Assembly: GCA_008632985.1 (NCBI GenBank) | Contig: QPGO01000062.1 | Location: 248,001 to 312,000, forward strand | Source of the DNA: Psammoneis japonica | Taxonomy: Eukaryota | DNA: 64,000 nucleotides | Direction: 5' to 3' | Shown: piece by piece, positions 1-64,000 of the stretch | Position numbering within the stretch: the first letter of the stretch is position 1 | Layout: every line of letters starts with the position of its first letter | The notes under the pieces: generated by a model | The model's input: the letters and a program-made list of their open reading frames with translations, nothing else | Told to the model about the DNA's origin: nothing | Databases searched by the model: none | Made by a program: the position numbers and the translations under genes

Positions 1-891
1 CCAACCGATCCATCCGTACTGGCAACAGCCAGCCGAAACGATGGAACGATTCTCTTGTGGAATGTACTCAAAAAGGATGATGGCGATATCGAATACGAGT
101 CTTTTCGGAGTTTGAAAGTTTACCAGCATGACCTTCGTCACATGATTTGGTCACCCCGAGGAGATCGTGTCGCATCGTGGGGACAAGACTGCTTTGTGCG
201 AATTTCCAATGTAGAAACGGGCGCTCTCAAGAGTCAACACTGGAAAACACGATTAGAAGTTGCGGGATGTCTCGAGACGGTTGCATTTGAGCCTCCCCAC
301 GGACACACTGTGGCTTTTGCACAAGACAATGATTGCGTTTTGTTGTGGAATGTCGAGACGGATTCCATGCGCGTCTTGTCGGACTTGGACGATGCACACG
401 GGTCGTATAGGGGCGCATTCATTACCAGTGTAGCGTATAGTCCGGATGGACAATACTTTGTTGTGGGATGTCATGTAGCCATGATTAACTTTTGGCGTGT
501 GGAATCTCGTTCCAGAGAATCTGTAGATTCTGGCGAGGAAGAATCTGAGAACGACAATGAAAATGACAACACCCATATTGACTCGGACTATGTCTTTTTC
601 AAAGAAGTATTTCTGGGAGGAGGGTGGAGCGCAGTCACCTTGTTGACGTTTACTCCCGATGGACGATTCTTGGCGTGTTCCAATCATGGGAAACAAATAC
701 GTATTGTGGATACTGTCACTGACAACATTCTTGTTACGCTGAATGGACACGTGGCTCGGATCGAATCTCTTTGCTTCACGTCGGATGCAAGAACATTGGC
801 ATCCAGCTCTTGTGATCGTACTGTTCGATTGTGGGATACATCGTCCTATTGCCGTGGGATAGACAGCGCGGACTATGAGATATGCGGATAG
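1..891 (+). CDS. WD40-repeat protein, 5'-partial
   Basis: Frame is open from position 1 (PTDPSVLATASRNDGTILLW). WD40 motifs include VAYSPDGQY, LTFTPDGRFLA and LNGHVARIESLCFTSDARTLASSSCDRTVRLWD. Confidence 0.9.
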   Translation, partial: PTDPSVLATASRNDGTILLWNVLKKDDGDIEYESFRSLKVYQHDLRHMIWSPRGDRVASWGQDCFVRISNVETGALKSQHWKTRLEVAGCLETVAFEPPHGHTVAFAQDNDCVLLWNVETDSMRVLSDLDDAHGSYRGAFITSVAYSPDGQYFVVGCHVAMINFWRVESRSRESVDSGEEESENDNENDNTHIDSDYVFFKEVFLGGGWSAVTLLTFTPDGRFLACSNHGKQIRIVDTVTDNILVTLNGHVARIESLCFTSDARTLASSSCDRTVRLWDTSSYCRGIDSADYEICG

Positions 892-1186
892 TTCGATATT
901 TTGATCGTCAACGGGTTAAGGGTACGGTAAAGAAAAATAATTGAACTGGATGTGCAATCAAGATTTGACTGGTAGGTATTACTTCTGGTTTAGTCAGACG
1001 TACATTCTGCTTCTCTGTGGCCATTAGAGACACTCGGATAGGATGTGTGCTGTGTACCAATGCACCGTAGCCCTTCTTTGTGTAAGGGTTAGAAGTACGC
1101 AGCACGTACATCGAAGCGCACGGTGAAACAGTCACCGAAGCATCGACGTCATTCTTGAAAAATACCAAAGCAAGTCTAATCTAACG

Positions 1187-3099
1187 CTATGGTTTCTTGA
1201 CACACTTTGTGGAACAGCAGTCGCCAGGTTCCTTGGTGGCCAAAAAGCCCTCGGAACACTTGATGTGCCGACAGTTCGCCCTGAAACAGTTATCCGGTTT
1301 GCATTGACTTGCCTTGAATCCTGCGCCCTTGGTGGCGAGGCATTCATTGTCGTAGCGACAGTCATTCCCACAGACTACCGGCCTGAGTATTTTCGGACAA
1401 GTACGAAGCCAGCTCGTGGACAAGTAGTAGTATCATCCTTGATGCATGACGAGCTACAGCATTCGCCAGGTTTCTTATGCGGCTTCGATCCCGAAGGACA
1501 TTTGAGAATGGGACACTTACCCGCTGGGCAGTCCGCTCTATACACAATGTCCTTGATACAGGATTTACAACATTCACCTGGCTTTATCGATGGTTTCCAA
1601 CCAGCTGGGCATTTGACTGGACGACATTTCGCTTTTAAGCAGTCTGGCTTCTTCTCCTTGATGCACGTGCCACAGCATTCACCAGGATTCTTAACCAATC
1701 TCGAACCATCAGAGCATCTTGAAGGACAATTTGCTTTTGAGCAGTCTGGTCGACATTGATCTGGTGTATAACCGGCCAATTTTGCCTCGCACTCGTTGTT
1801 ATAGCGGCAGTCTGTGCCGCAAATCACGGGACGCACAATCATGGTACAACTGCCGAGCTCGGGTTTCTTGCATTCTTCCTGGATACAAGAGTCGCAGCAT
1901 TCGCCAGAAACCCTTCCAATCTTGGTACCATTTTTGCATTTGATCTTTGGGCATTGAGTTTTAGCACAGTCTGGCTTGCACTGACTTTCACTGTAACCAG
2001 CGGCCCGTGCTACGCATTCGTTGAAGAATTGACATTTATCTTTGCAAATCACGGGGTTGTGAATCGAAGCACACGCGTAGCCTTTCATCGGCTTGCGACA
2101 GGAATCTTCTTTGGCACATCGTTTCTTATCAAAGCCTGCTGAGAATGCAAAACATGAGTTCAGATACCGACAGTTATCGCAAATAACTGGACGAACGTCT
2201 GTCGGACAGAATGCTTTCACGGGCTTTGGGCATCTGGCATCCACACAGATACCTTCACAACCGACATTAGACGGGTCACAGTTACTAGAACATTGGTCGC
2301 CTTTCTTATCCACGCAGCGCTCTCCAATAGGGCATCGGCCACCTGGCCAGTTACCACAAGAGGTGCGGCTCGATTTGATACAGACTCCTGTGCACAATGT
2401 TTCGCCCTGTTCCGCGCAGTCAACATCACACGTTGCATCAAACCCATTGTAGCACATTTCGCCTTTGCTTCGATTGCAGTCGGAATCTGATGTGCATAGT
2501 CGCATACATTCTTTCTTTTCATATCCGGCTGCGCGAGCCCAGCACGGGCTGGGGTATTCACAGTCACCACACTTTACTGGCTTGTCCTTGTCCCTACATG
2601 CTTTACCGCCGCGGGGTTTGGGACATTCGCGGACAGGATAGCACTGATTATTCTTCCATTGGCACTTTTCAAACAGTTTGCAGTTTGCTTGCTTCTCAAA
2701 GTCGGAGCACTCGATGTCGTCTTGGGATACGCACGCCTTTTTCCCGTACAACCATTTGCACTTGTCTAGTTCCTGGCATATGCTCTTTCCTTTGATATCC
2801 GAACAGACAACAGGACAAGGCATTCCAAATGGCGATGAAAATTTTGGCCCTTTGGAAGATACACCGCCGCATGTAAAGGTCTTTTCGTCTCCAACGCTGC
2901 TCACCCACTCTCCCGTGACACCACAACATTTCAATCCGTCTTCGGATAATGGCATTTTCAGCGGATCACAGCATTTCAGTTCTGCTGTCGAAATTTTCTT
3001 TTCGGCTCGTGACAAAGGTATTGTATCGAGAAAGACAAAACCGAAAGCTATGGCCAAATACTTTGTTCTTGCGTTCATCATCGTCTTGTTTCTATGCAT
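1187..3099 (-). CDS. Secreted Cys-rich protein with Kazal-like and VWC-like repeats; 1-bp frameshift near 1403
   Basis: N-terminal hydrophobic signal peptide. Repeats of C-x3-RPVIC-x2-4-C-x-Y-x-N-x-C-x-A-x2-AG (Kazal-like) and CPxGxKP...PGECC. The last Kazal-like unit (TCPKILRPVVCGNDCRYDNEC) continues in ORF 1187..1423 in another frame. Confidence 0.8.
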
Positions 3100-5399
3100 G
3101 TGTCGTCACAACATGGGAAACACCGCGGAACGAATTTGTGTGGCAAAATATCTTGACAACAAAAACATTTCAGCTCATTGTGACCCACGCGAAATTTACA
3201 TAGGGACAATAGTCATTCCCGGTCATTTGTCACAGAAATCAATTTTGCCTTACGCACGACGAATGCCGTAAAGCTGGTACAAAGTCATTTTAGGAGCATT
3301 TCCTTTTTTTTCGCTCAATCGCAACGCACGCCTTGCTTCTGATTGACAGACAGGCGTTCCTCAGTTGCCGATGGCAGGTTACGTGGCGGTCACATGATGG
3401 TTGAATGCTTTGAAACAAATGCTGAAATGTGCACATTGGCAGCCATTCCACAATCATCACATTTCAAGTTGGTGACTGTCAAGCTGTTTTTGGTGTTGGG
3501 TGCTGGCACATGCTGCCTCCAAGCGTCGCTCTTGTTTCTTGTTGCAGGAGCAGCAGAGGCTTTTTTTCACACATCAGCCGTGCAAATGCACAAAACAAGT
3601 GTCTTTTGATGTCACCTTGTTGGTTGTGTCTTGGCAATGCAAAATGACCTCCACATGCCTCCTGTGAAGGAGCAAGGGGAGAGAACAAATCACGAAGTCG
3701 GGCGCAGAGAGATCCCCGAGAAGCCAGCGTGCAAGAAGGTGCGCACCTCTTTGTGAGTGCTTGCCAGCCACCAACCAGCAGCCACATGCACTGTGGTTAA
3801 ACTGGGCTTGCTGTCTGGACCCAGCCAAAGGGGGCAGTGATGCATGCTGTTGGGACAACATCTGGAACACCGAACAATCTGGTGTCGCACCTCCCATCAA
3901 GATTTTTTGAATTGCAGCCAGGCAATTTTTTTGTTCAATCCAAGACTGCGCCAATTTGTCCAACCCACACTTGTGAAATGTTCCATGACAAGCTTTTTCA
4001 TTCCTTGAGTCAACATTTTCTCTGCCACCTGCACAAGACTGCAATGTAGTTTGTTGTGTTCATGTCAATTCCTGAATGAAGTGTGCTGCCCACTTTCCCT
4101 GGATCAAAATTTCTTCAGTCATTCATGCATCAAGTTGGACTCTTCTTTGCTCCAAATTTTCTTCTCCCTGTCGCTGCCCTTCTTTGTTCCAATGCAATGC
4201 CCCTTGCATTGCTCTTCTTCATTTGTTTTTACATCACTGTGGCCCGGCTCTTCGCCAAGCGATTGCTGCACATTGTGATTGATGTTTGCTTTCCTTGCAT
4301 TGGGGCCTTTCTGTTTTTCCAACATGCTTCATTGGGGATGCAGTCTGATGGTCTCATTTGTCCTTGGTGCAAAAATTCTGGGTTCAGTTCCACATGCAGT
4401 CTTAGTTGGCATGTTGCCACCAACTGTCTCTGTTCTGTGGGGTCTGACCAAGTCTTTTGGTTGTCCGCACTGCCCTCTCCACTGCACTGCTTGTGCTGTT
4501 CTCCCTTTGCCAGGAACAACACAGTTGCACTCAAGAACCAAAATGTCCTCCCTGTCTGGCCAGACATTGGTTTCTTGGCTTCCTTGGGATGCCACCTCTG
4601 TTGCCTCTCTCTCAAGTCCAATGTCGACATGCCCAAACATCCTTGTCATTGCAAGTTCCCTTTTCCAACATCCCCCCTGCATCTCCAGAAGCAAGCTCCC
4701 TGCAAAGAGAAAGAGGGAGCTTCTCTTTGATGCTCTGCTGCTGTTTCAAATGCCGCCAATTCGTTTTCCCCTCCAGACGATGACTCATTTGGTGACAATG
4801 GCCATGATGCAATTTTTGGTTTTGCTGATGATGCCCCCCTTTTTGAAGTCCATTTGGATCCAGATCCCCTTTTTGAAGTCCATTTGGATCCAGATCCACC
4901 TCCTCCTGTTGGCTTTTCCTCCAATGGAAATGGTCTGCACCCTCCCACTGTCAGATGCTCTGGTCGATTGCACACTGCTGCCAATCTGGCCACTGCCAAT
5001 GCAGCTGCTGCCAATGATGCCCGCCAACAACTCGTCTTGTTTGCTGATGATGGTGTGTCTGCTGCCCTCAGAGAGGAAAGTCCTGTGGATGTTCTCAAGC
5101 TCATTGCAGTTGATTCTGTCAATGGTGCTTTGGGCCCTCCTTTGATGTCACATCCTGCAGAAGACACAGCTCCTCCTCCTGTCAGCATTGACTTGGCTGA
5201 TGTTTCCTTGTTTGACCCCAACAATCCATTTGGGCTGGCACGTGAGCTTGCCCCTGATGAAGACTTTGGCACCCCTCTGGTCCATTCGCCCAGCACTTTT
5301 GCACCCATGATTGAGTGCTCATCTCTGTTGTTGGTCAGGTGTTGCTGTCAACTTTGTCAACAAAGTCATGAGAATGGTCCATGAAGAGCATGCCGCAAA

Positions 5400-6700
5400 A
5401 AGATTTGATTTGACAAAGCCTCCCATTGCAGCTGCTGTGGCAATGAAGCAACTTGGGCAGCTGTCCCCTGTTCCCCAATGTCCCTCCCCCCCACACTGCT
5501 GTTGTGATGCTTGAGTGCAAAACAATCCAATGCAACAATGGAAGGATGGTCCCAAATTGCACCATTCTCCACCTTTCCCAGTGTGCAGTTTCACAGCGAG
5601 ACTCTGCAGGATCTGTTCACAGAGCCAGTCATCTACAATCTTTCAAAGTTGCAGGTGAATCCAAATGACATTTGATCACCTTGTTGGTTGCCTCCTTTTT
5701 GACAGCAATTTAGATCCTGATGCTGCAGCTGAGGGTGGTGACACTCGGTTTCCAGATTGTCCCATTCGCTGGTGACTGTTGACTCAAAGTCAAGACATGG
5801 CAGATGGAGAGTGGTTGCAACATTGTTCCGATGCCAAGGAGACTGCATCTGATTTCCATGTTCACTTTGTCAATCATTCCAACAAGACTGGAGTTAATGC
5901 AATCAATCCACACATGATGGAGCCTCTCAATTGCTCACTTGCAATGACTCAAGAAGGCGCTTGTCATGATTGCCATTGCTGGCATCCTCTTGGCTTTGTT
6001 CCAAATGTGGACAAGAAAGACAAGAGGAACAAAGGGGGCCATCTTGTCATTGCAAATCGTTGCTGCATTCTAAAGGCCGTTCTTTGTGGACTGCTCTGTT
6101 GCCAGGCCAATCCGCCCATTGGTCACACAATCATTGGAAAGGAGCACCAGTGTGTTGGGGCCACAATGCATTGCAACTCCCTGTTGGGTGTCATCCTTGG
6201 TCAAGAACAAATTTGTGGCAGAGCAATGAGTCAAAGCAAGACTAACAGACCATCTCACAACTGCCATGTGCCCTTCTCCCTTTCCGACAATTCTCTCCAT
6301 GCTTGCAAGTTCTTCAACCAAGTTTTCATTGAGTTGCTCACTCCATCTGCATTGGGTCAAGATCCCAAGGATGACAACAGCCACTGGCATCAGCATGTGA
6401 AACATGCATGAAGAAAGCACTGCATGATGACCACACAAAAAAGGCAGAGAACAAGCTTTCTGCTTCCCTCTGTCGGTGCATGAAAATGTGCACCGAAATG
6501 CCAAGGAAAGTCTTTGGACAGCTCACAGTTGACAACACTTGCTTTCCAATCAACACGGGTGACAACCCCTGTGGTGCATTTGGTGCGACGTGTGACAGTC
6601 TCCCGTGCAATGTGTGTGATGGGTGCAGGTGTCGTTCCTCAAATGATGGAGGTGACAGTTGGAGAGATGCCTGACAAACAGAAAGAGGAATGTGACCGGA
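5400..6700 (+). pseudogene. Decayed Plavaka-like (CMC/EnSpm-related) transposase
   Basis: HFVNHSNKTG...MEPLNCSLA...CWHPLGFVPN and DNTCFPINTGDNPCGAFGAT resemble Plavaka motifs (xDKT...EP...WRPLGYxP; NAF..xG.NP.GI..AT). Recognised from memory; several frameshifts. Confidence 0.55.
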
Positions 6701-8859
6701 TGGCCTTGGAATTGTTCTGCACACCAGCTTGGTGTTGTCCAGGTCAGAGGCGTGACTGTCCTTGATTGGTGTGAGTTGATGGCAGTCTCTCTGCCCTTGG
6801 TTGATTGATCTGTGATGAGAAGATGGGCAAGCCACTTGCACTCACCATTGTTGACCGCACTCCTGCAGGCAGAAAACTGCTTGAGAAGAGGTGTGATCTC
6901 CTTCCTTTGATGGCAAAAAGAAAAAAGCTGCCAACGGCTTTTTAAGGGGAAAGAAGCAACAAAATGAACAAATGACTGAATCACCTGACAGTGAACTCAA
7001 AGAAGAGGAGAAAGATGCTGTTGATGTGTCAACTCAACAACATGAAAGTGACCAAACCACTGCATCTGATGTGCCAACCCCAGCTGAGACGTGGTCTGAT
7101 GTCCTGTGCAACCCATCTGATGTCCAGCAGCATCATGCAATTGTGTGGTGCAACAATTGCATCGGGGTGCATGCAGTGGTGGAAGTGCTTTGATGAGCAT
7201 GGCAAATGCATTGAGTCTTTTGCTCCTCAAGCTGACAGAGATGTTGCCAACAAGCTGGATCTGCTGTGTGTGGTGATCCAAATGAGCAGCACAAAATTGT
7301 TTCATTGTTTGCTTCAAATCATGTTGTCCCGCATGTGAATGGTTGGAGGCCGGAAGCATGCCCAGGGATGAGACAAAAGTGTTCAATGTCATTTGTCATC
7401 ATGGGTCATGATGTGGATGATGATGTTGGAGCAATCTGAGTTGGAGGCATGGCACAGGGTGTGACACCTGCAGAACCCACACGGCAGTTGTTGAGAGTTT
7501 GGCAGTGGATTTTGGCAATTGTCCAACATGAGGACTTGTGTTGACAGCCAAGTGGTCTTGACCATTCCATGCCCTTGGATTGATCTGGGCCCGCCGTCTC
7601 TGCCCAGGGAGCTGCTGTGACAAAGTTGGGGGAACCGCTCATTGTTGGGGTGTTGTCCTGTGGGATCTCTTTGACTGGTTTGTCCTCCACTGGCATCTGT
7701 TGGGCTGGACTGTCACTGCACTTGGGAAACATCTTCTTGAGTTGGAATCAACCGAGGCAAGAATCTGGGGCTGGCTCACTTTTGTTGCAACACTTGCATC
7801 AAAACAGCTTGCAGAAAAAGCCCGTGGTTTTTTGGTTGGCTGTTTCTTCATGCAAACTGTGGACAGGCTGCCACATTTGGTCTTCCGAATTGGGAACCCA
7901 GCTGGTCTTTGATTGCCAAAGAGTTGATTTGCAGCAATTCATGGGGCAACAATGGCAAGGATGACAAAAGAGGCCAACAACAAAAATGCCCCTTGTTGAG
8001 CAGCTTGTGTGATTTTCTTCCTCAAAGGTGGCTTCAAAAGAAGCAATGGACGGTCCTTCCTTGGAAGGCTCCAGGCCCACAGGGCAAACACAAGTTTTGT
8101 TGTTGCCTGCTGTTGCATCATGTGCAGGAGCTTCCTTTGTCAAGGCAATGAAACAACTTGTCAAACAAGTTGAAGGACCCTGCCTGTGTCACAGGACAGT
8201 TCCGACACACACCCCCATGACACTCAATCTGGCAGATCCCATTCTTTCTGGTTCTTCTTCTTTTTGGGCATGGTTTTGACCCAGGGTTTCATTGAAGAGA
8301 GATCCTGTTCCTGGCTCAGTGGCTGTGGCATTGGCAATTGGCAGTTGTTGTCTCCAATGGAAATGGCCACCATTCGTTCCAACAGTGACTTGCACATTGG
8401 TCACGGATCGAAAGCACCCATTGCAAAGCAAGAAAGACAAAGAGTTGCATGTGTTGAGAAAGACATCTTCTGGCAACTGAATCTCTTTCTCTGTGACAGA
8501 GCTCATGTTGAGCTGTGCATCTGAAATGACCTCTGATTGAAAGGAGGAAACATTGGTGCCACATTCCACATTGTGCCCTTCCATCACGTGTTCCAAGATG
8601 AGTCAACATTTTCTGCTCTTGTGAAAGGCACTCCTGTGCATTTTGTCCATCATGACACTCTTCCAGATCCAGAAGCACCAAGAACCTTGTAGATCATTTG
8701 GAAACACACAACAATCATTGGATCTTAGCTTCATTTCCTCATGACAATGGCATCCCAAGCTCATGTTGTGATGCTCATTTCTTAAATTGCAAGAACATGC
8801 AAGGTCACCAACCGCCAGCCTGGCAAAGCAAGCATCACCATGGAAGACAACAAGGTTGC

Positions 8860-11110
8860 CGAATTCAATGCCAAATTGTTTGGCATGTGCACCAGCATCA
8901 TGACAATGACCACACACCACGTTTGGGCAAGGAACTGGGTCTCTTTCAAGCCCTTCTTCATGAGCATGGTCCCATGAAATCCACTGAGTTGGTGTCTCAA
9001 CTGAGGAAGCCAAGTCCATGACAGGTGCAGGAGCGGTGCTTGCAAATGATGGGAGCTGCCTTCTCAAATGCAGCGAAGCAGTCAACACATTTTGCCTGCC
9101 ATCAGAACATGCCTTGCTCCTGCACATGGATGAGGGCATTGCCACCATGATTCGAGTGATCAACGAAAATGCTGCCTGTCAGTGTCCACTCTTAAAGCTG
9201 GCCTGTGAAAAGAATGGAGGAATCATGTGAGGCAACATGAAAGGAACAACTCAAGAAACAGCCAGGCTCTTTTTCAAGCCCGTGTGCAAAATCTTGTTGC
9301 CCCAAAGGATTGATTTGTCCCCCAAGCTCAAGGCTGCATTGAGCAGCAAGGAGAAGGAGGGCAGCAGCAGTGGTGCCAAGGTTGCTGACTTGGGCTGTGG
9401 ATGCACAAGCCAAAATGGAGATTGAAGGGGCCAAGCTGACCAATGCCGAAGCACGCTTGTGCAATTCCCATCAATGGGTCAAGCTGGGAGAAGAGGCAAC
9501 ACATGATGTTGTGACAGTCTTTGGCACCTTTTGCAACATGCACAATCCTCAGGGCATGGCTGTGACAGAGATCCCTGCATCCATGTGAGAATGACACTCT
9601 CCACTAAAACCCCCCTCACACTGGGAGAATCAAAAGCATGGTGAAAACAGGGTTGAAGATCTTCCAGTGCAGAAGAGAAGTGGTGAGAGGAGTCATGACT
9701 GCCAGACAGGCAGACATCAAAAAAGAAACAACAAATCCGTTTCTGCACCCAACACCACAAAATCCAAATCATCCACTCGTAAAACCAGCCCAGTGAGCCA
9801 TCAACATGAAGAGACCGGGAGATTGTTCAGAGCATGAGCAGGACAGCAAGCCAGGAGGTCTGCTGGGATGATGCCAGAGCACACTGTTGGGAGGCCTGCA
9901 AGACTGAGCCCAATCTAAGAAGAAATTGGGTGGGCGACCGGAACAGCGCCAATTTGGTGGAAGCAAGTTGCCAGGGAGGAGCAGCCAAGGCAACAACTGA
10001 CAACAACTCCAAGCAGTGCAATCCCCCACAATGGGGGGCTTGCAGCATTGGCAGGGTTGAGGTGAGCACAGTCCAAGACTGTGGATCCATTTGCCTCCTT
10101 TGAGGTGTGCAGAGAAGCCATCTGCACACGCGGTGCACAGACAGGAGCTTGCAATGTGAAATGTGTTGATGATCATCAAGGGAGTGCATTTTGATTGCAG
10201 CAATTGCCTTGTTCACAATGCATGCAATGTGTCTTGGCGGGTTGGTGGAGCAGACACAGCTGGGGGTCTGCATGGGGTGCCGGTTGCAGCAGCAGTTGGC
10301 AAAGTGCCATCTTGAGCTAATGCCAGGGACAGAGCAGCCTGCATTGGTGACAGTTTTGCTTGCCAGAACAATGCCATTGTCAAACGGGTGCCATTTGTGG
10401 GAGGCATCTTGAAGTTTCATTGCACTCAAAGAAATCAAACTGCACACAGGGCAGTTGATCTTGGATCTTTGATGGCACACCTTGTGCAGGATTGCTGTGC
10501 AAGCAGAGTGCATGCCATGCCACATGCAAAACATTGGCTGATGACACCAACAAAAGTGGCTGGATGAACAATGATGGATGTGTTGTCACGTTGACAGAGT
10601 GAAAGTGGGTGCATTGCAAACGCTCACTGCCAGTGTCAACAATGATGTGCTGAAAAGGTGTTTTGTTGTTTTGTGATGTGATGTGGCTGCTGGCAAGTGA
10701 AAGAGAGGCTCATGACCTGACAGAGATCCCTGCATCTGTTGTGCAGGAATGGCCCACTCCACCAACAGGCTGGTGTGGCTGAGGAGATTTTCAAGGCTCT
10801 CAAACCTGGAGGCATGGCGCTCATGATGATTGAACCATTTTTGAGCTTCAGCAATGCCGCCAAGGATTGCCTTGCAAACTTTGGGGTGCTGCATGTCAGA
10901 GCTGGAGGTTGTGCTTTTGTGCTCCATGTGGCATGACTGGAGACATGAGAAAGGATGGGCTGAGCACGAAGGTGGGGACAGAGCATTGCACTGAGATTTT
11001 CAAAGAAAAAGTCAGATTTTTGTCCATGGGTGCTTTTGGTGCCAATGCTGAAGGCAGCAAGGCTCTAAACTCCAATGATTTTCATCTCTTGCTGGCAACC
11101 AGGCAGAAGC
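8860..11110 (+). pseudogene. Decayed class I SAM-dependent methyltransferase (Rv2258c-like: wHTH plus MTase), split by a ~1.1 kb insertion
   Basis: RLGKELGLFQAL..HGPMKSTEL; FCLPSEHALLL; TARLFFKPVCK; motif I KVADLGCG (~9377-9402); C-terminal EIFKALKPGG..MIEP (~10785-10840). Stops and frameshifts present. 19-bp direct repeat at 9563-9581 and 10718-10736. Confidence 0.6.
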
Positions 11111-13080
11111 AGAGCTGCTCAAAGTGATCCTTTTTATGCTGTGTGCTCAAGGAGTGGGTCAAAAGCCTTCGCACATGTCACAATCATCTTGTCCATCAAA
11201 CGAACCGCATGATCACTCCTCCTGTCATCATCGGCACAGCAAGAGCGACTGTTGCCATCATTGCCATCACCACCATGAGCCCGCCCGAATCTCTCATCAT
11301 TGTCATTGTGCCAAAGATGATTGCCTTTGTCGTCATTGCCGTCGTTGTTGTTGCCACTGTTCAGCGGCGGCTGTCCCATGCTCTTGACCACATTGGCATT
11401 GATGAGATAAAACAAAAAGCACGAAATGGCACAGCCGCCACCTTCGGCCACCTTGCACTGGTTGTTTTTACAAAAGTGACTCCCACAGGCCAAAAATGTC
11501 AGCATGATGAACACAGCTGCCCAAATGCACATCCACAACAACCAACGCTCAAATGTCAGTTTGCTGAATTTGCAACAACAGGCCAAAAACAAGACCAAAA
11601 AGGAAACAAAGGCACAGTCACCATGAGTTCTGCGGCAGCAGGATTGTTCAGTGCACAAACAAACAAGCATGGGGAACTCAACCAATGCCAGTCATCAAGC
11701 AGAGACTCCAGCTCTGTTGTGACTCCTCCCATGGAGGGATGTCATGTGCCATGCAATGGATTGAGCTCCAGCAGTCAGTGAGAAATTGAACAGAGATGTG
11801 CACACGTGTGGTTCTTGGAAACGGAGGCACTGAGGACAGTGGTGAGACATGCCCAACTTGGCAGACTCAAACTGCTGTGACAAGGTGATTGACATGGCAA
11901 AGAAGTTGGAGAATGACAAATGACATTGCAAGGCACTAGAAACTGACAGCAGAAAATGCCAAACCTGCAAAGCACACGGTGCAGGAAAAAGGGGAATCGG
12001 CTGAGAGGAGCCAAGGATGGAGTGCAAGGATGGGATCATGAAGTGCAATGAACTGCACAAGTGGTTGACAAAAGACCAAGATGACAACAAAGGATTTGGT
12101 GCCTGACTCAAGAGGAATGGAGACAAGAGAAGGCAAACTTGTTGTCTGAGGAGGCAGAGAAGAAAAGCGCAAGAGAGAGGAGAAGAGGAAGGAGAGAGAC
12201 GGCGGGTGGGCCGCACCAATGGGAGAGGACCTGCCCTTGCAGCCAGTGGCTGCCAGCAACAGCATGGAGGCCATTGCAGCCATGGCAACAAATCAAACTG
12301 GTGTGCAAACATGAAGTGCAGCAAACAACAAAATCCAAAACAAGGCAAAAACAATGAGGAAAACTGCAAGACAGTTGTCAGCCAACACAACAAAGTGCCA
12401 ATGGCAGTTCTTGCAACATTTGCTTTTGGCAAAGCAACGAAAAGAGAAACAATGCAGAAAGAAGTGACAGGCAAAGATGGTGGATTGTGAGTGGCAAGAG
12501 ATGTGATGAAGGTGTGAGGAACAGCAAATGACAAAAAGGGTTGAGATTGAAGCTGTGGGTGAGAATGTTCGTGCTTCCAAGTGGGGCACAATTTAGAGAC
12601 AAGAAACTCACAAACTTGCTTGGTTCTCAACTAACATTCAAAGGAAGAAATGGCTCATGAGTTCACAATGATCTGGGATTGGAGTCAAGAAACACCCAGA
12701 TTGTGACAGGTGGTCAAACCCAGAGTGTTGGGCACCCCAGATGAAGTTTGGGGGGAAGGACAAAGCTGCTCTCTCTCAAGGCTGGGGGTGGTGCCCACCC
12801 CGCTGCTTTGTTGATGTTTGCTGTTTGTGCTTTTGCCACCTGCCAAAGCTTGGGCTGGACAGTGATGACCCACCAGGTTGCCCAGGCTTCAGAAAAAAAA
12901 AAATGGATCCTGTCAGGTTCATTCATCGTCGAAAAGCAAGCAAGACGGGAAGTTCTGACCTTCTGTCCTGCGTCCGGTGGTGTATGTGGAGCTCCAAGAT
13001 CCGCGAGAAAGATCGCATTGCGCATTATTGCGACGACCGTCCATTTCTTGTGTTGCATCCAACAAAGAGAGTTTATGACC

Positions 13081-13931
13081 ATGTTGACCCGCTCTGCCTT
13101 GTCCAAGACGCGTCTGGCGACTGCATTGATGCGCTCTTCTCGTGTGGGGAGTCGTCAAATGTCGGTAAGATACTTTTGAGAATGTGAAGATGAGAATCTC
13201 GTGATTCATAAGTTTTGATGCCTGTAGGTTCAAGGTCTCTTATTGTATTCTTACAGCTCTCAAACATGTTGTCTCTGTTTGCTGTGCAGTCGACGGTTTC
13301 AAAAAGGTCTTCTTCCTCTGTAGCCAAGATGCTTTTCGCTACTTCTGCTGCTGCTGGTATGACATTGGCTGCCTCAAAGTTGAATGATGATGCCCCCCTG
13401 GTTCGCCTCGCCAATGAAATCCTCGTTACCAACACCACTTCATGCGATGCCGCCCTTCCCGTTTATGGAATTCCGGGAACCAACCAAGAGCGAACCTTTT
13501 TGGCGGTAAAGCCTGACGGGGTACAGCGTGGATTGATTGGTGATATTATTCAGCGTTTTGAAAAGCGGGGATACAAACTCGTTGGATTGAAAATGGTTTG
13601 GCCCACGCTGGAAATGGCGCAGGAGCATTATGCAGACTTGTCCAAAAAACCATTCTACGGTGGACTGACCAAGTTTTTCTCGAGTGGACCCATTGTATGC
13701 ATGTGCTGGGAAGGCAAGGACGTTATCAATCAGGGACGTGCCATGCTGGGTGAAACTCAACCGCTTGCATCCAAGCCCGGCAGCATCCGTGGTGATTATT
13801 CCATTGATTTGGGACGCAACATTTGCCACGGAAGCGACTCTCCCGATTCCGCCAAGCACGAGTTGGAAATGTGGTTCCCCGAGGGTGTCAATGACTGGGC
13901 GAAGACCGTCGATTCTTCTCTCTACGAGTAA
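13081..13931 (+). CDS. NDPK: Nucleoside diphosphate kinase, probably mitochondrial; intron 13165-13289
   Basis: ERTFLAVKPDGVQRGL, PGSIRGDY and RNICHGSDS. Exon 1 is MLTRSALSKTRLATALMRSSRVGSRQMS (Arg/Ser-rich presequence). The GTAAGA...GCAG intron keeps frame. Confidence 0.95.
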
Positions 13932-14096
13932 GCGGGTTCTCTCTAGTACCTGTAGTAGACATATTATAGATGTGCTAGACGCCAACACGGAGGCATCAGA
14001 GCACATGTTTCAGAAGGCTTAGAATGATATAAATATAGGAATGAACTACAAGAGACGAAAATCTCTAAATTAGTTCACTATACGATAGCAGCTTCT

Positions 14097-15314
14097 CTAC
14101 TGCTTCCTTTTCTTCCAGTTGCCTCCGCCATTGCCGTCCTTGTTCTTGTTCCAATTGTTGTTGTTTCCGTTGTCGCCGTTATTGCTATTCTCCCCTTCTT
14201 TCCACTCTTTGCATTCGCCAAGCTTGAACTTGGGAAAGGGCGATAATTCATTCTTTGGACCGGGCTTGGCAGCCAATGTATCGTACAGTTTCTTGTTGGA
14301 TTCCTGAAACTTGGACGCATAGAACTTTTGCGTTTGACAGGAAATGAGCGGCCGCTCCTGCACACCACCCTTGGTGGCCAAATTGTTAATTTCACTGAGA
14401 TCTTCCTTTGGATCAGGCTTGAGACCCAAATAATTGCGAAGACGCTTCATGACGGCTTTTTCATTGTCCCTAATTTCGTCAAAACTGACAACGAAAATTT
14501 GCTTTCGTTGAAAGTACTGCAGCCACTTGTTGAGCCACTTGTCGTACAATCCGTGATCGGTATCAAACTCTGGCATAATGACATTGTCCAAATAGGCTTG
14601 AAAGTTTCTTGGCGAACCATCGGAATTCTGGACCCGCTTGAGAACGTGGCGGGGACAATTGTCTTCCTTGGAAAGGCCCACCAAGTGTGAATACCACGAG
14701 TACTCGCGCTCCACCGGTTCACGGAGAATCATGATAATCTTGAGATCCGCGCCATAGGGTCCGTCCAACAAGTCGTAGGTTTCTCGAACTCGGTCGGCAT
14801 GGTTAAAGTAGTCGGGTGTCGCGTCCATAATGACGGAATGGTTCTTGCCGTTGCAGTGGGAAAAGTGCTTGCCATACGAATCGATTCCCACCTTGTAGTA
14901 CGTGTCGTCCGTGTTGAAAAAGTGAACACCATTTACCATATTTCCTTCCTGTTTAGGCTGACAGACATTCAAGTGACGATAAATCCAACTCGCTACAGAA
15001 TTGGTAGCTGCCTTTTGAACTCCCACCAGGAGCACATTGGGGATCTTGTATCGGTTCAAAAAGGGCGGTTTCGGATACACAAGTGATTTCGTCTTTTCAA
15101 CGCTGCGAATAGAGGGAGTCGTTACCGGCTTTGGCGGTGCAACAGGAGTGACTTGCTGTTTCGTTGTGTCGGATGTCTCTTTTTGATTTGCAGCGCTACT
15201 GATTCGACGCAGATGATCCACTTGAAGCAACAAACCAAACAGGATCAACCAAAGGAAGAACGGCTGACGATCAGTCAAACGATACTTTGGCGGTTGCGAT
15301 CGCTTGGCGCCCAT
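14097..15314 (-). CDS. Type II membrane sulfotransferase (heparan-sulfate 3-O-sulfotransferase-like)
   Basis: N-terminal TM segment. 5'-PSB LLVGVQKAAT, xHFFN, DATPDY and 3'-PB LREPVEREYSWY. Confidence 0.85.
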   Translation of the reverse strand: MGAKRSQPPKYRLTDRQPFFLWLILFGLLLQVDHLRRISSAANQKETSDTTKQQVTPVAPPKPVTTPSIRSVEKTKSLVYPKPPFLNRYKIPNVLLVGVQKAATNSVASWIYRHLNVCQPKQEGNMVNGVHFFNTDDTYYKVGIDSYGKHFSHCNGKNHSVIMDATPDYFNHADRVRETYDLLDGPYGADLKIIMILREPVEREYSWYSHLVGLSKEDNCPRHVLKRVQNSDGSPRNFQAYLDNVIMPEFDTDHGLYDKWLNKWLQYFQRKQIFVVSFDEIRDNEKAVMKRLRNYLGLKPDPKEDLSEINNLATKGGVQERPLISCQTQKFYASKFQESNKKLYDTLAAKPGPKNELSPFPKFKLGECKEWKEGENSNNGDNGNNNNWNKNKDGNGGGNWKKRKQ

Positions 15315-15689
15315 TTTGTTCTAACGTCGGATGTGATAACACTTCTGTGGACACAGCTCGGCTTGTTGGCTTGTTGCAATCACAAACTCTTTGCTCACAC
15401 AACACGCGAGAGAACAAAATGGCATGTCGGGCAAATGCCTCCCAAAACAATTTATGACCGTGCAATCGATTATTCGGTTCGGGTGACACTTTCTTTTAAT
15501 CCTGGATAAATTTTGACAGATATTCAAAGCTTAATAAATGTATTTTGTAAACATCTACGTTGGTGAAGGTTCTATTATAAAAAGCCATAAGTACAATTCC
15601 AGGGGCATAAGTTCACCCAATCCCAATCCCGTTTCGTCAATCCTCTACCTGATGTGTTGCATGCCTCTTGTTGTGGTGCTGGATTACCG

Positions 15690-16030
15690 GTACTTGCTAC
15701 AGAGCTATCCTGCTACTCTACTCTATTCAAGAGAGAGCACTGGTAGTTGCCCTATAAGAGAGTTGAATGAATGACTATCTACAGTACCATACTCTTTCTC
15801 TCTCTAGAGGAGAGAGCAGCACCGTGATATGATAGCTCTCTCTAGCGTGTGGTAGCTAGAGGCTCTCTACTAGTAGAGACGGATAGCACAGTATCAACTA
15901 CTACTCTCTCTAGTAGCTAGGAGTAGTAGAGAGTAGCTACTCTCTACTAGTAGAGTACAGTAGCTCTATAGCTAGCTTCTAAAAACTCGCTCTAGTTGCT
16001 CGTATGGTAGGACGTACCGGTACTCTATTT
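15690..16030. repeat. TAG/CTA-rich palindromic low-complexity tract
   Basis: Built from CTCTCTAG, TAGAG and AGCTA words. Perfect 26-bp palindrome TAGTAGAGAGTAGCTACTCTCTACTA at 15924-15949. Confidence 0.8.
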
Positions 16031-16352
16031 GCTATGCATGGTTTTAAGTGTTGTGGAGAGATCTTGGCGGGAAACAGAATATGCCTCTACGGCAACCTTT
16101 GCTGTCGTTGGGATTTTACCTAAACCGCACGCCACACTAACTACCCATAATAAAAAACTAAATAGCTAAAGCACATGCGTACTTTGTAACTCCCTAAACA
16201 TACTTTCACTGCACAGCCGACTTCGGCTGTCGCATCCTTCAAGCAAACACCCGAATTCCAGCGAAATTTCGAAATGCAATATCTGAGCACAGGCAACATG
16301 ACCGTAAACCACATAATTTCTACACGAATCTCACGCGTCATCTAGTCAGTCC

Positions 16353-18715
16353 CTAAGGCCCAATATTAATGGCGCCAGGACCAGTTTCCACCTTGCCAGC
16401 AACTTGATCAGTCTTGGCCGCTTCCTCTCCTTGATCCTCGCCCTTTTCACCTTCAATTGGATTCTCGTCAACGGACTTGGCCTCGGGAGTCAACAGGCTC
16501 GCGTTCTTCTTGTCGAGAACAGCACGACGGAATTCCTGACGCGAAACCTCACCACTTCCATCCGTGTCCATGCTAGCAAACAACTGCTGGATCTGATCTC
16601 TGGGTAATCCTGCGTTGAGAAAGTAATCGGTAACTTCGCCCTCATCAATAGCGTCAGACTGGTCAATATCGATAGCGTTGAAAAGCTCGTCAGCTTCCTC
16701 TTTCGTCGTCACGCCATGGATAACGACTTTACGGATTTCCTGGGCTACAGAATCTGGATCATCGGCATTGGTAATGCCGGAAGAGTACATTCCCGTGCGA
16801 CGGCTTTGGGCTCGCTTCTCTTTTTCATCCGACTTGAGCTTGTCTTTTGCGCAACCAAACAAGCCAAGCACAAGTTCACAGACTCGCACCACTGCAAAAC
16901 CGACAAGCAAACCCAACGCCAAGGAAGTAGAAATAATCATGAGACCTCCAAAGACGTTGCTGGCCGCATCGTCGATTTCATACGTCGTGATTGTTTGGTC
17001 CGTGCCTTCAATCTTGATCTCGTTCTCAATAAGAGGCGGCGGGAAGATGAGGTTGAACCAGAACTTGGCAATCATGGAACCCGGCACGAGCTGGTAGAGA
17101 GCGGGCATGAGAATACTCCATATATTCATATCTTGAGAGCCAATGATCGTCTCAATGATGAGATTCTCTTCAAAGGGTTCCAGATGGATATCTGTATCTT
17201 GGCCTTCTCGCTTGGCTTCAGAGAGTTTCTTCTTCAAATCCAGCTTTTGACGGTCACTCTTGCGGCCCAAACGAGTGATGCTTCCAAAGTAAACACCGCA
17301 CGTCATGGTCTTATGGACTACATTGCCAATAAGTGTCTTGTCTTCATCGCGTTGGAGGATGCGGCCGTCATGGTAGTAGCGGAGCTTGTTGACATACCAC
17401 GAGAGCCCGCATGCAGTAACGACAGCGGCAGCGCAACCCAAAACGTTGGATGTGGCCGTGTCCAAATTGTCGCGCGAATGAAGGTCGGCAAAATACTTGA
17501 ACAACTCGTATTGCACCTCGTATCCCACAAGCATGACAATGAGAGCTCTCCAGTATCGCAGAACGGGAAAACGGTACTGTCCCAAGACGGCAACGGAACA
17601 CAAGAGGTAGAGCGGGATCCGCCACCACTCCTCGTCCAAGTCGATTCGGTTGCAGTTCGCCTCCGCGTTAAACCACGCTTCCTGGGCGTCACCCACAACG
17701 AGCAGTCCAAAGGCGGCTCCGAGACTCAGCACAAAGGTCTTGACACTCACGGCGATAAAGCGCGTGACACCCACCGATAGCTCGCCGGCAATAATCTCGA
17801 GGATACCAATCACAAAGGCCGTTCCGTAAAAGTACCAATAGAGCGTTCCGAGAAAAATAGCCGAGAGACAAATATCTTCACCCTGGTATCGGTAAAACAA
17901 GCCGGAAATGATCCCGACCGTCGTACCGACGAGTATATCCGTAAGAATGCCTGCTCCACAGAATCCCAGGAACCACTCGACACAACCCGCCGCAAATCCA
18001 CAGAGCGCGGCAATACCGAAATCGGTCCAGTCGCCGTTGAAGAAAATCACCGCACACGTGGCCGCCACCAACGGGTACAAGACGAGACGACCGGGAAAGT
18101 CTCGCAAGAACCTTCCAGAAGCCGCCGTGTGCTTGCCCGCTTTGGTCTCGGACTGGTAAATGAGCGCCTCGTGAATGGTAATGTCGCCATCCATGAGTGC
18201 TACCGCAATGCGGTAGTACATGTCTTGGTACTCACTGTCGTAGTCGTAGGGGACCTTGCGATGGAGTTCGTGACCACCGTCCTGAAGACGAAACTGCATT
18301 TGAAAGACTCCCAAGTCCCACGTCATGCGGATGCGAAAACGATCCTTGAGCTGTAGGTAAGAAGGAATACAGCAAACAAGAAAATATTAGCATAGGTTTT
18401 ACCACAGAGTGTTTCTGTAAGTTATCTACAAAATCAGAAAGCGAACTCGTCTGCATAAGAAAAACTCACCTGTTGCAAAATCTTCGAGGTCAACAAGGTC
18501 ATATGCCAGGCACGGTGGAGTTCCACAGCGGTACGCATGGCAAACATCACCTGTAAGCCATATTCTTCTCCAAACTTGGCCGCCAAGGACTTGTATACGC
18601 GCTGCATGTCGGCCGGTAAGGTCTTGATGTCAAACTTTTTCTCAGTCAGATGGACCATTTCACGAATGTCCGCGCCATTCCAATCCGACGATGGCTCGCG
18701 CTTGGAGGATGACAT
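16353..18715 (-). CDS. ThrE-like (Thr/Ser exporter) multi-pass membrane protein with two C-terminal EF-hands; intron 18351-18469
   Basis: CAVIFFNGDWTDFGIAALCG and LYQLVPGSM resemble ThrE, with about 10 TM segments. EF-hands DIDQSDAIDEGE and DTDGSGEVSRQEF. The GTGAG...CTACAG intron joins ...ILQQ to LKDRFRIRMT in frame. Confidence 0.75.
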
Positions 18716-19109
18716 GGTGGATGATGATGCTTACAACAAGACAAAGACGGGTTCAGGTCTTTATGAGTATATGAGAAGGTTCACTGGAGAAACGGGTTTG
18801 GTTTGTGATGTATTGAGTATTGTGTTCTCTGATTTTTTGTGCATCTCCTTCTCTGCGTGACAACAATGACGCAACTCGCGCGCAAACTCTCCATCTCCAT
18901 CCGAAGAATCCAGCCGTTTGTCGCGTGCGTGGTCGTGCTTTTATCCTATTTAATTTTGTCGCAGGATACATCGGTATCCTTGCAAACGCATCTTTCAATG
19001 TTTTAAAATTGGATTATTTTAAATGATAGTCCACGTCAACTATTGATGCTAGAGAACTTTAGCGATTATTTCGTGGGATACACATTGAACGTTAATGGCC
19101 TTAATTGAT

Positions 19110-19985
19110 CAATTGTGTCTGCACTTGCACATGCACGAGCTAATCGACCGCCGCGCCACCACTCCGATTTCTAATCTTGGATCGGAGTTGAGTCGTGGCG
19201 TGACTTTTGCACATGAAAAAAGACAAACAAGACACCACCCCGACATCCTCTTGGCTTTGTTTGTTCTTTTGTGATTGTGTTGCATCGTGTGCAGCACCAT
19301 GCACGCATTTGCACACGTGCTCTTCTTTGACATTGTTTCACACTCCCTGCTTTGTGAAGCTAAAAGCTTTTTGTTCTGTCAATTTGCAGAAGCTAAAATC
19401 AGCTCAGTGTGTTTCTTGGCATCCTCTGTTGAGGAGCGTGTGCCAGCAGAAATGACGCGCTGCCGCTCCAAGAATGAAAGATGAGGTGCAAATGCAAAGT
19501 GGCTCCTTGTCCTGCAGAGAATGATTGGCACAATCATTGCTTCACAATTGCACCACAGAGCTTGCGCTCAGAAATCTGCGCACAAATGTCAGAGGCTTGA
19601 GAGTGTCTCTGCCCTCGGCGCTGATGCCGCAGCTCTCAAAACATCTTTTTTTTTGTGCACCTGCTAGATCCCAGCTTTTTCCAACAGTGCACAACAAGAG
19701 GAAGAGACATGGCAGGAGAGCTGCACCTGCCTGTGCTGCCAGAAAGGAGAGACAGGACACAAAACCGTTGCCCGAGAGAGAGGAAAGCGGCAGCCGCTCA
19801 TCCAAAAAAAGACAGCACACTTCTTGCCATGAAGCTCTTGTTGTTGTTCTCTTTTTAGAGAAATTGTCATGCTCACAAATTGGGTGCATTAGATTTGCTT
19901 GTCCGCCACTGCGGTGGCTACCACAGCTGGAGACAATGCTTTGAGGTTCGTGAGCCAGACCATGATGTTGTTGTGTGTGTCATGT
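19110..19985. mobile_element. TpA-depleted block 2, ~0.9 kb unclassified relic between divergent genes
   Basis: Same composition as the other blocks, with residual TA mostly CTAA/CTAG/TTAG. No recognisable protein. Confidence 0.55.
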
Positions 19986-20204
19986 TAGCTAGTTCCACGG
20001 GGAAGGTTGACGTCAGTTTGCAAACTTACGTCAGTCCAACCATCAGAAAAGATCTGTGGTTGGCGGTGCGCTGCGCGATGCCTCGCCGTACTAATGTTAC
20101 GAGAGACGCAGTGGATTGGACAATTGCAATGATTGGCTCCTCCGATCCGTTCATTCCTCTTCTTCTGCGATCCATCATTTTTTTTTCTTCGAAAGATATC
20201 GACC

Positions 20205-22552
20205 ATGAAGCTCTCAACGGCCGCTCTAGTGTTGCTTTCCACCTCGTTGGCAAGTGGCTTTGTTCCATCGACAAAGAGAACCTTTGTCAGCAATGGTGTG
20301 TCATTTCCTACCACCACCAAGCTCACCATGAGTGAAGTTGCGTCGCCACCATCGGAAGAAACGTATGAGTAAGTTGTGAGAAAGCTTGTACACGTTAGCC
20401 GATGTGACTGATGCTTTCTTCTCACTGGTTTCTAACATTTCAACCGTACTTATGAAACTCTACTATATTTTTTAGATTCCAAGCTGAGGTTGGTCGTGTC
20501 ATGGAGATCATTATCAACAGTTTGTATTCCGATCGCGACGTTTTTCTTCGAGAGTTGGTGAGTAATGCTGCCGATGCCTGTGATAAGAAACGGTTCCTCA
20601 GCATCACATCCGACTCGGATGTCATGGAAGAAAAGCCCATTATTAAAATTAGAGCCAACGAAGAGGACAACACCTTGATTATCGAGGATACAGGTGTCGG
20701 TATGACGCGGGATGAGCTTGTCAACAATCTGGGACGGATCGCGCAGTCGGGAACAAAGGCCTTTTTGGAAGCACTCGGAAAGGGAACGGCCGATGTGAAT
20801 TTGATTGGACAGTTTGGTGTTGGTTTCTATTCCGCCTATTTGGTGGCCGATAAGGTGGAAGTCGTTACCAAATCCATGCAACCCAACTCCGAGCAGCTGC
20901 GCTGGAGTTCCGATGCCGGGTCGTCCTTTACAATCACCAAGGATGACTCGGAGCCCATTGAAACGAGTGGATCGCGTCTTATTCTGCACCTCAAGGAAGA
21001 TGCTTCGGATTATCTGGATTCAGGGAAATTGGAAGAGTTGCTGCAAAAGTATTCCGAGTTTATCGAATTCGATATCAACGTTTGGAAGGAAACGACCGAA
21101 TACAAAAAGGTTCCAGACGAAGAAGCCAACAAGGACCTTGCGGAGGGAGAGGAACCCAAGATGAAGACAGTACCCGAGACCAAGGAGGGATACGAGAAGA
21201 TGAATAATCAAAAACCCATTTGGCTTCGTCCGCCCAAGGAGGTGACAGAGGACGAGTACACAAACTTTTACAAGACTGCCTTCAAGGGTGCATACGATGA
21301 ACCCATGAAGCATTCGCACTTTGTCTTGGAGGGACAAGTAGAATGCAAAGCTGTCTTGTACATTCCTGGCATGTTGCCCTTTGAGCTGTCCAAGGACATG
21401 TTTGACGAGAATTCCCGCAACATTCGTCTCTATGTCAAGCGCGTCTTTATCAATGACCAGTTTGATGATTTGATGCCACGCTGGCTGAAATTTGTAAAGG
21501 GCGTAGTCGATAGTGATGACTTGCCTCTCAACGTGGGACGAGAGATTCTTCAAAAGTCCAAGGTCCTCAACATTATTAACAAGAGGCTGGTGAGGAAGAG
21601 TCTTGATATGATGAGAGAGATTGCCGAAGACGAAGACGAGTCAAAGATGATTATGTTTTGGAACAACTTTGGAAAGTACCTCAAGGTTGGAGTTGTTGAG
21701 GATGATCGCAACCGCAAAGAGATTGCTCCTCTCCTTCGCTTCTTCTCATCCAAATCTGGAGAAGAATACACGTCTCTCGACAAGTACGTGGAGAACATGA
21801 AGGAAGGACAAAAGTCAATCTACTATGTCACCGGTGACGGCCGAGAAAACACCGCCATGTCGCCCGTGATTGAAAAGGTGGAATCTCGTGGCTTTGAGGT
21901 TCTCTTTGCCACGGAACCGCTTGATGAGATTTGCATGGAGTCGCTTCGTCAGTACAAAGACTTTGATGTAGTGGATGCTGCCAAGGAGAACCTCAAAGTT
22001 GACGATGAGGACGACGAAGAGTCCAAGAAAAAGAAGGAAGATCTGACAAAGGAGTATTCCGGCGTGATTGAGTACCTTGAGGCGCTCCTTGCGGGTAAGG
22101 TCCAAAAGGTGACTGTCTCTGAGTTGCTGACAAACTCCCCTGCCGCATTGGTTCAGGGAGCGTACGGCATGAGTCCCATAATGCAACGGTACATGAAAGC
22201 TCAAGCGGTTGCCTCCGGAAGCGACCCGAATGCCATGGGCGGAATGAACCAGGCCGTACTGGAAATCAACCCCAATCACCCCATTATTCAGGATTTGGAC
22301 CGCATGATCAAGACTGACAAGGAGAGCGCAGAGACCGAGACGTTTGCCAAGCTCATGTACGATGTGGCCAGCATGACGAGTGGCTACGAAGTTGGTGATA
22401 TGCGTGACTTTGCCAAGCGCGTCATGTCCATGATGACAACCAAGGCTGTCGATGATGGTGCTGTCAAGGACGCTGAAGTTGTCTCGGAAAAGGAAGAGGA
22501 AGTTGCAAAGGAGGTGGAAGTCGTTGTAGAGGACAGTGACGACAAAGAGTAA
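20205..22552 (+). CDS. HSP90: Plastid-targeted Hsp90; intron 20369-20475
   Basis: Signal peptide plus ASG-FVP motif. After splicing it reads [36 protein letters not shown], with IGQFGVGFYSAYLVA and LEINPNHPII. Confidence 0.95.
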
Positions 22553-22990
22553 GTCGACTAACGTTTGTTCCGATAGAATTTAAAAAGTCAGTAGAATTTA
22601 AAAAGGGGAAGAGACTACCGTACATCGGTCTTTTAGAAGTGGCTTTCTTGGATGATAGTCGCAATGTAGCTTTTTTGCCTTGGCACTGTTGTGGCTACCA
22701 AAAAACTCGTCGGTAGCGCAAAAATACAAATCGAAACGATGCACAGCTCAAAACAATTCCTATAGAGGAGAATACAAACGCTCACGGCAGTTTTCTTCAT
22801 AGTCGAGGAACGCCGGAGATACTTTCGATGGAATTGTCACGTTGTAGGAATCATCACTGCCCGATTGGTGTAGCGCTCATACAACGGGTTTCGTCAGGAG
22901 TACTCTCTAAGTAACAATGAGTACGTTGGTAAACCGAGCCATCGCTGTCGTCAGTGAACTCCCCCATAATCTAAAAGCAGACGACACAAT

Positions 22991-24303
22991 CTATTTCCTC
23001 CGGCCTTTTCCATTCTTTTGTTGCTTTTCAAATACTGGATTGCAATGTTTCGCACCATCCTTCCATTCCTTTTCAGTCCAGCCAACTTCTTTCGATTGTA
23101 ACAGCGCATTCATTTGCTCCTTTGTAATTCCGTTATCTTCGACAAATTCCCGTATGAGTCGCCGTTCTGCAGGGTGAATCACACCATCCACACATGCTTG
23201 CTGCAACATTAGCTTTAAGTCATGCAACGCCATTCCCAAACTACTTTCCGACGGCGGTTGCGTTATGTTTCGACTTCTTCGAAGCGATCCAATTAAGTCG
23301 ACAAACATCATGTGCAGTAATGCTGCTTCGACTGCTTTATCGTTTTCCTTCATGAATTTTAGCAACTTTTTCGTATTCATGGCAAGGACACGCACCGGCT
23401 TGTCCGCCACGACGCGATTGGGATAGTTCCGTCCTAGAATCGACGGATCCACCAAGCCTGTGGCTCCCACAACGTGACCGTTTTCTTGGGCCGTGTAATT
23501 GTATAGAAATTTACCACTACTACCACCATGACATGACGCGGTACCATCCACAAGAACAAGAACCTCAAAGAGTGGCTCGCCGTCCTTGACAATCAACTTT
23601 CCTGCCGGATAGGTTTTCCATTCACCCAGTTCCATTAATTTTCGAAACAAAAACGGATCCACTCCAAAGGGTTCGAAACTTCTATAGTACAGCGCACCCT
23701 CTTCCACACTAAATTTGACTTGTCGGCGTTCCACCAGCAATCGAATAATTTGAACCACATTGACCGAAATAAACACGGCGCCCCATGCGACTGCGTTCAA
23801 CTGTTTTGGAACACGAGTAAAATTGTATGTAATGCCACACAAACTTCCCAATATCGAAAGCGATCGGAGCCTGTGTGTAGAGAAAGCAAGTGAATTTTGA
23901 AACAAAAAGCATCATTTTTAGGAAAACAAAGCGGCAAAAAACGCATTCATTTTTTGTATATTCATCCATTCACGCACCACAATACGTCCGTCATCATGAA
24001 ACCCGTCAAAGACGTAATCGCACCAAAATTCATCATGGTTGTTCCAAAATCAATGTGAATTCTTCCAAAGTAGAAAAGAGGTCTTGTAATGATGGGAGTG
24101 CCAAGAACAAATTCGTGAAGCGATGGCGGCCATTGTGTTTTAGTTGAGGCCGTGTTTGTACTAGAATGAGGTCGTGCTGCTGCCGAGAAACGTTGTCGTG
24201 GAGAAAAAGACGTCGGCCGCCGTGGAACTACTACTGAATGGTGTAGACTTTGCCATGACAGAGCACTGGTGACTCTTGACATAGATGATATTCGACGGAT
24301 CAT
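22991..24303 (-). CDS. Popeye-domain / cNMP-binding membrane protein; intron 23871-23977
   Basis: Spliced FMMTDVLWLRSLSILGSLCGITYN...W..VFISVN matches the Popeye TM region and is followed by a cNMP-binding-like domain. Arg/Ser-rich N-terminus. Confidence 0.75.
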
Positions 24304-24740
24304 TGTCAACGCTACGTTTTTCAAATTGTTGTCTTCAAGGTGAAAGAAACGAATGGATTGTGCATCATGGTGGTGGGAAACCAAAAATCATTCGTGAATA
24401 TCAATTATTTATGAGCTGAAGGCAATCATTTTTCTTCGCTTTCCTCAACGTCAATATTTTAACGCTTGTCCGTTGACCTGTCCGTTGAAATTCAAAATCC
24501 GTCGCCTACAACTCCGATTGATTTGACTCAAATCTTTCGGAATCAAAAAAAAAAAAATCTTTCACGCGGGCAGCAAGTTCTTGTTCGTCGATGCAACCAT
24601 GGCAAACCCAACATGATTTGATTTGAAGCAACTGAAGATTGAAAAGCTACTTCAACCAGAGGGATTCAGACCCACTGACTTCTTTTATTTGTAAAAGATT
24701 AGCAGTCTTTGGAGGCAACAAATCAATCAATTGCAAACAA

Positions 24741-26509
24741 TATGAGTCATCATTGCGGCTGTTTCTGTTTCAATCGAGGCGTGGGTGTTGTGAGGCACTG
24801 GCGGCTTTTCCTAACAGTCGTTTGCTTCATGATATGCCACAGTACCACCACGCTAGCATTGTCAACGCCGTCGTCAGTTCGCCGGCCTGTAGTAGCCGTT
24901 GTAGGCGGAGGAATCAGTGGGTTGGTTGTGGGACACGTGTTGCATCAATCCGGTCGGTATTCGGTCGAGCTTTTGGAAGCCAACCCAACGACCGTGGGTG
25001 GCAATGTTCGTACCATTCCTGATCCCTTTGTAAAAGATAATATGCTAAACATTGGACACGCGACACATTTGGGAATGTTTCTCAATCTTCGACTCATGCT
25101 ACGACATTTGGGAGTGGAGGAATGGCCCGTTGGTCGAGGTCCCAACGACAAGGCGGGTATTTTTCGTATGCTGAGCGTCACAACAACCAATGGAAGCACA
25201 TGTCGACCACCACTATGTGATGTTACGTCATTTGCAATTTGGTGGGAAGCATTTGTGTTTTACTATTATTCGTATTTGCAACCCGAACGACGTCTGGATG
25301 ATTTCCTTCAGCAACACAAGTTTTCAAATCGTTTTGTCGGCATTGTCTATTGGGCCATGGCTACCTTTGAGTTTGACAAGACCAAACAAGAAGCGGGTGA
25401 ATATGCACTGGGTGCGGCTCGGGCACTCTTGATTACGCAAGTGTTTTTCCATTACCTCTTGTGTGATGCGTTTGAGGGGTGTCTACCTCGCAAGGTGGAC
25501 CAGGGACTTGCCAAGGAGCTTGCCTCTCGTATCGACCAACATGCGCCGGTACACATGAGAACAAATCTCAAGGACCGACTCGACGAGCTGGAACCGATTG
25601 GATCATACTTTTCAGCCAATTACAAGGATGCCACGGAGAAGCTTGCAAGAGGCGCCGGGAACGTCAGAACCAACGCCGTCGTTGAAAGAATAACCAAGAA
25701 AAACAATCGCATTGTAGTCGAGACGGAACGGGGAGATACGATACAAGTGGACAAGGTGGTCTTTACATTGCAACCATCATTAATTGCTGAAATTCTAGGA
25801 CAAGAAGGACTTTGCGGCTCATGTTGGTGCACTCCAACAAGTAGAAAGTGGTGCGGTGGGGGTTCGAATCGTTCACGCCAAGGAACTTCCCTTTTGTTAC
25901 CCACCAACGGCAAGTGAAAGTGCCGAGCCAGAGCATCCATTAAGCATGAAAAGTCCAGCTCCAATACTTGGTATTTTTGACATCTCGGAACTAACCACAA
26001 AAACCAACAATGGGCAGCAATCGCTACTCAATAACGGAGACTGCGACAATCAAGCCGCTGGATGGCTGTCAGTTGCGTATCCGGTGTATCAACCAAGTGA
26101 CAATGCCTTGAATCGACACGACAGGTGGTTGAGCAAATTTCCGTGTGCAGATGAAACCGTGTATCCTTGGATCCGAGCAACTAGCACATTTCCGGAAATA
26201 CGGAAACGACTTGTGGCTCTGCAAGGCAAAAATGACATTTACATTACGGGCCACACCCTTACGGGTGTCAACAAGGCATCCGAGCTACAAATGACCAATG
26301 CTTTAAACCTGTGTTACAATTATTTTGGCGTGACACCACCGTGGACTGACTTTTTTCCAACTCCGTCACTACCGGATTGCAATGATGACGACGCATTCTT
26401 CAAGGCGAGCTCCACGTTTCAAGCCATGCGATTGGCTTTCAAGAGTTTGATCGGTTCGTTCCTTCTCACAGGTGTCGTGGCTAGATTTGGTAAATCGTTC
26501 TTTACCTAA
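24741..26509 (+). CDS. FAD-dependent oxidoreductase (amine oxidase-like); frameshift near 25807
   Basis: VAVVGGGISGL...LLEAN..VGG Rossmann motif. C-terminal LQGKNDIYITG lies in the second ORF. The frames join at caagaag/gacttt with no usable intron. Confidence 0.7.
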
Positions 26510-26884
26510 ATGGAGCCAATCGAGAAACGCATACAGGTTTGTTGCGATTATTCGTACTTGATCGAGAACTATCTTGGATAGTCCCCGGCCTCTGCGAAAA
26601 GCAGCTCTTACCGAATCTCTACGGCTCCTTGGTGATACTTTCAGTTCAAGAGACATATGGTTTGCAATATCAAAATACGGAATACATTATCTTTGTACGA
26701 CAAGACGCCATGTCAGCGTTGGTCATGCACCGACATGTTTGAAGGAACGATGCGAGCTCTTCACGCACCAATAGTGATAGGAAGATAGACAGGAAAAGAC
26801 ACATCAACCGACCCCTATTTTAGGATTTGTCTATGTTCTATTAACTAGGACGGCGTTCTCTCGCATCTGTAAATGCCACAAATT

Positions 26885-27997
26885 TCATTTCATGCTTGTT
26901 GTACCTTGTTGTTGTTTTTCCATGTGTCGTTTGATCCAATCATAGGTGGGTAAGTAGAGTGCCGTAAAGGGCACCAACCACGCCACTCGTGCATCGGCTC
27001 CAGCAAACACCGAGAGCGCACCGTGGTTGTGAATCGTCGAGACGAAACAATCAAAAAAATTGTCGTACGAATTCACCATGACTTTGGTTTTGATCGTATC
27101 GAGTGGTGTCGTGACAAAGGCAGCTACACCACCGGTAACTGCGGCAGCGCAAATGTCTCGTTGCCACGGTTCCAATCGTGACATCCATGATGAATCATTA
27201 TTATTGTTTTCGTCTTGTTGTTTGGATTCGGTTGTCTTTTTCAATAAATCATATAAACCAAGTTCAATCATGGTGTAGGGTACATCTCGGAGACACACTC
27301 CGTCGTAGCCACAAAAAAAGCCCATAACACCCTGCGTTTGATATATACTCTTGGCAGCCTCCATCAAATCGGAATGCAATCCCATTTGCAATTGTTGCTT
27401 GAGCAATTCTCCTGGAACAATAATGGACGATGATACGACAAAGGCAACGGCGGCACACACAAAGGATGACACGTGTTGAAGTTGTGATTTCTTGGTGGAT
27501 ATGCGCGGCTGAATGTATTGCTGAAGCGATTCGTATGTGGCAAATTTAAGTGCCCCACCCATGGCATCCGACGTGGCGTACGCTCCCAAACCACGATAAA
27601 AACCACCAAGTCCATAGGTATGCCACAAGTACAGGATACCGCCCATCATGCCGCTGCCGCTACTGCCACTAGTTACCATCATGCCCTCATCACTTTGTAA
27701 CAAAGTCTTGATGCAATCGACAGGATGCATGGCAGAATCACTCACGAGTGTAGCAAGACTTCCAGCCAAGGCCAATTGCCATAGATCCAACGATACATCA
27801 TCATCAGCATCATCATACTCGTGTAAGAGTTCCGATTCAGGAAATTCCAAATGATGCGGTGAATCGACTTTTTGTTGTTTGGGTGGAGTAGTTATGGATT
27901 GCGTTTTCGACACACTGCTGAATCCAAAAGTCTTGCAAGAGAAACTTTGGAGACAAAAGAGCACAGCAAATGTGCGGTGATGCCAACTAGCTGTCAT
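26885..27997 (-). CDS. Mitochondrial carrier family protein (SAM-carrier-like) with signal-peptide-like N-terminus
   Basis: Three signatures HPVDCIKTLLQ, VPGELLKQQLQ and TPLDTIKTKVM, plus RDVPY. Confidence 0.9.
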   Translation of the reverse strand: MTASWHHRTFAVLFCLQSFSCKTFGFSSVSKTQSITTPPKQQKVDSPHHLEFPESELLHEYDDADDDVSLDLWQLALAGSLATLVSDSAMHPVDCIKTLLQSDEGMMVTSGSSGSGMMGGILYLWHTYGLGGFYRGLGAYATSDAMGGALKFATYESLQQYIQPRISTKKSQLQHVSSFVCAAVAFVVSSSIIVPGELLKQQLQMGLHSDLMEAAKSIYQTQGVMGFFCGYDGVCLRDVPYTMIELGLYDLLKKTTESKQQDENNNNDSSWMSRLEPWQRDICAAAVTGGVAAFVTTPLDTIKTKVMVNSYDNFFDCFVSTIHNHGALSVFAGADARVAWLVPFTALYLPTYDWIKRHMEKQQQGTTSMK

Positions 27998-28303
27998 GGT
28001 GATGCTGCTGCAGGCTGCAGTTTCACAGAAAGATGAATGAGAATGCAGAGAGCGAGAATGCCGATGACGGTTGATGTCTTCGTCGGTGTCATCAAAAATA
28101 TCCGAAAACGAACAGCGCTGCCAGCCCGATCATGCACGCGACATGCGCGAATTTGTGACGCACTTTCGAAATTTCAATCCAACATTCATAGATTCATACA
28201 ACATATGTTCTTCATCTTATGCATATATTCAGAGCTGATTGAAATATAAATTTTGCTTCTTGTTCTCTTTGGCATCAGTTTTTCTGCTTCAGAAATCTCG
28301 ACA

Positions 28304-29713
28304 ATGAGCCACGCTGATGCGGCTTCATCAGCGTCCTTATTATTGAGCAGCCACGGCCACTGGGATTGTTATCATGGTGTTTCCACCCATGCCATGTTGC
28401 AAGCATGTTTGAATATCAATCCCAGTAGCAGAGAGACATTAGAAGCGTACATTGTGCAGCACGTTGAACCCATTGCGAATCAAATCTTTTCCGAAACGAT
28501 TAATGTTGGACAGGTTTTGTCACAGCAACAACAACAACATGAGGGAGACACAAATACTATACCAACCAAAAGTGTAAAATTATCACGACTTTTGGACGTC
28601 TTGTCGATGGAGTCTGACGTGAGTCTGCCGCCATGCGTGCAGAGTATTGTCAAGACGACCTTTACCGAGGTGGAGCAAGCTCTGACGTTAAACAAAACAG
28701 AAGAGCCTTGTTGTGTAAGTCTCGAGACGGTATTGGAAACAATCGCAACCGCTCTGGCTTTGGATAGACTCAAGGTTTCAACGTTTTCGTGTAGTCCAAT
28801 TCCAGTGGTGTTTGGTCCCACTCAAAATAATTCTGATTCGTGCGAACCTACACCGAGTCATGCCGTGATGCAACTCTTGATTGGTATGCCTACGTATTCT
28901 CCAAAAGCATCCAGTGCAGTACCCTTGCTTACCCTGACAGGTTTAGCTTTATTAAAAGCCTTGACGACGAGAATCGGAACGTTGTCTGAAACGACGCAGC
29001 TGCCGTCCTGCTTTACACCACGAGCCGTCGGAATCGGATCGTCTTCACAAGAGGCAGACAAGAATAACGCGGCGGTTGCATCCTTACGATTGATAATTGG
29101 CGACGATAACGAAAACACAACACTAAAGATTCCAGACACAATATCCAATTCGAATTATGCACAAGAATTGAATTGGAAAATGGATAAACTTGTGCACTTG
29201 ACAACCAATGTCGACGACACAACGCCCGAAGTCTTGGCCTTTGTCGTGGACAAGCTGCTTCAGTCGGGTGCGGCGGATTCGTGGGTACAACCAATCGTCA
29301 TGAAAAAGGGAAGACCCGCCCATGCTTTGCATTGTCTTGCCGTGGAAAAGGAAAAGGACACTGCCTTTTATCATGGTTTCATGGAAATTATCTTTCGAGA
29401 AACGGGAACATTGGGTATACGAATCCAACGAAACTTGGATCGGGCTGCCTTGTATCGAGAAATGATTCCAGTTCAAACGCCCTATACATCGGATGCACAG
29501 ACCAAGGGTATTGTTAATGTCAAGGTGGGATACTTCTTGCGCAGCAACAACAAAGAGCCGGTATCCGTCAAGGCTGAATTTGATCACTGTCAAAGTATTT
29601 CAAGGGCAACCGGTGTGCCATTGAAGCAGATTGCTGCAAGCGCAACAAATCAAGTGTGGGCAACACTACGGAACAAGGAAGAGCATGATCATTATCGACA
29701 TCCACAAGGATAG
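28304..29713 (+). CDS. larC: LarC-like nickel insertase (nickel-pincer cofactor biosynthesis)
   Basis: TNVDDTTPE, PIVMKKGRPA, IFRETGTLGIR and KAEFDHCQSISRATGVPLKQI match the LarC C-terminal domain. N-terminal WDCYHGVS and PTPS are weaker matches. Confidence 0.85.
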   Translation: MSHADAASSASLLLSSHGHWDCYHGVSTHAMLQACLNINPSSRETLEAYIVQHVEPIANQIFSETINVGQVLSQQQQQHEGDTNTIPTKSVKLSRLLDVLSMESDVSLPPCVQSIVKTTFTEVEQALTLNKTEEPCCVSLETVLETIATALALDRLKVSTFSCSPIPVVFGPTQNNSDSCEPTPSHAVMQLLIGMPTYSPKASSAVPLLTLTGLALLKALTTRIGTLSETTQLPSCFTPRAVGIGSSSQEADKNNAAVASLRLIIGDDNENTTLKIPDTISNSNYAQELNWKMDKLVHLTTNVDDTTPEVLAFVVDKLLQSGAADSWVQPIVMKKGRPAHALHCLAVEKEKDTAFYHGFMEIIFRETGTLGIRIQRNLDRAALYREMIPVQTPYTSDAQTKGIVNVKVGYFLRSNNKEPVSVKAEFDHCQSISRATGVPLKQIAASATNQVWATLRNKEEHDHYRHPQG

Positions 29714-30811
29714 CGTTTTGTATGTGCGCGCGTTATGGGCGGGAGACGACAATATAATGTGAAATTTTCAATTATTACCATGCTATGCACCACGCATACT
29801 GAAGAATAATTGCGTGGGATTGAGAGGGTAACACAAGCGCACCCTCCATAGCCATTGAGTTCCTATCCTCGCTACTACATACGTCGCGGGGGGTCATCGG
29901 TTCTCTGTGCTTGCGTGTTGATGCCAGCACCTTACAGGCGAAGCAACGCACGACCTATACTTTGTCGGATCTTCCGCCGCATTTCTGGAGACTACGAATA
30001 TCTCATTATTGGAGCTATCGAATACTTTATGGCGACCGCACATCTATCCCGTTATTCTTTCGATCATCATATGCCGCACAAGAGAGGTCAGCAGGCGCAT
30101 GCAAATTGTACCTAAACGACAATCATAAGCTTACGCAGTTTCGCAGCTAACAAGAACTAGTGCACATTGCGACTGTTTCCTTCGCGCATATTATAAGACG
30201 GTATTGTAGCTCTCTCTGTCTCTCTAGTAGTAGAGGCTCACTTTGTCGCTAAAGAAGTGTCAACCGTACATACTCTCGATAGAGAGTACGGTAGATATAG
30301 AGGGGCATCGTTGTTCTCGATCCATGTTACAGTTCGCGGTTCCTGTCGCTTCGAAAGACTGTCCCCCTTTTGTCCTCCAAGCAGGATTGCTTAGGGGAAA
30401 CCGTTGCCGCTTCCGTTGATGTTGGAAAGACTTATTGGTCGCACAAACAGAGATTCAGTCGTATTTTCATGTTTCTGTGTCTAACTCACATGGTGTCCTC
30501 ATACTCAGGTACGTAATTAGGGGTATTTCAATAGCCCATTTCTTGTTTCTTTGTTTCCGTACCCTAAGTGGATAGAATAAAACGGTCATTCTCAACGACA
30601 TTGATGTTGTTGGTTGGTTTCGCCGACTCGCCTTTTTGAGTTTTTCAACCAAAAAACTTTCGGCTTCTCTTTATGTTTTAAGTCGAATAAGGGCGGGAGA
30701 ATGTTCCTCGAACTACGAATAACGACGGCACTGAGCTAATCATCTCATTGGTAACGTCAAGTTGCATGCGCTGAATCAAAAGGTAGAAAACGCACTTGCT
30801 GACGAGGTCAA

Positions 30812-33672
30812 ATGACAACAGAGAGCTCGCATACTAAGGAAAGCTCCTGGAACAGCATGTTTCAGCGACTTATGCAGTATAATGAAGAGCATGGCGACAG
30901 CTCGGTATATTCAGAATACGAAGAAGATCCAAAACTAAATCAATGGGCACAAGCTCAACGCATACTCTATAAGAAGGGCTCCTTGACTGCTGATCAAACT
31001 GCTAAGCTCGATTCTGTTGGCTTTGCATGGTCTGATGATTGGGAAACAATGCTCAAAGCTCTACAAACTTATAAAGCTGATAACGGGGATTGCCTTGTTC
31101 CACAGCATCACCCACAGCTGGGTTCGTGGGTAGATCGTCTGCGCACTGAAATGGACGAGAACCGTATTGATCCAGAAAGAAAAAGGGTACTGGACGAGAT
31201 TGGGTTTGTCTGGAAGGTCGCCGCTGACAACTGGGATGTCATGTATGGCCGACTGGAAAAGTACAGGGAGGTCCAAGGAAACTGCACCGTGCCCCAACAG
31301 TATGACGAGGATCCAGAACTTGGTAACTGGTAAGCAGAGACTCTCTAGCCGTGCGATACGTGTCGTGTCTCATTCGTGCATCTGCCGCGGCGCCTGCTGT
31401 AGCATTGTCACATGCATTCGTGCTTCGTCTAATCATTCGCCCTTTGCTTTGCTTCTCTGTGTCTGCACATCTACTATCCTGCACGCTATACCATTCACCA
31501 TGCATAAATATAAGGGTCGATATGCAACGATCCATGAAGAGCCAGGACAACTTATCCATCGAACGAGAGGAGAAGCTTAACCAACTCGGTTTCGACTGGA
31601 GCTTCACCCAAGAACCGTGGGAGGCCATGTTTGACCAGCTATCAAAGTATAAGGAAAGGAATGGTGACTGTCTTGTACCCGCAGGCCACGTTGAAAATCC
31701 TAAACTCGCAAGGTGGGTACGTGTCGTGTCTCATTCGTGCATCTGCTGCTGCGGCACCTGCTGCACGCAGCACAGTGTCTCATGCATTCGTGCTTCGTCT
31801 AATCTTTCGTCCTTATATTCTTTATCGCTTCTCTTTGTCGCACATCCCAAGGTGGGTGAAGGAACAACGAAAGAAGAAGAAAGGCATGTTGGATTCCAGA
31901 AAGAGCCGTCTCGATTCTATCGGCTTCATTTGGTCTGTCCCAGAAGCCCGGTGGGAGAGAATGTACAAAGCACTGGTAAGCAGTCCAATTCAAAAAGTCG
32001 CTCCTGAAGCAACCAGATATACCCCGTCTTAATATACTTCTTGTTTTCCTCGTTCCCTTATATGCGCCGCATCTTTTGACTGTCATTGCCCGCGCAGTTG
32101 GAATACAGACAAGTTCATGGCGATTGCAATGTACCGAAAAGATATCCTCCCAATCCTCAGTTGGGAAGGTGGGTGCACAACCAGCGCCTTCGTATGAACG
32201 ACACTCAAGCCGATCGTCAAGAACGACTCGAAGCACTCGGATTCTACGATGCCACCTGGGCTAGGAGCAAAAGGAGAATGACGCTACTCGAACTGGAGGA
32301 GTCCAACAGTGAACGCAAAAAAGCCACTGCATCCTTGTCTTCATCACAAGAAGGCAATCCTCCTCTAGGAAGACACGGACCATCTCAAAGTGATCAAGGC
32401 AGATCTATTCCGTCTGAAAGTCCTCGTAACTGTTTCATTCTTCCAGCTCCACATCGAGCATCAGATTCGACGGCCGCATCTGCAAACGTATTGAATCAAC
32501 AAGCCGATGATCCTCGACTCGATAGTTCACGAATGGGTCCTTTTCTTCTTCCTGCTCCACCTCTGGCAGACTCGACAACCGCATCTGCAACCACGTCGAA
32601 TTCATCACAATTCGGTGATCCCCACTTATTGGGCACATCATCTCACAACAGAATTCTTCTTCCAGCTAGACCTCGGGCAGACTCGACAACCGCGTTTGCA
32701 CCCATATCAAATTCAGCGCAATTCGGTGATCCCCACTTATTGGGCACATCATCTCACAACAGAATTCTTCTTCCAGCTAGACCTCGGGCAGACTCGACAA
32801 CCGCGTTTGCACCCATATCAAATTCAGCGCAATTCGGTGATCCCCACTTATTAGGCACATCATCTCACAACCGAATTCTTCTTCCAGCTAGGCCTCGAGC
32901 AGACTCGACAACCGCATCTGTAACCACATCGAATTCATCACAATTAGGTGATATCCACTTCGACGCTTCTCGCAACCGTCTTCTTCTTCCAGCTCGACCT
33001 CGAGCAGACTCGACAACCGCATCTGCTACCATATCGAATTCATCACAATTCGGTGATCCTCAATTTGATATTACTCATAGCCGCAGCATTCTTCCTGCTC
33101 CCTATCGAGCAGACTCGACAACTGCATCTGCTATCATATCGGATTCATCACAAGTCGACGAGTCTCAAAACCTTTCAAGATTTCTGCCACTCGCGCCCTC
33201 TCAAATCGGGCCACGACATCACCTTCCAGTGATGCGCAATACTCTTCAACGAGAACACCTTGGATTCATTCCTTCAGAAAACCCACTCTTGTCAGGGCAA
33301 GGCATTTTTCAAGTACAGCCTCCAATTTTGAACCAGACAAGAGCCGTGGAGGCGGATATGCCATACCCAAATTTGATGCTGCCCATACAAAGAACAACAG
33401 CATTGGAGCATCGTCTGCGTATACGTGAACTTGAAGCTTTACGTCACCATCAAAACATACAGCAGCAGCTGATGAGTGGCCTCCCATCCATGTATCCTGA
33501 CTACAACAACAATAACCTATTCCATAGCAACAGCCTGATCGTCGGGCAGCCCATCATTTTGCCTTTGATAAGTCCCAGAAGAACGGTGGCCGCAGAACCA
33601 ATTGACGAAATTCGCTCTGCTCCAGACGTACCATTCGATGGAGAAAGTGAAGAAGAAGAAGATCAAGACTGA
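30812..33672 (+). CDS. Helicase-associated (HA) repeat protein with repetitive Ser/Pro-rich tail; introns 31330-31514, 31713-31851, 31976-32097
   Basis: Five HA repeats (W..M...L..Y....GDC.VP......LG.WV..QR......LD.IGF.W). Three GT-AG introns restore the frame. Confidence 0.85.
32560..33150 (+). repeat. Coding tandem repeat, unit about 126-129 bp (42-43 aa), about 5 copies
   Basis: ADSTTA..PISNSAQFGDPHLLGTSSHNRILLPARPR is repeated; the central copies are nearly identical. Confidence 0.9.
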
Positions 33673-34010
33673 TGCAAAGATTACCAATGAAAGTTGGAAA
33701 GGAATAGCTTTTTCGTGGTATAAATGCTAGGGGGTTCATCTCCCGAAGAATGCTCTGCGGCAATAGACTACAGCACAGGTACGCATTCTTTCTGAGTTCT
33801 GAGAGAGATTCAAAGAACCGCACTCCTATCTATCATCTGATAGCAATGGGATCATTTTTGTTGCCAAGGCTAGTATGATAACATAATTACTAACTACTAG
33901 AGCTTGCGTTTTTGGAATTGTCATAACTTATTTTGGGCCTGCCATTGCGATGAGGTTTTAGTTTTTCCCGCCCTCGTGTCGCCGGACGACAGACAAACTC
34001 TTTTCAAATC
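33609..34010 (+). repeat. Copy 1 of a ~400-bp direct repeat (3' end of HA gene plus downstream DNA)
   Basis: Aligns with 38766-39165 (SAPDVPFDGESEEEDQD; tatctatcatctga; gcaatgggatcatttttgttg; gccggacgac). Confidence 0.9.
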
Positions 34011-34406
34011 TCAGGTCCGTCCGTCCGTCCGTCGCGAGACTCAATTTGCGATGGTGAAAGAACTCGCGACACGATGCGCGATGTTATTGATGGGATGCAG
34101 ATGGGATGGTGCGACTGTTGAATCGATTCGTGATTTACTGTGTGAAAGTCGAATCGATTCGGGAAACAATGTGCGATAGTTTTATGGACTCGAGACACAA
34201 ATGTGCGATGGTTGTCGATGATTCGTGCATTCAGAATCGCGGCAATGAGAGAGCCTTCTACTGGCTGGTGCTCCCGAACGGGAAGTGAGCCGCACGGAGA
34301 TTGAGTCAGCGATGAAAACGCGATTAAAGTCCCTTTTGCCTCACTGGTAGTTGGGGTTTTCCTTCAACTCATAAAATTTGCCGCCAGCAAAAAGATACTC
34401 AACACA

Positions 34407-35762
34407 ATGCGGTTTTTCTGGAGAGTCGCTTCCCTTTCTGCTTTACTCGCCATCTCAGTGCGAGGTGGGCGTAACGACAACGAAGAAGAGACAGGCCGCC
34501 CACCCGTTGACAACCTGAGAGGAGACAAGAACGGTGAAGAGCGCGACACTGAAATCATCGCCGAGGCCATGGGCGTTGACGTGTCCACGGCCAAGGAGCA
34601 CTTGCAGATCCAACGCAACTTCAAGGATTTGGTCAAGAAGCTAGAAAAGCATGAAGACTTTGCAGACTCCGTCATGGCAAAGAATCCTGGAGACGACCTT
34701 GAAATCTACTTTAAGACGAAGGTGCCCACTGAATTTGAAGAAGACATCAAAGCTTTCAAGAACAACAATAAGGTGAATGTGCAGGAGAAGAGCACCAAAA
34801 AATCATTGAAGGAGCAAGAGAAGGTGGCCGACAAGATCACAAAGTTTCTTGAAAAGAAGGGATTTTCAAACGTCGGGTATGTTCTCAGCGCTGGACATGT
34901 CCAAGTCTTGGCTGAAACTAAAAAAGGGGACGAAGACGACATGAAGGATGAAAAAGAGATTAACTTTGAGAAGTTAGAAAAGAAGGCCAAGAAGATTCTC
35001 CGCAAGCTTCTTGATGAGGACGAGCTTGACGGGGTGGGTCTCTTTATTTCTTCGGAGTCAACGGATCGAGACGACCACACTCGTGGAGGGCGACAGGTCT
35101 ATAGTTCAACCTCGGCGTGCACGTCAGGCTTTTCCGTGGTTGACTCGTCAGGCACTACGGGTATCGCGACGGCTGCCCACTGCAATGTCAACACGTACGA
35201 TACAGGGCAGGCGGGAGAGACCGATTATGCCATGACGCTCCAAGGAGAGCACAATGGAAGTTGGGGAGACTTTGAATGGCATACCACTACCCATTGGGAG
35301 CTTCCCGAATTTTGGGCGACTCCTGACGACTTGTGGTATGTCGTCAGTGTAGACTCTAGCTTTTCAAGGAATGATTGGGTATGTGTATACAGCCGCATGC
35401 GAGGACGTCGTTTCTGCGATCAGATTGAAAATACCAATATCAAACAAGGTGGCACGAGCCGTCTTGTTGCAATGTGGCACGACGACACAGTCAGTGGAGA
35501 TAGCGGCGGCCCGTGGTCATGGGGTTCTAATGCAGCTGGACTCGTGAAAGGTGCGAAGAAGGTAAGGATCGGCATGGTTCTCTTCTCTTTCCATGAAAAT
35601 ATTTGTTGAAGGGGAAAATACTAACCAGTTCTTTGCAATGTTGTTTGGTGACAGTATTGGACTTACTGCGGATTCTTGACGTGGTGCTACTCGTGGCACA
35701 GTACTTGGTCTCGCGCCTCTTACCTTCCCAACGGGTTAGGAGTCAGCGTCCTTGTGCGCTAG
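34407..35762 (+). CDS. Secreted S1 serine protease with long pro-region, alpha-lytic/streptogrisin-like; intron 35562-35654
   Basis: Signal peptide, CTSGFSV...GIATAAHC, WGDFEW and GDSGGPW. The intron GTAAGG...TACTAAC...GACAG gives the C-terminus YWTYCG...LGVSVLVR*. Confidence 0.85.
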
Positions 35763-36199
35763 AGTAGCATTGGCTTTCACATGGTTGAATGCTTGCGTCT
35801 GCTGCGTCAACAAAGAATCAATACATTTATACATCGCAACTGTGTGAGAAGCGGGCGTTTCTGTTAGTTTTCTTAGGATTTACTCATTTAGGTATATTTA
35901 ATTTTATTCTTTCACCAGATAGCCTGTATCGTCAAACTATTATAAGATGACTGACGTTACCGTAGACCTACAGAGGTTACAGAATACATCCATTGGAACA
36001 AGAATCGTCAAAAAGTCACTGGTCAGCTTTGCAGTTTGAGCAAGAGCCATTTGTTTCATCACAACCGAATGGCACGCCGCTGTTCCGAGTCATTGCAATC
36101 AACTGTGCCCCGACACCATACGGGGTGATCGTTAACATGGTGAGGTGTGTTATGATGCCTTGGATTGGTTTGTTATGTTGTGTTGATGCACATTCTGCA

Positions 36200-38800
36200 A
36201 TTCGCTTTGTGGTTTCTCGATGCCTCTCATCTCTCATCGGCATTTCTTGCATCGTGACAGGTGCGACCGGCCGGCACACAGAATCGGTGTTGTTGTTTTC
36301 ACAATCCTGTGGATGGAATCTGGTGGAACAGCAAATGAGTGAGCAAGCATGCAACACAGCAACACCTCTGTCATGCCAGAGTTGAGAGTGTCCTTTTTCA
36401 TGTTGTCACGTGGAGCACCGCCCAGGGCTTGAACAAGCTCCACAGTTTGCACACCCAACTGAGTTTTTTGTTCATGCATTTTGTTGTTTGCATTGCAACC
36501 ATTGACAACTGCATTGGCTTCAAAGCAGCCTGGTTTCACCCCTTTTTTCCCCAGCAATGCTGGATTTTCTGGGGACCTTCCTGCATGAGCTTCGCATGCA
36601 CTCAAACACAATCCACGACTTGCCATGTTTTTCACTCTCTTTTTCACGGTGACTTGGATCTTCTGGAACTTTCAACAGCCAATGGACACCTGCTGCACTC
36701 ACACAAATGTTGAAAGATCCAATTTCAATTTTTTTTTTTCAGCCAAAAAAAAAAAGCCTGTGGCACTGGTGAGTGAAAGTAAAAGCTTGCGCCATTGTGA
36801 GCTTTGCATGCTGGGCAGCTCTTTCAACAGGATTGCTGTCATGCTGCAGGCCATTTGTGCATTGGATGAACCCAAAGACAGAGGCAGTTTGCACTTCTTC
36901 TTTGGATTCTTAAGATCCTGGGGCTTGTGGCCATTGACAGCTGCTGCAGTGCAGGCACCCTGATTGTCATGATTGCGCTCGACAACCATCTTGAGATTCA
37001 TCTGGCATGCCTTGAAGTCAGATGGCCTCACTTCATTCCCTCCAACCAGCAGCTTCCTGACTTCAAGTCATGTGCTGGGTGTTTCTTTGGAGAAGTCTGT
37101 GGCCTTCTTGGTCTCAGCCACAGGCCCTCCAAGATCCAGAGCTTGTTGTTTGCCTTTTGGCAGCAGAGCACTGGATGCATTGATCACAAGCAAAGTGACC
37201 ATGTCCAGTGCACTGCTTCCAGCCAGCAATCTCAGCATGTGTGCGATTCTTCTGAGAGCATGAGCTGCTGCAGCTGTGCCCTTGGCTTTGCCTCCCCAAG
37301 GCAGGGAAAACCTTGCATCCATTCTGGGCACAATTGGAGGATGGCTTGACAAAGGCCCATCCTGTGCCAAAAGCAGCTGGCTTTTTGAGCAGATGTTGCA
37401 CATGTGAACCACCTTGTCTGCACCACATCCAGGTCCATCATTTGGAAGTGTCACAATCAAGTTGAGGTCTGCCAGGCCACCACACACTGGGTTCCTCTCA
37501 ATTCACCCATTGCCCCCAACTCATCCTGGGTTCAATGCAGGAGCAGTGCTCCCATCATGACATTCTGAAGGTGCCAGAGCTCTGTCTTGAATGACTCTTC
37601 CAAAGTTGCCCACACCCATGCATGCACTTGAGTGGAGTGGTGGAAACAGAGTCATCTTCAGATTGGCTTTGTTGAGCTTGCCAATGCAAGGTCTGCTGCC
37701 ATGCTGGCAGCAATGCTCTGTCTTGAGTGACTCTTCCAAAGTTGCCCACCCATGCACGCACTTGAGTGGAGTGGTGGAAACAGTGTCGTAATCAGATTTG
37801 CTTTGTTGAGCTTGCTGATGCAAGGTCTCCTGCCCCGCTGGCAGCAGTGCTGTTGCCAAGCCCCTCCTGTGGCTGTGGTGGCTGCCCCTGCACAGTGTGG
37901 CAGTCAAAGAAAGCCCTGATTGCATTGAGCTTGTTGTTGGCAAGGTGTGGGAAATGAACAGCGTCATTGTCTGTGACATCCTCAGCAAGTCCCTTGACCA
38001 CAGCATTGCCCCAATCTCAGATGGCAGCACCTGGAAAATGTTGTCAGCTTTTGCAAAACCCTGTGCAGTGACACATGCTTGTGCTTTGGACTCACACCCA
38101 ACCCCATTGAGGCAGGCATTGAATGCTGTGGGGGCAAGCATGGTGGTGTGGAGTGCAGCCTCTTTTGCCCTCCTGTGCACCCAACAGGCAACAAAAATGC
38201 CAGCGGCAAATGCAAAGCACACCTGAGCACATCTTGACAACGCAGTTCACACATCACATCTTCTGAGGACAGTCGGCCATTTTTGTTGTGCTTTCAGATC
38301 TTCTGACAGAAGAAGCAAGTCGTCACACAGCTCTTTGTCTGTGCCGCGGTCAACTCACAAAAGTGTGGCAGCACAGCTGGATGATCATGGACGTGCAAGA
38401 ACCAGTGCTGGAAATCCCATGAACATCAAGGTGCTCCACATGCAAAGTGCAGGATTGCTGGTGTGGGGAGTCTGGAATTTTCTTGGCGTGTTTCATGAAG
38501 CAGCCAAAAAGGTGTGGTGGCTGGCAAAAACGTCAAAAAAAATTTCAAGACTTTGCCTTTTGTGCCAGGTTGGGCGAGTTCCATTCACAACGTTGGTGAC
38601 GTGTTTGTTGTCGACACTCTCATCCAGGCAGAGACCATGTGTGGTTTTGGCACGGGGCCCAAATCGAAACAAAGACGAGACAAATGGCTCACACAACTGC
38701 TCAGGTTGGTCCCTGTGCCTGGAACCAGCAATTAAAGATTGGCGCATGTGTGCGCGCTTCTTTGGAATTCTCTCTGCTCCAGACGTGCCATTCGATGGAG
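36200..38800 (-). mobile_element. TpA-depleted block 3: decayed LTR-retrotransposon gag-like relic with a 136-bp tandem duplication (37579-37850)
   Basis: Minus-strand fragments VHFPHLANNKLNAIRAFFDCHT, GWATLEESLKT, GWAFVK and GGPVAETKKATDF resemble diatom retroelement Gag. About 4 TA by eye. Confidence 0.55.
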
Positions 38801-39165
38801 AAAGTGAAGAAGAAGATCAAGATTCATGAAGTCTGATGAGTCTGATACACAGATTACGAATGGAACTTGGAAAGAGGACTGTCGTTTTTCGTGGCGTAAA
38901 TGCCAGGGAGTTCATCTGTGCCGAAACTCTGAAGTGTGCTGTCCTTTCTCTGAGTTCAACTCTCTGAGAGATTCGAGATGTACAAAGAGCCGCAATCCCA
39001 CTGTATCTATCATCTGACAGCAATGGGATCATTTTTGTTGCAAGGCTAGTATGATAACTTAAGAACTCTAGCCATTGCGTTTTTGGAGTTGTCATTGTAT
39101 TAGCCCATTTTAGCCCAACTTTGCACGCTCTCTTGTTGCCGGACGACTGACAGATTTTTCAAGTC
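38766..39165 (+). repeat. Copy 2 of the ~400-bp direct repeat (orphan 3' end of HA gene)
   Basis: Aligns with 33609-34010. Several TA sites of copy 1 read TG, CA or CG here. Confidence 0.9.
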
Positions 39166-39279
39166 CGGCCAAAGATTGTGATGTGTGATGATCGTTTGAT
39201 GTGAGGAGAAGCCTGTTCTCAGAAGTCAGAAGTCAAAAGGCCTAGCTTATCAGGATAGTATCCATGTGCAATACATACA

Positions 39280-41094
39280 ATGTGGCCTTTCCACCGGGGA
39301 TCTTTAGAAAAAGAAAAGAAAAAACATTCAGAACATGGCGCCACAAGAAGTGAACAAACTCCAAAGATCTCTCACATTCGGGGACCTCCTCATCGTCGCA
39401 TCGAATCATCGCCAAATGAAACGGAGAAGAAAAAGCAATCAGAACATGGCTCCGCAAGAAGTGAACAAACTCCAAAGATCTCTCACGTTAAGGGACCTCC
39501 TCATCGTCGTATCGAATCGCCAAATGAAAAGAGAGAGCAACGTCAACCTCTGATTATTAGAGACGACTCTATCAAAGCACTTTCTTACCAGAAATCTCAT
39601 TCTTTGGGAGCATTTTCCGATGACGGGGGAAGCGTTGTGCAACAAACTCGAATCATTATTGAAGGAGACTGGTCTCGTCACAGCAGTCGAAAGGCGACGG
39701 ATGACGAGTCGTTTGCTTCTAGATCATATCATACTGGAATTCATACTCTGGAAAGTGTCAGCAGTTTGCTTACCGAGACGGCTCACAAAATTGTGGACAG
39801 TTCGTTTCGTCTAAGTGGAAAAGTGAGCTCTGTGCGAGACTTTGGTGGCACGGCTTCCGTCTCGAATGAAGTTTTCAACATGATTAAGAATCTTGTCGGA
39901 GCTGGGGCTTTAGGGTTGCCTTCGGGTGTTGCAGCCTTTGCGGATTGTAGCAGTGCGCTGGTGCCTGCGTCGATTGTACTGATTGTCATGTGCATTGTCT
40001 TTGCCTACTTTTTTCTCTTGATGGGTAGACTGTGCAATCTCACTAGAGCCGCAAGCTATCGCGAAGTTTGGGAAATTACAATGGGAGACTACTGCGCAGG
40101 CGTGGTTCCCTTAGCCATTATTCTCATGGCATCGCTTGGCAATCTGGCATACAGCATGATTCTTGCAGACACGACAAAAAGTCTATTGTTTGCTGCAGGA
40201 TTCACAGTGACACGGACGCAAAGTCTCATTGGTGTCACAGTCGTGGTACTATTACCGTTATGCTTGATCAAACATCTATCGGTTTTGGCGCCCTTTAGTT
40301 TTCTCGGACTGAGTGGATTGTTGTTCACAATTGGCGTCATGGCATTGAGATATTTTGACGGCACGTACGATCCCGACAGAGGAGGCAAGTATCTCGAGGA
40401 CCTGCCAAGCCACTTGCAACCATCCTTTGGTACAGTTGGGGCTTCAGGGGCCTGGAACAGCAAGTTTCTTATTCTCATTTGCATGACGTTCCAAGCTTAC
40501 TTTGCTCATTACAATGCTCCGCGCTATTTTGTCGAGCTCAAAAACAATACAATCAGACGGTTCACCTCTGTTGTTGCCTCTTCCTTTGGCTTTTCCGCCG
40601 CCATTTACATTGCACTCACAACATTTGGGTTCCTCACGTTCGGTGCGAACTGTGACGGCTTTATACTGAACAACTACTCGGACCACGATGGTCTTGCTTC
40701 ATGCTGTCGCCTTGCGATTGCCGTGGCCCTTGCCTTTACGTACCCACTCCCATTTATTGGCGTTCGTGACGGTATACTTGATCTTCTCATGGTACCCGAG
40801 TCCAAGCAGACATCTCAGAACCTGAATGTCCTTTCCGTGATTCTTCTGACTGTATTCACATGTCTGGCAATGCATTTTACAGACTTGGGCTTGCTCAATG
40901 CGGTTGGTGGTGGAGCTTTGGGCACTGCGGTAGTATTCATACTTCCGGCGCTCATGTTTCGTGGTGCCATACGACGTCTTGGAGTCGAGGCAACTATTCA
41001 GCAGAGGCGGGAAGTGTCGTTTGCAATCGGGCTCATGTGGATTGGGACGGCTCTCGGTGTCACTGGTACCTTCGTTGGCATCAGCATGTCGTAA
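39280..41094 (+). CDS. Amino-acid transporter (SLC38/AAAP family) with a 37-aa N-terminal duplication
   Basis: VFNMIKNLVGAGALGLP, LPLCLIKHLSVLAPFS, AYFAHYNAP and FILNNYS; about 11 TM segments. Confidence 0.9.
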   Translation: MWPFHRGSLEKEKKKHSEHGATRSEQTPKISHIRGPPHRRIESSPNETEKKKQSEHGSARSEQTPKISHVKGPPHRRIESPNEKREQRQPLIIRDDSIKALSYQKSHSLGAFSDDGGSVVQQTRIIIEGDWSRHSSRKATDDESFASRSYHTGIHTLESVSSLLTETAHKIVDSSFRLSGKVSSVRDFGGTASVSNEVFNMIKNLVGAGALGLPSGVAAFADCSSALVPASIVLIVMCIVFAYFFLLMGRLCNLTRAASYREVWEITMGDYCAGVVPLAIILMASLGNLAYSMILADTTKSLLFAAGFTVTRTQSLIGVTVVVLLPLCLIKHLSVLAPFSFLGLSGLLFTIGVMALRYFDGTYDPDRGGKYLEDLPSHLQPSFGTVGASGAWNSKFLILICMTFQAYFAHYNAPRYFVELKNNTIRRFTSVVASSFGFSAAIYIALTTFGFLTFGANCDGFILNNYSDHDGLASCCRLAIAVALAFTYPLPFIGVRDGILDLLMVPESKQTSQNLNVLSVILLTVFTCLAMHFTDLGLLNAVGGGALGTAVVFILPALMFRGAIRRLGVEATIQQRREVSFAIGLMWIGTALGVTGTFVGISMS

Positions 41095-41851
41095 CTCCGA
41101 GTGAAACTATAAGGCTATGAAGTGCTTCAAGTGCACTTAGCAGAAAATCAGAAGAGTTAGGGCTGTCGCAAGCAAAATACACGTATCAAGAGAATCTCAG
41201 AAGCTTCCATATGTTTGTCCCGACGTTGCCAACTCCCGATCAAGATCCAAGGTCGTTTTTATCAATGAGTTGAAGGGAATGCCGCTCGTTGTGCAAGCTT
41301 GCTAGGTGAATGAACTTAGTTTGGCTTCTAATGCAGTGTTGTAGCCTTTGAATTGCAGACATGAACCACGGTTGCAGCTATTCTCTACCGCTAGCTAGAG
41401 ATAGTGGCCTCTATCTCTACTCCCTTGGCGGCCGACCGTCTACCATCTAGCTTATTGTAGTCTACAGTACCGTACGACGGCAGACGGAACAGCGCAGAGG
41501 TTCACACATACAAGTTTCCGGGTGCATAACGGTTACTCAGTAAAAAACATGTTGTACCAGTAGTATGACACTTCAGATTTTATATTCATTAATTTATACT
41601 TACATTATTTAGTATCGAATTTTTTAATAAATATATATTATCTTCATTCTTTCTAAAATGTATCCTCTAGAGTGATTTTGTCGTACCGGTATTCCCGGGA
41701 CGAGATGCCGAAGCGGTCACAAATTCGAGATTTTCGACCGAATACCCGAATCTCCTCTTGCGATGAAAGATCTTGGCAGTCCATCAACAAACATACTCGT
41801 GAAAGCGAAACAATTCAGAAGATAGACTCCAAAAACTCGACAACAGCAGCT

Positions 41852-43237
41852 ATGATGCGAAATCGCACCCTTCCAGTCGTAAACGAAAACGCGGCTCAGT
41901 GTGATGATTTGTATCATGATAAAATCCCGGACGACCGTGAACCTGTAATGCGGGATGGCCGCCGTTGGACTCTCATGCTTCTGTTTGGCCCGTTTCCTTT
42001 CTTTTTGTGGTGGTTTGTTTTCTTTATGTACTTTGGACCATTTCATCAGTACAGTAACATCCAAAATGTCTCTGGCGCACGAACATCGTTGGTGAACCAA
42101 GAGTCGACGAATGGTGCGGCCCAGACGACCGAGTATCCAGGCGTAACGGGATCCTCGTCCCTCCGTAAGGTATCGCAAGATGAAAAGCTGTGGAATGATG
42201 AGAATCCATCGGTCTCGAACGGTTCCAACACTGCAGCTGGGGACAAGAAGTCCCAAAAGTCTAGGAGTAAATCCTTTACGAAGCAGGAAGACAAGCCTAA
42301 GGAATGGAGCGGCAACCAGTCGGACAATGTTGCTGCCACTGAAAATACCGAGAAAAAGCCTCAAACCGCTGAGAAAAGGCTTACGGTTCCGAATCTTCTC
42401 ATTGCGGGTGCACAAAAGTCCGGAACAACAGCCATCGCAGGCTGGATCAATCTCCATCGAAACGTTTGCAAGCCACTTGCGGTTAAGGATGGCAAGCCCA
42501 TCAAGGAAGTTCATTTCTTCAATGCTGACTCTAATTATGAACAGGGTATGGATTATTATCAAAAGCATTACAGTCATTGTACGGAGGAGACAAGCCTTCT
42601 GGTCGATGCAACTCCTGACTATCTCCGCCAGGCAGAGCGTGTGCGCCAAGGATACGACAAATTGGGCGGAAGCTATGCCAAAGACTTGAAAATCTTGATG
42701 ATCTTGAGAGAACCAGTCGCACGAGAATATTCATGGTTCAACCACATGGCTGTTGACGTAAGGAAGCCCAATCCACCAAGATATGCGAAACGTGTTTTGA
42801 ACAGGGACAAGAACGACGGGTCCTTCCTCTCGTTCAATGAGTATCTCGACAAATCCGTTTTTCCTGAATTGGACTCTTCCTTTGGGCACTACAGCAAGTG
42901 GATTAAATCATGGATGGATAACTTTGACAGAGACCAAATTCTCATTCTATCGTATGACGAACTCTCGAAGGATCCCGTTTCGGTTCTTAATCGCCTTCGA
43001 AAGTTTGTCAATCTCGAAGGAAAGGTGAAAGATATAATAGCGGTTCACAACAAGAGGTCGGGAAAAGGTGAGGATGTGCCTACGCTCACTTGCAAAGCGA
43101 AGGAACGGCTAAATGAGCACTTTACGAAATACAACCAAGAACTCTATGAATTGCTTGAAGCAAGCCCTGGTCCCGCTTTTGAACAACGACCGTTTCCCAA
43201 GTTTGAGCAATCAACATGTGAAGCTCAAGATAAATAA
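41852..43237 (+). CDS. Type II membrane sulfotransferase, paralog of 14097..15314
   Basis: TM segment, IAGAQKSGTT, KEVHFFN, DATPDY and LREPVAREYSWF. Start codon uncertain (41704 possible). Confidence 0.85.
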   Translation: MMRNRTLPVVNENAAQCDDLYHDKIPDDREPVMRDGRRWTLMLLFGPFPFFLWWFVFFMYFGPFHQYSNIQNVSGARTSLVNQESTNGAAQTTEYPGVTGSSSLRKVSQDEKLWNDENPSVSNGSNTAAGDKKSQKSRSKSFTKQEDKPKEWSGNQSDNVAATENTEKKPQTAEKRLTVPNLLIAGAQKSGTTAIAGWINLHRNVCKPLAVKDGKPIKEVHFFNADSNYEQGMDYYQKHYSHCTEETSLLVDATPDYLRQAERVRQGYDKLGGSYAKDLKILMILREPVAREYSWFNHMAVDVRKPNPPRYAKRVLNRDKNDGSFLSFNEYLDKSVFPELDSSFGHYSKWIKSWMDNFDRDQILILSYDELSKDPVSVLNRLRKFVNLEGKVKDIIAVHNKRSGKGEDVPTLTCKAKERLNEHFTKYNQELYELLEASPGPAFEQRPFPKFEQSTCEAQDK

Positions 43238-43289
43238 TCATTATCAGCGAATCTAAGATTTTTATATTGCAGTTGGTAGTCTAAGGTTG

Positions 43290-43500
43290 ACCTCTACTTA
43301 GCTTTAGGTAGGCCTAGTCTATAATCTGCTTCGCGGAGACTTGAGACTTCCCTCTACTAGAGTAGCTAGTCTCTAGTCGTAATGTAGGCCCTACACGGTA
43401 CCGGTACACCTGCTGGAAAGAGTAGGGCTCTACTCTCTCTAGCTAGAGTAGAGTAGTAGTAGCTACTCTCTACTCTAAGTAGAGAGGTAGGTTATCGGCT
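43290..43500. repeat. TAG/CTA-rich palindromic low-complexity tract
   Basis: ctactctctctagctagagtagagtagtagtagctactctctactctaagtagagaggtag; core AGTAGCTACT at 43458-43467. Confidence 0.8.
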
Positions 43501-43880
43501 CTCATCCTTTCCCCAGCACGGCCCACGGTGCGTTTGGGCCAGTTTGGAAGTTGGCTGCGAAACCAACGGGACAACGGGAATCTGGGTATTCCATACACGA
43601 ACATTTTTCAGAATTGCGTCGTTGCATGTAAAGTGTAAAGATGCCATTGCTCACATCAACGATAAGATGATTTCTATGAAGCTTGTAAAAAGAGAGGGAA
43701 TCACAAATTTCAATCCGATTGCCGTGAACGTTCTCTTGTCTGCGTGTCTTTTGTTGAACTCGAGGATCGCGATCCATCAGTACGGAAGATCGTCGTAGAT
43801 GCCACGTATTACTGGTCGTGGTGACGTTCAACTGGCACATCGTGCCGAAGGCATTTTCTGTTTGAATTTCCAACGAGACG

Positions 43881-44739
43881 ATGAAGGTTGCCGCTCTTAC
43901 TCTCGCCTTGGTCGGCTCCGCCGCTGCCTTTGCCCCCGCTTCCCAGAAGGTGTGTTACAAAAAGTTGAAAGAAAAGTTGCGTCGTTGGAGAAATTCAGTT
44001 TCGTCTTTGGCTCGATGCACACGCTTTGTCACCACATAGCACCCACTGTTGATCTCACATGTTTACGTGATTTTCGTGATAACGTAGGCTTCTTCGGCTG
44101 TTGCCCTCAATGCTCTCAAGGATGAGGTTGGTGCCACCGCTCCCCTTCCCGGTTTCGATCCCCTTGGTCTTGCCGATCTTGGCTCTGACGCCACCTTTGC
44201 GTGGTTCCGCGCTGCCGAGCTCAAGCACAGCCGTGTTGCCATGCTTGCCACCACTGGATACCTTGTGCAGGGCGCTGGAATCCACTTCCCTGGACAGCTC
44301 AGCCACGATGTTTCTTTTGAGTCCCTCTCTGCTATGAAGCCCCTTGATGCCTGGGGTGCCGTTCCCGAGGCCGGTACGTATCCTTTCGTCGTCTTCTCCT
44401 TTTGTGCTGTTTGTAGGCGCGCAGTATGATTCTCATGTCCGTATGTATATACCCTGTGTGTGTGTCCTTCATGCAGGCAAGTGGCAAATCATTGGGACTA
44501 TCTTGCTTGCTGAGATCATCACGGAGTCCAAGGGAACTCACTACACTAAGGGAGGTGACTTGCCCACCATTGTTTTCCCTCCGATCGACTTCTCCTCTGT
44601 TGATGAAGAAACTTTCAAGAAGAAGCGAAATTCCGAACTTAACAATGGACGTCTTGCCATGATTGCCATCATGTCCTTCTGTGCCGCTGCCAACATCGAG
44701 GGATCTGTTCCCGCACTTATTGGTAACCCCGCTTTCTAA
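43881..44739 (+). CDS. Fucoxanthin-chlorophyll light-harvesting protein; introns 43950-44087 and 44374-44476
   Basis: MKVAALTLALVGSAAAFAP presequence, FDPLGL, FRAAELKHSRVAMLA and ELNNGRLAMIA. Confidence 0.95.
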
Positions 44740-45049
44740 ATTCACACTGCTGAAATAATGAAACTATAGACATTGGGTTGACACAACAAAAACCGTGTTT
44801 CCCATTACAGCAGCTCTAGCACTCCTGTTTTGAAGCATTTCTTGTTTGTCATGAGAACACAAAAAAGCCTGGCGTCGAGGAAACACCAACTTTTCTTCGC
44901 GAAGGGCTGTGAACCAACGTAGCATGCTCGTCGAAAACCCATTCACAGCTCTTTCTTTACGTGCAAAAGGAAGAGTGAGAGTGTTTCGAGGTCACAATAA
45001 GCAGTTCGTAGCTAGCTTTCTCTGTGCTACTTGATGGAAGGTCAGTCAG

Positions 45050-48000
45050 ATCTTCCCTCTCAGATGTCTGCCTGGCCAATCGGCTGAAGTCAATTTGAAT
45101 TTCATTGACCTCCAAGTTGCAAAATGCAAATCCGCAAGCATCACACTCATTTCAGTGATGGTGAGTGGAGACACCATGGCTCAATTTGGCCACCATTTTG
45201 TCTCCCACACCACCTCAAGACCAACAATTGGAGCATGTCTCTTGGTGTTGTGGTCATCAACAGCATTCCTTCCCGTGAATTGATTCCCTTGAATTGATTG
45301 TGTGGCCTTGGGGCAATCAAAGTTCTTCACACATGTGCCACCCCCCCCCCCCCCTGCTCACCTCCTTGTGTTTCCCCATTGTCTCATTCTGACACTTGTT
45401 TGTTCATCCTGCAGGTCACCATGATGAGACTCACCACATGGTCTGGCTCAGGTGATGTGAAAAGGCACATCTTTCAATGCACTGGTCCAAGCGCCAAAGT
45501 CACGGACTTCTTTGTCATTTGAGTGACTCCCCTCATGTCGTCACCCTTGACTGGCTCATGCCAGAATCACCACTTTTTCATCAATGCCACAGCAAAAATC
45601 TCTTTCTTCCACAGCTCAGTGGCATCTTTGAGAATGCAAAGCTGCCATCAAACACCATGCACAAGCTTTGTCATGCCATGTCGTTTCATTGCTTCAGCCA
45701 CAGAAGGAGGCCAACAGTTGTGCCCTTGTCGCCCAGATCCAAAGTTGACATTCATGCAGATGATCCTTTCCCTCCACAAGCTCAGCAACATGCACAAGAA
45801 TCCCAGAGATCACATTGCACATGATGCAGTGCTTGTTTGCAAAAGGCAGCGGCTCTTGCAAGGTGCAAGCACAAATCCCAAGCATGTGGTGTGTTTGTTT
45901 GTCCACACTGACATGGACACATCCAGATGGGACCACCACCCTGGCTTGAAACTCCCTGTGTGCAGCACTCCTCTTGCTCCACATGCCAACTGAAACACAC
46001 ACTTCCCAAAATCTCTGTTTGGGTGTTGGAGCAGAATGTCTTTGGCACATCACAAAGCCCTGAGAATGTTTTGTGCTCAAATCAAGCCCTCCTGTGCTCA
46101 TCACGTGCACTTTCCCAAAACTGCAGAGGTGTGCCGCCAAATTTGCTCACATCCTCTTTGACCAAAGCTCTTGATGCCATGTGCCAGCAAGAGGCAAGCA
46201 ACCTTGGGATAGAGCGATGATGCATCTGAACATTTTGGGTGAGGCGTGTGGCCAATTGCAACACCTTGGCATGGCATTTTTTGGTTTGGCAATCTCCTTT
46301 TGTGGTGCTTGCAAGTTGTGGCCAGTGACAAATTTGCTTTCTGGGCAAACCACAGAGAGCAATGGTTGCATTGCCCTTGCACAGCTTCCACTGCCTGATC
46401 AATGCAAAGCTCCGGCAAAGTGGAAAAAAGACTTGGTGCTTCATGCACTCTGGGATGTTGCGGCGCACCACAGAGCCCATGGCACAACACATGCTGCAGC
46501 AGTGCTGCAAATGCATGCCATGGAGTTGCAGGGGGGGGGCTCCCCAGCAGCTTGGCAAATCAGACATTTCAAAAGAGACCAAGCAAGCAATTGTGCATGT
46601 GGCACACACACTGTGATTTGCCATCAACGCACACACACAAAAAGACACATGATGGCAGCACATGCGCAGGCATGTGGTGGTGACATGAAAATGGGATTTG
46701 AGAAACTTTGGTGCAGCCAGTTCAGTGTGGGTCTGATCTGAAATGCAAGCCAACAACATGACTTTTGACACCCTGCCACAAGTCCATCTGACAGTTTGTG
46801 CAGCAGATTTAAAAAAAGGATGAGACAAGTTGCCTTTGATGTCTCCAACTCCCAGGAGTTAGAAGAAATGTCATGGGTGCTTGCATTCTCCCAATGACCA
46901 ACAACCAATTGTGTGGACAAAGAGGATTTGGGTGTCAACAACTGTGCTCACATGATCTGTGCAACAAAGGCAGTTAGATGGAGCAACATTGATCTCCCAG
47001 CAATGTCATGTCATCATCCACTGCAAAAAAAATGACAGTGCTTGCATGGCAAGAAGGCTTGCCCAATGTGTTGTGTCTTGCCCAAAAAAGAGGATGTTTG
47101 TGCTTGGACATTTGGAAAAAACCTTGGATTTTGGTCTGTGCATCTCTGCAAATGTGAAAAACTGTTCCTCTGGGGGAACATCTGGGCAGCAGCAGCACCA
47201 GCTGATGGAAAAGCTTTCCTCATTTCTGGTGGTGCAAAGGGAGCAGCAGGCACGCCAAAGTTTTTTTCTGGGGTGATGTGGGCAGCACAGAGTGCAAGCT
47301 GCATGTGTGCAAAGAATTCATGGTGCAGCAAGGGCAGCTTTGCTGAAGCCTCCCTGTCTTCAACATCTCTGGAACAAACACAGCAGACTTTGCAGGCTGT
47401 TGAGGTGCAGCGTTGCACAGAACTTCCAGGGGAAAAGGAGGCTTTTGCCATGACAGTGCACGCGGCAGGGCACAATGTGGGAAGAATCTGAAAGGGCAAA
47501 ATCAGTCAAATGGAGGCTGCTGTCATGTTTTGGACATGTGGGATGAGTTTTCAAGAGTCAGCAAGATGATGGCTGGGTGGAAGTTGCTGCTGTTCTCTCT
47601 GTCTTTCTTGAAACAAATTAAGTTGGCTTTTTGTTGATTCATGTTGGAGCTCTTGAGCACATCAATGGATGAAAACAAAGGCAGGACACCACAGCCATTG
47701 TGCCATTGGCACAAACACACAAATGCAGAAATTTTGGAGGGTCAATTTTTGTCAGTGTGCAATGTGCAGCCACTGACAAGAGCCAACGCATCACGGCGAC
47801 GTGTCACAGCCTTTAAATGTCACAAAGGGCGTGACAAAACAACCTTTTGTCTGCATGCATGCTGCGTTGAGGGGTTCGAAACCCTGAGTGGGAGTTGTCT
47901 GCAGCAACGTTGATCACTTTCGAACGCGCAAAACTCTGTGCAGTTCTGCACGTTCCTTCGCACACACCCACACTGTTCCGCCAAAACCGTGCAGTGTCAG

Positions 48001-51000
48001 CACATGTTTGTAAAGAGCCGCATGGACGCGTGACACATGGGGAGGAGTGCAACATGCAGCCACCAACAAGAGCCAATGCATCACGGCGATGTGTTGCAGC
48101 CTTTAAATGTCACAAAGGGCGTGACAAAATGGCCTTTTGTCTGCATGCACACTGCAAGTGGAGTCACCATGATGCTCTTGCTCCACTTCTTCACACTCAC
48201 AAAAATCTTCATCATTTGATGACTTCCTCCATTTCAAGTCCTGTGCTTTGGCAGAGAGCGATGTCTGCTGAAGTTTCAAAAATTGTGCTGGCTGAGCCTT
48301 TTGAATGCTCATCAATCAACCACCTGCTTGGCACTTTGAGTGTCTTTTTGCAGCTTGCACACTCTGTGGCCAAGACAAGTCTGCCTCTTGCTGCCATGCC
48401 AAAGAGTGTGAAAGAAAGAAAAAAAGATGTCGCACCTCACCATCTGGTTTTGCTGGTTTTTCATCTTTCTTTCTTGCATTTGGGTGAAGCACATTTGCTC
48501 ATGTTGCACCTCAGATTGCTCGTCAACAATGTGGCCCCAGCAGCAGGTGGTGGGTTGTCAAGAAGGGCTGACTTTCCTCCAAATGCTTTGCAGCATCTTT
48601 GTCGTCATGACAATTGCCACTTCTTGGTCATGATGCCTGCCCCCATCTCCTGCCACAAAACACTTGGGGCTTGGAAGCATTCTCTGCATTGTCACTTGAT
48701 GAGCACCCATTGCCCAGATTTGGAAGAGTTTTCACATTTGCTTGAGACCTTGTTTTCCCATCCTGTGGTGACGGTGTGTCATGGGACATTTTTGGTGCCA
48801 TCTGTTGCCCCCTCTGCTCCTTTGTTTCTGTCAAGAAAATGGCTTTTGAACCCTGTGCCACCACTTGCCTGGGCAAGGCCTCTTTTGTGGCACAACTCTT
48901 CCACACAAGCAAAAATCAACCTCATGACCATCTGGCACATGTCCAGGCTCTTGTTGTTGATTTGCACACTTTGTGACCACCCACAATTTTCATTGTTTTT
49001 TCAATCATGTGTCAGTCAGTCATGGAAGTGATTGCACAAGTTGACATTCTGTCTGGGTGGATGTGCACCATGTTGAGTGCACTGTTTCACAACTCAGACA
49101 TTGTGCAGTCATGTCAGGCCCACACCGCCAAACATGCTCATGTGCCACCACATTCTTTGCAATGTGCTGGTTTCTGCACATCTCAATGGATGTGGCACAC
49201 TCAGCCACAATCTGGCAACACTGGTTTGGACAACAGCTGTTGGCATGCTCGCAGCCCTGCTGACACAGAGTGCTTGTTGCAAGAGCTGGCTTCAATGAAT
49301 TGTGTCATTGCCAGCTAGTCCTGCACCTTTTTAAAGTCATGGCACACAGTTCCTGACCACAAATGGCCAGCGAAAGTGTCCGTCCATGCTGCTTTGTGAT
49401 TTGCACATTGCCAACAAAGCTGCCCCCATCATTGCAACAAAAAATTCTGGTGCTTGGAGCCCTGCAGAGAGAACAGCCTGCATGCTCATGCACACATGCC
49501 AAAAGCTTTGGATCTGTCACACTTCATCCGTTGGGGCGTCAGCATCACTGACTGCAGTGTTGGTTAAACTTTGCTGTCCTTGAAGTTGCCCCACTTGTCA
49601 CAGGCAGCACTTTCTGAAGTTTGATCTCAATCTCAGAAGCATGGGTTGCTTTGAAATGCCCAGTTGCTCGAAACAATGCAAACTGGCTCAAGTCATGCTC
49701 CCATCAATCCAGCCAGTGTGCTGGTGTGTCCACAGGGTTTGCAGCCCCCCTCTCCCCCTGTGTGTGTGTGTGTGTGTGTGTGTGGCTCCTGAGGAGGTGC
49801 CCCAGCAAGTCATTTTTGCCCCCCCCCCCCTGACAACTCCTGGGATTGTCCCACTTTTTCAAAAACAAAATGAACATGGCCATCAATGGAATTTTTTGGC
49901 AAGCTTCAAAAGACATTGAGTCAATTTGGTCACTGCAAATGACCACAGCAAGAGCAAGGAGGGGGCTGCTCCCACTTTTGTTTTGATGACATCGTGCAAA
50001 AAACACCACAAGAAACAAAAAGCTTGTGCCTCTTCATGTCCTCTTTGGCAAGTGTGTCACAATCCAAGCAATGAGTCCATGTGTGACACACACTCCACAC
50101 CAGACCTTTGAGGCATTTCTTGTCACAGTGTTTGGCACAATGAGAAAGCTCTGAAGTTGAGCGAAAATTCTGAAGCAGCAGCTGAAGAAGGCACATTGTT
50201 GTGAGCAAAGATGCTTGTTGCACTCAGAGCACCTGTGCCCCATGGCTCCAATGGCATTTTTCAAGACTTGCCAGGTGTTGCTTGCATTTGGTGCTGAGCA
50301 CTGATGCTGCTGCAACCCAGTCCCACAGGTGCAGCTTGGCTGTTGAAAACTGATTTTGCTGGTTCCTCCCACAGCAGCAGAAACTCTGGGCACAAAAAAA
50401 AGCAAGGGTGTGTGTGGAGCCCTGGTGAGATTGCACAGCATGAACACAAGTGCTGGGCTTTGGTGCTTGCCACTCAAATTGTTGCCATTTGGAAATGTTG
50501 TGCAGTCAATTGGAAACATGCACTCAAGGGGGGCATCAATGTGCAAAATGACTGTGCCCAGTTCTTGCCTTTGCAGACATCACATGCATTGTCACATTGT
50601 CTTGGTCTCTTGTTGCTTCCAGGTGTTGTGCTTGGCATGCTGTGGTCATGCAAACTTTCCTGGCTCCAGCATCAACACATGGCTGAAATGCAAAAGCACA
50701 AGCCTCAGCTGTTGACTCACAGCATGTTTGTTTTGTGTTGCCTTGATTGACTCACAAGGGCTCAGCTCACTGTGCTGCATTTTCTGCACATTTGTTGCAT
50801 GTTGCTCACTTGCAAGCTCCTCAAGGGTGTTGCTTCTTTGTGCTTGGTTTTGCTTGACCTAAAATCACATGTGATGCACTGCTGAACAGAAGCTGTGGTT
50901 GTCAGCACATGGTTTGTGCACTCGTTCTTTTTTGTTTGTTGTCTTCTTTTGTGCACAATTTGTTCAGACAGTTGTTGAGCTGCCAAATTGCAAATGAACA

Positions 51001-53261
51001 AACCACTGCTGTCTCAAAAAATTCGAGGGGCATGCTGGCATTTGTGTGCTGTGCTCATGTTTTTTGAACATGTGGCACTTTTTTTCTTCGTTGTTTGAGC
51101 TTCATTGTGCATCTTGTGGGGTTGCAAATGCTGTCATGATGGCAACTGCATTGTGCAGCTGCAGAGATCAGCTCATGTTGCGGGCATTTTGCGGTCATGA
51201 GTTCACGGCTTGGAGCTGTCAGACCTTTTTTTTGTTCCTCTGGTTGGGTGCAGTGCAGTTGTGCACAATGACCACACAACAGCACCACATCACAAGCCAT
51301 GCTGGAAGAGCCACAGACTCTGCAGATGTGTTGTTTCTGCTGCAATTTTCTCTGTCTCTTTCTGCAAGACCAACATTTTGTTTCTTGCATCATCTGTCAT
51401 TGCCAGTTGCCTGCAGCAAAACAGCAGCACAATTTTCAGTCAGCCACAAATTGCAACAGATGGAAGCAAATAATCTGTTGCAGCTCTTGTTGTGTTTCTG
51501 TGCAGCTCAATGTTTTCCAACCCTTTGTTGGCTTTTGTTGCTTCACTTCTCTTCAGTTGTTTGCACATTGAAGAGCACAAGCAAATGAGAAGGCCCAGTG
51601 CTCTTCTCTTGCTTGGTGCTTCCACATTGTGCTTTGTGCCTGCATCAACAAGTTGAGGGCTTTGTGCCCTTCCAGCAGCTGGTGCTTTTGTCATGGCTGC
51701 CTTCTGCAAAATGATTGTCTGCAGCAAAAAGCACAAAGGCCTTGCACCCTTCTTGCAACAAATGGCACTCAGATCCTTCATCAGCAGGTGGGAAAAGAGC
51801 GTGCCTTTTCTGACCTCAACTCAGATGGCATGGTGACATGTTCCCAGCTTTGGACACAGCTCCAGCTGTGAACAAACAGCTTGGAGACACCACTCCCTTG
51901 TGATTTGTTTTGCTTTCTTGATGTGCTGGTGTGTGACACACACTTTTGTCTCATTGTGTGCAGATTGAAGACAGTGGGTTTGGGTGTCGCAGAGAATGTC
52001 TGTGGCAAGAGGATGCTCTCATTGCTGTGCTTGAGTGCAACACAACCCACTTGACTTGCAGTTGTGGCAGGTGCAACAATGCTGCATGCCTGGTGCAACC
52101 AGCTGAGAGCTTTTCTTGTGGTTGAGTGTGGCCTCAACTGCCACAGCTTGGGCCCCATTTGCAGCACCACACATCAATGCACTCCAGCCCTGGGTGGGAC
52201 TCCTTGTGACATGGGGGCTCACAGAATTTTGTGTGCAAGTTCTGCAGATCATGTGCTGGATGACAAGCACATTTGCCCTTGACACCCAAACAAACAACCA
52301 AGTTTGTTGTGCAATTGCTGCACCTCTTCACACTCTGGGTTTTTGAAAATCTGCCTGCACGGCACATTGCACAAAAAATCAAAGTGGTTGAATGGATTGC
52401 ACAAAAAATGTTTGCACTGCAACACAATGCAAAATGCCACCAAAAAGTCTCACAAGAAAAGTTTGTTTGCATGATGCGCAGTGCATCAGAAAAAATGTCA
52501 GTGCATCACAGCCCAGCAATGGCAGGAGGCCCAACCATTTTTGTTGTGAGGGGTTGTTGCTCTGCAACCCAAAACTCAGGGCTCACTCTGCCTTCTCCCA
52601 ATTCTGGGCTGTTTTCTCCACAGCTTTTTCAGAGTGTCTTGCAAGCTGGAAGAGCCAGCACCACTGTCTGTGTTTGACGTGTTGCAGCCCCAGGTGGGAG
52701 CTTGCAGTGCTGATGTGTGACACAATTTTTTTTGTCATCCGTTGCATGTTTCGCACACACATTTCTACGTGTGATCTTGCAAAAAATTGTTCCAGACTTG
52801 CTGTTTTGCGAAACCTCAGATGTTTTGTTCAACAAAATCATGGGAACACAAATGTGCCAGGTGCATTCTTTGACATGTGAAGAATGTGCCTGGCTGAGCA
52901 AAAGACACTGCACTTCAATCATGGACGAGTTTGTGCGTTTGCAAAATTTCCTCATTTTCTGTTGGTGATCATTGACACACACCAATTGCTCAACAATTTT
53001 GCTTTGGAGCTTGCACGTAGAATTCCATGGGCCCAATGTCACATGGATTTCCACCTGCATCTGGAGCGCATCGTTTTCCCATCACATGTGCCACTTGCAA
53101 GTTGCTGCTGCCAAAATGTCATCATTGACACAAGCACTTCTTTGTCATCTCTTTGTTGAAAGTTGCCACACATTGTGCACTTGATGCGATCAGATGGTTG
53201 TTGGCCGCTTGAGCAATTGGAGATGTGCACAACTGTTTTGCTGCAGCAGTCTGCCCCACCC
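45050..53261. mobile_element. TpA-depleted block 4, left part: unclassified decayed repeats
   Basis: About 15 TA in about 8 kb by eye. No recognisable family. Contains a ~100-bp direct repeat at 47757-47859 and 48047-48149. Confidence 0.65.
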
Positions 53262-53501
53262 TGACAGGATTTGAACAAGATTTTAGTTTGTCACACACAA
53301 TTGCTTGTGCTCTCAGTTCCGTGCGAGACGCGCAATGCAGTTTGGCTTTTGAGCCACATGGCTCACAAGAACAACAACAGCGCCAGCACCAACATCAACA
53401 ACACCAGTCTTTTGGCTCCTGTGATGGTGTCTGCATGGAGACTCATCTGCCATTTAGAAAGCAACAAGGAGTCATTGTTTTCTTCCACCCAGTCATCTTC
53501 A
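53262..53501 (+). repeat. 5' LTR (alignable part)
   Basis: Aligns with 56596-56842. True 3' end uncertain. Confidence 0.85.
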
Positions 53502-54810
53502 ATTTCTGTCAGATTGACAATCTCACTCATTTTCATCCATTGAGCATTCATCATCATCGAAAATCTTTGACAACACACACCATTGGCGGTGGAAGTGCAT
53601 GTCCACCTTCTTTGCTGCCACCTCAACAATTCTGACTGGCCACCCGAATCCCACGAGTTGTGTGGTCACTTCGTTGGCATTGCCGAACACGTTGGTCATC
53701 ACATGACATTCAAGATTCTTTCTGACGATGCTCAGAAGATTCTCTGCCGCTCAAATGTGCATTCCGCCTGTGATCCGTCCACTCCCAACCTGTGTCTTGA
53801 TCCTCCTGATGAGGAATCTGCTGAACCCGTCATCAAATCCCAACATGACTCCAAGGATTCACCAGATTCTTCAGATGGAGGGGTGATCAGGATGCCCAAA
53901 ATGCCGGTCTTTGACCCCAAGGACATCATTGGATGCACCTTCCTGCCTCATGAAGCCACAAGAGGATGGACAATGCCACAGAGCTCGTGTTGTCAAAGCC
54001 GTTGAGGACCATGGTGACTGGAAAATTGGAGACAACCCCAAACTGGTCAAGTTCATTTGCTCTGTCAACAATGGTGGGTGCGAGGAAGTCCCAGCCTGCA
54101 ATGACATCATGCACCACATCAAGCAAGAAGACGAGGACACTGCCCTCTGGAAACTCCGATGCATGGCATCGCAAAAAGGACCATTGCAACCTCATGATCC
54201 ATCTTGGAAAGGCTCAAGCTACAATGTCATGCTTGAATGGGAGAATGGGGAGATCATCACGTCTGAACCCCTTGCCATCATTGCCAAGGACGATCCTGTC
54301 ACCTGCGCCATTTGCACACGCGAGCACAGTTTGCTTGAGACCAATGGCTGGAAACGCTTGTTCCGGACTGCAGCTCTGTGCCAGAAGAAGCTGTTCCACA
54401 TGGCCAATCAAGCCAAGTTGCGCTCCTTTTGCACTGTGCCACAGTGCAAGTGCGGGCATGAAGTGCCCCGGGACTGCAAGCACGCCTTGGTCCTTGATGA
54501 GCGCAATGGCAACCGCAAGTGGGGAGATGCAACAGAGCACGAGATGACTCAGCTTGATGAGTGTGAGGTCTTCCATGACTGTGGACATTGCAAGGATTCC
54601 AGCGCTCCACAAGGACACAAGAAGATTCGGGTGCATCTCATCTGCGACGTTGAACATGACAGATGGCACAAAGCAAGGCTTGTTGTCAACACGGACACCT
54701 CACAGATGCCCTGTCAACAGTGTCCATTCCAGAGTGGTGTCTCTCCACGGCCTGCGAATGATGATCTTCCCAGCCAAACTCAAAGAACTGGAGACTTGGG
54801 CTGCCAACAT

Positions 54811-55203
54811 GACGGGTTCCAGTCCTAGGTGGGACTCCGTGTGACATTGGGCCCGTAGAATTCTACGTGCGAGCTCCGTAGTACGAGAATTTAATTAATG
54901 TATACATTTATCTTCAACATCAAATAAACTGCCAAGTTTGTGGTACAATTATGCCTCTTGCCACTCGACGTTTTTGCAAATGCGCCTGCCCTACGCGATT
55001 CTTAAGACATTATAGAATCGCGCTGTAACAAAAAATGTCAAAAGTTGTTGGACGGATCGCTCAATAAGTGTGCCGTAAAATGACACAAAATATCGAAAAA
55101 ATCACGTAGAAATCTACGTGCGCGACATACGACGTGGTTCAAAAAACTGTCGATGTCACAGTTCAGTAGTGCGAGGTCCCACCTGCTAGACCTGGAACGC
55201 GTC
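54811..55203. mobile_element. MITE inserted in the copia RT
   Basis: Imperfect TIRs: gacgggttccagtcctaggtgggac versus reverse complement gacgcgttccaggtctagcaggtgggac. TSD is ACAT (54807-54810 and 55204-55207), or CA if the ends are 1 bp longer. Removing it restores WAANIGGACLEA. Confidence 0.9.
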
Positions 55204-56595
55204 ACATTGGGGGTGCCTGTCTTGAAGCTGCAACCAAGGAGAAACTGCACATTGCAGCAGGCCCCAAATCAGGTGAGCTGGAAGGACACATCCTTGTCAT
55301 CCACAAGGCCTCACACGGACTTCGCAGCTCTGGCCTCAGATGGCATGAACACTTTGCCAATTGCTTGCATGCCGAGGGCTTCTTCCTGTGCAAAGCCAAA
55401 CCCAACATCTGGCTGTGTGGGAGTGATGACCACTGCAAGCATGTGGCAGTGTGTGTGGATGACCTGGCCTTTGCCGTGAAGGAACCCCAGGCTTTTGCAG
55501 ACACTCTCATGTGGAGAAGTGCAAGTTCAAGCTCAAGGGCACTGGACCATTGGAGTTCTGTCTTGGTTGCAACTTCACCTGCGATCCAGATGGCGCCCTG
55601 TGCCTTGCTCCTCATGAGTGCATTGAGTCAAGGTTGAAAACTGTGCATGCCTCTTTGGAGAGAAGCCCCACACTGATGTGCTTTCAACCCTTGACAAGGG
55701 AGACCACCCTGAGCTCAACACCTCCGAATTGCTCAAACCGGAGGGCATCCACCAACTCCAATCCTTGATTGGTTCCCTGCAATGGGCTGTGTCTCTTGGT
55801 CACATTGACATCACTGCAGCTGTCATGCCCTGTGCAGCTTCTGTGCAGCACCCCATCAAGGCCACCCAGACCGCGCCAAATGCATCCGCGGATTCCTCTC
55901 CAAGATGCGTCATGGTGCCCTCCGAGTGTGTGCCGAGGAGCCCAGCTGTTCGGACCTTCCCAAGCCCGTGTGTGACTGGGCCCAATCTGTGCATGGGGAG
56001 GCAGAAGAGCTGCTCCAGCAAGATGCACCCTGGCCACTTGGCAAATTTGTCACCATGACACACTGCGTTGATGCGAACTTGTTCCATTTCATGCTCCTCG
56101 CTGGACGCTCTGTCACCGGCATCCTTCATTTCCTCAACAAGTTCCCGGCTAATTGGTTCTCCAAGAAACAAGCAACAGTTGAGACTGCTGCACATGGACC
56201 TGAGTTTGTTGCCACAAGGATGTGCGTTGAGCAGATCATTGATCTGCACATCACTTTACGTTGCCTTGGCATCCCCATTCATGAAACATGTCACATGTTT
56301 GGGGACAACAAGTCGGTTGTGGACAGCGCTGCCACCCCGCACTCCCAAGTTGCACAAGTGACACACCACCCTCTCATTCCATCATGCACGTGAGGCAATT
56401 GCTTCCAGTTTCCTCAAGTTTCATTTCATCGAAGGTTCCCGCAACCCTGCTGACATCCTCAGCAAGCACTGGCTGGGGTTGCTCCCAGGTCTGGAACCTC
56501 CTTCGTCCTCTGATGTTTTGGAACTTTGATCCCGAGGCTTTCAACCAATCTGACCTTGAATCCATTGCTGTCAACCCCTCAAGCAAACTGGGGAG

Positions 56596-56842
56596 TGACA
56601 GGATTTGAACAAGATTTTAGCTCATCACACACAATTGTGTGTGCTCTCAGTTCCGCGCGCGATGCTCGATGCAGTTTGCTTTCGAGCCACACGGCTCACA
56701 AGAACAATGACAGCAGCATTGACATCAATGACACCAGTCTTTTGGCTCCTGTGACAGTCTCTGCATGGAGACTCATCTGCTGTTTAGACAGCAGTGAGGA
56801 GTTGTTGTTTTCTTGACCCAGTCTTCCACCCAGTCATCTTCA
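56596..56842 (+). repeat. 3' LTR (alignable part)
   Basis: Follows the PPT-like tract and aligns with 53262-53501. Confidence 0.85.
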
Positions 56843-57435
56843 AGAATTTCCATGTCACACCCCCCTTTGAGATTCTCTTTGCATCTGTGGATGCCTCAAA
56901 GCTCTGCACAGCAGTTGAGAGCCACTCTTGAAATTCTGCACACTTCTCCCCTTGTGAGGTGGGTGCACACACCCACATCTTTTTTCTGCACCAGCTCTCT
57001 CTGGCAGTGATGTCTCACAGCTGAAGTCACCACCAAGAATGAAAATGTTCTTTTTTTGGGCCTCTTCAGGATTGCCCAAATTGCTTTTTAAAGCAGCTTT
57101 TCTTGTGAAGCTTTTCCAAGGCCCTTTTTGCATGCAATCACAGTGTAGAGGAACCACTGCATGGCTCATGTGTTGGTTCTTGTCACTCACATGCAGCCTT
57201 GGCCTTGCCTTGCCTTCCTACAGTACAACCATGAAATGTCTGTCAGTTCCACGTCTTGTCCACGTCAGTGGTTCGCTCGCTCGCGCCTCAGCGCACACGA
57301 ACATAACATGCTCGTCGTGAGATTGCAGTGGGTTTCGATTTTGTGAGGTGACCATTGAATCAGCTGCATCCACCGTCTTTCTTTTGCGTTCGGCAGTGTG
57401 TGGCCGAAACAAGTTAGCTGTAGGAACGTTAAGGC

Positions 57436-58263
57436 ATGGCAGGAAAAAGTATGGCTGGTCGATTAATTCTCAACAGACGGATCTATCCGGCCCTGAAGCC
57501 ACAGACTCGTCAATATCAGCAGCAGAATGTTTTGTGCGCCGGTGTTTATCGAACTTCTTTCTCACATCGCGATGAAAAAGAAAGAGATCAATCAAGAACT
57601 GGACTAGATTTTCATTCAAGTTATCCTGTGATCACATCGGCTTCTTTGGGAATGCTTTCAGGCGCCAACAGTTTTCGATGGCATAGCACCACCACAACCA
57701 CTACGAAGCGATCAAAAAGTATCTCTACCAAGGACATTCGGCGCAAAATGGACCACGAAGCAAACATCCTGCGGGGTCGGGCAGCAGAAGGCGCACGCAA
57801 GAGTGCCAAGGCGGCGAGAAGGGGCGCACGTAGTGCTGGCGAGATGATTAAGCAGTATGGTCCTGTGTTCGTCGGCACGTACATGGGTTTCTATTTTGCC
57901 ACCTGGGCGTCGCTATTTGCGGGGATAGACTCAGGTTTGATTGATCCTGTAACGTTGATTCAATACTTTCATTGGGGTCAGAGCGAAGTTACCGCTGAGT
58001 CAAAGTCAACTGTCGATGTTGTGGTGCACATGTTGGAAAAATACCCTTTTACCAAGGACTATGCGGAAGTGGTTCAACGAAACCCACACGCGGCAAACTT
58101 GGCAGTATCTTGGGTCGCTACCAAGTTTACGGAACCTGTTCGATTGGTCTTAACGATTGGAACGGTCCCAAGAATTGCCAAGTGGTTTGGACGAGAATTA
58201 CCGGTGCATGACGATGACGAGGGACATGCCAAAAGCGACGAAGAACCGACCTCAACCAAGTAA
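57436..58263 (+). CDS. FAM210/DUF1279-like mitochondrial membrane protein
   Basis: IKQYGPVFVGTY...F.GIDSG and ANLAVSWVATKFTEPVRLVLTIGTVPRIA; Arg-rich presequence. Confidence 0.8.
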   Translation: MAGKSMAGRLILNRRIYPALKPQTRQYQQQNVLCAGVYRTSFSHRDEKERDQSRTGLDFHSSYPVITSASLGMLSGANSFRWHSTTTTTTKRSKSISTKDIRRKMDHEANILRGRAAEGARKSAKAARRGARSAGEMIKQYGPVFVGTYMGFYFATWASLFAGIDSGLIDPVTLIQYFHWGQSEVTAESKSTVDVVVHMLEKYPFTKDYAEVVQRNPHAANLAVSWVATKFTEPVRLVLTIGTVPRIAKWFGRELPVHDDDEGHAKSDEEPTSTK

Positions 58264-58867
58264 TTGCGAAACCTTAAATTGTTGTACCGCCCTTTTGATG
58301 ACAAAGCTATGTAATCGAGAGACCTCAGTTAATGCTGGGGTGATAGCCCTAGTGGAATATGTATCATAAGGCTCAAAAACGTTCAGGTGGTCAAGGGTAT
58401 GCAACCGTGATCAAATATTTAAGATCTCTTTGCTCATCAGAGCTGTTTTGTGCATTCTATAAAATACTTTCTTGCGAGTGGAACCAAACGCTGCTTTCAA
58501 AAGCACCCCTCCTCAACCTGGAAAGCTATTGTTTCAGATGCCTTCCAAATTGAGGAATACGTTGGTGCGATAATCTTGTGAAGGATTTGTAAGCCCACTT
58601 CCTGTCAATACCGTTGGTGTTCGAGGAGCTGCATGATTTCGAAGTAGCTTTTCCGGTGTTTTCTGAGTTGTGAAATGGGACTTGGGCTGAGCTGCAAGAA
58701 TACCACGCCTCACATCTTCAATGAGGATCATGCCCTCACTTCATGGTAGCGAAAGTGGAGAAAAGGTATTGTCGCGGTGAGATGTCAAGTAATATCATCT
58801 CTTTCCGATGAAGTTGATGCGAGAAGCCGGGGAGTGACACGAACCACACTACAATCAACGGAACAAC

Positions 58868-59326
58868 TTACTCTAAAATCTTGAGGAGGTTGCAATCAAA
58901 TGCGTACTGCAAAACCCTGTCGAAGCACTTTCCTTTGAGCGGTCTTTCTCTCTTGGATTCGTTGCGTTGAGGGTCAAGCTCAAGTACTTCGCCATCAGAA
59001 AGCATGACGCTGATCGCTTCCACTGCGGCAAAAAGTTCCTTTGGTTTGTGAGGATTTCTTTTCTTGAATTCCATTGTTTCTTCATTGTTCCCGGTCCCGA
59101 TAAGTTCTTCGCAGTCCACGACACGACCATGAGAATCTGTGCAAAGGTCTATGCCAGGTCGAGAAGATTGATGCCTTTTTGGGAGCTGTGACGTGGGTTG
59201 ATTTCGTCGTTGCTTTGCGTAAGAACCTTTGTTGCAAACATTTATTGAACGAGCCGATGCTCTGACACCACCGATGCTAATCGCTCCTCCAAAGAATAGG
59301 CGAAGGAAAAGAGTATGTATGTTCAT
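58868..59326 (-). CDS. Hypothetical protein, possible signal peptide
   Basis: 152-aa ATG-initiated ORF with hydrophobic N-terminus; no recognisable domain. Confidence 0.3.
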   Translation of the reverse strand: MNIHTLFLRLFFGGAISIGGVRASARSINVCNKGSYAKQRRNQPTSQLPKRHQSSRPGIDLCTDSHGRVVDCEELIGTGNNEETMEFKKRNPHKPKELFAAVEAISVMLSDGEVLELDPQRNESKRERPLKGKCFDRVLQYAFDCNLLKILE

Positions 59327-59719
59327 GTTTCAAAAATGTGATGAACAAAGCGAAGACAGTTACAAAGAAAGTTTTCTTCTGACACAGTCGTTTGTCGGCT
59401 ACTGTAGGAGAGGAAGGACTTCAGAGAGATCTTCGTGTGCCCGTGAGAGCTTTTATGAGTCGAAAGAAGATGACACGATGACACGTCTTCGGTTCCTTCT
59501 CATTTTTTCGATGTCACTTCCAACTTCGTCTCGCTCTGCGCGCAAAAATGGACATATGATACCGATGTTGAATATGAGCTAGTCTGATGGGGTTATGGAC
59601 TTTTCGAATAATTAACAGAAGAAAATATGCTTCTTAAATAAAGTATTGTAAGAGACAAAATAGTTACATGTCTCAAAAATGCCGGGACTGGCGAATCATC
59701 ATCCTCAATCCCGCGTCAG

Positions 59720-59852
59720 CTACACTACACATAGCTAGAGAGTAGAGGCTACTCTCTCTACGGTAGCTACTCTAGAGAGTACAGTAGAGAGCTACACTCT
59801 TGGGGCCCTCTCTAGCTACCTAGAGTAGCTACTCTCTAGGCCCTCTCTAGTC
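59720..59852. repeat. TAG/CTA-rich palindromic low-complexity tract
   Basis: tagctagagagtagaggctactctctcta...; palindrome AGAGTAGCTACTCT at 59822-59835. Confidence 0.8.
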
Positions 59853-60045
59853 GTTGCAAGTCACATCATTATTTTCGCTAGTTTCAGTTTATTACGCGCG
59901 ATAATGGAGAGTTTGTGAGGATATGGTATTCTCCAGCAGCGACAGAAAGAGGGGAGGCGCGGGACGTTTCAACATGAGCGGAGGGGGCATGGAGAAAATA
60001 TGTATAAAAGACCCTAAAGAGGAATTAGCTATCCCGAAAATCTGA

Positions 60046-62412
60046 TTAGATCTCAGCACTACGATGCATACTTTGAACAGCAGAGTATTCGAGTTCGATT
60101 TCGTCTCTTGAAGTGGTCGCCTCCTCGGCCTGATCATCTTCACGTGCATCTTCCATCTCTTCCATTCGTCGCTTAGTGCCTTCTGGGGATACGTCAAAAT
60201 CAACCAATTTGAGCAAGGGCGGTCGAATTGTGGCCTTGGCAACTCGGATATCAATATCCCCGCTTCGCCAATTTTCGCGTAATTGTTTCATTGTATTCCG
60301 GGCCAAGACCTTTGTGTAGGTAGTAGGAAGGGCAGATTCCAGTTTAGCAGATCCTTTGAGGCCTTCCTTCAATTCTCTTTCGGCATCTTCTACCAACTCT
60401 GTGGCAATTTTAGATGCCAAGATTGAGCTCTCTAGTTTCCCATCCAAGCAGGCTGCCAAAGCTGTGTTGTATGTCTGGATATTGGGCTTCACCAGTCTCG
60501 ACCTCATTCTCGTCAACCATTGGTAAGCAAAGGCAGGGTCCTTTGGTTCACTGGCAGCACATGCACCGATCGCGGTTGTGTACGAAACCACAGTGGGCTC
60601 GATTTTCTCATTGAGCATACCGATAATGAGACCTTCGCATCCACGAGTGTTGCCCAACTTGGCCAGTCGTTTCATTGCAATGTTCAGTGTGATAATGTTG
60701 CCCTCTGTATCGTGAGTCTTTTTCATGGCCTCAAGGACGACAAGAGTAAGTTCCTCCTCACCACAGATTTCGCATGCATTCACTACCGTGTTGAACACGT
60801 TGAGTGGCGGCTTCTCGGTTTCTCCGCGATTGGCAAGCTTCACCTGTTGTAGACGAAGGGGAAAAAGAAAGCAAGTACTTCAGTAAGCATCGTAGTTTCG
60901 ATTTTGTCAAAGAAAAAAAGCTAACCATATTGCGACTTACCCAATCAATTAGAAGAGCTGTAGCTTTTCTACTCTTTTCGGCTTTAGCGCAACAAGTGAC
61001 GACACTTCGCAAAACTGAAGGAGACGGCTTGAGAGAACGCGCGTACATGAGTTCGAGTAATTTGACAGGAAGCTTCCAGTTGCCATCTTGGATAGCCTTG
61101 TTAATGGCTCGCCTATGAATAAGGACAGAAGCGCGCTGTGCTGATGATGACGATGACGCCACAAGGTCATCTCCTTTATCTGGCGCACATCCCTCTGCCT
61201 TGGAGGCCGCTGTAAGCAACCGGAGACCCAAAGCAAGGTTGTCCAGCTTTTCAGCCACAATAACACCGGACGCGAGAACAGATCGTCCATCTTCAGTGGA
61301 AGCAATCGAGTCAAGCTCATATCCAGCTGCCTTTGCGAAAGCAAGGACAGATAGAGTCTTTTCTGCAATATCGTCATCGTCGCTCATCGCTGCCGCCTTG
61401 GCAACCTCGGCAAATGTTGCCAGGGGTGGAGTGAAGGAGTGGTCTGCGACCATTGACCTCAACAAGGCAAGGGCTTCTTCAATATCTCCGCAGGTTGTCA
61501 AGGCATGAACAACCTTGCTATAGCTCTCCTCGTTCAACAAGTTGAAACCATTGGGAGAGCTTTCGACGGCTGCAACCATGGCAAGAGCCGTGTCCACTCC
61601 ACCACATCCGTCGTGGGTAGCATTTGGACCAAGTCCTATGCAGTTCTGTACCGCTGCATTCGCCAAGTCGGCTGGAATCTCATATCCAGCTTCAGCCATT
61701 TCTTCCAAGATCTTCCTGGCGGGTTCTGCTGCTCTAGCTCCATGAAGACGGTGATCGACACAAGAACGCAAGGTTTCAACGTATGCATCTGCGGGAATGG
61801 GTCGTTCTGGTGTAGCATACACTCGCTTGAGTCTTTTGAGCTTGCGTGTTGCTGCCTTCCAATGACCCATGGAAGATTTTTCAAGAACTTGGCCGAGAAG
61901 ATCTTTGAAATCAAAGTCAGGATCCGACTCATCACAAAATTGGATATCTAGTTCGCATAGTTCCTCCTACCGAACGAAACAAACCGAAAATAGTGAGCAA
62001 ATCCTAAGACTGTTACACCAGTGAACATGCAGTAGCCAAAACTCACCGGTGTAAGATCTTTGCTTTCTGTAGCAGCATTTTCTTCTTGTTCTTCGGTGCT
62101 GCCCCCAAGAACCCATTGTCGCAGCTGACCACGCAAGTTCGCGGTATTTCCAGTCGCATGCAATCCACGAGATTTACAAGCCTGCTGCAATTCTCTAAAA
62201 GGAAGCTTGTCAATGGTCTCCATGTCCAAAACCGAACTAGCAGTCGAGGTTTCTTCGCTCGTTGGGGCGGCCAGCACGGCTAATTTCGACGATACATCAG
62301 ATATTCTGTTGTTCACAGAAAATGAGCTCTTGGACGATTGAGGAACAAAAGCCGATCCGCCTTTGATTTCTAGAACAACTGCCAAGACTAGCGCCGCCGT
62401 TGAGAGCCTCAT
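60046..62412 (-). CDS. Plastid-targeted SAP-domain plus PPR protein; introns 61967-62046 and 60844-60940
   Basis: Signal peptide plus GSA-FVP. SAP-like LPFRELQQACKSRGLHATGNTANLRGQL. PPR motifs VFNTVVNAC, PTVVSYTTAIGAC and PNIQTYNTALAAC. Both introns are phase 0 and keep frame. Confidence 0.85.
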
Positions 62413-62806
62413 GGTTCGACAATACTCTAGCTAATGGGTCCCTTTCCCAGCACTAGTATTCACAAACCAGTGTGGAGAAGAATTCAATCATCAAAGGCTC
62501 TCTGATCGGAGTTGATGAGTTGCAAAACGAACGTGTCCTTTGTGAGGTGTCGTCATTCGTCAGTGGCGGGCCGTAGAAAGGCTACGTGAATTTGTCGTAC
62601 TGAATCATTCCTTTGATTTGCGTGGCGGTTACCGAAAAGTACTGAACACGTCGTAAGCCTCACGTACAGGATCAAATGGTATCGTTTTCACGTGCCAAAG
62701 ATACGATGACGTCATGAGATTTGGATCCTGAGCTGAGGATTATTCCTGGATCCTGTTTTCTGTTTTCTGATGTTTGATTTGTCTGTTGAAAGCGGCTCTG
62801 TTGAAG

Positions 62807-64000
62807 ATGGCGACTGCGGCGGTGAAATTTTTTCTTTTCGAATTGTTGTGGTTTATTACGAGAGGGTGTGCAAACTCTATAAATGATAGGGATGCTGCTC
62901 CCCCGTGCTCCTTGAACGGCTTTGTCGATGGCAATGGCTCATGCAAATGTGACGCCCCCTGGACTGGCCCCCTTTGCGAGCGTCTAGAGTTTTTACCAGT
63001 CACCTTTCCACAAGGATATGGACAGTCACCAAACTTGACAACTTGGGGAGGCAATGCAATCTACTCGGAGAAAAAGTATCACTTGTTTGTGTCGGCCATG
63101 ACGAACGGATGTGGACTGGACCATTTTGGGAGGAATAGTCGGATCGATCATGCACTGGCTGACAAAATTACAGGGCCGTATGTGTTTCGAGACGTTGCAG
63201 TTCCAACATGGTCGCACAATTCCGCGCCTTTGAAACTGCGTGACGGAAGTTTTGCGATTTTTCATATCGGAGGAGGGAATGGTCCAGAAAATGGTGGTGT
63301 AAACTGCACCGCTGCTCCAGCAACGCTCGGTCTGCAGCAGAATCGATACCAGTCACCTACAAGGATTCTTGCACTTGAAAGGCAGGAATTGTCCGCAGCT
63401 GCATCATCCATTCATATTAGTAGATCCTTGAATGGACCATGGGTTCCACTTTTAGTCAATTCACTTGGAAAGTGTATCAACCCAGCTCCCTACATTCACC
63501 CGACGAATGCTTCTATCTTCATTGTATGCAATCATGTTGAATTGAAGCGATCAGATACTGGTATAGAGGGCCCGTGGTTAGATGTCACGACAATTGAGGT
63601 GCCTAAAGACGCAAGTTACGAAGATCCAAACTTGTGGATGGACTCCAAGTTACATTTTCATTTATTGTACCATGCCTACCGATACAATGAGAATCCGCCG
63701 CATGGACATGACTGCGTAAACTCCACCGTTTCGGCACATGGATACTCTTTAGATGGCATTTCGTGGCACTTTTCACCCGGTCAGCCATACACGACCCAAA
63801 TCGAAATGCAAAGCGGAGACACAATCACGGTCGCAACGCGAGAACGACCCTTTTTGTTTTTCAATGAGCAAGGCAAAATGACTCACTTGTTTACGGCGGT
63901 ATCTGGTGCGTCGTCTTGTCCTTATGGTCCGCCAAGTGGCTGCGTGAATTGCAAGTGGGCTTCATGGGATTATACTTTGGTTTCGCCGTTGAAGGTTGAG
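62807..64000 (+). CDS. Secreted EGF-like plus GH43-like five-bladed beta-propeller protein, 3'-partial (missing from the ORF track)
   Basis: My translation: MATAAVKFFLFELLWFITRGCA...CSLNG...CKCDAPWTGPLC...TWGG...YHLFVS...SHN...EDPNLW...RERP. Open to the window end. Confidence 0.75.
   Translation, partial: MATAAVKFFLFELLWFITRGCANSINDRDAAPPCSLNGFVDGNGSCKCDAPWTGPLCERLEFLPVTFPQGYGQSPNLTTWGGNAIYSEKKYHLFVSAMTNGCGLDHFGRNSRIDHALADKITGPYVFRDVAVPTWSHNSAPLKLRDGSFAIFHIGGGNGPENGGVNCTAAPATLGLQQNRYQSPTRILALERQELSAAASSIHISRSLNGPWVPLLVNSLGKCINPAPYIHPTNASIFIVCNHVELKRSDTGIEGPWLDVTTIEVPKDASYEDPNLWMDSKLHFHLLYHAYRYNENPPHGHDCVNSTVSAHGYSLDGISWHFSPGQPYTTQIEMQSGDTITVATRERPFLFFNEQGKMTHLFTAVSGASSCPYGPPSGCVNCKWASWDYTLVSPLKVE

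What the first reader, a model, noticed from the sequence alone, without database searches (positions are those of the whole stretch)
3390..57200. Candidate RIP-like genome defence: both-strand TpA->TpG/CpA (A:T->G:C) hypermutation confined to repeat blocks
Seen: four sharply bounded blocks (about 3390-12900, 19110-19985, 36200-38800 and 45050-57200; about 25 kb in total) have only a few TA per kb, reduced CG and a large TG/CA excess, while neighbouring genes are normal. Every recognisable element in them is dead: copia pol, gag, a Plavaka-like transposase and a methyltransferase. Established: 5mC deamination (diatoms methylate TE CpGs via DNMT5) gives CG->TG/CA, and fungal RIP gives CA->TA, which creates TA. 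Neither removes TA. Inference: a second, region-targeted process converts A to G in TpA on both DNA strands. Candidate mechanisms are a TadA/ADAT-like DNA adenine deaminase (TadA-derived editors favour TA), deamination of a modified adenine, or Pol eta-type error-prone repair (WA->WG) recruited to methylated DNA. I know of no description of such a system, but I cannot search the literature.
Basis: partly seen in the sequence, partly recalled or inferred. Interest (0 to 1): 0.97.

Follow-up and report, generated by a model that had tools for sequence, protein, structure and literature searches.

The report
TA-destroying hypermutation of diatom transposons
In this diatom genome, dead transposon DNA has had almost every TA (and most CG) rewritten to TG or CA, which points to an undescribed A:T-to-G:C mutator aimed at mobile DNA, the chemical mirror image of fungal RIP.

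Summary
Blocks 3381-12982, 19103-19985, 36175-38845 and 45029-57145 hold 2.4 TA/kb against 41.2 in the flanks, and 14.6 CG/kb against 54.3. The sum TA+CG+TG+CA is unchanged (243 vs 242/kb).

The direction was shown against 36 intact copia polyproteins. Of 29 conserved Tyr, 15 are Cys, 7 His and 1 Tyr. Of 30 conserved Arg, 18 are His/Cys/Trp/stop. Other transitions and transversions stay at the level of intact copies.

The two LTRs of one element differ by 8 TG<->CA double differences, so the same sites were hit independently.

TA loss and CG loss are separable. An independent metagenome contig (L055) has 3 TA in 2766 bp but keeps 29 of 33 conserved Arg.

New here is a context hierarchy: RTAY > RTAR/YTAY > YTAR. 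Strand choice per site is random. Edges are sharp to about 100 bp. A DNA transposon (Plavaka-like) is hit as well as copia.

Pol-eta (WA), ADAR-type and APOBEC-type signatures do not fit. Ten literature searches found no description. Raw reads and the whole genome could not be checked, so the enzyme, the targeting and the repeat dependence are inferred.

The parts
3381..12982 (.). Hypermutated block 1 (9.6 kb): 25 TA left, none of them RTAY. The first ~400 bp are TA-free but still CG-rich.
5281..6987 (+). Dead Plavaka-like DNA-transposase remnant. P0241 aligns in one tblastn HSP over 5320-6894 (525 codons), with 8 in-frame stops; Tyr 0%, Cys 7.2%, His 5.3%.
   Evidence: 59 homologs, best E 3.3e-29; homologs P0244 and P0248 match Pfam Plavaka PF18759, E 8.3e-5 and 3.5e-6
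19103..19985 (.). Block 2, partly mutated (8 TA left: 7 YTAR, 1 mixed), just upstream of the HSP90 gene. Identity unknown.
   Evidence: Pfam 0 families
36175..38845 (.). Block 3 (2.7 kb), 4 TA left. Identity unknown. Contains an internal duplicate, 37579-37717 / 37715-37851.
45029..53261 (.). Block 4, left part (8.2 kb), unidentified hypermutated DNA. The internal duplicate 47757-47865 / 48047-48155 differs by 5 TG<->CA doubles, 2 CG/TG and 1 other transition in 109 aligned bases.
   Evidence: Pfam 0 families; 386-aa ORF 47871-49028: no homolog among longer proteins
53262..53502 (+). 5' LTR of the copia-type element.
53622..54811 (+). Copia pol remnant, first part (about residues 1016-1398 of P0032).
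54826..55187 (.). Unmutated island: a later insertion (gap in the pol match 54812-55205) that interrupts pol at residue 1398|1398. 24 TA (6 of them RTAY) and 25 CG. Terminal inverted repeats read by eye.
55206..56530 (+). Copia pol remnant, second part (residues ~1398-1836). Includes the ORF 55170-55634 with a weak RVT_2 match.
   Evidence: (RVT_2 E 0.0041)
56596..56843 (+). 3' LTR. Against the 5' LTR: 237 aligned bases, 207 identical; 8 TG<->CA doubles, 5 CG/TG or CG/CA, 4 other transitions, 5 transversions.
56844..57145 (.). Right end of block 4, hypermutated, unidentified.

Best explanation
The blocks are dead transposable-element DNA in a diatom nuclear genome. Identified parts are a copia-type LTR retrotransposon and a Plavaka-like DNA transposon; the rest is unidentified. 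Two separable transition processes have driven all pyrimidine-purine steps to TG/CA. (1) CG->TG/CA is the expected decay of methylated CpG. (2) TA->TG/CA is a hypermutation specific for the TA step of duplex DNA. Its preference is RTAY, then RTAR/YTAY, then YTAR. At each site one of the two strands is hit at random. Each copy, and each LTR of one copy, is hit on its own. It stops within about 100 bp of the element edge and leaves all other substitutions at background. I read it as an enzyme-driven mutator directed at transposons that acts on double-stranded element DNA in the nucleus after insertion. The most likely chemistry is deamination of the adenine of TA (A->I, read as G); an equivalent chemistry on the T of the other strand is possible. 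Shown: direction, specificity, sequence context, independence between copies, sharp edges, and separability from CpG loss. Inferred: that an enzyme does it, which enzyme, how elements are recognised (homology, chromatin or small RNA), and when in the life cycle.
For: Mass balance: TA falls by 38.8/kb and CG by 39.7/kb, while TG+CA rises by 80.2/kb. G+C and AA/TT are unchanged.

Polarity: at 524 positions conserved in at least 70% of at least 20 intact copia homologs, Tyr (29) reads C15, H7, Y1 and five other residues. Arg (30) reads R12, H8, C8, W1, stop 1. Gly is kept at 40/45, Trp 10/10, Pro 30/34.

Control: in the window, 33 of 486 conserved positions (6.8%) show TA-class changes and 32 of 486 (6.6%) CG-class changes. 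In 68 other loci pooled, the figures are 295 of 47,501 (0.62%) and 419 of 47,501 (0.88%). Other transitions are 1.9% vs 2.6%, and transversions 6.8% vs 6.6%.

Independent hits: the LTR pair has 8 TG<->CA doubles in 237 aligned bases. Duplicate D4 has 5 in 109. Three flank repeat pairs have 0 in 741 aligned bases with 98 mismatches.

Three-copy metagenome families show the three-state pattern (CA,TA,TG) at 15 and 6 sites.

Context: 0 RTAY sites survive in any block, against 507 in the flanks. Survival is 3.4% for mixed sites and 26% for YTAR. In six partly mutated loci RTAY stands at 0.29 of the intact frequency, mixed at 0.89 and YTAR at 0.81. Conserved Tyr preceded by a purine is mutated in 67 of 83 cases; preceded by a pyrimidine, in 18 of 61. 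Both outcomes (Cys and His) occur in each class.

Strand choice: TG:CA is 1104:1017, 311:292, 1165:1151 and 202:212, with runs-test z from -0.6 to +2.1.

Speed and specificity: L055 keeps 1 of 31 conserved Tyr but 29 of 33 Arg, and is 86% identical at the other conserved positions.

A DNA transposon is hit too, so reverse transcription is not required.

Edges: TA classes and CG are normal by 100-250 bp outside the blocks.
Against: So a base-calling artefact, the copy number of these elements and the state of active copies are untested for this genome.

Blocks 2, 3 and 45029-53261 have no identified element.

A nested 0.36-kb insertion is wholly unmutated. The process is therefore not continuous over everything inside a block, or the insertion is very young or too short.

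Sharp edges with no leakage would also follow if elements were mutated before insertion.

I know of no natural enzyme that converts A:T to G:C at TA in duplex DNA. This is recall, backed only by ten searches that found none.

The codon classification gives priority to the TA and CG classes when several ancestral codons are possible. The same rule was applied to the control.
Confidence: 0.55

Rival explanations
1. Editing before insertion. A host factor attacks extrachromosomal double-stranded element DNA (retrotransposon cDNA, or excised DNA transposons) at TA steps, and the dead product is then integrated. This would resemble APOBEC3-edited proviruses, but with A:T->G:C changes on both strands.
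For: Edges are sharp with no leakage beyond about 100 bp. Copies of one family in a metagenome are mutated to different degrees, with conserved Tyr kept in 25-61%. The two LTRs differ, as expected if the linear DNA was hit. The nested insertion is untouched. L003 shows a gradient of TA loss along the element, TA o/e 0.11 to 0.52.
Against: All five sub-blocks of the window are saturated alike, with 0 RTAY left in any. They include at least two unrelated element classes and 12 kb of contiguous mixed material, which fits cumulative action in place better than one hit per insertion. No host-derived unmutated spacers are seen inside the blocks. A Plavaka-like cut-and-paste element has only a brief extrachromosomal phase (inference).
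Confidence: 0.22
2. Passive decay. In silent chromatin the T or A of TA carries a base modification (for example an oxidised thymine or a methylated adenine) that miscodes at a raised rate. TA would then erode slowly, as methylated CpG does, without a dedicated mutator.
For: TA loss coincides with CpG loss in the window. The RTAY preference could be the site preference of a modifying enzyme.
Against: L055 has lost 30 of 31 conserved Tyr, yet it is closer to the family consensus at other conserved positions (86%) than the other loci printed (0.70-0.84), and it keeps 29 of 33 Arg. In the window's copia, other transitions are not raised (1.9% vs 2.6%). The rate excess would have to be far above that of 5mC (inference, order of 100-fold or more). 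The unmutated nested insertion lies inside the same chromatin block.
Confidence: 0.13
3. Assembly or base-calling artefact. Modified bases at CG and TA in silenced DNA are systematically miscalled, and the true genome keeps TA and CG.
For: It could not be excluded directly, because reads were not available.
Against: The same signature occurs in independent public assemblies. L055 has 3 TA in 2766 bp and is only about 73% identical in nucleotides to the window's element. Partial states occur in at least six other contigs. Tyr-poor proteins P0104, P0092 and P0001 come from other sources. The elements also carry stops, truncations and a nested insertion. A symmetric modification read from both strands should give mixed consensus calls including CG and TA, not clean TG or CA (inference).
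Confidence: 0.04
4. Native composition. These elements evolved to avoid TA and CG under selection, for example to escape a host nuclease, and were never mutated in bulk.
For: None specific. Dinucleotide avoidance is known in viruses (recalled).
Against: Conserved, functionally constrained Tyr and Arg are replaced. There are in-frame stops. The two LTRs of one element carry TG where the other has CA. Sister copies keep TA at the same sites.
Confidence: 0.01

Closest known systems
Repeat-induced point mutation (RIP) of Neurospora and other ascomycetes
   Same: It kills transposons by dense transitions that are limited to the element, with sharp edges. Each copy is hit on its own. It acts on DNA transposons as well as retroelements.
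   Different: RIP is C:G->T:A, mainly CpA->TpA, so it creates TA and lowers G+C. Here TA is destroyed, the change is A:T->G:C, and G+C is unchanged. RIP tracts are strand-biased per event (recalled); here strand choice per site is random. Dependence on repeats, a premeiotic stage and a RID-type enzyme are untested. Diatom DNMT4 is reported as related to RID, with unknown function (PMC9998398, passages seen).
TpCpG-targeted hypermutation of transposons in basidiomycetes (Microbotryum, rusts; recalled, with search listings)
   Same: The CG part here is strongest in TCG/CGA contexts (survival 0.13-0.20, against 0.52 for CCGC and GCGC).
   Different: It has no TA component. The context effect here may only reflect easier melting of A+T-flanked CpG.
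Decay of methylated CpG in silenced transposons (vertebrates, and diatoms with CpG-methylated elements: PMC2806351, PMC5124317, PMC9998398, passages seen)
   Same: CG->TG/CA is shown polarised: Arg->His/Cys/Trp/stop at 18 of 30 positions. It occurs alone in other loci (L048, L009, L010 and L012: CG o/e 0.10-0.24 with TA 0.49-0.57).
   Different: It cannot remove TA. TA loss occurs without Arg loss in L055, L003, P0092 and P0104.
APOBEC3 editing of retroviral and retrotransposon cDNA (PMC4866542, abstract seen)
   Same: Hypermutated dead copies sit in the genome and the degree varies per copy.
   Different: APOBEC3 is C->U on minus-strand single-stranded DNA, giving strand-asymmetric G->A, and acts on retroelements only. 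Here the change is A:T->G:C, both strands are hit equally, and a DNA transposon is hit as well.
ADAR-type (and fungal ADAT-type) A-to-I hyperediting
   Same: The A->G outcome, and a preference for T/U 5' of the edited A.
   Different: Those enzymes act on RNA and favour a 3' G (recalled). Here TAG-type sites (YTAR) are the poorest targets and TAY with a 5' purine the best. Both strands of the DNA carry changes with no strand clusters.

Membership tests
Fungal RIP | C:G->T:A transitions, mostly at CpA, that raise TpA and lower G+C | tested here: not met
   TA is 2.4/kb against 41.2/kb and G+C is unchanged. The polarised changes are TA->TG/CA and CG->TG/CA only.
Fungal RIP | Triggered by sequence duplication (repeats above a length and identity threshold) | not testable with these tools
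   No genome is held. Self-comparison of the window finds almost no repeats between blocks. Multi-copy families in metagenomes are hit copy by copy, which is compatible but not a test.
Fungal RIP | Needs a RID/DNMT-type enzyme and acts before meiosis | not testable with these tools
   No candidate gene lies in the window. Diatom DNMT4 is related to RID, with unknown function (PMC9998398, passages).
Methyl-CpG deamination decay | CG->TG/CA with TG/CA gain, limited to methylated DNA | tested here: inconclusive
   Direction and balance are met. Methylation itself cannot be seen in the sequence.
APOBEC3-type cDNA editing | C->U on one strand (G->A on the plus strand), retroelements only | tested here: not met
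   C:G->T:A transitions outside CG are 2 of 486 conserved positions (all non-TA/CG transitions 9 of 486, 1.9% vs 2.6% in the control). The strands are symmetric. A Plavaka-like DNA transposon is hit.
ADAR-type RNA hyperediting fixed by retrotransposition | A->G clusters on the transcribed strand, 3' G favoured, retroelements only | tested here: not met
   Tyr->Cys and Tyr->His both occur (15 and 7). There are no strand runs. YTAR, which includes TAG, survives best. A DNA transposon is hit. The ADAR neighbour preferences are recalled.
Pol-eta type WA->WG error-prone repair | A->G at both AA and TA | tested here: not met
   AA is 76.4 vs 78.8/kb and TT 83.1 vs 82.4/kb. Lys->Arg is 2 of 36 and Asn->Ser 0 of 12, against Tyr->Cys 15 of 29.
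TadA/ADAT-like adenine deaminase acting on DNA | Single-strand motif T-A-C/Y, independent of the base 5' of T | tested here: inconclusive
   TAY is favoured over TAR. However, Y-TAY Tyr codons are mutated in only 18 of 61 cases against 67 of 83 for R-TAY, and they give His as often as Cys. That points to recognition of duplex RTAY. The TadA motif is recalled.
Copia-type (Ty1/copia) LTR retrotransposon (for 53262-56843) | LTR pair plus pol with an RVT_2-type reverse transcriptase, homologous to full-length copia polyproteins | tested here: met
   LTR pair. 232 homologs, all 120 listed carrying PF07727. tblastn covers residues ~1016-1836 of 1845. Gag, protease and integrase are missing from this copy.
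Plavaka-like DNA transposon (for 5281-6987) | Match to the Plavaka transposase family (PF18759) | tested here: inconclusive
   The window ORF itself has no Pfam hit. Two of the 8 homologs scanned match PF18759, one of them above the curated cut-off (26.9 vs 26.3 bits), over the region aligned to the window. No terminal repeats were found.

The most novel reading that the evidence does not exclude
Diatoms have a natural genome-defence mutator that recognises the duplex tetranucleotide RTAY (more loosely, any TA) in transposon DNA and converts A:T to G:C on either strand until the element has no TA left. It would be the chemical mirror image of fungal RIP and the first natural duplex-DNA A-to-G mutator. 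It probably works beside CpG methylation, and it is seen in several environmental populations.
Probability: 0.45. Interest if true: 0.95.

Novelty: new variant of a known kind. Interest (0 to 1): 0.88.

Why it matters
Hypermutation directed at transposons is known as C-to-T chemistry (RIP, APOBEC). An A:T-to-G:C counterpart with a defined duplex motif would be a new class of genome defence in a major group of marine primary producers.

It would also explain why diatom element remnants escape domain searches. They lose all Tyr codons and both TA-containing stop codons, which gives long false ORFs.

The enzyme behind it would interest base-editing work as a natural activity that changes A:T pairs in double-stranded DNA.

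The signature found here (RTAY first, YTAR last, TG/CA discordance between copies) makes the question directly testable in any diatom genome.

Tried and rejected
- Whole genome: not held.
- Earlier findings of this scan: four look-ups gave nothing relevant.
- Pfam on 217 block ORFs gave only chance-level hits plus a weak RVT_2 match. Pfam on 13 long block ORFs gave one chance-level hit.
- Pfam on read-through frames gave 0 families. Gag and methyltransferase are therefore unverified.
- The 386-aa ORF 47871-49028 had no homolog among longer proteins. 'Near' and 'shorter' lengths were not searched.
- Terminal inverted repeats for block 1: none convincing among 202 short pairs.
- No target-site duplication of the copia element could be read from the alignment.
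- Nucleotide-level polarisation of L003 against L001 and L002 showed an A>G/T>C excess (97 of 196 private changes). At 77-81% identity the contexts were too noisy to use.
- Majority polarisation in three-copy families was confounded where two copies were mutated. It was replaced by pattern counts.
- One enzyme for both CG and TA with a 5'-T rule was considered, because TCG is the most depleted CG context. It was set aside because TC outside CG is not mutated (no Ser->Phe/Leu in 30 conserved Ser) and because TA loss occurs without Arg loss.
- Literature: ten searches, plus passages of PMC9998398, PMC2806351, PMC3239186, PMC5124317 and 10.1101/2025.10.24.684338, and the abstract of PMC2873906. 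None describes TA->TG/CA hypermutation.


Full report
**1. Observation**

In 1-kb windows four stretches stand out.
- Inside them, TA o/e is 0.00-0.09, CG o/e 0.04-0.46, TG 1.6-2.0 and CA 1.55-2.3.
- G+C (0.47-0.53) is like the flanks.
- The flanks have TA 0.28-0.92 and CG 0.78-1.25.

From the TA positions the edges are 3381-12982, 19103-19985 (weaker), 36175-38845 and 45029-57145. Block 4 contains a TA-normal island at 54826-55187.

Pooled figures for 24,911 block bp against 39,089 flank bp:

| Dinucleotide | Blocks (per kb) | Flanks (per kb) |
|---|---|---|
| TA | 2.4 | 41.2 |
| CG | 14.6 | 54.3 |
| TG | 115.6 | 72.1 |
| CA | 110.6 | 73.9 |
| Sum of the four YR steps | 243.1 | 241.5 |
| AA | 76.4 | 78.8 |
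| TT | 83.1 | 82.4 |

- Sixty TA are present where about 1026 are expected.
- The loss of TA (38.8/kb) plus CG (39.7/kb) equals the gain of TG+CA (80.2/kb). This is what a wholesale conversion predicts.

**2. Organism and surroundings**

- The flanking ORFs are ordinary eukaryotic genes: HSP90, a mitochondrial carrier, PPR proteins, sulfotransferases and an amino-acid transporter.
- The named homologs of the HSP90 that I read in the listing are diatoms, at 73-76% identity: Phaeodactylum, Seminavis, Fistulifera, Nitzschia, Mayamaea, Attheya, a Bacillariaceae MAG and Chaetoceros. Some other names are cut off in the listing. The best unnamed hits reach 80%.
- The window is therefore from a diatom that is not among those named species.
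- No whole genome is held.

**3. What the blocks contain**

Pfam found almost nothing.
- On 217 stop-to-stop ORFs of at least 70 aa, the only meaningful hit was a weak RVT_2 match at 55170-55634 (E 0.0041).
- On read-through six-frame translations of blocks 1-3 and 45029-53262 there were 0 families in 24 frames.

Direct homology searches did better.

Copia element:
- The RVT_2 ORF has 232 homologs. Many are full-length copia polyproteins of about 1880 aa.
- tblastn places a pol remnant at 53622-54811 and 55206-56530.
- LTRs lie at 53262-53502 and 56596-56843.
- The TA-normal island interrupts pol exactly at residue 1398|1398. It is therefore a later insertion that escaped mutation.

Plavaka-like element:
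- ORF 5776-6408 has 59 homologs, best E 3.3e-29.
- Two of the 8 homologs scanned match Pfam Plavaka transposase.
- The remnant spans 5281-6987. P0241 aligns in one HSP over 5320-6894 (525 codons), with 8 in-frame stops and no Tyr. Cys is 7.2% and His 5.3%; homologs have Tyr 1.3-4.7%.

Not verified or not identified:
- Blocks 2, 3 and 45029-53261 remain unidentified. The 386-aa ORF there has no homolog among longer proteins.
- Long ORFs are expected by chance in TA-free DNA, because TAA and TAG cannot occur (inference).

**4. Direction of change**

I compared the window's copia with 36 intact polyproteins, at 524 positions conserved in at least 70% of at least 20 homologs.
- Conserved Tyr (29) reads C15, H7, F2, and one each of W, Y, Q, V, L.
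- Conserved Arg (30) reads R12, H8, C8, W1, stop 1.
- Gly is kept at 40/45, Trp at 10/10 and Pro at 30/34.

Codon by codon:

| Class | Window (of 486 conserved positions) | 68 other loci pooled (of 47,501) |
|---|---|---|
| TA class | 33 (6.8%) | 295 (0.62%) |
| CG class | 32 (6.6%) | 419 (0.88%) |
| Other transitions | 9 (1.9%) | 2.6% |
| Transversions | 33 (6.8%) | 6.6% |

- Eleven loci with signs of Tyr loss were left out of the pool: L055, L075, L003, L078, L061, L074, L073, L058, L060, L079 and L062.
- Only the TA and CG classes are raised. Apart from these, the element is no more decayed than intact family members.
- The classification favours the TA and CG classes when several ancestral codons are possible. 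The same rule was used for the control.

**5. Independent hits on copies**

- The two LTRs, identical at insertion by the biology of LTR elements (established knowledge), differ at 30 of 237 aligned columns. There are 8 TG<->CA double differences, 5 CG/TG or CG/CA, 4 other transitions and 5 transversions.
- An internal duplicate in block 4 shows 5 such doubles in 109 aligned bases. A duplicate in block 3 shows 1 in 137.
- Three repeat pairs in the flanks show none in 741 aligned bases with 98 mismatches.
- The same ancestral palindromic step was therefore resolved to TG in one copy and CA in the other.

**6. The same signature elsewhere, and separability from CpG loss**

Among the 120 listed copia homologs, three are Tyr-poor: P0104, P0092 and P0001. 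At conserved Tyr they carry Cys or His, while Arg is kept at 26/33, 14/15 and 46/51.

A scan of metagenome contigs returned 79 loci.
- L055 is only about 73% identical in nucleotides to the window's element.
- It has 3 TA in 2766 bp and CG o/e 0.44.
- It keeps 1 of 31 conserved Tyr (C8, H13) but 29 of 33 Arg.
- It is 86% identical at the other conserved positions, more than the other loci printed (0.70-0.84).
- L003, L075, L078, L061, L074 and L073 are partly mutated, with Tyr kept in 25-45%.
- The median locus keeps 83%, and 14 of 79 keep less than 70%.
- L048, L009, L010 and L012 show CG loss alone.

TA loss is therefore a fast, specific process, distinct from CpG decay. It is present in independent assemblies, which argues against an artefact of this assembly.

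**7. Sequence context (new here)**

In the window:
- The 60 surviving TA are TTAA 14, CTAA 13, TTAG 12 and 21 others.
- None is RTAY in any of the five sub-blocks, against 507 RTAY in the flanks.
- Survival is 0% for RTAY, 3.4% for RTAR/YTAY and 26% for YTAR.

In the six partly mutated loci (20,182 bp), compared with 68 unmutated ones (376,745 bp), RTAY is at 0.29, mixed at 0.89 and YTAR at 0.81.

At conserved Tyr codons of those loci:
- A preceding purine goes with mutation in 67 of 83 cases (C28, H39).
- A preceding pyrimidine goes with mutation in 18 of 61 cases (C9, H9).
- A single-strand 'TAY' rule would predict mostly Cys for the second class and a higher rate. The data fit recognition of the duplex site, with either strand hit.

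Two three-copy families at about 90% identity give the three-state pattern (CA,TA,TG) at 15 and 6 sites. In family 1, 56% of RTAY copy-sites are mutated, against 29% of mixed and 26% of YTAR.

For CG, survival is lowest in TCG/CGA contexts (0.13-0.20) and highest in CCGC/GCGC (0.52). This is compatible with easier deamination in A+T-flanked CpG (inference).

**8. Strand choice and edges**

- TG:CA is close to 1:1 in every block, and the order of TG and CA is not clustered (runs-test z from -0.6 to +2.1). The flanks are slightly clustered.
- There are therefore no long one-strand tracts.
- Outside the blocks, RTAY is 6.2/kb within 100 bp (5 sites) and 10-14/kb from 100 bp outward. CG is normal throughout.

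**9. Mechanism**

Shown:
- A TA-specific A:T->G:C hypermutation acts on element DNA of both transposon classes.
- It acts per copy, with an RTAY-first hierarchy and random strand choice.
- It has sharp limits, and it is superimposed on CpG decay.

Inferred:
- An enzyme acts on duplex DNA, most simply by adenine deamination. Because TA is a palindrome, this cannot be told apart from chemistry on the T of the other strand.
- It is aimed at transposons by homology, chromatin or small RNA.

Not fitting:
- Pol-eta WA, because AA is untouched.
- ADAR- or fungal ADAT-type editing, because TAR sites are the poorest targets, there are no strand clusters, and a DNA transposon is hit.
- APOBEC-type editing, because the base and the strand pattern are wrong.

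Action in place against editing before insertion:
- Uniform saturation of at least two unrelated elements and 12 kb of contiguous material favours cumulative action in place.
- The lack of leakage, the variable degree between copies and the untouched nested insertion keep editing before insertion alive as a rival.

Candidate gene families named in print are leads only. They are diatom DNMT4, related to RID (PMC9998398, passages), and stramenopile-specific deaminase architectures (PMC3239186, passages).

**10. Novelty and limits**

- Ten full-text searches and passages of six papers gave no description of TA->TG/CA hypermutation in diatoms or elsewhere.
- Subscription journals and closed supplements were not covered.
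- The artefact test for this strain, repeat dependence, methylation state and timing therefore remain open.

Noticed in passing
window 54812-55205: A ~0.36-0.39 kb insertion interrupts the copia pol exactly at residue 1398. It has imperfect terminal inverted repeats (read by eye around 54815-54836 and 55176-55198). TA and CG are normal (24 TA, 25 CG). It looks like a small non-autonomous DNA element that arrived after the hypermutation.
   Followed up: partly
proteins P0104 and P0185: The Tyr-poor copia protein P0104 and an HSP90 homolog (P0185, 76% identical to the window's HSP90) are both listed with a longest contig of 11,093 bp from the same source type. A hypermutated copia may sit beside HSP90 in another diatom, as block 2 does here. 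Shared synteny or shared insertion was not tested.
   Followed up: no
protein P0001: This 1384-aa copia polyprotein from a 46.8-kb contig shows a broader A->G pattern: Tyr->Arg 5, His->Arg 4, Lys->Arg 5, Asp->Gly 5, Ile->Val 11, Thr->Ala 9, with Arg kept at 46 of 51. It may be a heavier or different mode of the same process.
   Followed up: partly
locus L003 1-2363: TA depletion forms a gradient along the element (TA o/e 0.11, 0.24, 0.31, 0.52, 0.51 in 500-bp steps) while CG stays near 1.
   Followed up: partly
window 3381-3800: The first ~400 bp of block 1 have no TA but still carry many CG. The TA and CG edges do not coincide exactly here.
   Followed up: no
window 32423-33177: A 105/111-bp tandem repeat array (6 or more units, 67-94% alike) lies inside the ORF 32080-33672, which carries a helicase-associated (HA) domain.
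   Followed up: no
window 33609-33924 and 38766-39095: Two stretches of ~320 bp are 73% alike. One lies after the HA-domain gene and the other at the right edge of block 3. They may be a dispersed short element.
   Followed up: no
loci L048, L009, L010, L012: These copia loci from metagenomes have strong CG depletion (o/e 0.10-0.24) but ordinary TA (0.49-0.57). CpG decay occurs without the TA process in some hosts.
   Followed up: partly

Follow-up and report, generated by a model that had tools for sequence, protein, structure and literature searches.

Blocks of TpA-poor DNA in the window

The window, the 64,000-nt stretch of DNA analysed here, carries intron-poor genes, among them an HSP90 gene whose nearest named relatives are all diatoms. 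An HMM on TA density calls four blocks within it, which together cover 24,060 bp. Block 1 (3292..12982; 9.7 kb) spans the intergenic gap between two genes and holds 26 TA, 131 CG, 1025 CA and 1109 TG; block 2 (36175..38845; 2.7 kb) holds 4 TA and 42 CG; block 3 (45029..54825; 9.8 kb), with high-copy repeats inside, holds 18 TA and 125 CG; and block 4 (55188..57088; 1.9 kb) holds 4 TA, 42 CG, 206 CA and 197 TG. A mini-block at about 19200..19850, uncalled by the HMM, has a rho of 0.09 for TA, 0.41–0.55 for CG and 1.5–1.7 for CA/TG. In the four blocks, rho is 0.04 for TA, 0.23 for CG, 1.81 for CA and 1.82 for TG, compared with 0.58, 0.97, 1.20 and 1.16 outside, and TA ranges from 0.00 to 0.09 over the in-block 1-kb bins. 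The block edges are sharp, and the signature runs without a break across copies of a MITE-like element, unique sequence and the duplicate of a gene flank (38763-38950).

No Pfam family was found in any of the six frames of block 1, which also lacks a match to Copia polyproteins, and the ORFs of block 2 contain no Pfam family at E<=0.01, with DUF7752 (E=0.021) as a single chance-level row. Because no transposon or viral gene is recognisable in blocks 1 and 2 or at 45-52 kb, which is most of block 3, foreign DNA is established for 52-57 kb only. The mobile DNA there consists of a Copia pol remnant, a pair of LTR-like repeats and MITE-like copies. A scan of 19 long ORFs outside the blocks found no CDA-fold deaminase.

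Mutation of mobile and duplicated DNA in place

Between blocks 3 and 4 lies a pristine MITE-like insert (54826..55187, plus strand; 362 bp), bounded by terminal inverted repeats and unremarkable in composition (25 TA, 25 CG). Its summed depth of about 137,000 in sequencing run X1 marks it as a member of a high-copy family, and two contigs (depth 120) contain an insert-free junction from 54801 to 55204. The presence of an intact insert inside a block suggests that mutation comes in episodes, or else that the element inserted very recently. Block 3 also contains two mutated copies of the element. In the old copy at 52157..52520 (plus strand), the 21 aligned TAs have become 10 TG, 6 CA, 1 CG and 4 other, with no TA left, and the 22 aligned CGs read 8 TG, 9 CA, 1 CG and 4 other. 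The second, inverted copy (52694..53074, minus strand) has 9 TG, 8 CA, 2 TA and 6 other at 25 aligned TAs, and 4 TG, 12 CA, 6 CG and 2 other at 24 aligned CGs. Measured against the pristine insert, the two copies have therefore turned 33/46 aligned TAs into TG or CA, keeping only 2, and likewise 33/46 aligned CGs. When these changes are sorted by neighbour, A-to-G substitution affects 37/87 As that follow T, compared with 14–22% in the remaining contexts (AA 18/131, CA 17/102, GA 19/86), and C-to-T substitution affects 37/98 Cs before G, 12/100 before A, 15/64 before C and 11/69 before T.

The LTR-like direct repeats at 53262..53513 and 56596..56843 (both plus strand) align with 207 identical positions, 25 transitions and 5 transversions. 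At eight dinucleotides one copy has CA where its partner has TG, at four the difference is CG/TG and at one it is CA/CG; both TAs, each in a TTAG, are common to the two copies. The CA/TG flips mean that the mutations arose after duplication and on either strand. At the right edge of block 2, a duplicate of 33606-34010 lies at 38763..39165 (plus strand; transition-tolerant alignment). On the block side, GTAC has become GTGC, GTAT has become GCGT and CTAG has become CCAG, whereas the TAs past about 38950 are intact. The CTAG-to-CCAG change, at 38904, had been named in the original prediction as an exception to its motif, and comparison with the paralogue at 33728 bears it out.

The repeats enclose a Ty1/copia-type retrotransposon pol remnant (53613..56570, plus strand), corresponding to the C-terminal about 800 aa and split by the MITE-like insert. 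Its ORF at 55170-55634 matches 1,267 relatives at E<=1e-3 (the best at 3.4e-30), with RVT_2 present in 4/4 long relatives checked, and tblastn with P0121 aligns residues 1043-1856 of that protein to the remnant at E=3e-99. Pfam scores the Copia reverse transcriptase at only E=0.004, compared with 3e-30 by direct protein search. The signature does away with every Tyr codon and with two stop codons out of three, so that spurious ORFs run long in the blocks and gene remnants escape standard profiles.

Codon retention, scored at 398 conserved codons of the remnant, shows what was destroyed. None of the 18 conserved Tyr codons is kept: at these ancestral TAY codons the coding-strand product is Cys in 11 and His in 4 (with 1 Trp, 1 Leu and 1 Phe), and the YVDD motif of the reverse transcriptase reads CVDD. 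Arg is kept at 11/27 codons, with 7 His, 7 Cys, 1 Trp and 1 stop among those lost, and retention is high for most other residues (Lys 16/18, Asn 10/11, Gln 6/6, Gly 37/40, Trp 9/9). A second-position G is found at 12/18 Tyr codons compared with 3/102 codons for Asp, Glu, His, Lys, Asn and Gln, and no T|A codon junction is left at 72 conserved A-initial codons. Because Tyr has gone both to Cys and to His, both strands were mutated within one element.

These data bear on whether the copies could have arrived already mutated. A-to-I editing of retroelement transcripts by an ADAR- or ADAT-like enzyme, followed by reverse transcription, would suit the Copia retroelement that forms part of blocks 3 and 4. 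It is very improbable, since both strands of that element were hit, its LTR-like repeats, identical at integration in elements of this kind, differ by CA/TG flips, and the same continuous, sharp-edged signature covers MITE-like copies, unique sequence and the gene-flank duplicate. The 3′-neighbour rule described below also runs opposite to the UAG preference of ADAR and the UAG/UAA preference reported for fungal editing (PMC11156358). We conclude with high confidence that a context-dependent TpA-to-TpG/CpA mutation process acted on DNA in place.

As happens in phase two of somatic hypermutation, a Pol eta-like polymerase could make error-prone patches at WA motifs once 5mC has been deaminated; in favour of this, the A:T mutations are co-located with CpG C-to-T changes. 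Such synthesis should raise AA-to-AG change, a check that the original prediction had put forward. The outcome was negative: AA is hit at 18/131 compared with 37/87 for TA, and no more often than CA or GA. With rho for AA at 1.24 in blocks and 1.14 outside, Lys and Asn codons kept at 26/29 and few transversions, we give this explanation almost no credence.

An origin without mutation, through assembly or base-calling artefacts on modified DNA or through selection against TA and CG words, is similarly hard to credit. The only runs with the sequence come from one sample, which may be the source of the assembly, so their agreement is no independent exclusion of a sequencing artefact. Contigs at about 60-fold word depth nonetheless agree with blocks 2 and 3 at all but 11 letters in 9.7 kb, and one DNA contig of run X1 spans 36240-39373 with 5 differing letters. 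In single-copy block sequence, 7/11 differences between window and run are CG/TG and none falls at TA. Summed contig depth reaches tens of thousands at 47.3-48.7 and 52.7-55.3 kb, compared with about 60 elsewhere. Moreover, homologous sites carry different products in paralogues, and a once-coding pol gene has been destroyed codon-specifically, unlike the outcome of selection on words in functional sequence.

Flanking-base rules for TpA and CpG loss

The surviving TAs reveal the target motif. The original prediction held that they are mostly YTAR and that none is RTAY in the block interiors, implying a mutator that prefers 5′-TAY. Among the 52 survivors in the HMM blocks, 34 are YTAR, 10 RTAR, 8 YTAY and none RTAY, compared with 271, 405, 436 and 513 of 1,625 TAs outside (Fisher test, YTAR p=2.6e-14, RTAY p=5e-9). 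Block 1 contributes 17 YTAR, 4 RTAR, 5 YTAY and 0 RTAY, block 3 contributes 12 YTAR, 4 RTAR and 2 YTAY, and all three TAs in the mini-block (19200-19850) are YTAR. The predicted count of about 12 of 18 YTAR for 45050-54800 is exact on recounting. For block 1, given as about 17 of 22, the numerator is right and the total at 3390-13000 is 26, with the single RTAY of that interval at its very edge.

The predicted depletion order (RTAY > RTAR = YTAY > YTAR) was recovered: survival relative to outside density is 0.21 for YTAR, 0.041 for RTAR, 0.030 for YTAY and 0 for RTAY, the equality of the middle two being required by strand symmetry anyway. Uniform NTAN survival, named in the original prediction as its refutation, is rejected once flank composition is corrected with all 5,848 in-block YR steps as reference (chi2 = 59.3, p=8e-13). 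With outside non-coding TAs alone as baseline, p=4.8e-11 for YTAR and p=3.8e-7 for RTAY, so that the YTAR majority withstands three baselines, each of which is assumed to stand in for the original NTAN composition of the blocks. The number of independent sites is nearer to 49, since 6/52 survivors form three paralogous pairs (47814/48104, 53284/56618 and 53455/56785). Every TA common to paralogous in-block repeats is YTAR, so these are survivors and not new TAs.

We modelled the loss of the A on each strand as independent and its rate as a function of the base 3′ of that A, so that the two strands combine multiplicatively. This model fits the survivors (deviance 6.7 on 6 df) and uniform survival is rejected (p=4e-18). 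Per-strand survival is 0.63 before A, 0.31 before G, 0.10 before C and 0.03 before T, giving relative loss rates of 7.8 for TAT, 5.0 for TAC, 2.6 for TAG and 1 for TAA. The four levels (T>C>G>A) describe the data better than a purine/pyrimidine model (p=3e-4). Survival within YTAR is uneven, at 0.34 for TTAA, 0.25 for CTAA/TTAG and 0.04 for CTAG; with 2 observed against 4.8 expected under the model, there is no protection of CTAG. Position +2 matters as well, since A-tracts protect: it is A in 52% of survivors compared with 26% outside (p=2e-7).

The products of mutation give a second view of the rule. The balance of TG and CA products leans in the predicted direction in 6/6 independent flank classes (r=0.84, p=0.036), and product directions agree with the model at 11/13 informative Tyr-codon sites of the Copia remnant. 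The MITE-like copies are less clear. Agreement is found at 14/20 sites; in the inverted copy, where the alignment is gappy, only 4/10 informative directions fit, and over both copies the likelihood is no better than a coin flip (log LR -1.1). The inverted copy also runs counter to the rule in that its two kept TAs are CTAC and GTAG and three TTAA sites are mutated. Taken together, survivor fit, product directions and Tyr codons uphold the predicted TAY preference in refined form, as a graded order T>C>G>A with CTAG unprotected and an added effect of A at +2.

CpG loss, at 77% in the blocks, has its own context dependence: half-site survival by 5′ base is 0.375 for T, 0.508 for A, 0.568 for C and 0.661 for G (p=1e-6). 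This would represent a second, slower component, CpG C-to-T change in the order TCG > ACG > CCG > GCG, most simply read as 5-methylcytosine deamination in the same, putatively methylated, domains. The CG-to-TG/CA outcome expected of such deamination is found in rho, the MITE-like copies, the Arg codons and the 7/11 window-versus-run differences. CpG decay alone does not yield the TA signature, because in four control Copia loci on environmental contigs, depleted in CpG to a rho of about 0.2, RTAY still makes up 30% of the 733 TAs.

The coincidence of TA loss and CpG decay in the same blocks could also reflect misdirected T:G mismatch repair, in which glycosylases or very-short-patch (VSP)-type repair on methylated DNA would turn replication errors at TpA into G:C without a deaminase. 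Strong CTAG loss recalls VSP repair, which drives the loss of CTAG in E. coli. Such repair should, however, protect CpG, which is heavily lost, and the CpG-depleted Copia copies of other organisms keep normal TA contexts. Its rate would moreover be limited by polymerase error, whereas the comparable process reported in the alga Bigelowiella natans runs at about 6e-7 per site per generation, in bursts and in only some lines (Mettrop et al., bioRxiv 10.64898/2026.01.13.699255, 2026). We regard this explanation as improbable.

Proposed mechanism and comparison with known systems

The mechanism that we propose starts from four observations: the block composition, mutation of both strands after insertion or duplication, the TA specificity and the flank rule. 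Its main component would be A:T-to-G:C change only where A follows T, giving TG, or CA from a hit on the opposite strand. Each strand of a TpA would be hit independently of its partner, at relative rates of about 7.8, 5.0, 2.6 and 1 for a 3′ T, C, G and A, with extra protection from an A-tract after the TA, which would be why survivors are mainly TTAA, CTAA and TTAG and none is RTAY. The chemistry may be enzymatic adenine deamination in DNA by a TadA/ADAT2-like (CDA-fold) deaminase, perhaps recruited to repeats that are silenced or methylated and serving as a RIP-like genome defence of the kind proposed for B. natans. The joint statement, that the blocks are silent DNA with transposons in it, in a genome of the diatom lineage, rewritten by a localised in-place process on DNA with this flank rule, a CpG component and a putative deaminase-based defence, is our best explanation, and we consider it reasonably probable as a whole.

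A-to-G change on one strand is T-to-C change on the other, so adenine deamination is not distinguishable from chemistry on the T of TpA: TA-to-CA and TA-to-TG are strand mirror images, and all counts fit equally. Thymine in silenced DNA might be modified or oxidised (for example to TET/JBP-type 5-hydroxymethyluracil, or by further hypermodification), mispair with G and become C. Hydroxymethyluracil in dinoflagellates and base J in kinetoplastids favour T followed by A, in line with this idea. Read on thymine, the flank rule concerns the base 5′ of T, in the order A > G > C > T. Strict TA specificity with a need for a 5′ T is, by contrast, a habit of the TadA family (PMC12296453), and the sole experimental precedent, B. 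natans, is read by its authors as adenine deamination, itself putative. We therefore think thymine chemistry unlikely and retain the adenine deaminase as the working explanation.

Hypermutation of TpA to TpG/CpA in invading DNA has one earlier report that we found in the literature, the 2026 preprint on the rhizarian alga. The window has the same signature at saturation, in the diatom lineage, on transposon remnants and with joint CpG decay, and yields the quantitative rule TAT >= TAC > TAG > TAA. This rule is a testable fingerprint that argues against ADAR-like and fungal TAD-like specificities and could help to identify the enzyme. It predicts the contexts of the 231 recorded B. natans de novo mutations and defines oligonucleotide substrates for tests of candidate deaminases. 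More speculatively, diatoms may possess a chromatin-targeted, TadA/ADAT2-like DNA adenine deaminase that acts at 5′-T-A-Y and erases TpA from silenced transposons in a RIP-like manner, perhaps also as a dual A/C deaminase behind the 5′-T bias at TCG; we offer this tentatively. If it is true, TpA hypermutation would, together with Bigelowiella, be an old and widespread defence of the SAR lineages, and the rule could be used for genome screens.

Among known systems, RIP in ascomycete fungi changes CpA to TpA through cytosine deamination or a methylation-based route, needs duplication, and raises TpA while lowering CpA and TpG. As in RIP, hypermutation by transitions is local and dinucleotide-specific in the blocks, ruins repeats and mobile elements where they lie and leaves compositionally aberrant DNA; in composition the blocks are the exact opposite of RIP, with TpA at rho 0.04 and CpA/TpG at 1.8. 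The natural substrates of TadA and ADAT2-3 are tRNA loops, not chromosomal DNA. These enzymes, including engineered DNA-acting TadA variants, require a U or T directly before the target A, as here. The resemblance to TadA drawn in the original prediction holds as an analogy only: wild-type TadA is reported to need UACG, and TadA-8e UA, with less strict demands on the bases that follow (PMC12296453), whereas in the blocks TAT is no worse a target than TAC (per-strand survival 0.03, against 0.10 with the 3′ C of UACG) and TAG > TAA form a graded tail. A +2 G preference is unreadable in the blocks because CG itself is erased.

ADAR hyper-editing and the fungal TAD2/TAD3-AME1 system share the A-to-G outcome and the 5′ U preference. 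ADAR is described as preferring 5′-UAG-3′ (PMC11334849), and fungal TAD2/TAD3-AME1 mRNA editing as favouring UAG and UAA (PMC11156358). ADAR edits also cluster on a single strand of a dsRNA. In the blocks, by contrast, TAG and TAA are hit least of all, the changes fall on both strands and they were fixed in DNA after insertion. ADAR-type editing was rejected on the T > C > G > A order and the hits on both strands of one element, in agreement with the original prediction of 'not ADAR'.

The closest counterpart is B. natans, in which integrated giant-virus and virophage DNA undergoes de novo TpA-to-TpG/CpA hypermutation, with ADAT2 as candidate enzyme (bioRxiv 10.64898/2026.01.13.699255). According to that preprint, A to G and T to C make up almost all changes, which occur only at TpA, the de novo rate is up about 1000-fold in mutation-accumulation lines, and G:C-to-A:T change is not raised in hypermutable regions. 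Both cases combine A-to-G/T-to-C change at TpA with local blocks poor in TpA and rich in CpA and TpG, and a deaminase-based defence has been proposed for each. The B. natans targets are foreign or mobile DNA, reverse-transcriptase-bearing sequences among them, as is the block DNA at 52-57 kb. B. natans is a rhizarian, of a different supergroup from the diatom lineage, and its evidence is experimental mutation accumulation where ours is a footprint. Loss of TA is near saturation here (rho 0.04), compared with 0.45 in the B. natans viral region. CpG, absent from the main text of the preprint, is co-lost here (rho 0.23; 33/46 aligned CGs; Arg 11/27), and a flanking rule, which that main text does not give although its supplementary tables may hold contexts, can be read from the blocks.

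TA-poor blocks in the intergenic gaps

A domain-limited process has acted on the DNA of this window, changing A:T to G:C at TpA only, on either strand and according to the 3′ neighbour, alongside C to T changes at CpG. In 1-kb bins, TpA and CpG are nearly absent from some stretches, and a two-state HMM on TA density called four blocks: block 1 (3292–12982), block 2 (36175–38845), block 3 (45029–54825) and block 4 (55188–57088), which sum to 24,060 bp and contain 52 TAs. Dinucleotide ratios (rho) inside the blocks are 0.04 for TA, 0.23 for CG, 1.81 for CA and 1.82 for TG, compared with 0.58, 0.97, 1.20 and 1.16 outside. A 650-bp mini-block (about 19200–19850) has a block-like make-up, and a 362-bp island of normal composition occupies 54826–55187. 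The blocks fill entire intergenic gaps and end about 200 bp or less from genes.

The window is eukaryotic, with few introns and a G+C content of 47–48%. Long open reading frames (ORFs) outside the blocks encode, by domain scan, NDK, HSP90, a mitochondrial carrier, LarC, sulfotransferases, an amino-acid transporter, and HA-domain and PPR proteins. The closest named relatives of the HSP90 are all from diatoms (72–77% identity; top matches overall 79–80%), and no near-identical HSP90 was found in the protein database. We accordingly regard the source as an alga of the diatom lineage, distinct from Bigelowiella natans. Rfam and tRNA scans of the window returned no result. Three sequencing runs of one sample, possibly the source of the assembly, were compared with the window (X1, X2 and X3). 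A contig of X2 skips 43947–44086 and 44372–44476 (138 and 103 bases with GT..AG ends), so a gene with two short introns lies at about 43.85–44.75 kb; because of these joints X2, labelled ‘DNA?’, looks like RNA. Most block sequence is uncovered in X2, which we do not take as evidence. In the HA-domain ORF (32080–33669) a 105/111-bp unit occurs six times in tandem, at 32530–33177, and a 576-amino-acid cysteine-rich ORF on the reverse strand (1378–3105) has repeated C-x-x-C/PGECC-type units and no Pfam family.

Within the blocks, ORFs are long but spurious (up to 386 amino acids) and rich in Cys and His; they are long because TAA and TAG have been erased, leaving TGA as the sole stop, and gene callers would probably predict proteins there. 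The six full frames of block 1 matched no Pfam family at E ≤ 0.01, 18 block ORFs gave a single Pfam row at chance level (EII-Sor, E = 0.0044), and the longest block ORF (47871–49028, 386 amino acids) has no relative at E ≤ 1e-3. Weak Pfam rows were obtained for 12 of the 103 ORFs in blocks 2–4, the sole real one being RVT_2 (E = 0.0041).

Mutated elements and their ancestral states

Ancestral states were taken from four comparisons internal to the window. The edge of block 2 is crossed by a 400-bp duplicate of the normal sequence at 33606–34010; this duplicate (38763–39165) comprises the 3′ end of the HA-domain gene and its downstream region. On its block side only, GTAC has become GTGC, GTAT has become GCGT and CTAG has become CCAG, the last being the change at 38904 that the original prediction had noted and that we confirm. 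Purine/pyrimidine-encoded self-comparison and transition-tolerant alignment limited the homology of block 2 with the upstream gene to this duplicate, the remaining scores being at shuffle level.

The island at 54826–55187 is a MITE-like element that is present in very high copy in X1 and belongs to a family of roughly 2,000 copies. Its terminal inverted repeats read CTAGGTGGGAC... and it carries an internal repeat of the form CGTAGAAWTCTACGTGCG. Two X1 contigs join 54801 to 55204 without the insert, and X3, the smallest run of the sample, contributes a few short contigs that lie solely on it. Block 3 contains two older copies. Among 46 TAs of the pristine copy aligned to these, 19 are now TG, 14 CA, 1 CG, 2 TA and 10 other; the 46 aligned CGs are now TG (12), CA (21), CG (7) or other (6). 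Between the direct LTR-like repeats at 53262–53513 and 56596–56843 there are 25 transitions and 5 transversions, and at eight dinucleotides one copy has CA where the other has TG; such differences mark ancestral TA or CG sites struck on opposite strands after the duplication.

Between the LTR-like repeats, at 53613–56570, lies a Ty1/copia pol remnant (polyprotein residues about 1043–1856; tblastn with 23 long relatives, E = 3e-99), cut in two within its reverse transcriptase (RT) domain by the pristine MITE-like insert. Pfam detected the remnant at E = 0.0041 only, and a direct protein search with the RT fragment (55170–55634) returned 1,267 relatives at E ≤ 1e-3 (best 3.4e-30); RVT_2 was present in all four long relatives checked. 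At 398 conserved codons, defined by at least 60% agreement among at least eight relatives, none of the 18 Tyr codons survives (now Cys at 11, His at 4, and Trp, Leu and Phe at one each), so that the catalytic YVDD has become CVDD. Arg persists at 11 of 27 (His 7, Cys 7, Trp 1, stop 1), and other residues are largely retained: Gly 37/40, Pro 27/30, Lys 16/18, Asn 10/11, Gln 6/6 and Trp 9/9. A second-position G is found in 12 of the 18 Tyr codons versus 3 of 102 Asp, Glu, His, Lys, Asn and Gln codons, and none of 72 conserved A-initial codons is preceded by T.

Similar losses recur among relatives of the RT fragment. Across five conserved Tyr columns, the 150 relatives listed have Y 529, C 56, H 37 and W 11 times; 23 of them carry C or H in two or more of these columns, and six have less than 0.5% Tyr overall. 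The Tyr-poor relatives again have more Cys than His. Several of them retain Arg, and thus represent loss of TA without loss of CG. As judged from these protein sequences, Tyr-erased Copia copies are common in public data, and they may come from the window’s own species.

Single elements have been changed on both strands, and the signature runs past the ends of elements. From these two observations we conclude that the changes arose in chromosomal DNA once the elements had inserted, and we reject an RNA intermediate as the site of change. Because a pristine MITE-like insert sits inside a saturated block, either the process is episodic or that insertion is very recent.

Flanking bases of surviving and lost TAs

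The original prediction, made by eye, was of a TAY-preferring mutator that spares YTAR, and its tallies were reproduced on recount (17 YTAR in block 1; 12 of 18 TAs in 45050–54800). Among the 52 survivors, 34 are YTAR, 10 RTAR, 8 YTAY and none RTAY, against 271, 405, 436 and 513 of the 1,625 TAs outside (Fisher tests: YTAR, p = 2.6e-14; RTAY, p = 5e-9). The YTAR excess is present in every block, accounts for all three TAs of the mini-block and persists against non-coding outside TAs alone (p = 4.8e-11). Normalizing for flanking composition with all in-block YR steps did not render NTAN survival uniform (chi2 = 59.3, p = 8e-13). Three survivor pairs are paralogous duplicates, leaving about 49 independent sites. 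The excess could in principle stem from newly made TAs (TCA to TTA). Survivors are, however, common to homologous positions of paralogous in-block repeats; moreover, with the 5′ T fixed, the counts are TTAA 26, TTAG 19, TTAC 8 and TTAT 3, whereas the TCAN precursors are roughly even, and we rejected this source.

Survival was then expressed in Poisson models, with ancestral NTAN counts taken from the density outside. Uniform survival was rejected (likelihood ratio 75.3, p = 4e-18). In a model in which the strands act independently, an A survives with probability 0.634, 0.312, 0.100 or 0.028 when its 3′ neighbour is A, G, C or T, respectively, corresponding to relative rates of 1 : 2.6 : 5.0 : 7.8. 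This four-level model outperforms an R/Y model (p = 3e-4) and is consistent with the ten symmetrized tetramers (deviance 6.66, 6 df, p = 0.35). Survival within YTAR is uneven: 0.34 for TTAA, 0.25 for CTAA/TTAG and just 0.04 for CTAG. Survivors have A at +2 in 52% of cases versus 26% outside (p = 2e-7) and are A/T-rich at +3 (p = 0.002), which places them at junctions of T-tracts and A-tracts.

If the strand with the better context is struck first, the model also forecasts whether a lost TA becomes TG or CA. The excess of TG over CA had the forecast sign in all six independent flank classes (r = 0.84, p = 0.036), and the forecast was met at 11 of 13 informative ancestral Tyr codons, where Cys outnumbers His 11 to 4. 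In the older MITE-like copies, product direction agreed with the model at 10 of 10 informative sites in the forward copy and at 4 of 10 in the inverted copy, whose alignment is gappier; together they agree at 14 of 20 (p = 0.058), and the likelihood was not improved. Contrary to the rule, the inverted copy keeps CTAC and GTAG and its three TTAA sites are mutated. These two TAs, the only ones to survive in that copy (52760–52800, 53010–53030), sit on the arms of a CACGTAGAAAT-type short palindrome, a hint that a TA may be protected by DNA structure as well as by its neighbouring base.

CpG loss, candidate chemistry and known systems

CpG decay, too, depends on context and fits a half-site model like the one for TA. 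With T, A, C or G 5′ of the C, half-sites survive at 0.375, 0.508, 0.568 and 0.661, respectively (p = 1e-6; model deviance 5.4, 6 df), so that TCG is the CpG context most lost in the blocks (3292–12982, 36175–38845 and 45029–57088). CpG loss is slower than TA loss; younger repeats and block edges lack TA and retain more CG. It appears to be still ongoing: between the window and run contigs, 9.7 kb of single-copy block has 11 differences (seven CG/TG, none at TA) and 5.9 kb of adjacent genes has none. As the run may be the source sample, we take these differences solely as allelic or as consensus variation. The TA signature does not follow from CpG decay alone, because four strongly CpG-depleted environmental Copia loci used as controls (L052, L065, L071 and L074; rho CpG about 0.2, CA/TG 1.4–1.6) have near-normal TA contexts, with RTAY at 30% and YTAR at 19% of 733 TAs. 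In the scan of 80 environmental Copia loci from which they come, none was as TA-poor as the window (minimum whole-locus rho TA 0.46), in a search that favours intact copies.

We infer that adenine is deaminated by a candidate TadA/ADAT2-like enzyme, aimed at silenced and probably methylated repeats. According to the accessible text of PMC12296453, a 5′ U is essential for TadA-family enzymes; wild-type TadA needs the full UACG, and TadA-8e needs UA but is relaxed about the bases downstream. The original prediction’s exclusion of ADAR stands, as the UAG preference of ADAR (accessible text of PMC11334849) is the reverse of the rule in the blocks, and so is the UAG/UAA preference described for fungal TAD editing (accessible text of PMC11156358). 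A Pol eta model, raised with the original prediction, fails because AA is untouched in the blocks. Misdirected T:G repair is a lesser possibility, and chemistry on the T paired with A would leave the same data as deamination of A itself. Both the TA and the CpG components favour T 5′ of the would-be deaminated base; a single dual A/C deaminase is therefore conceivable as the agent of both losses.

A full-text literature search found a single precedent, a 2026 preprint on B. natans (bioRxiv 10.64898/2026.01.13.699255), and did not find the signature reported in diatoms. In its accessible text, of the 231 mutations that mutation-accumulation lines show in two integrated viral regions, 230 are A to G or T to C, all of these changes at TpA according to the authors, who describe 124 TpA-depleted, CpA+TpG-enriched clusters and propose an ADAT2 candidate; the words context, flanking, trinucleotide and CpG are absent from the main text as accessible. 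The kind of process is shared, here in another supergroup. In the window the process is saturated, lies on transposon remnants, goes together with CpG decay and follows a defined flank rule. Its functional analogue is fungal RIP, with the opposite chemistry.

Follow-up and report, generated by a model that had tools for sequence, protein, structure and literature searches.

Does a mutational process that degrades repeat-like blocks stop at their borders, or does it cross into the host DNA beside them? The answer decides whether such a process is a mere killer of repeats or a directed source of change in repeat-adjacent genes, and a locus in the 64-kb stretch of diatom nuclear DNA analysed here (hereafter, the window) raises the question directly, as the last codons and 3′ flank of a helicase-associated (HA) domain gene recur there against the edge of a block nearly devoid of TA (block 3). 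The initial annotation of the window had read the differences between the two copies as mutation spreading from the block edge into host sequence and fading over about 300 bp, and had taken this fade as an argument for chromatin- over pairing-based targeting. The features on which our own assessment rests are collected in Table 1.

Table 1. Coordinates (positions within the window) of the blocks, repeats, genes and gene-end copies discussed in the text.
Feature	Position	Strand	Basis
Block 1 (TA o/e 0.04, CG o/e 0.21)	3388-12926		composition
HA-domain (helicase-associated, PF03457) gene	30803-33672	+	Pfam
Copy 1: last 21 HA codons and about 340 bp of 3′ flank	33609-34010	+	blastn
Near-identical patch, copy 1 side	33827-33882	+	global alignment
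Block 3	35986-38765 (2.8 kb)		composition
Copy 2: diverged duplicate adjoining block 3	38766-39165	+	blastn, contig-bridged junction
Near-identical patch, copy 2 side	39004-39058	+	global alignment; holds the retained distal sites cited earlier
Amino-acid transporter gene (Aa_trans)	39259-41094	+	PF01490, E 4.9e-26; diatom homologues
Block 4, composite	45008-57251		composition, repeats, contig depth
Very high-copy repeats in block 4	47675-48341 and 52344-53000		contig depth
LTR-like direct repeat pair in block 4	53262-53502 and 56596-56843		self-comparison
Unmutated insert (390 bp) in block 4	54809-55205		TA o/e 0.87, CG o/e 1.42

The blocks are set apart by their dinucleotides, with o/e ratios of 0.02-0.04 for TA, 0.13-0.21 for CG and 1.7-2.0 for TG and CA, vs 0.58, 0.98 and 1.15-1.19, respectively, in host DNA. 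Their GC content is unchanged (0.48-0.50) and neither ApT nor GpC is depleted, the A:T-to-G:C signature being confined to TpA, and TG and CA occur in near equal numbers in every block (1098/1015, 239/232 and 1013/970). Repeats lying inside the blocks differ from one another by CA/TG swaps, which account for 14 of 56 mismatches (8 of 30 in the LTR-like pair, 5 of 13 in the pair 47757/48047 and 1 of 13 in the pair 37579/37715) vs none of 145 outside the blocks (92 mismatches in three host repeats and 53 in the two copies of the gene end); since they separate members of the same repeat, these swaps must stem from separate hits to the two strands that came once the repeats had formed. Among the multi-copy rows (28 of 95), the window has TG or CA at at least 7 places where CG makes up 0.73-0.99 of the depth, and CA or TG at at least 6 places where TA makes up 0.08-0.73 of it. 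These comparisons establish the existence, the direction and the in-place nature of the process, and the conclusion that it turned TA into TG or CA, and CG into TG or CA, on both strands of the blocks is well supported. TpA loss outruns CpG loss, as the LTR-like element combines a TA o/e of 0.03-0.04 with a CG o/e of 0.35-0.46. The TA that survive in blocks are biased in their flanks, with TTAA, TTAG and CTAA making up 38 of 64, and where short-read contigs and the window differ in single-copy sequence within blocks, 7 of 11 differences are CG/TG.

The repeat character of the target varies. Block 4 is partly very high-copy, while block 3 is single-copy at at least 80% identity except around 36138-36304, in its left margin, where 3-9 contigs of the source sample match. 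The core of block 3 (36290-38320) has a TA o/e of 0.02 and a CG o/e of 0.13, with 239 TG and 232 CA, and is bordered by a left margin (35986-36289) with ratios of 0.20 and 0.89 and a right margin (38321-38765) with ratios of 0.04 and 0.57. The frames of block 3 contain no Pfam domain and no recognisable transposon protein, and 37524-38246 gave no usable protein atlas match. Our Pfam scan covered 88 of the 89 listed frames of at least 110 aa (38227-38799 being covered via the longer frame 38227-38829) and yielded, as to the identity of the blocks, only RVT_2, matched weakly between the two LTR-like repeats at an E of 0.004, which is below Pfam's cut-off; an EII-Sor match in the block frames was spurious, and no Rfam family reached its gathering score within the window. 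The unmutated insert in block 4 carries terminal inverted repeats of 26-29 nt.

The duplicate of the gene end is real, and the coordinates originally given for it, abutting block 3, are correct. In a blastn comparison of the window with itself, 33609-33924 matches 38766-39095 with 72.7% identity over 344 columns (E 3.7e-44), and softer scoring extends the match to the full length of both copies, with 69.9% identity over 428 columns (E 2.8e-52). When the two are aligned globally, 53 of the 360 aligned columns (about 15%) are mismatched, and indels are numerous. The junction between block 3 and copy 2 is no misassembly, as it is bridged by a contig (36240-39373) assembled independently from short reads of the source sample, and the short-read contigs of that sample list no alternative letter for either copy. 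Depth over the copies (59-77 vs about 60 for single-copy sequence, source-sample contigs at at least 80% identity) left no excess for a third copy, and two exact-pattern scans of metagenome contigs for environmental relatives gave 0 matches each. Three other candidates were rejected: 1) a third, inverted copy at 36059-36076, which is an 18-nt inverted match without blastn support and was treated as chance, 2) block 3 as the hypermutated body of the HA gene, for which purine/pyrimidine-coded alignments and 26-mer seeds returned only the known duplicate and chance-level matches, and 3) a processed retrocopy of the HA mRNA end, there being no A-run where the homology ends (around 39150-39170).

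Both copies lie close to host genes. The HA gene has Pfam matches at 30803-31333 (E 1.6e-45) and 32080-33672 (E 2.6e-14), the latter spanning its last open frame, which ends in SAPDVPFDGESEEEEDQD before the stop. The amino-acid transporter gene follows just downstream of copy 2, which thus lies in its upstream region; the nearest protein relatives of the transporter are 72-81% identical, too distant for aligning non-coding DNA. The DNA of the window occurs only in sequencing runs from the source sample, none of them listed as RNA. One run (X2), recorded as 'DNA?', shows GT..AG-bounded skips and therefore behaves like RNA; its contig over the HA gene covers 33001-33866, with a stop at 33866 that is not readable as an mRNA end. 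Block 3 and most of block 4 are without contigs from this run, which is no evidence of silence.

Copy 1 is spared, as had been claimed, and is host-like in composition, with 23 TA, 15 CG and 49 TG+CA in 402 bp; copy 2 has 14, 13 and 60, respectively. All four altered sites cited originally (33629 TA/38786 TG, 33719 TA/38895 CG, 33728 TA/38904 CA and 33841 TA/39018 CA) are as described, and so is the identity of aggctagtatgataac at 39043-39058 with copy 1. A fifth TA-to-TG site (33705 TA/38880 TG) had been missed, as had a site in the reverse direction (33673 TG/38846 TA); a second reverse site, 33934 TG/39101 TA, is poorly aligned. Altogether, 9 of the 23 TA of copy 1 are kept, 7 are TG, CA or CG in copy 2 (5 of them in well-aligned stretches and 2, at 33929 and 33959, poorly aligned), 3 differ by a transversion and 4 face gaps. 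These differences, at a set of TA sites picked post hoc, hint at a lean toward TA loss in copy 2, if copy 1 is taken as ancestral and with weak significance; G:C-to-A:T changes in copy 1 would produce the same picture. The earlier proposal that the process acts on sequence beside the block therefore stands insofar as the differences lean the expected way, and is weakened by a polarity that is assumed and by small counts (5:1 at well-aligned sites, p 0.11).

The fade over about 300 bp is confounded by a patch in which 54 of 56 columns are identical, the exceptions being one substitution (the TA-to-CA change at 33841) and one gap; this patch holds 6 of the copy-1 TA sites and 5 of the 9 retained TA, and its near-identity could reflect constraint or gene conversion. 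A distance gradient in copy 2 has a p of 0.03 at well-aligned sites only and of 0.30 over all sites, and it also disappears once the patch is set aside. Nor is spreading a general trend, as the six other borders in the window are without a gradient. Counted outward from them in 100-bp bins, TA numbers 14, 26, 23, 14 and 18 vs 24.9 expected; the first bin has an empirical p of 0.035, yet the fourth is equally low, and TG+CA in the first bin is 97 vs 86.8 expected (sd 8.1). TA are found 7, 56, 13 and 13 bp from block edges defined by CG, and both borders of block 1 are sharp, with the last TA at 3380 and the last CG at 3387 on one side, and CG back at 12927 and TA at 12983 on the other. Spreading is not general in the window: its other borders are sharp, and the 390-bp insert is unmutated although it lies inside block 4. 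The step from an edge gradient to chromatin-based targeting fails in any case, since RIP, which is based on pairing, also leaks into single-copy flanks with a distance gradient, as described for a fungal genome (PMC2973834), so that a gradient at a repeat edge does not favour one mode of targeting over the other.

Our preferred reading, plausible and unproven, and in our estimate slightly short of evenly balanced, is that copy 2 is a real duplicate that would have undergone a small edge effect of the block process at the border of block 3. The process removes the two self-complementary pyrimidine-purine steps, TpA to TpG or CpA fast and completely, and CpG to TpG or CpA more slowly, and hits integrated DNA on both strands, usually ending within tens of bases of a block edge. 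For the enzymology, we infer the simplest candidates, namely deamination of adenine on one or the other strand for the TpA branch, as proposed for Bigelowiella natans, and of 5-methylcytosine for the CpG branch; as TpA is its own complement, A-to-G and T-to-C changes look alike in the sequence. Copy 2 itself is, on this reading, a segmental copy made at the DNA level; its left breakpoint lies exactly where block 3 ends on the right, and it could have originated as filler or repair synthesis or by capture as the block arose. Its block-proximal 150-250 bp would then probably have been lightly exposed to the TpA branch alone, the leak being the step that we infer, with 38786, 38880, 38904 and 39018 as leak-compatible sites and no loss of CpG. 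In favour of it, transition-type TA differences run 5:1 at well-aligned sites and 7:2 over all sites, next to 3:3 for the transversion type, and of the 15 CG in copy 1, 9 are retained and a single one reads TG in copy 2. Such an effect would apply to the border between block 3 and copy 2 alone and would imply no general rule of 300-bp spreading.

It is quite possible, if on balance doubtful, that ordinary divergence accounts for the same data, copy 2 being an old duplicate that the block process never reached and whose TA/TG and TA/CA differences arose by chance or by a G:C-to-A:T bias in copy 1. The asymmetry of transition-type TA differences is not significant in binomial tests, neither at well-aligned sites (5:1, one-sided p 0.11) nor over all sites (7:2, p 0.09), and the reverse site at 33673 speaks for this explanation as well. 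So does 33719, where a strictly TpA-specific process cannot turn TA into CG and CG is likelier to be ancestral; without this incompatible site the 5:1 ratio becomes 4:1. All CG alignable without gap or transversion are kept but one, and the sharp borders elsewhere, which lack a gradient, point in the same direction. Ordinary divergence does not, however, lead one to expect the clustering in TA steps of A:T-to-G:C transitions when copy 2 is read against copy 1 (8 of 17, vs an expected fraction of 0.198; p 0.01, post hoc), with 2 of 9 in TA steps for the same class in the reverse direction, nor the shortage of TA in the block-proximal 215 bp, where copy 2 has 3 and the corresponding stretch of copy 1 has 9, nor the excess of TG+CA in copy 2 over copy 1 (60 vs 49).

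We regard it as unlikely that copy 2 was never flanking DNA but came with the element of block 3, by 3′ transduction, capture or as filler, and was mutated as its weakly targeted end by a process that respects unit borders and stays out of genuine host DNA. Such an origin would fit the exact start of the gene homology at the block edge (38766), with none upstream in the purine/pyrimidine-coded alignment and, by blastn, no counterpart of the more upstream gene sequence across the block; sharp borders elsewhere are in line with it, and margins that have lost TA and kept CG also occur in repeats, namely in the multi-copy left margin of block 3 and in the LTR-like element. However, only about 40% of the proximal TA are changed, vs over 95% within blocks, copy 2 is host-like over its distal 150 bp, and there are no element termini, target-site duplication or A-run at 39165.

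A RIP-like, pairing-triggered process that recognised the duplicated gene end is very improbable: although the segment is duplicated within 5 kb and the DNMT4 enzymes of diatoms are described as relatives of fungal RID (PMC9998398), copy 1 shows no effect (23 TA and 15 CG in 402 bp), the chemistry is opposite, with TpA destroyed rather than created and GC unchanged, and block 3 is single-copy at at least 80% identity. Hardly credible is ADAR- or APOBEC-like editing of RNA or cDNA before integration, whereby the host flanks would never have been hit and the differences in copy 2 would be unrelated, since, for all that the very sharp block borders and the RVT_2 match of block 4, weak at E 0.004, accord with it, TG and CA are equally enriched and the 14 CA/TG swaps in the LTR-like pair and the tandem repeats contradict it for the repeats tested.

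Returning to the edge effect that we prefer, the right natural experiment is a host sequence with one clean copy and another lying next to a block. One pair alone is not enough to decide on a leak, but the pair of HA gene ends indicates what to gather genome-wide. Generalising from it, we would suggest, as a possibility on the doubtful side, that this diatom may possess a TpA-directed hypermutation defence that acts in place and on both strands, erases RTAY and reaches YTAR last, purges repeats far faster than CpG decay, and at some borders leaks over 150-250 bp into host-derived DNA without CpG loss. If the leak is true, it would rewrite TA-containing signals in the upstream or 3′ regions of neighbouring genes and would be a stramenopile counterpart, with opposite chemistry, of the leakage of RIP, which is a directed source of change for fungal effector genes. 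In the literature searched, TpA-directed hypermutation of integrated DNA is described only in a 2026 preprint on Bigelowiella natans, and we found there no paper on joint loss of TpA and CpG in diatom repeats. Should the same process run to saturation in a diatom, it probably occurs widely in algae, and repeat decay, the prediction of genes within repeats and dinucleotide statistics would all be shaped by it.

Editing of retroelement intermediates by ADAR or APOBEC is strand-asymmetric and takes place before integration, and ADAR prefers a 5′ U, corresponding to TpA; the blocks resemble its products in that transitions of deaminase type are concentrated in what may be mobile elements, and differ from them in that both strands are hit and that repeats diverged after duplication. 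RIP is triggered by duplication, hits both copies and changes C:G to T:A, mostly CpA to TpA, yielding AT-rich, TpA-rich DNA, whereas here TpA is nearly absent, GC in the blocks is near 48% and copy 1 is untouched. Its leakage into adjacent single-copy DNA, at a dose that declines with distance, is described in Leptosphaeria maculans and, as cited in the same paper (Irelan et al., 1994), in Neurospora (PMC2973834); if the leak is real, the likeness is that of a repeat-directed mutator entering neighbouring single-copy DNA, here over at most 250 bp. In diatoms, transposable elements are described as methylated by DNMT5a (PMC9998398), and the CpG decay of methylated elements is like the CpG-to-TpG/CpA changes in the repeat blocks, but covers only the CpG half of the pattern, the TpA loss here being faster and more complete. 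The nearest precedent is Bigelowiella natans, in which TpA-to-TpG/CpA hypermutation of integrated giant-virus and virophage DNA was measured in mutation-accumulation lines (bioRxiv 10.64898/2026.01.13.699255); the sections of that preprint consulted do not address leakage into host flanks. The diatom blocks share with it the change of TpA to both TpG and CpA on both strands of integrated DNA, its confinement to certain chromosomal regions, which here may be of foreign or repeat character, and the clustering of TpA-poor, CpA+TpG-rich windows. In contrast to that chlorarachniophyte, the host here is a stramenopile, the loss of TpA is coupled to loss of CpG and to a flank bias of the surviving TA, and the process has, as judged from sequence, reached saturation, with a TA o/e of 0.02-0.04 vs 0.45 in the NCLDV region of Bigelowiella natans.

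Four blocks in the window, found by dinucleotide profiles at the 1-kb and 200-bp scale, are nearly devoid of TpA and CpG and hold almost twice the TpG/CpA, with TG and CA enriched equally in all of them. In the core of block 3, the observed/expected ratios (o/e) of TA and CG are 0.02 and 0.13, and TG and CA number 239 and 232, against host o/e values of 0.58 (TA), 0.98 (CG), 1.15 (TG) and 1.19 (CA). Since short-read contigs match the window across this block (one from the source sample, record 2, covers 36240-39373 and differs in 5 letters), its composition is no assembly artefact. The margins of block 3 (35986-36289 and 38321-38765) have lost TA and largely retained CG, which is unusual among the blocks; the left one has multiple genomic copies (3-9 contigs), and thus is repeat DNA rather than host flank. 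Low TA by itself is no mark of the block process, as the host coding stretch 34001-35000 has a TpA o/e of 0.28 with no excess of TG/CA (1.12) and normal CpG (1.08).

Blocks stripped of TpA and CpG, and TA sites of the HA gene end (copy 1) that differ in its duplicate beside block 3 (copy 2)
Feature	Position	n	Remark
Block 1	3388-12926		strong
Block 2	19200-19903		weaker
Block 3	35986-38765		adjoins copy 2
Block 4	45008-57251		composite
TA to TG/CA/CG in copy 2	33629, 33705, 33719, 33728, 33841	5	well aligned
TA to TG/CA/CG in copy 2	33929, 33959	2	poorly aligned
TA with transversion in copy 2		3	
TA facing gap in copy 2		4	

The process that formed the blocks is real and works in place, and is better demonstrated by repeat and composition data than by the gene-end duplicate. 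Repeats within blocks diverge mostly by adjacent double changes, with CA in one member and TG in the other, which is the expected result of an ancestral TA or CG resolved independently. Such swaps make up 8 of the 30 mismatches (237 aligned columns) between the members of an LTR-like pair (53262-53502 and 56596-56843), 5 of 13 in the repeat 47757/48047 and 1 of 13 in 37579/37715; the 92 mismatches of three host repeats and the 53 between copies 1 and 2 include none. The changes therefore postdate the repeats, were made in the chromosome and hit both strands. Multi-copy block parts were also compared with contig depth: among the 28 of 95 rows listed, the window carries TG/CA in seven against CG in 0.73-0.99 of the depth, and CA/TG in six against TA in 0.08-0.73 of it; two row pairs are TG/CA swaps, and two rows are reversed, with CG in the window. 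The process runs in the direction that the initial annotation had taken. TpA is removed faster than CpG (o/e 0.03-0.04 vs 0.35-0.46 in the LTR-like element). Where blocks 3 and 4 are single-copy (36623-50914), 7 of the 11 differences from short-read contigs of the same sample are CG/TG, compared with 0-2 differences of any kind per contig in the host DNA alongside; the CG/TG differences may be allelic, through decay of CpG, or be miscalled bases at methylated CpG. Two very high-copy repeat families, at 47675-48341 and 52344-53000 (summed contig depth ∼49,000 and ∼14,000; single-copy ∼60), are less CpG-depleted than their surroundings, with 11 CG in 47801-48000.

Surviving TA steps were counted over 3388-12926, 19200-19903, 35986-38765 and 45029-57251, leaving out an insert in block 4. 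The contexts TTAA (15), TTAG (12) and CTAA (11) account for 38 of the 64 survivors, compared with 180 of 1582 host TA; survivors are strongly biased towards a preceding pyrimidine and a following purine, and the host-common ATAT and GTAT are absent, suggesting that the process has a four-base preference. The insert (54809-55205, ∼390 bp, terminal inverted repeats of 26-29 nt) is unmutated and fully host-like (TA o/e 0.87, 26 TA; CG o/e 1.42, 27 CG). It may have arrived recently; alternatively, the process may act in episodes or choose its targets by sequence instead of position. The insert splits the LTR-like element a short way before a weak RVT_2 match (55170-55634, E 0.004) lying between the two LTR-like members, both of which begin TGACAGG and the second of which is preceded by a purine-rich GGGGAG run. 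The pair probably marks a decayed LTR element of the Copia type, at which no target-site duplication was seen.

The window's DNA is diatom nuclear. The gene ending at 33672 encodes helicase-associated HA domains (PF03457; E 1.6e-45 and 2.6e-14), and that at 39259-41094 an Aa_trans amino-acid transporter, whose closest protein matches are 72-81% identical and those in named diatoms (Amphora, Seminavis, Nitzschia, Thalassiosira) 47-53%. Both carry tandem repeats inside the coding frame, of ∼111-bp, ADSTTAS-rich units in the HA gene tail (32423-33168) and of a 111-bp unit at the transporter frame start (39307-39529). X2, a sequencing run on record as "DNA?", behaves as an RNA data set, as its skips at 35559-35653, 43947-44086 and 44372-44476 have GT..AG ends; they mark three introns of neighbouring genes.

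The duplicate of the HA gene end is real (33609-33924 vs 38766-39095, blastn, 72.7% identity, E 3.7e-44; with softer scoring 33609-34010 vs 38766-39165, 69.9% over 428 columns, E 2.8e-52), and the four changed TA sites and the retained 16-mer at 39043-39058 are exactly as initially annotated. Nine of the 23 TA of copy 1 are retained in copy 2. Opposite-direction sites are 33673 TG/38846 TA and the poorly aligned 33934 TG/39101 TA, and three further TA of copy 2 show transversion differences. The 15 CG of copy 1 comprise nine retained, one changed to TG (33980), two with transversions and three facing gaps. The TA asymmetry is 5:1 (one-sided p 0.11) or 7:2 (p 0.09); A:T-to-G:C transitions from copy 1 to copy 2 outnumber the reverse by 17 to 9 (p 0.08), with TA steps accounting for 8 of the 17 (expected fraction 0.198, p 0.01), all these tests being post hoc on a pair chosen for showing this pattern. 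By our own reasoning, the TA-to-CG difference at 33719, one of the four sites initially annotated, cannot come from a strictly TpA-specific process: both bases must change, the first change leaves no TpA on either strand, and simultaneous two-strand hits would segregate into TG and CA daughters. An ancestral CG is more likely there, and the asymmetry without this site is 4:1.

That the block process reached copy 2 as an edge effect is, in our estimate, somewhat short of an even chance. The fade over about 300 bp claimed for it appears in well-aligned sites (changed at 20, 114, 129, 138 and 252 bp from the junction, retained at 89, 131, 238, 242, 281, 284, 289, 294 and 303 bp; rank test p 0.03) and weakens to p 0.30 when poorly aligned distal changed sites at 330 and 350 bp are added. 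Five of the nine retained TA fall within a patch (33827-33882/39004-39058) identical in 54 of 56 columns, in a pair otherwise 70-78% identical overall, whose sole substitution is the TA to CA at 33841. The patch could be a conserved 3′-end signal or a gene-conversion tract, and as constraint or conversion would keep all of it, TA included, it confounds the fade; outside it, the alignment shows no distance gradient. In copy 1, the patch spans the stop of an RNA-like contig (33866). The homology starts at the edge of block 3 with no upstream continuation, even with transitions ignored; no upstream HA gene sequence was found on the far side of the block, and no A-run at the homology end. Such a structure is what copying at the DNA level, or truncation of such a copy, at the block's origin would give; it is also compatible with the less likely reading that copy 2 arrived as part of the targeted unit. 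The duplicate and its site differences are real, and mutation of copy 2 by the block process is plausible, short of demonstrated.

General spreading over ∼300 bp finds no support at the six other borders in the window (set by CG only), where TA per 100-bp bin outward runs 14, 26, 23, 14 and 18 against 24.9 expected, with no steady trend. The first bin is low (empirical p 0.035), the fourth equally so, and first-bin TG+CA is 97 vs 86.8 (sd 8.1). The distance from a block edge to TA is 7 bp (3380 vs 3387), 56 bp (12983 vs 12927) or 13 bp, and TA reappears ahead of CG at two borders. Within this window, spreading is not evident as a property of the process.

From the unaffected copy 1 together with the gradient, the initial annotation had argued for targeting through chromatin and not through pairing. 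That copy 1 is spared does oppose a rule like that of fungal repeat-induced point mutation (RIP); a gradient does not discriminate, since pairing-based RIP is also reported to leak into single-copy flanks, scaled to proximity (PMC2973834). Diatom transposons carry CpG methylation by DNMT5a, and some diatoms have RID-related DNMT4 enzymes (PMC9998398). The nearest precedent, described in a 2026 preprint, is Bigelowiella natans. In its mutation-accumulation lines, the mutation rate of two integrated viral regions is ∼1000x that of the remaining genome; the changes arise in some lines only, are almost exclusively A-to-G and T-to-C and always fall at TpA, and an adenine deaminase was proposed (bioRxiv 10.64898/2026.01.13.699255). 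The two systems share chemistry, both-strand action and regional confinement, while the diatom blocks differ in lineage, saturation, coupled CpG loss and the flank bias of surviving TA.

What the first reader, a model, noticed from the sequence alone, without database searches (positions are those of the whole stretch)
53911..56520. Conserved tyrosines of the copia pol are systematically Cys or His, including catalytic YVDD->CVDD
Seen, compared with the copia consensus as I recall it: AYLEA->ACLEA (tgt 55218), KLYI->KLHI, ALYGL->ASHGL (tca cac 55311), VYVDDL->VCVDDL (tgt 55452), KYKFKLKG->KCKFKLKG, HYVDAN->HCVDAN, ATYGSE->AAHGPE, LRYLG->LRCLG, KYKYGYEVPRDY->QCKCGHEVPRDC and LDEY->LDEC. TAY->TGY is A->G on the sense strand and TAY->CAY is the same change on the antisense strand. 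This shows the ancestral dinucleotide was TA, not CG. The mixture of Cys and His argues for DNA-level, strand-symmetric change rather than ADAR editing of the RNA genome, which would be one-strand A->G.
Basis: partly seen in the sequence, partly recalled or inferred. Interest (0 to 1): 0.9.

Follow-up and report, generated by a model that had tools for sequence, protein, structure and literature searches.

The report
TpA-erasing hypermutation in diatom transposons
A dead jumping gene in a diatom genome has had nearly every TA step in its DNA rewritten to TG or CA, which turned its tyrosines into cysteines and histidines; this is the coding read-out of a wider, apparently undescribed mutation process that strips TA and CG from transposon DNA and leaves neighbouring genes untouched.

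Summary
At 24 columns where intact relatives have a consensus Tyr, the window keeps Tyr once and has Cys 11 times and His 7 times, including YVDD->CVDD. Most other residue classes are kept at 76-100%.

The effect is not specific to codons or to copia. Five segments totalling 24.7 kb hold 58 TpA against 1606 expected and 339 CpG against 1476 expected, with TpG and CpA doubled. Their borders are sharp, and the genes between them are normal.

The change happened in DNA after insertion:
- The two LTRs differ by 8 CA-versus-TG double differences.
- Old copies of a TIR element lost 45 of 46 TpA, while a young copy inside the copia is untouched.
- Other genomic copies carry the alternative state at the same sites.

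TG and CA outcomes are equal in number and randomly interleaved. The preferred target is the A:T pair in 5'-TAY-3'. TpA loss is faster than CpG loss and separable from it.

The enzyme is unknown. Eight literature searches found no prior description. The process works like fungal RIP run in the opposite chemical direction.

The parts
53262..53502 (+). 5' LTR of the degenerate copia-type element
   Evidence: Direct repeat with 56596-56843 at 82% identity. TG...CA ends read directly from the sequence.
53571..54811 (+). pol part 1: integrase C-terminus and RT N-terminus, with a frameshift near 54700. The gag-PR-IN part upstream is missing.
   Evidence: tblastn: residues about 1040-1436 of the 1881-aa relative P0003. 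Frames.
54812..55203 (+). Young, unmutated 392-bp element with terminal inverted repeats (MITE-like), inserted in the RT
   Evidence: TIRs. 25 TA and normal CG (23-24 CpG steps in aligned columns). The HMM segmentation cuts it out exactly. P0003 residue 1436 continues across it. A contig of run X1 bridges 54801->55204 without it.
55204..56472 (+). pol part 2: RT core (CVDD at 55452-55463) and RNase H, in at least 4 frame segments
   Evidence: tblastn to P0003 residues 1436-1856. Pfam RVT_2 E 0.0041, 17.2 bits, below the cut-off of 31.6. Frames.
56596..56843 (+). 3' LTR
45032..57212 (.). TpA/CpG-depleted domain 3, holding the copia. It is interrupted only by the young element at 54812-55203.
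   Evidence: HMM segmentation: 45032-54811 has TA 18, CG 124, TG 1165, CA 1150. 55203-57212 has TA 6, CG 40, TG 211, CA 219.
3391..12925 (.). TpA/CpG-depleted domain 1
   Evidence: TA 25, CG 118, TG 1098, CA 1015. No Pfam domain in its ORFs.
36176..38730 (.). TpA/CpG-depleted domain 2
   Evidence: TA 3, CG 37, TG 298, CA 287.
19201..19984 (.). 784-bp depleted island between two normal genes
   Evidence: TA 6, CG 20, TG 88, CA 76. Most surviving TA that I read lie in CTAA, CTAG or TTAG contexts.
52177..52536 (+). Old, mutated copy A of the same TIR element
   Evidence: Transition-tolerant alignment. TA kept 0/22 (CA 8, TG 6). CG kept 1/23 (TG 9, CA 7).
52676..53071 (-). Old, mutated copy B of the same TIR element
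   Evidence: TA kept 1/24. CG kept 3/24.

Best explanation
The region is a dead, 5'-truncated Ty1/copia-type (CoDi-like) retrotransposon in a diatom nuclear genome. After it inserted, its DNA went through a site-by-site, strand-symmetric transition process. The same process acted on about 24 kb of other non-genic, transposon-derived DNA in the window. It converts the two self-complementary pyrimidine-purine steps, TpA and CpG, into TpG/CpA.

Shown:
- The direction of change is TA->TG/CA and CG->TG/CA.
- It acts on DNA, after insertion, and independently in each copy.
- It is confined to sharply bounded segments.
- Strands are used equally, with no strand-coordinated runs.
- The preferred target is the A:T pair in 5'-TAY-3'. 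The fitted rate by the 3' neighbour of the A is T 3.6 > C 2.2 > G 1.1 > A 0.4.
- TpA loss runs to about 97% while CpG loss is still partial.

Inferred:
- The CpG part is ordinary decay of methylated CpG in silenced transposons.
- The TpA part is a distinct and faster pathway, probably enzymatic and directed at silenced transposon DNA.
- My first guess for the TpA chemistry is deamination of adenine in DNA (A->I, read as G) by an enzyme that prefers a 5' T, as the ADAT/TadA family does on RNA. The second guess is a modification of the partner thymine that makes it pair with G.

Tyr->Cys/His, Thr->Ala (T|ACN->T|GCN), Arg->Cys/His and the loss of TAA/TAG stops are all by-products.
For: Composition:
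- The depleted segments (24,668 bp) hold 58 TA against 1606 expected and 339 CG against 1476 expected, with TG 2860 and CA 2747. Normal DNA of the window holds 1555 TA against 2640 and 2032 CG against 2077.
- The books balance against 69 intact relatives. Per 1000 dinucleotides, 47.7 TA and 17.7 CG are lost, and 33.3 CA and 31.2 TG are gained.

Coding:
- Tyr is kept in 1 of 24 columns (Cys 11, His 7). 65 of the 111 changed conserved columns are explained by a single TA or CG event.

DNA level, after insertion:
- The LTR pair has 237 aligned positions and 30 mismatches. 21 of these lie in 8 CA/TG doubles, 4 CG/TG pairs and 1 CA/CG pair.
- The two old TIR-element copies kept TA at 0/22 and 1/24 sites. 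The young copy inside the copia is intact.
- In DNA run X1, contigs identical to this copy have about single-copy depth (50-90 against 59). Other copies differ by 44 transitions among 51 variable places, including adjacent CA<->TG pairs at 53473/4, 55931/2 and 56572/3. They read TAT at the YVDD codon (55453 G>A, 76% of the depth there). One MITE-free copy reads N-A-H-L where the window reads G-A-C-L.

Not native to the family:
- 79 metagenome loci of intact relatives have a median TA o/e of 0.70 and a minimum of 0.49. None has a 600-bp window below 0.12.

Context:
- No ATAT, GTAC or ATAC/GTAT survives, against 502 in 38.6 kb of normal DNA. TTAA and CTAA/TTAG account for 32 of the 53 survivors.
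- Where only one strand carries TAY, 18 of 22 known fates change that A:T pair (p 0.004).

No strand runs:
- The runs test gives z between -0.6 and 2.3.

TpA loss is faster than CpG loss and separable from it:
- The copia keeps about 2.5% of the relatives' TA density but about 61% of their CG density.
- Other database relatives lost Tyr but kept Arg: P0014 Y 0/9 and R 7/8, P0241 Y 3/15 and R 15/16, P0253 Y 4/28 and R 28/36. Controls are P0003 Y 45/48 and P0153 Y 46/48.
Against: - No enzyme that does this to genomic DNA is known to me, and no host genome was available to look for one.
- Ancestral states come from relatives at 40-65% protein identity and from 'normal' window DNA used as the expectation. 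The rate and context figures are therefore approximate.
- About 20 kb of the depleted DNA has no recognisable transposon protein: 0 of 68 ORFs gave a credible Pfam hit. That this DNA is transposon-derived rests on the two MITE relics, the copia and the shared signature.
- Only one window of one genome was seen.
- Run X1 is probably the same organism, and perhaps the same sample, so it is not independent support. Contigs also under-report variants.
- Active enzymatic targeting has not been separated from passive hypermutability of TpA in silenced chromatin.
- Two of 8 Y-preceded Tyr codons and 2 of 11 MITE sites go against the TAY direction rule.
Confidence: 0.8

Rival explanations
1. Collateral damage of CpG repair. 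Deaminated 5mC gives T:G mismatches. Non-canonical mismatch repair then resynthesises patches with an error-prone polymerase such as Pol eta, which writes G for A after a T or A (the WA->WG signature of antibody hypermutation; recalled knowledge).
For: This route also gives A:T->G:C with a 5' T. It is confined to methylated DNA. It can outrun CpG loss, because most repairs restore the CpG. TpA and CpG loss occur together in every depleted segment of the window.
Against: The AA half of the WA motif is untouched. AA is 62.4 against 72.3 +/- 11.9 per 1000 and AG is 57.9 against 61.4. Lys is kept in 20/23 columns and Asn in 10/12. The strong 3'-neighbour effect (T > C > G > A) is not a feature of WA that I know of. 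Relatives with Tyr gone and Arg intact exist.
Confidence: 0.08
2. Editing before integration. An ADAR-like enzyme edits the element's RNA, or a deaminase edits the single-stranded cDNA as APOBEC3 does on retroviruses.
For: A->G with a 5' U/T preference resembles ADAR (recalled knowledge). Editing before integration would also give sharp borders at the element's ends.
Against: - Outcomes fall on both strands in equal numbers, with no runs.
- The two LTRs carry opposite states at 8 sites.
- DNA-transposon relics and DNA outside the LTRs (56844-57212 and 45-53 kb) are affected alike.
- The exact mutated copy is single-copy, while unmutated copies exist.
Confidence: 0.03
3. Native composition. The DNA comes from an element lineage, a virus or a donor genome that avoids TA and CG, and nothing was mutated in place.
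For: TpA is under-represented in most genomes. The depleted DNA is about 48% G+C, like its surroundings.
Against: - Conserved Tyr residues, including the one in YVDD, are replaced. The pol is frameshifted and truncated.
- Intact relatives have normal TA content.
- Young and old copies of one TIR element differ exactly at TA and CG.
- Copies of the same copia family in the genome still read TAT at the YVDD codon.
Confidence: 0.03
4. Passive chemistry. TpA in tightly silenced diatom chromatin is intrinsically hypermutable, for example because a repair pathway is excluded, and no dedicated enzyme is involved.
For: Sites change independently and without strand runs, as in slow decay. Partly converted relatives exist: P0151 Y 14/38 and P0253 Y 4/28.
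Against: The estimated rate is roughly 200 times the LTR background. The figures are -ln 0.025 = 3.7 for TpA against 9 non-YR mismatches in 237 positions for two lineages, and several-fold above CpG decay. Spontaneous adenine deamination is slower than cytosine deamination (recalled knowledge). A young element sits unmutated inside the domain.
Confidence: 0.06

Closest known systems
Repeat-induced point mutation (RIP) of Neurospora and other fungi
   Same: Both are DNA-level, confined to repeated or transposon DNA with sharp borders, and dinucleotide-specific. Both produce transitions that can go to saturation, kill coding capacity and blur similarity between copies.
   Different: RIP is C:G->T:A at CpA, so it makes TpA and lowers G+C. 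Here A:T->G:C at TpA destroys TpA, and G+C stays near 48%. The RIP indices are inverted: TpA/ApT is 0.042 and (CpA+TpG)/(ApC+GpT) is 2.02. The host is a diatom. Dependence on duplication or on a sexual phase was not tested.
Decay of methylated CpG (5mC deamination) in silenced transposons
   Same: The CG->TG/CA half of the signature matches. So do the confinement to transposon DNA, the site-by-site strand-symmetric pattern and the faster loss in A/T flanks.
   Different: It cannot touch TpA. Here TpA loss is more complete than CpG loss and occurs in relatives that keep their Arg codons.
ADAR hyper-editing and APOBEC3 editing of retroelements
   Same: Both are transition hypermutation of retroelements. 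ADAR gives A->G with a 5' U preference (recalled knowledge).
   Different: Those act on RNA or on single-stranded cDNA before integration, mark one strand, and do not touch DNA transposons. Each of these points fails here.
ADAT/TadA adenosine deaminases and the base editors derived from TadA
   Same: The natural TadA target is an A preceded by U and followed by C (U33-A34-C35 of tRNA-Arg). Early TadA-derived DNA editors preferred YAC. A trypanosome ADAT2/3 was reported to deaminate C in DNA as well. All of this is recalled knowledge, not from a call.
   Different: No natural member is known to edit genomic DNA. Here TAT is hit at least as well as TAC. No such gene could be looked for, because no genome is held.
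Thymine modification at TpA (5-hydroxymethyluracil of dinoflagellates, base J of kinetoplastids)
   Same: These enzymes modify T at TpA steps on both strands in silent or repetitive DNA (recalled knowledge).
   Different: They are not known to be mutagenic to saturation, and are not known in diatoms. Telomeric J sits in YTA contexts, whereas here the T that changes is preferentially in RTA.

Membership tests
Ty1/copia LTR retrotransposon (Pfam RVT_2, diatom CoDi-like) | Reverse transcriptase of the RVT_2 (PF07727) type | tested here: met
   The window's RT piece alone scores below the Pfam cut-off (17.2 against 31.6 bits). It matches 232 longer proteins at E <= 0.001, and every one of the 120 listed carries PF07727 (best E 4.8e-33). 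phmmer gave 2446 hits.
Ty1/copia LTR retrotransposon (Pfam RVT_2, diatom CoDi-like) | Domain order IN-RT-RNase H, flanked by LTRs | tested here: met
   The element is collinear with residues about 1040-1856 of 1881-aa polyproteins. LTRs lie at 53262-53502 and 56596-56843. gag, PR and most of IN are missing. No target-site duplication was found.
Ty1/copia LTR retrotransposon (Pfam RVT_2, diatom CoDi-like) | Intact catalytic YVDD and an open reading frame (an active element) | tested here: not met
   The motif reads CVDD (55452 TGT). There are at least 5 frame changes, a 392-bp insertion and a 5' truncation.
Fungal RIP | C->T at CpA, giving TpA excess and CpA/TpG deficit | tested here: not met
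   The opposite is seen. TpA/ApT is 0.042 and (CpA+TpG)/(ApC+GpT) is 2.02.
Fungal RIP | Acts on duplicated DNA during the sexual phase through RID/DIM-2-type methyltransferases | not testable with these tools
   No host genome is held and no crosses are available.
ADAR-type RNA editing of the retroelement genome | A->G on the transcribed strand only, fixed before integration, so both LTRs are identical | tested here: not met
   Cys:His is 11:7 and TG:CA is 2860:2747. The LTRs differ by 8 CA/TG doubles. DNA-transposon copies are affected.
Methyl-CpG decay | CG->TG/CA confined to silenced DNA | tested here: met
   CG is 339 against 1476 expected in depleted DNA and 2032 against 2077 in normal DNA. 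Arg goes to His 8 and Cys 8. Methylation itself was not measured.
Methyl-CpG decay | Accounts for all of the excess TpG/CpA | tested here: not met
   Per 1000 dinucleotides, lost CG is 17.7 and lost TA is 47.7, against a TG+CA gain of 64.5.

The most novel reading that the evidence does not exclude
Diatoms possess a genome-defence mutator with no known counterpart. It would be an enzyme system that finds silenced transposon DNA and converts the A:T pair of 5'-TAY-3' to G:C on either strand. It would do this by deaminating adenine in DNA or by modifying its partner thymine. In effect this is RIP run backwards. It would be a natural genomic A:T->G:C editor, and it would explain TG/CA-rich, annotation-resistant 'dark' DNA in diatom genomes.
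Probability: 0.4. Interest if true: 0.95.

Novelty: new variant of a known kind. Interest (0 to 1): 0.87.

Why it matters
- Every known transposon-directed DNA mutator (RIP, APOBEC) and methyl-CpG decay drives C:G->T:A. A process that drives A:T->G:C at one dinucleotide, to saturation and only in transposon DNA, needs chemistry not known to act on genomic DNA in nature. Its enzyme would interest both mutation research and base editing.
- It gives diatoms, a major group of ocean primary producers, a second layer of transposon inactivation beside methylation.
- It makes old transposons invisible to similarity and domain searches. Here 0 of 68 ORFs in the other depleted DNA were recognised.
- It removes TAA and TAG, so gene callers emit long spurious ORFs. 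Several 'proteins' in public catalogues (P0014, P0100, P0141, P0241, P0253) look like such read-throughs.
- The signature is easy to scan for: TpA/ApT far below 0.1 with TpG and CpA doubled.

Tried and rejected
- Whole genome: none is held. I could not search for deaminase, TET/JBP or methyltransferase genes, and could not make a genome-wide copy census.
The source organisms of the other mutated relatives are therefore unknown.
- Earlier findings of this scan: five look-ups returned nothing that bears on this.
- A2 alignment, 33.6 kb against 38.8 kb: both copies lie outside depleted DNA, so it was uninformative.
- Pfam on 68 ORFs of the other depleted DNA: no credible hit. The one match was a sub-threshold EII-Sor.
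- tblastn of 256 relatives on the whole window: hits fall only at 53571-54820 and 55197-56596.
- Metagenome scan: the search patterns both contained Tyr, so it returned only intact relatives. These served as controls but could not reveal mutated loci.
- Genome contigs: the alignment was not conserved enough. A degenerate DNA pattern then found 3 loci, none depleted.
- Sequencing runs: no RNA holder was listed, so nothing can be said on expression.
- Complex prediction and structure tools were not used, because no protein question arose.
- Pol eta-type WA mutagenesis, RNA or cDNA editing, native composition and artefact were considered and rated low (see rivals).
- Artefact: locus-specific contigs of run X1 match the window with 0 differences. 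Genes and a young insertion inside the domain are normal.
- Literature: eight searches and term look-ups in PMC2806351 and PMC4504042 (passages only) found no description of TpA->TpG/CpA in transposons. The hits were fungal RIP, ADAR and base-editing papers, seen as listings and abstract starts only.
Full report
What is there.

Window 53262-56843 is a degenerate LTR retrotransposon of the Ty1/copia type.
- Two LTR-like direct repeats (53262-53502 and 56596-56843, 82% identical) flank a pol remnant.
- The remnant is collinear with residues about 1040-1856 of 1881-aa polyproteins.
- All 120 listed longer relatives carry Pfam RVT_2. The window's own RT piece scores below the Pfam cut-off (17.2 against 31.6 bits).
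- gag, protease and most of integrase are missing. The rest runs through at least five frame changes.
- A 392-bp element with terminal inverted repeats is inserted at 54812-55203.
- The host is a diatom. The named relatives of the window's HSP90 are all diatoms, at 72-76% identity (Phaeodactylum, Seminavis, Fistulifera, Nitzschia, Mayamaea). No database protein is closer than 80%. Other genes in the window are compact and ordinary.

The observation.

I collected 150 relatives by phmmer. I set aside the 10 with under 2.5% Tyr and laid the other 140 on the region by tblastn. I kept 442 columns where at least 60% of at least 5 relatives agree.
- Tyr is kept in 1 of 24 columns. It is Cys in 11, His in 7, Phe in 2, and Trp, Val and Leu in 1 each.
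- Arg is kept in 13/31 (His 8, Cys 8, Trp 1, stop 1), Thr in 9/21 (Ala 8), Ile in 12/20 and Met in 0/2.
- All other residue classes are kept at 76-100%. Tyr against the rest gives p = 5e-14.
- The YVDD tyrosine is TGT at 55452.
Three of its recalled 'consensus' tyrosines are only plurality or minority Tyr in my set.
- 65 of the 111 changed columns are explained by one event of the type TA->TG (22), TA->CA (11), CG->CA (21) or CG->TG (11). Thr->Ala is the cross-codon case T|ACN->T|GCN.

It is not about codons.

A 1-kb dinucleotide profile shows stretches where TpA o/e is 0.00-0.08 and CpG o/e is 0.04-0.46. In these stretches TpG and CpA are 1.6-2.3 and G+C is unchanged.
- A two-state segmentation gives 3391-12925, 19201-19984, 36176-38730, 45032-54811 and 55203-57212. 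It also gives a 137-bp blip that I take for chance.
- It cuts out the young 392-bp insertion to the base.
- Together these segments hold 58 TA against 1606 expected and 339 CG against 1476 expected, with TG 2860 and CA 2747. The rest of the window holds 1555 TA against 2640 and 2032 CG against 2077.
- Borders are 100-200 bp sharp. One segment is a 784-bp island between two normal genes.
- Against the homologous pol DNA of 69 intact relatives the accounts balance. Per 1000 dinucleotides, TA falls by 47.7, CG falls by 17.7, CA rises by 33.3 and TG rises by 31.2. AA and AG are unchanged.
- Intact relatives have normal TpA. In 79 loci the median o/e is 0.70 and the minimum 0.49, and no 600-bp window falls below 0.12. 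The scan's patterns contained Tyr, so this set was biased towards intact copies.

Level and timing.

1. The two LTRs, identical at integration, differ at 30 of 237 positions. 21 of these lie in 8 CA-vs-TG doubles, 4 CG-vs-TG pairs and 1 CA-vs-CG pair. Only 9 lie elsewhere. A CA facing a TG is what two independent hits on one ancestral TA or CG give.
2. The TIR element has no RNA stage. Two old copies lie in the depleted DNA (52177-52536 on the + strand and 52676-53071 on the - strand). Against the young copy they keep TA at 0/22 and 1/24 sites, with CA/TG at 14 and 9 of them. They keep CG at 1/23 and 3/24.
3. In DNA run X1, which comes from the same coded organism and is possibly the same sample:
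- Contigs identical to this copy have single-copy depth (50-90 against 59). The family as a whole sums to thousands.
- 44 of the 51 variable places are transitions, including adjacent CA<->TG pairs.
- 76% of the depth at 55453 reads A, which restores TAT at the YVDD codon.
- A MITE-free copy reads N-A-H-L where the window reads G-A-C-L and relatives read N-A-Y-L.
- At TA sites of the young MITE, 32-61% of the family depth reads TG or CA.
4. TG and CA are interleaved at random, with runs z between -0.6 and 2.3. There is no strand-coordinated run that a processive single-strand editor would be expected to leave.

These results exclude RNA or cDNA editing and native composition for the copia and the TIR element.

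Specificity.

- Of the 53 surviving TA, 32 are in TTAA or CTAA/TTAG. None is in ATAT, GTAC or ATAC/GTAT, which number 502 in the normal DNA.
- An additive two-strand model gives rates by the 3' neighbour of the adenine of T 3.57, C 2.23, G 1.14 and A 0.44. For CpG, a 5' T roughly doubles the rate. Both rest on gene-rich DNA as the expectation, so they are approximate.
- Where only one strand carries TAY, that A:T pair is the one changed in 18 of 22 known cases (p 0.004). The cases are Tyr codons preceded by a pyrimidine (Cys 6, His 2), old MITE copies (9 of 11) and MITE family variants (3 of 3).
- The flank-class comparison with relatives agrees. For YTAY, TG rises by 11.4 and CA by 5.3.

Relation to CpG loss.

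- The copia keeps about 61% of the relatives' CG density but about 2.5% of their TA density. Older parts of the domain have CG o/e as low as 0.04.
- Other relatives in public catalogues show the same Tyr->Cys/His with Arg largely intact: P0014 Y 0/9 and R 7/8, P0241 Y 3/15 and R 15/16, P0253 Y 4/28 and R 28/36, P0151 Y 14/38 and R 48/51.
- Others have lost both: P0100 Y 0/7 and R 1/5, P0141 Y 0/5 and R 1/4.
- Controls keep both: P0003 Y 45/48 and P0153 Y 46/48.
- TpA loss is therefore faster than CpG decay and separable from it. Partial states exist, and the phenomenon is not limited to this one element. I could not learn which organisms those proteins come from.

Mechanism.

The CpG half fits decay of methylated CpG. 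Methylation was not measured here, so this is inferred.

For the TpA half I know of no process that fits, and three points bear on it:
- With the LTR background as a clock, the TpA rate is of the order of 200 times background. This points to an enzyme.
- The target A carries a 5' T, as in ADAT/TadA substrates (recalled knowledge). This is why I put DNA adenine deamination first and thymine modification second. Neither is shown.
- A Pol eta-type by-product of CpG repair is unlikely, because AA is spared.

Comparison and novelty.

Functionally this is closest to fungal RIP, but each defining feature of RIP that I could test is inverted. Eight full-text searches found only RIP, ADAR and base-editor papers. 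Term look-ups in the diatom CoDi paper (PMC2806351, passages) and the Phaeodactylum chromatin paper (PMC4504042, passages) gave nothing relevant. I rate it a new variant of repeat-directed hypermutation with unprecedented base chemistry.

Limits.

- Only one window was examined, and no host genome is held.
- Ancestral states are inferred from distant relatives.
- Run X1 is not independent.
- 20 kb of the depleted DNA is unidentified.

Noticed in passing
window 54812-55203: The 392-bp TIR element appears to belong to a very abundant family. Summed contig depth in run X1 is about 200,000 against about 59 for unique DNA. The LTRs reach 50,000-109,000 and the copia interior 3,000-18,000. Summed depth is not a copy number, but the host genome appears rich in these families.
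   Followed up: partly
window 3391-12925, 36176-38730, 45032-57212: Because TAA and TAG are nearly absent (97 against 1180 TGA, both strands), depleted DNA carries long stop-free frames in all six frames. Database 'proteins' such as P0014, P0100, P0141, P0241 and P0253 look like gene calls on such DNA.
   Followed up: partly
protein P0151: This partly converted relative has Arg at 5 of 38 consensus Tyr columns. That would need both letters of one TA changed (TAY->CGY). The window shows none of this.
   Followed up: no
window 32423-33168: Internal tandem-like repeats of about 110 bp (73-85% identical) lie inside the ORF 32080-33672, which carries a helicase-associated (HA) domain.
   Followed up: no
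window 33609-33924 and 38766-39095: A 73%-identical repeat pair, both copies with normal TA and CG. One copy sits directly at the edge of depleted domain 2.
   Followed up: no
window 54800-54811: The copia flank left of the young insertion reads differently from MITE-free copies of the family in run X1. Those read W-A-T-D-I-G across the site, as relatives do. I found no clean target-site duplication.
   Followed up: no
window 37579-37851, 39307-39529, 47757-48155: Short direct or tandem repeats (88-89% identical). Two pairs lie inside depleted DNA and one (39307-39529) lies in the normal DNA beyond domain 2.
   Followed up: no
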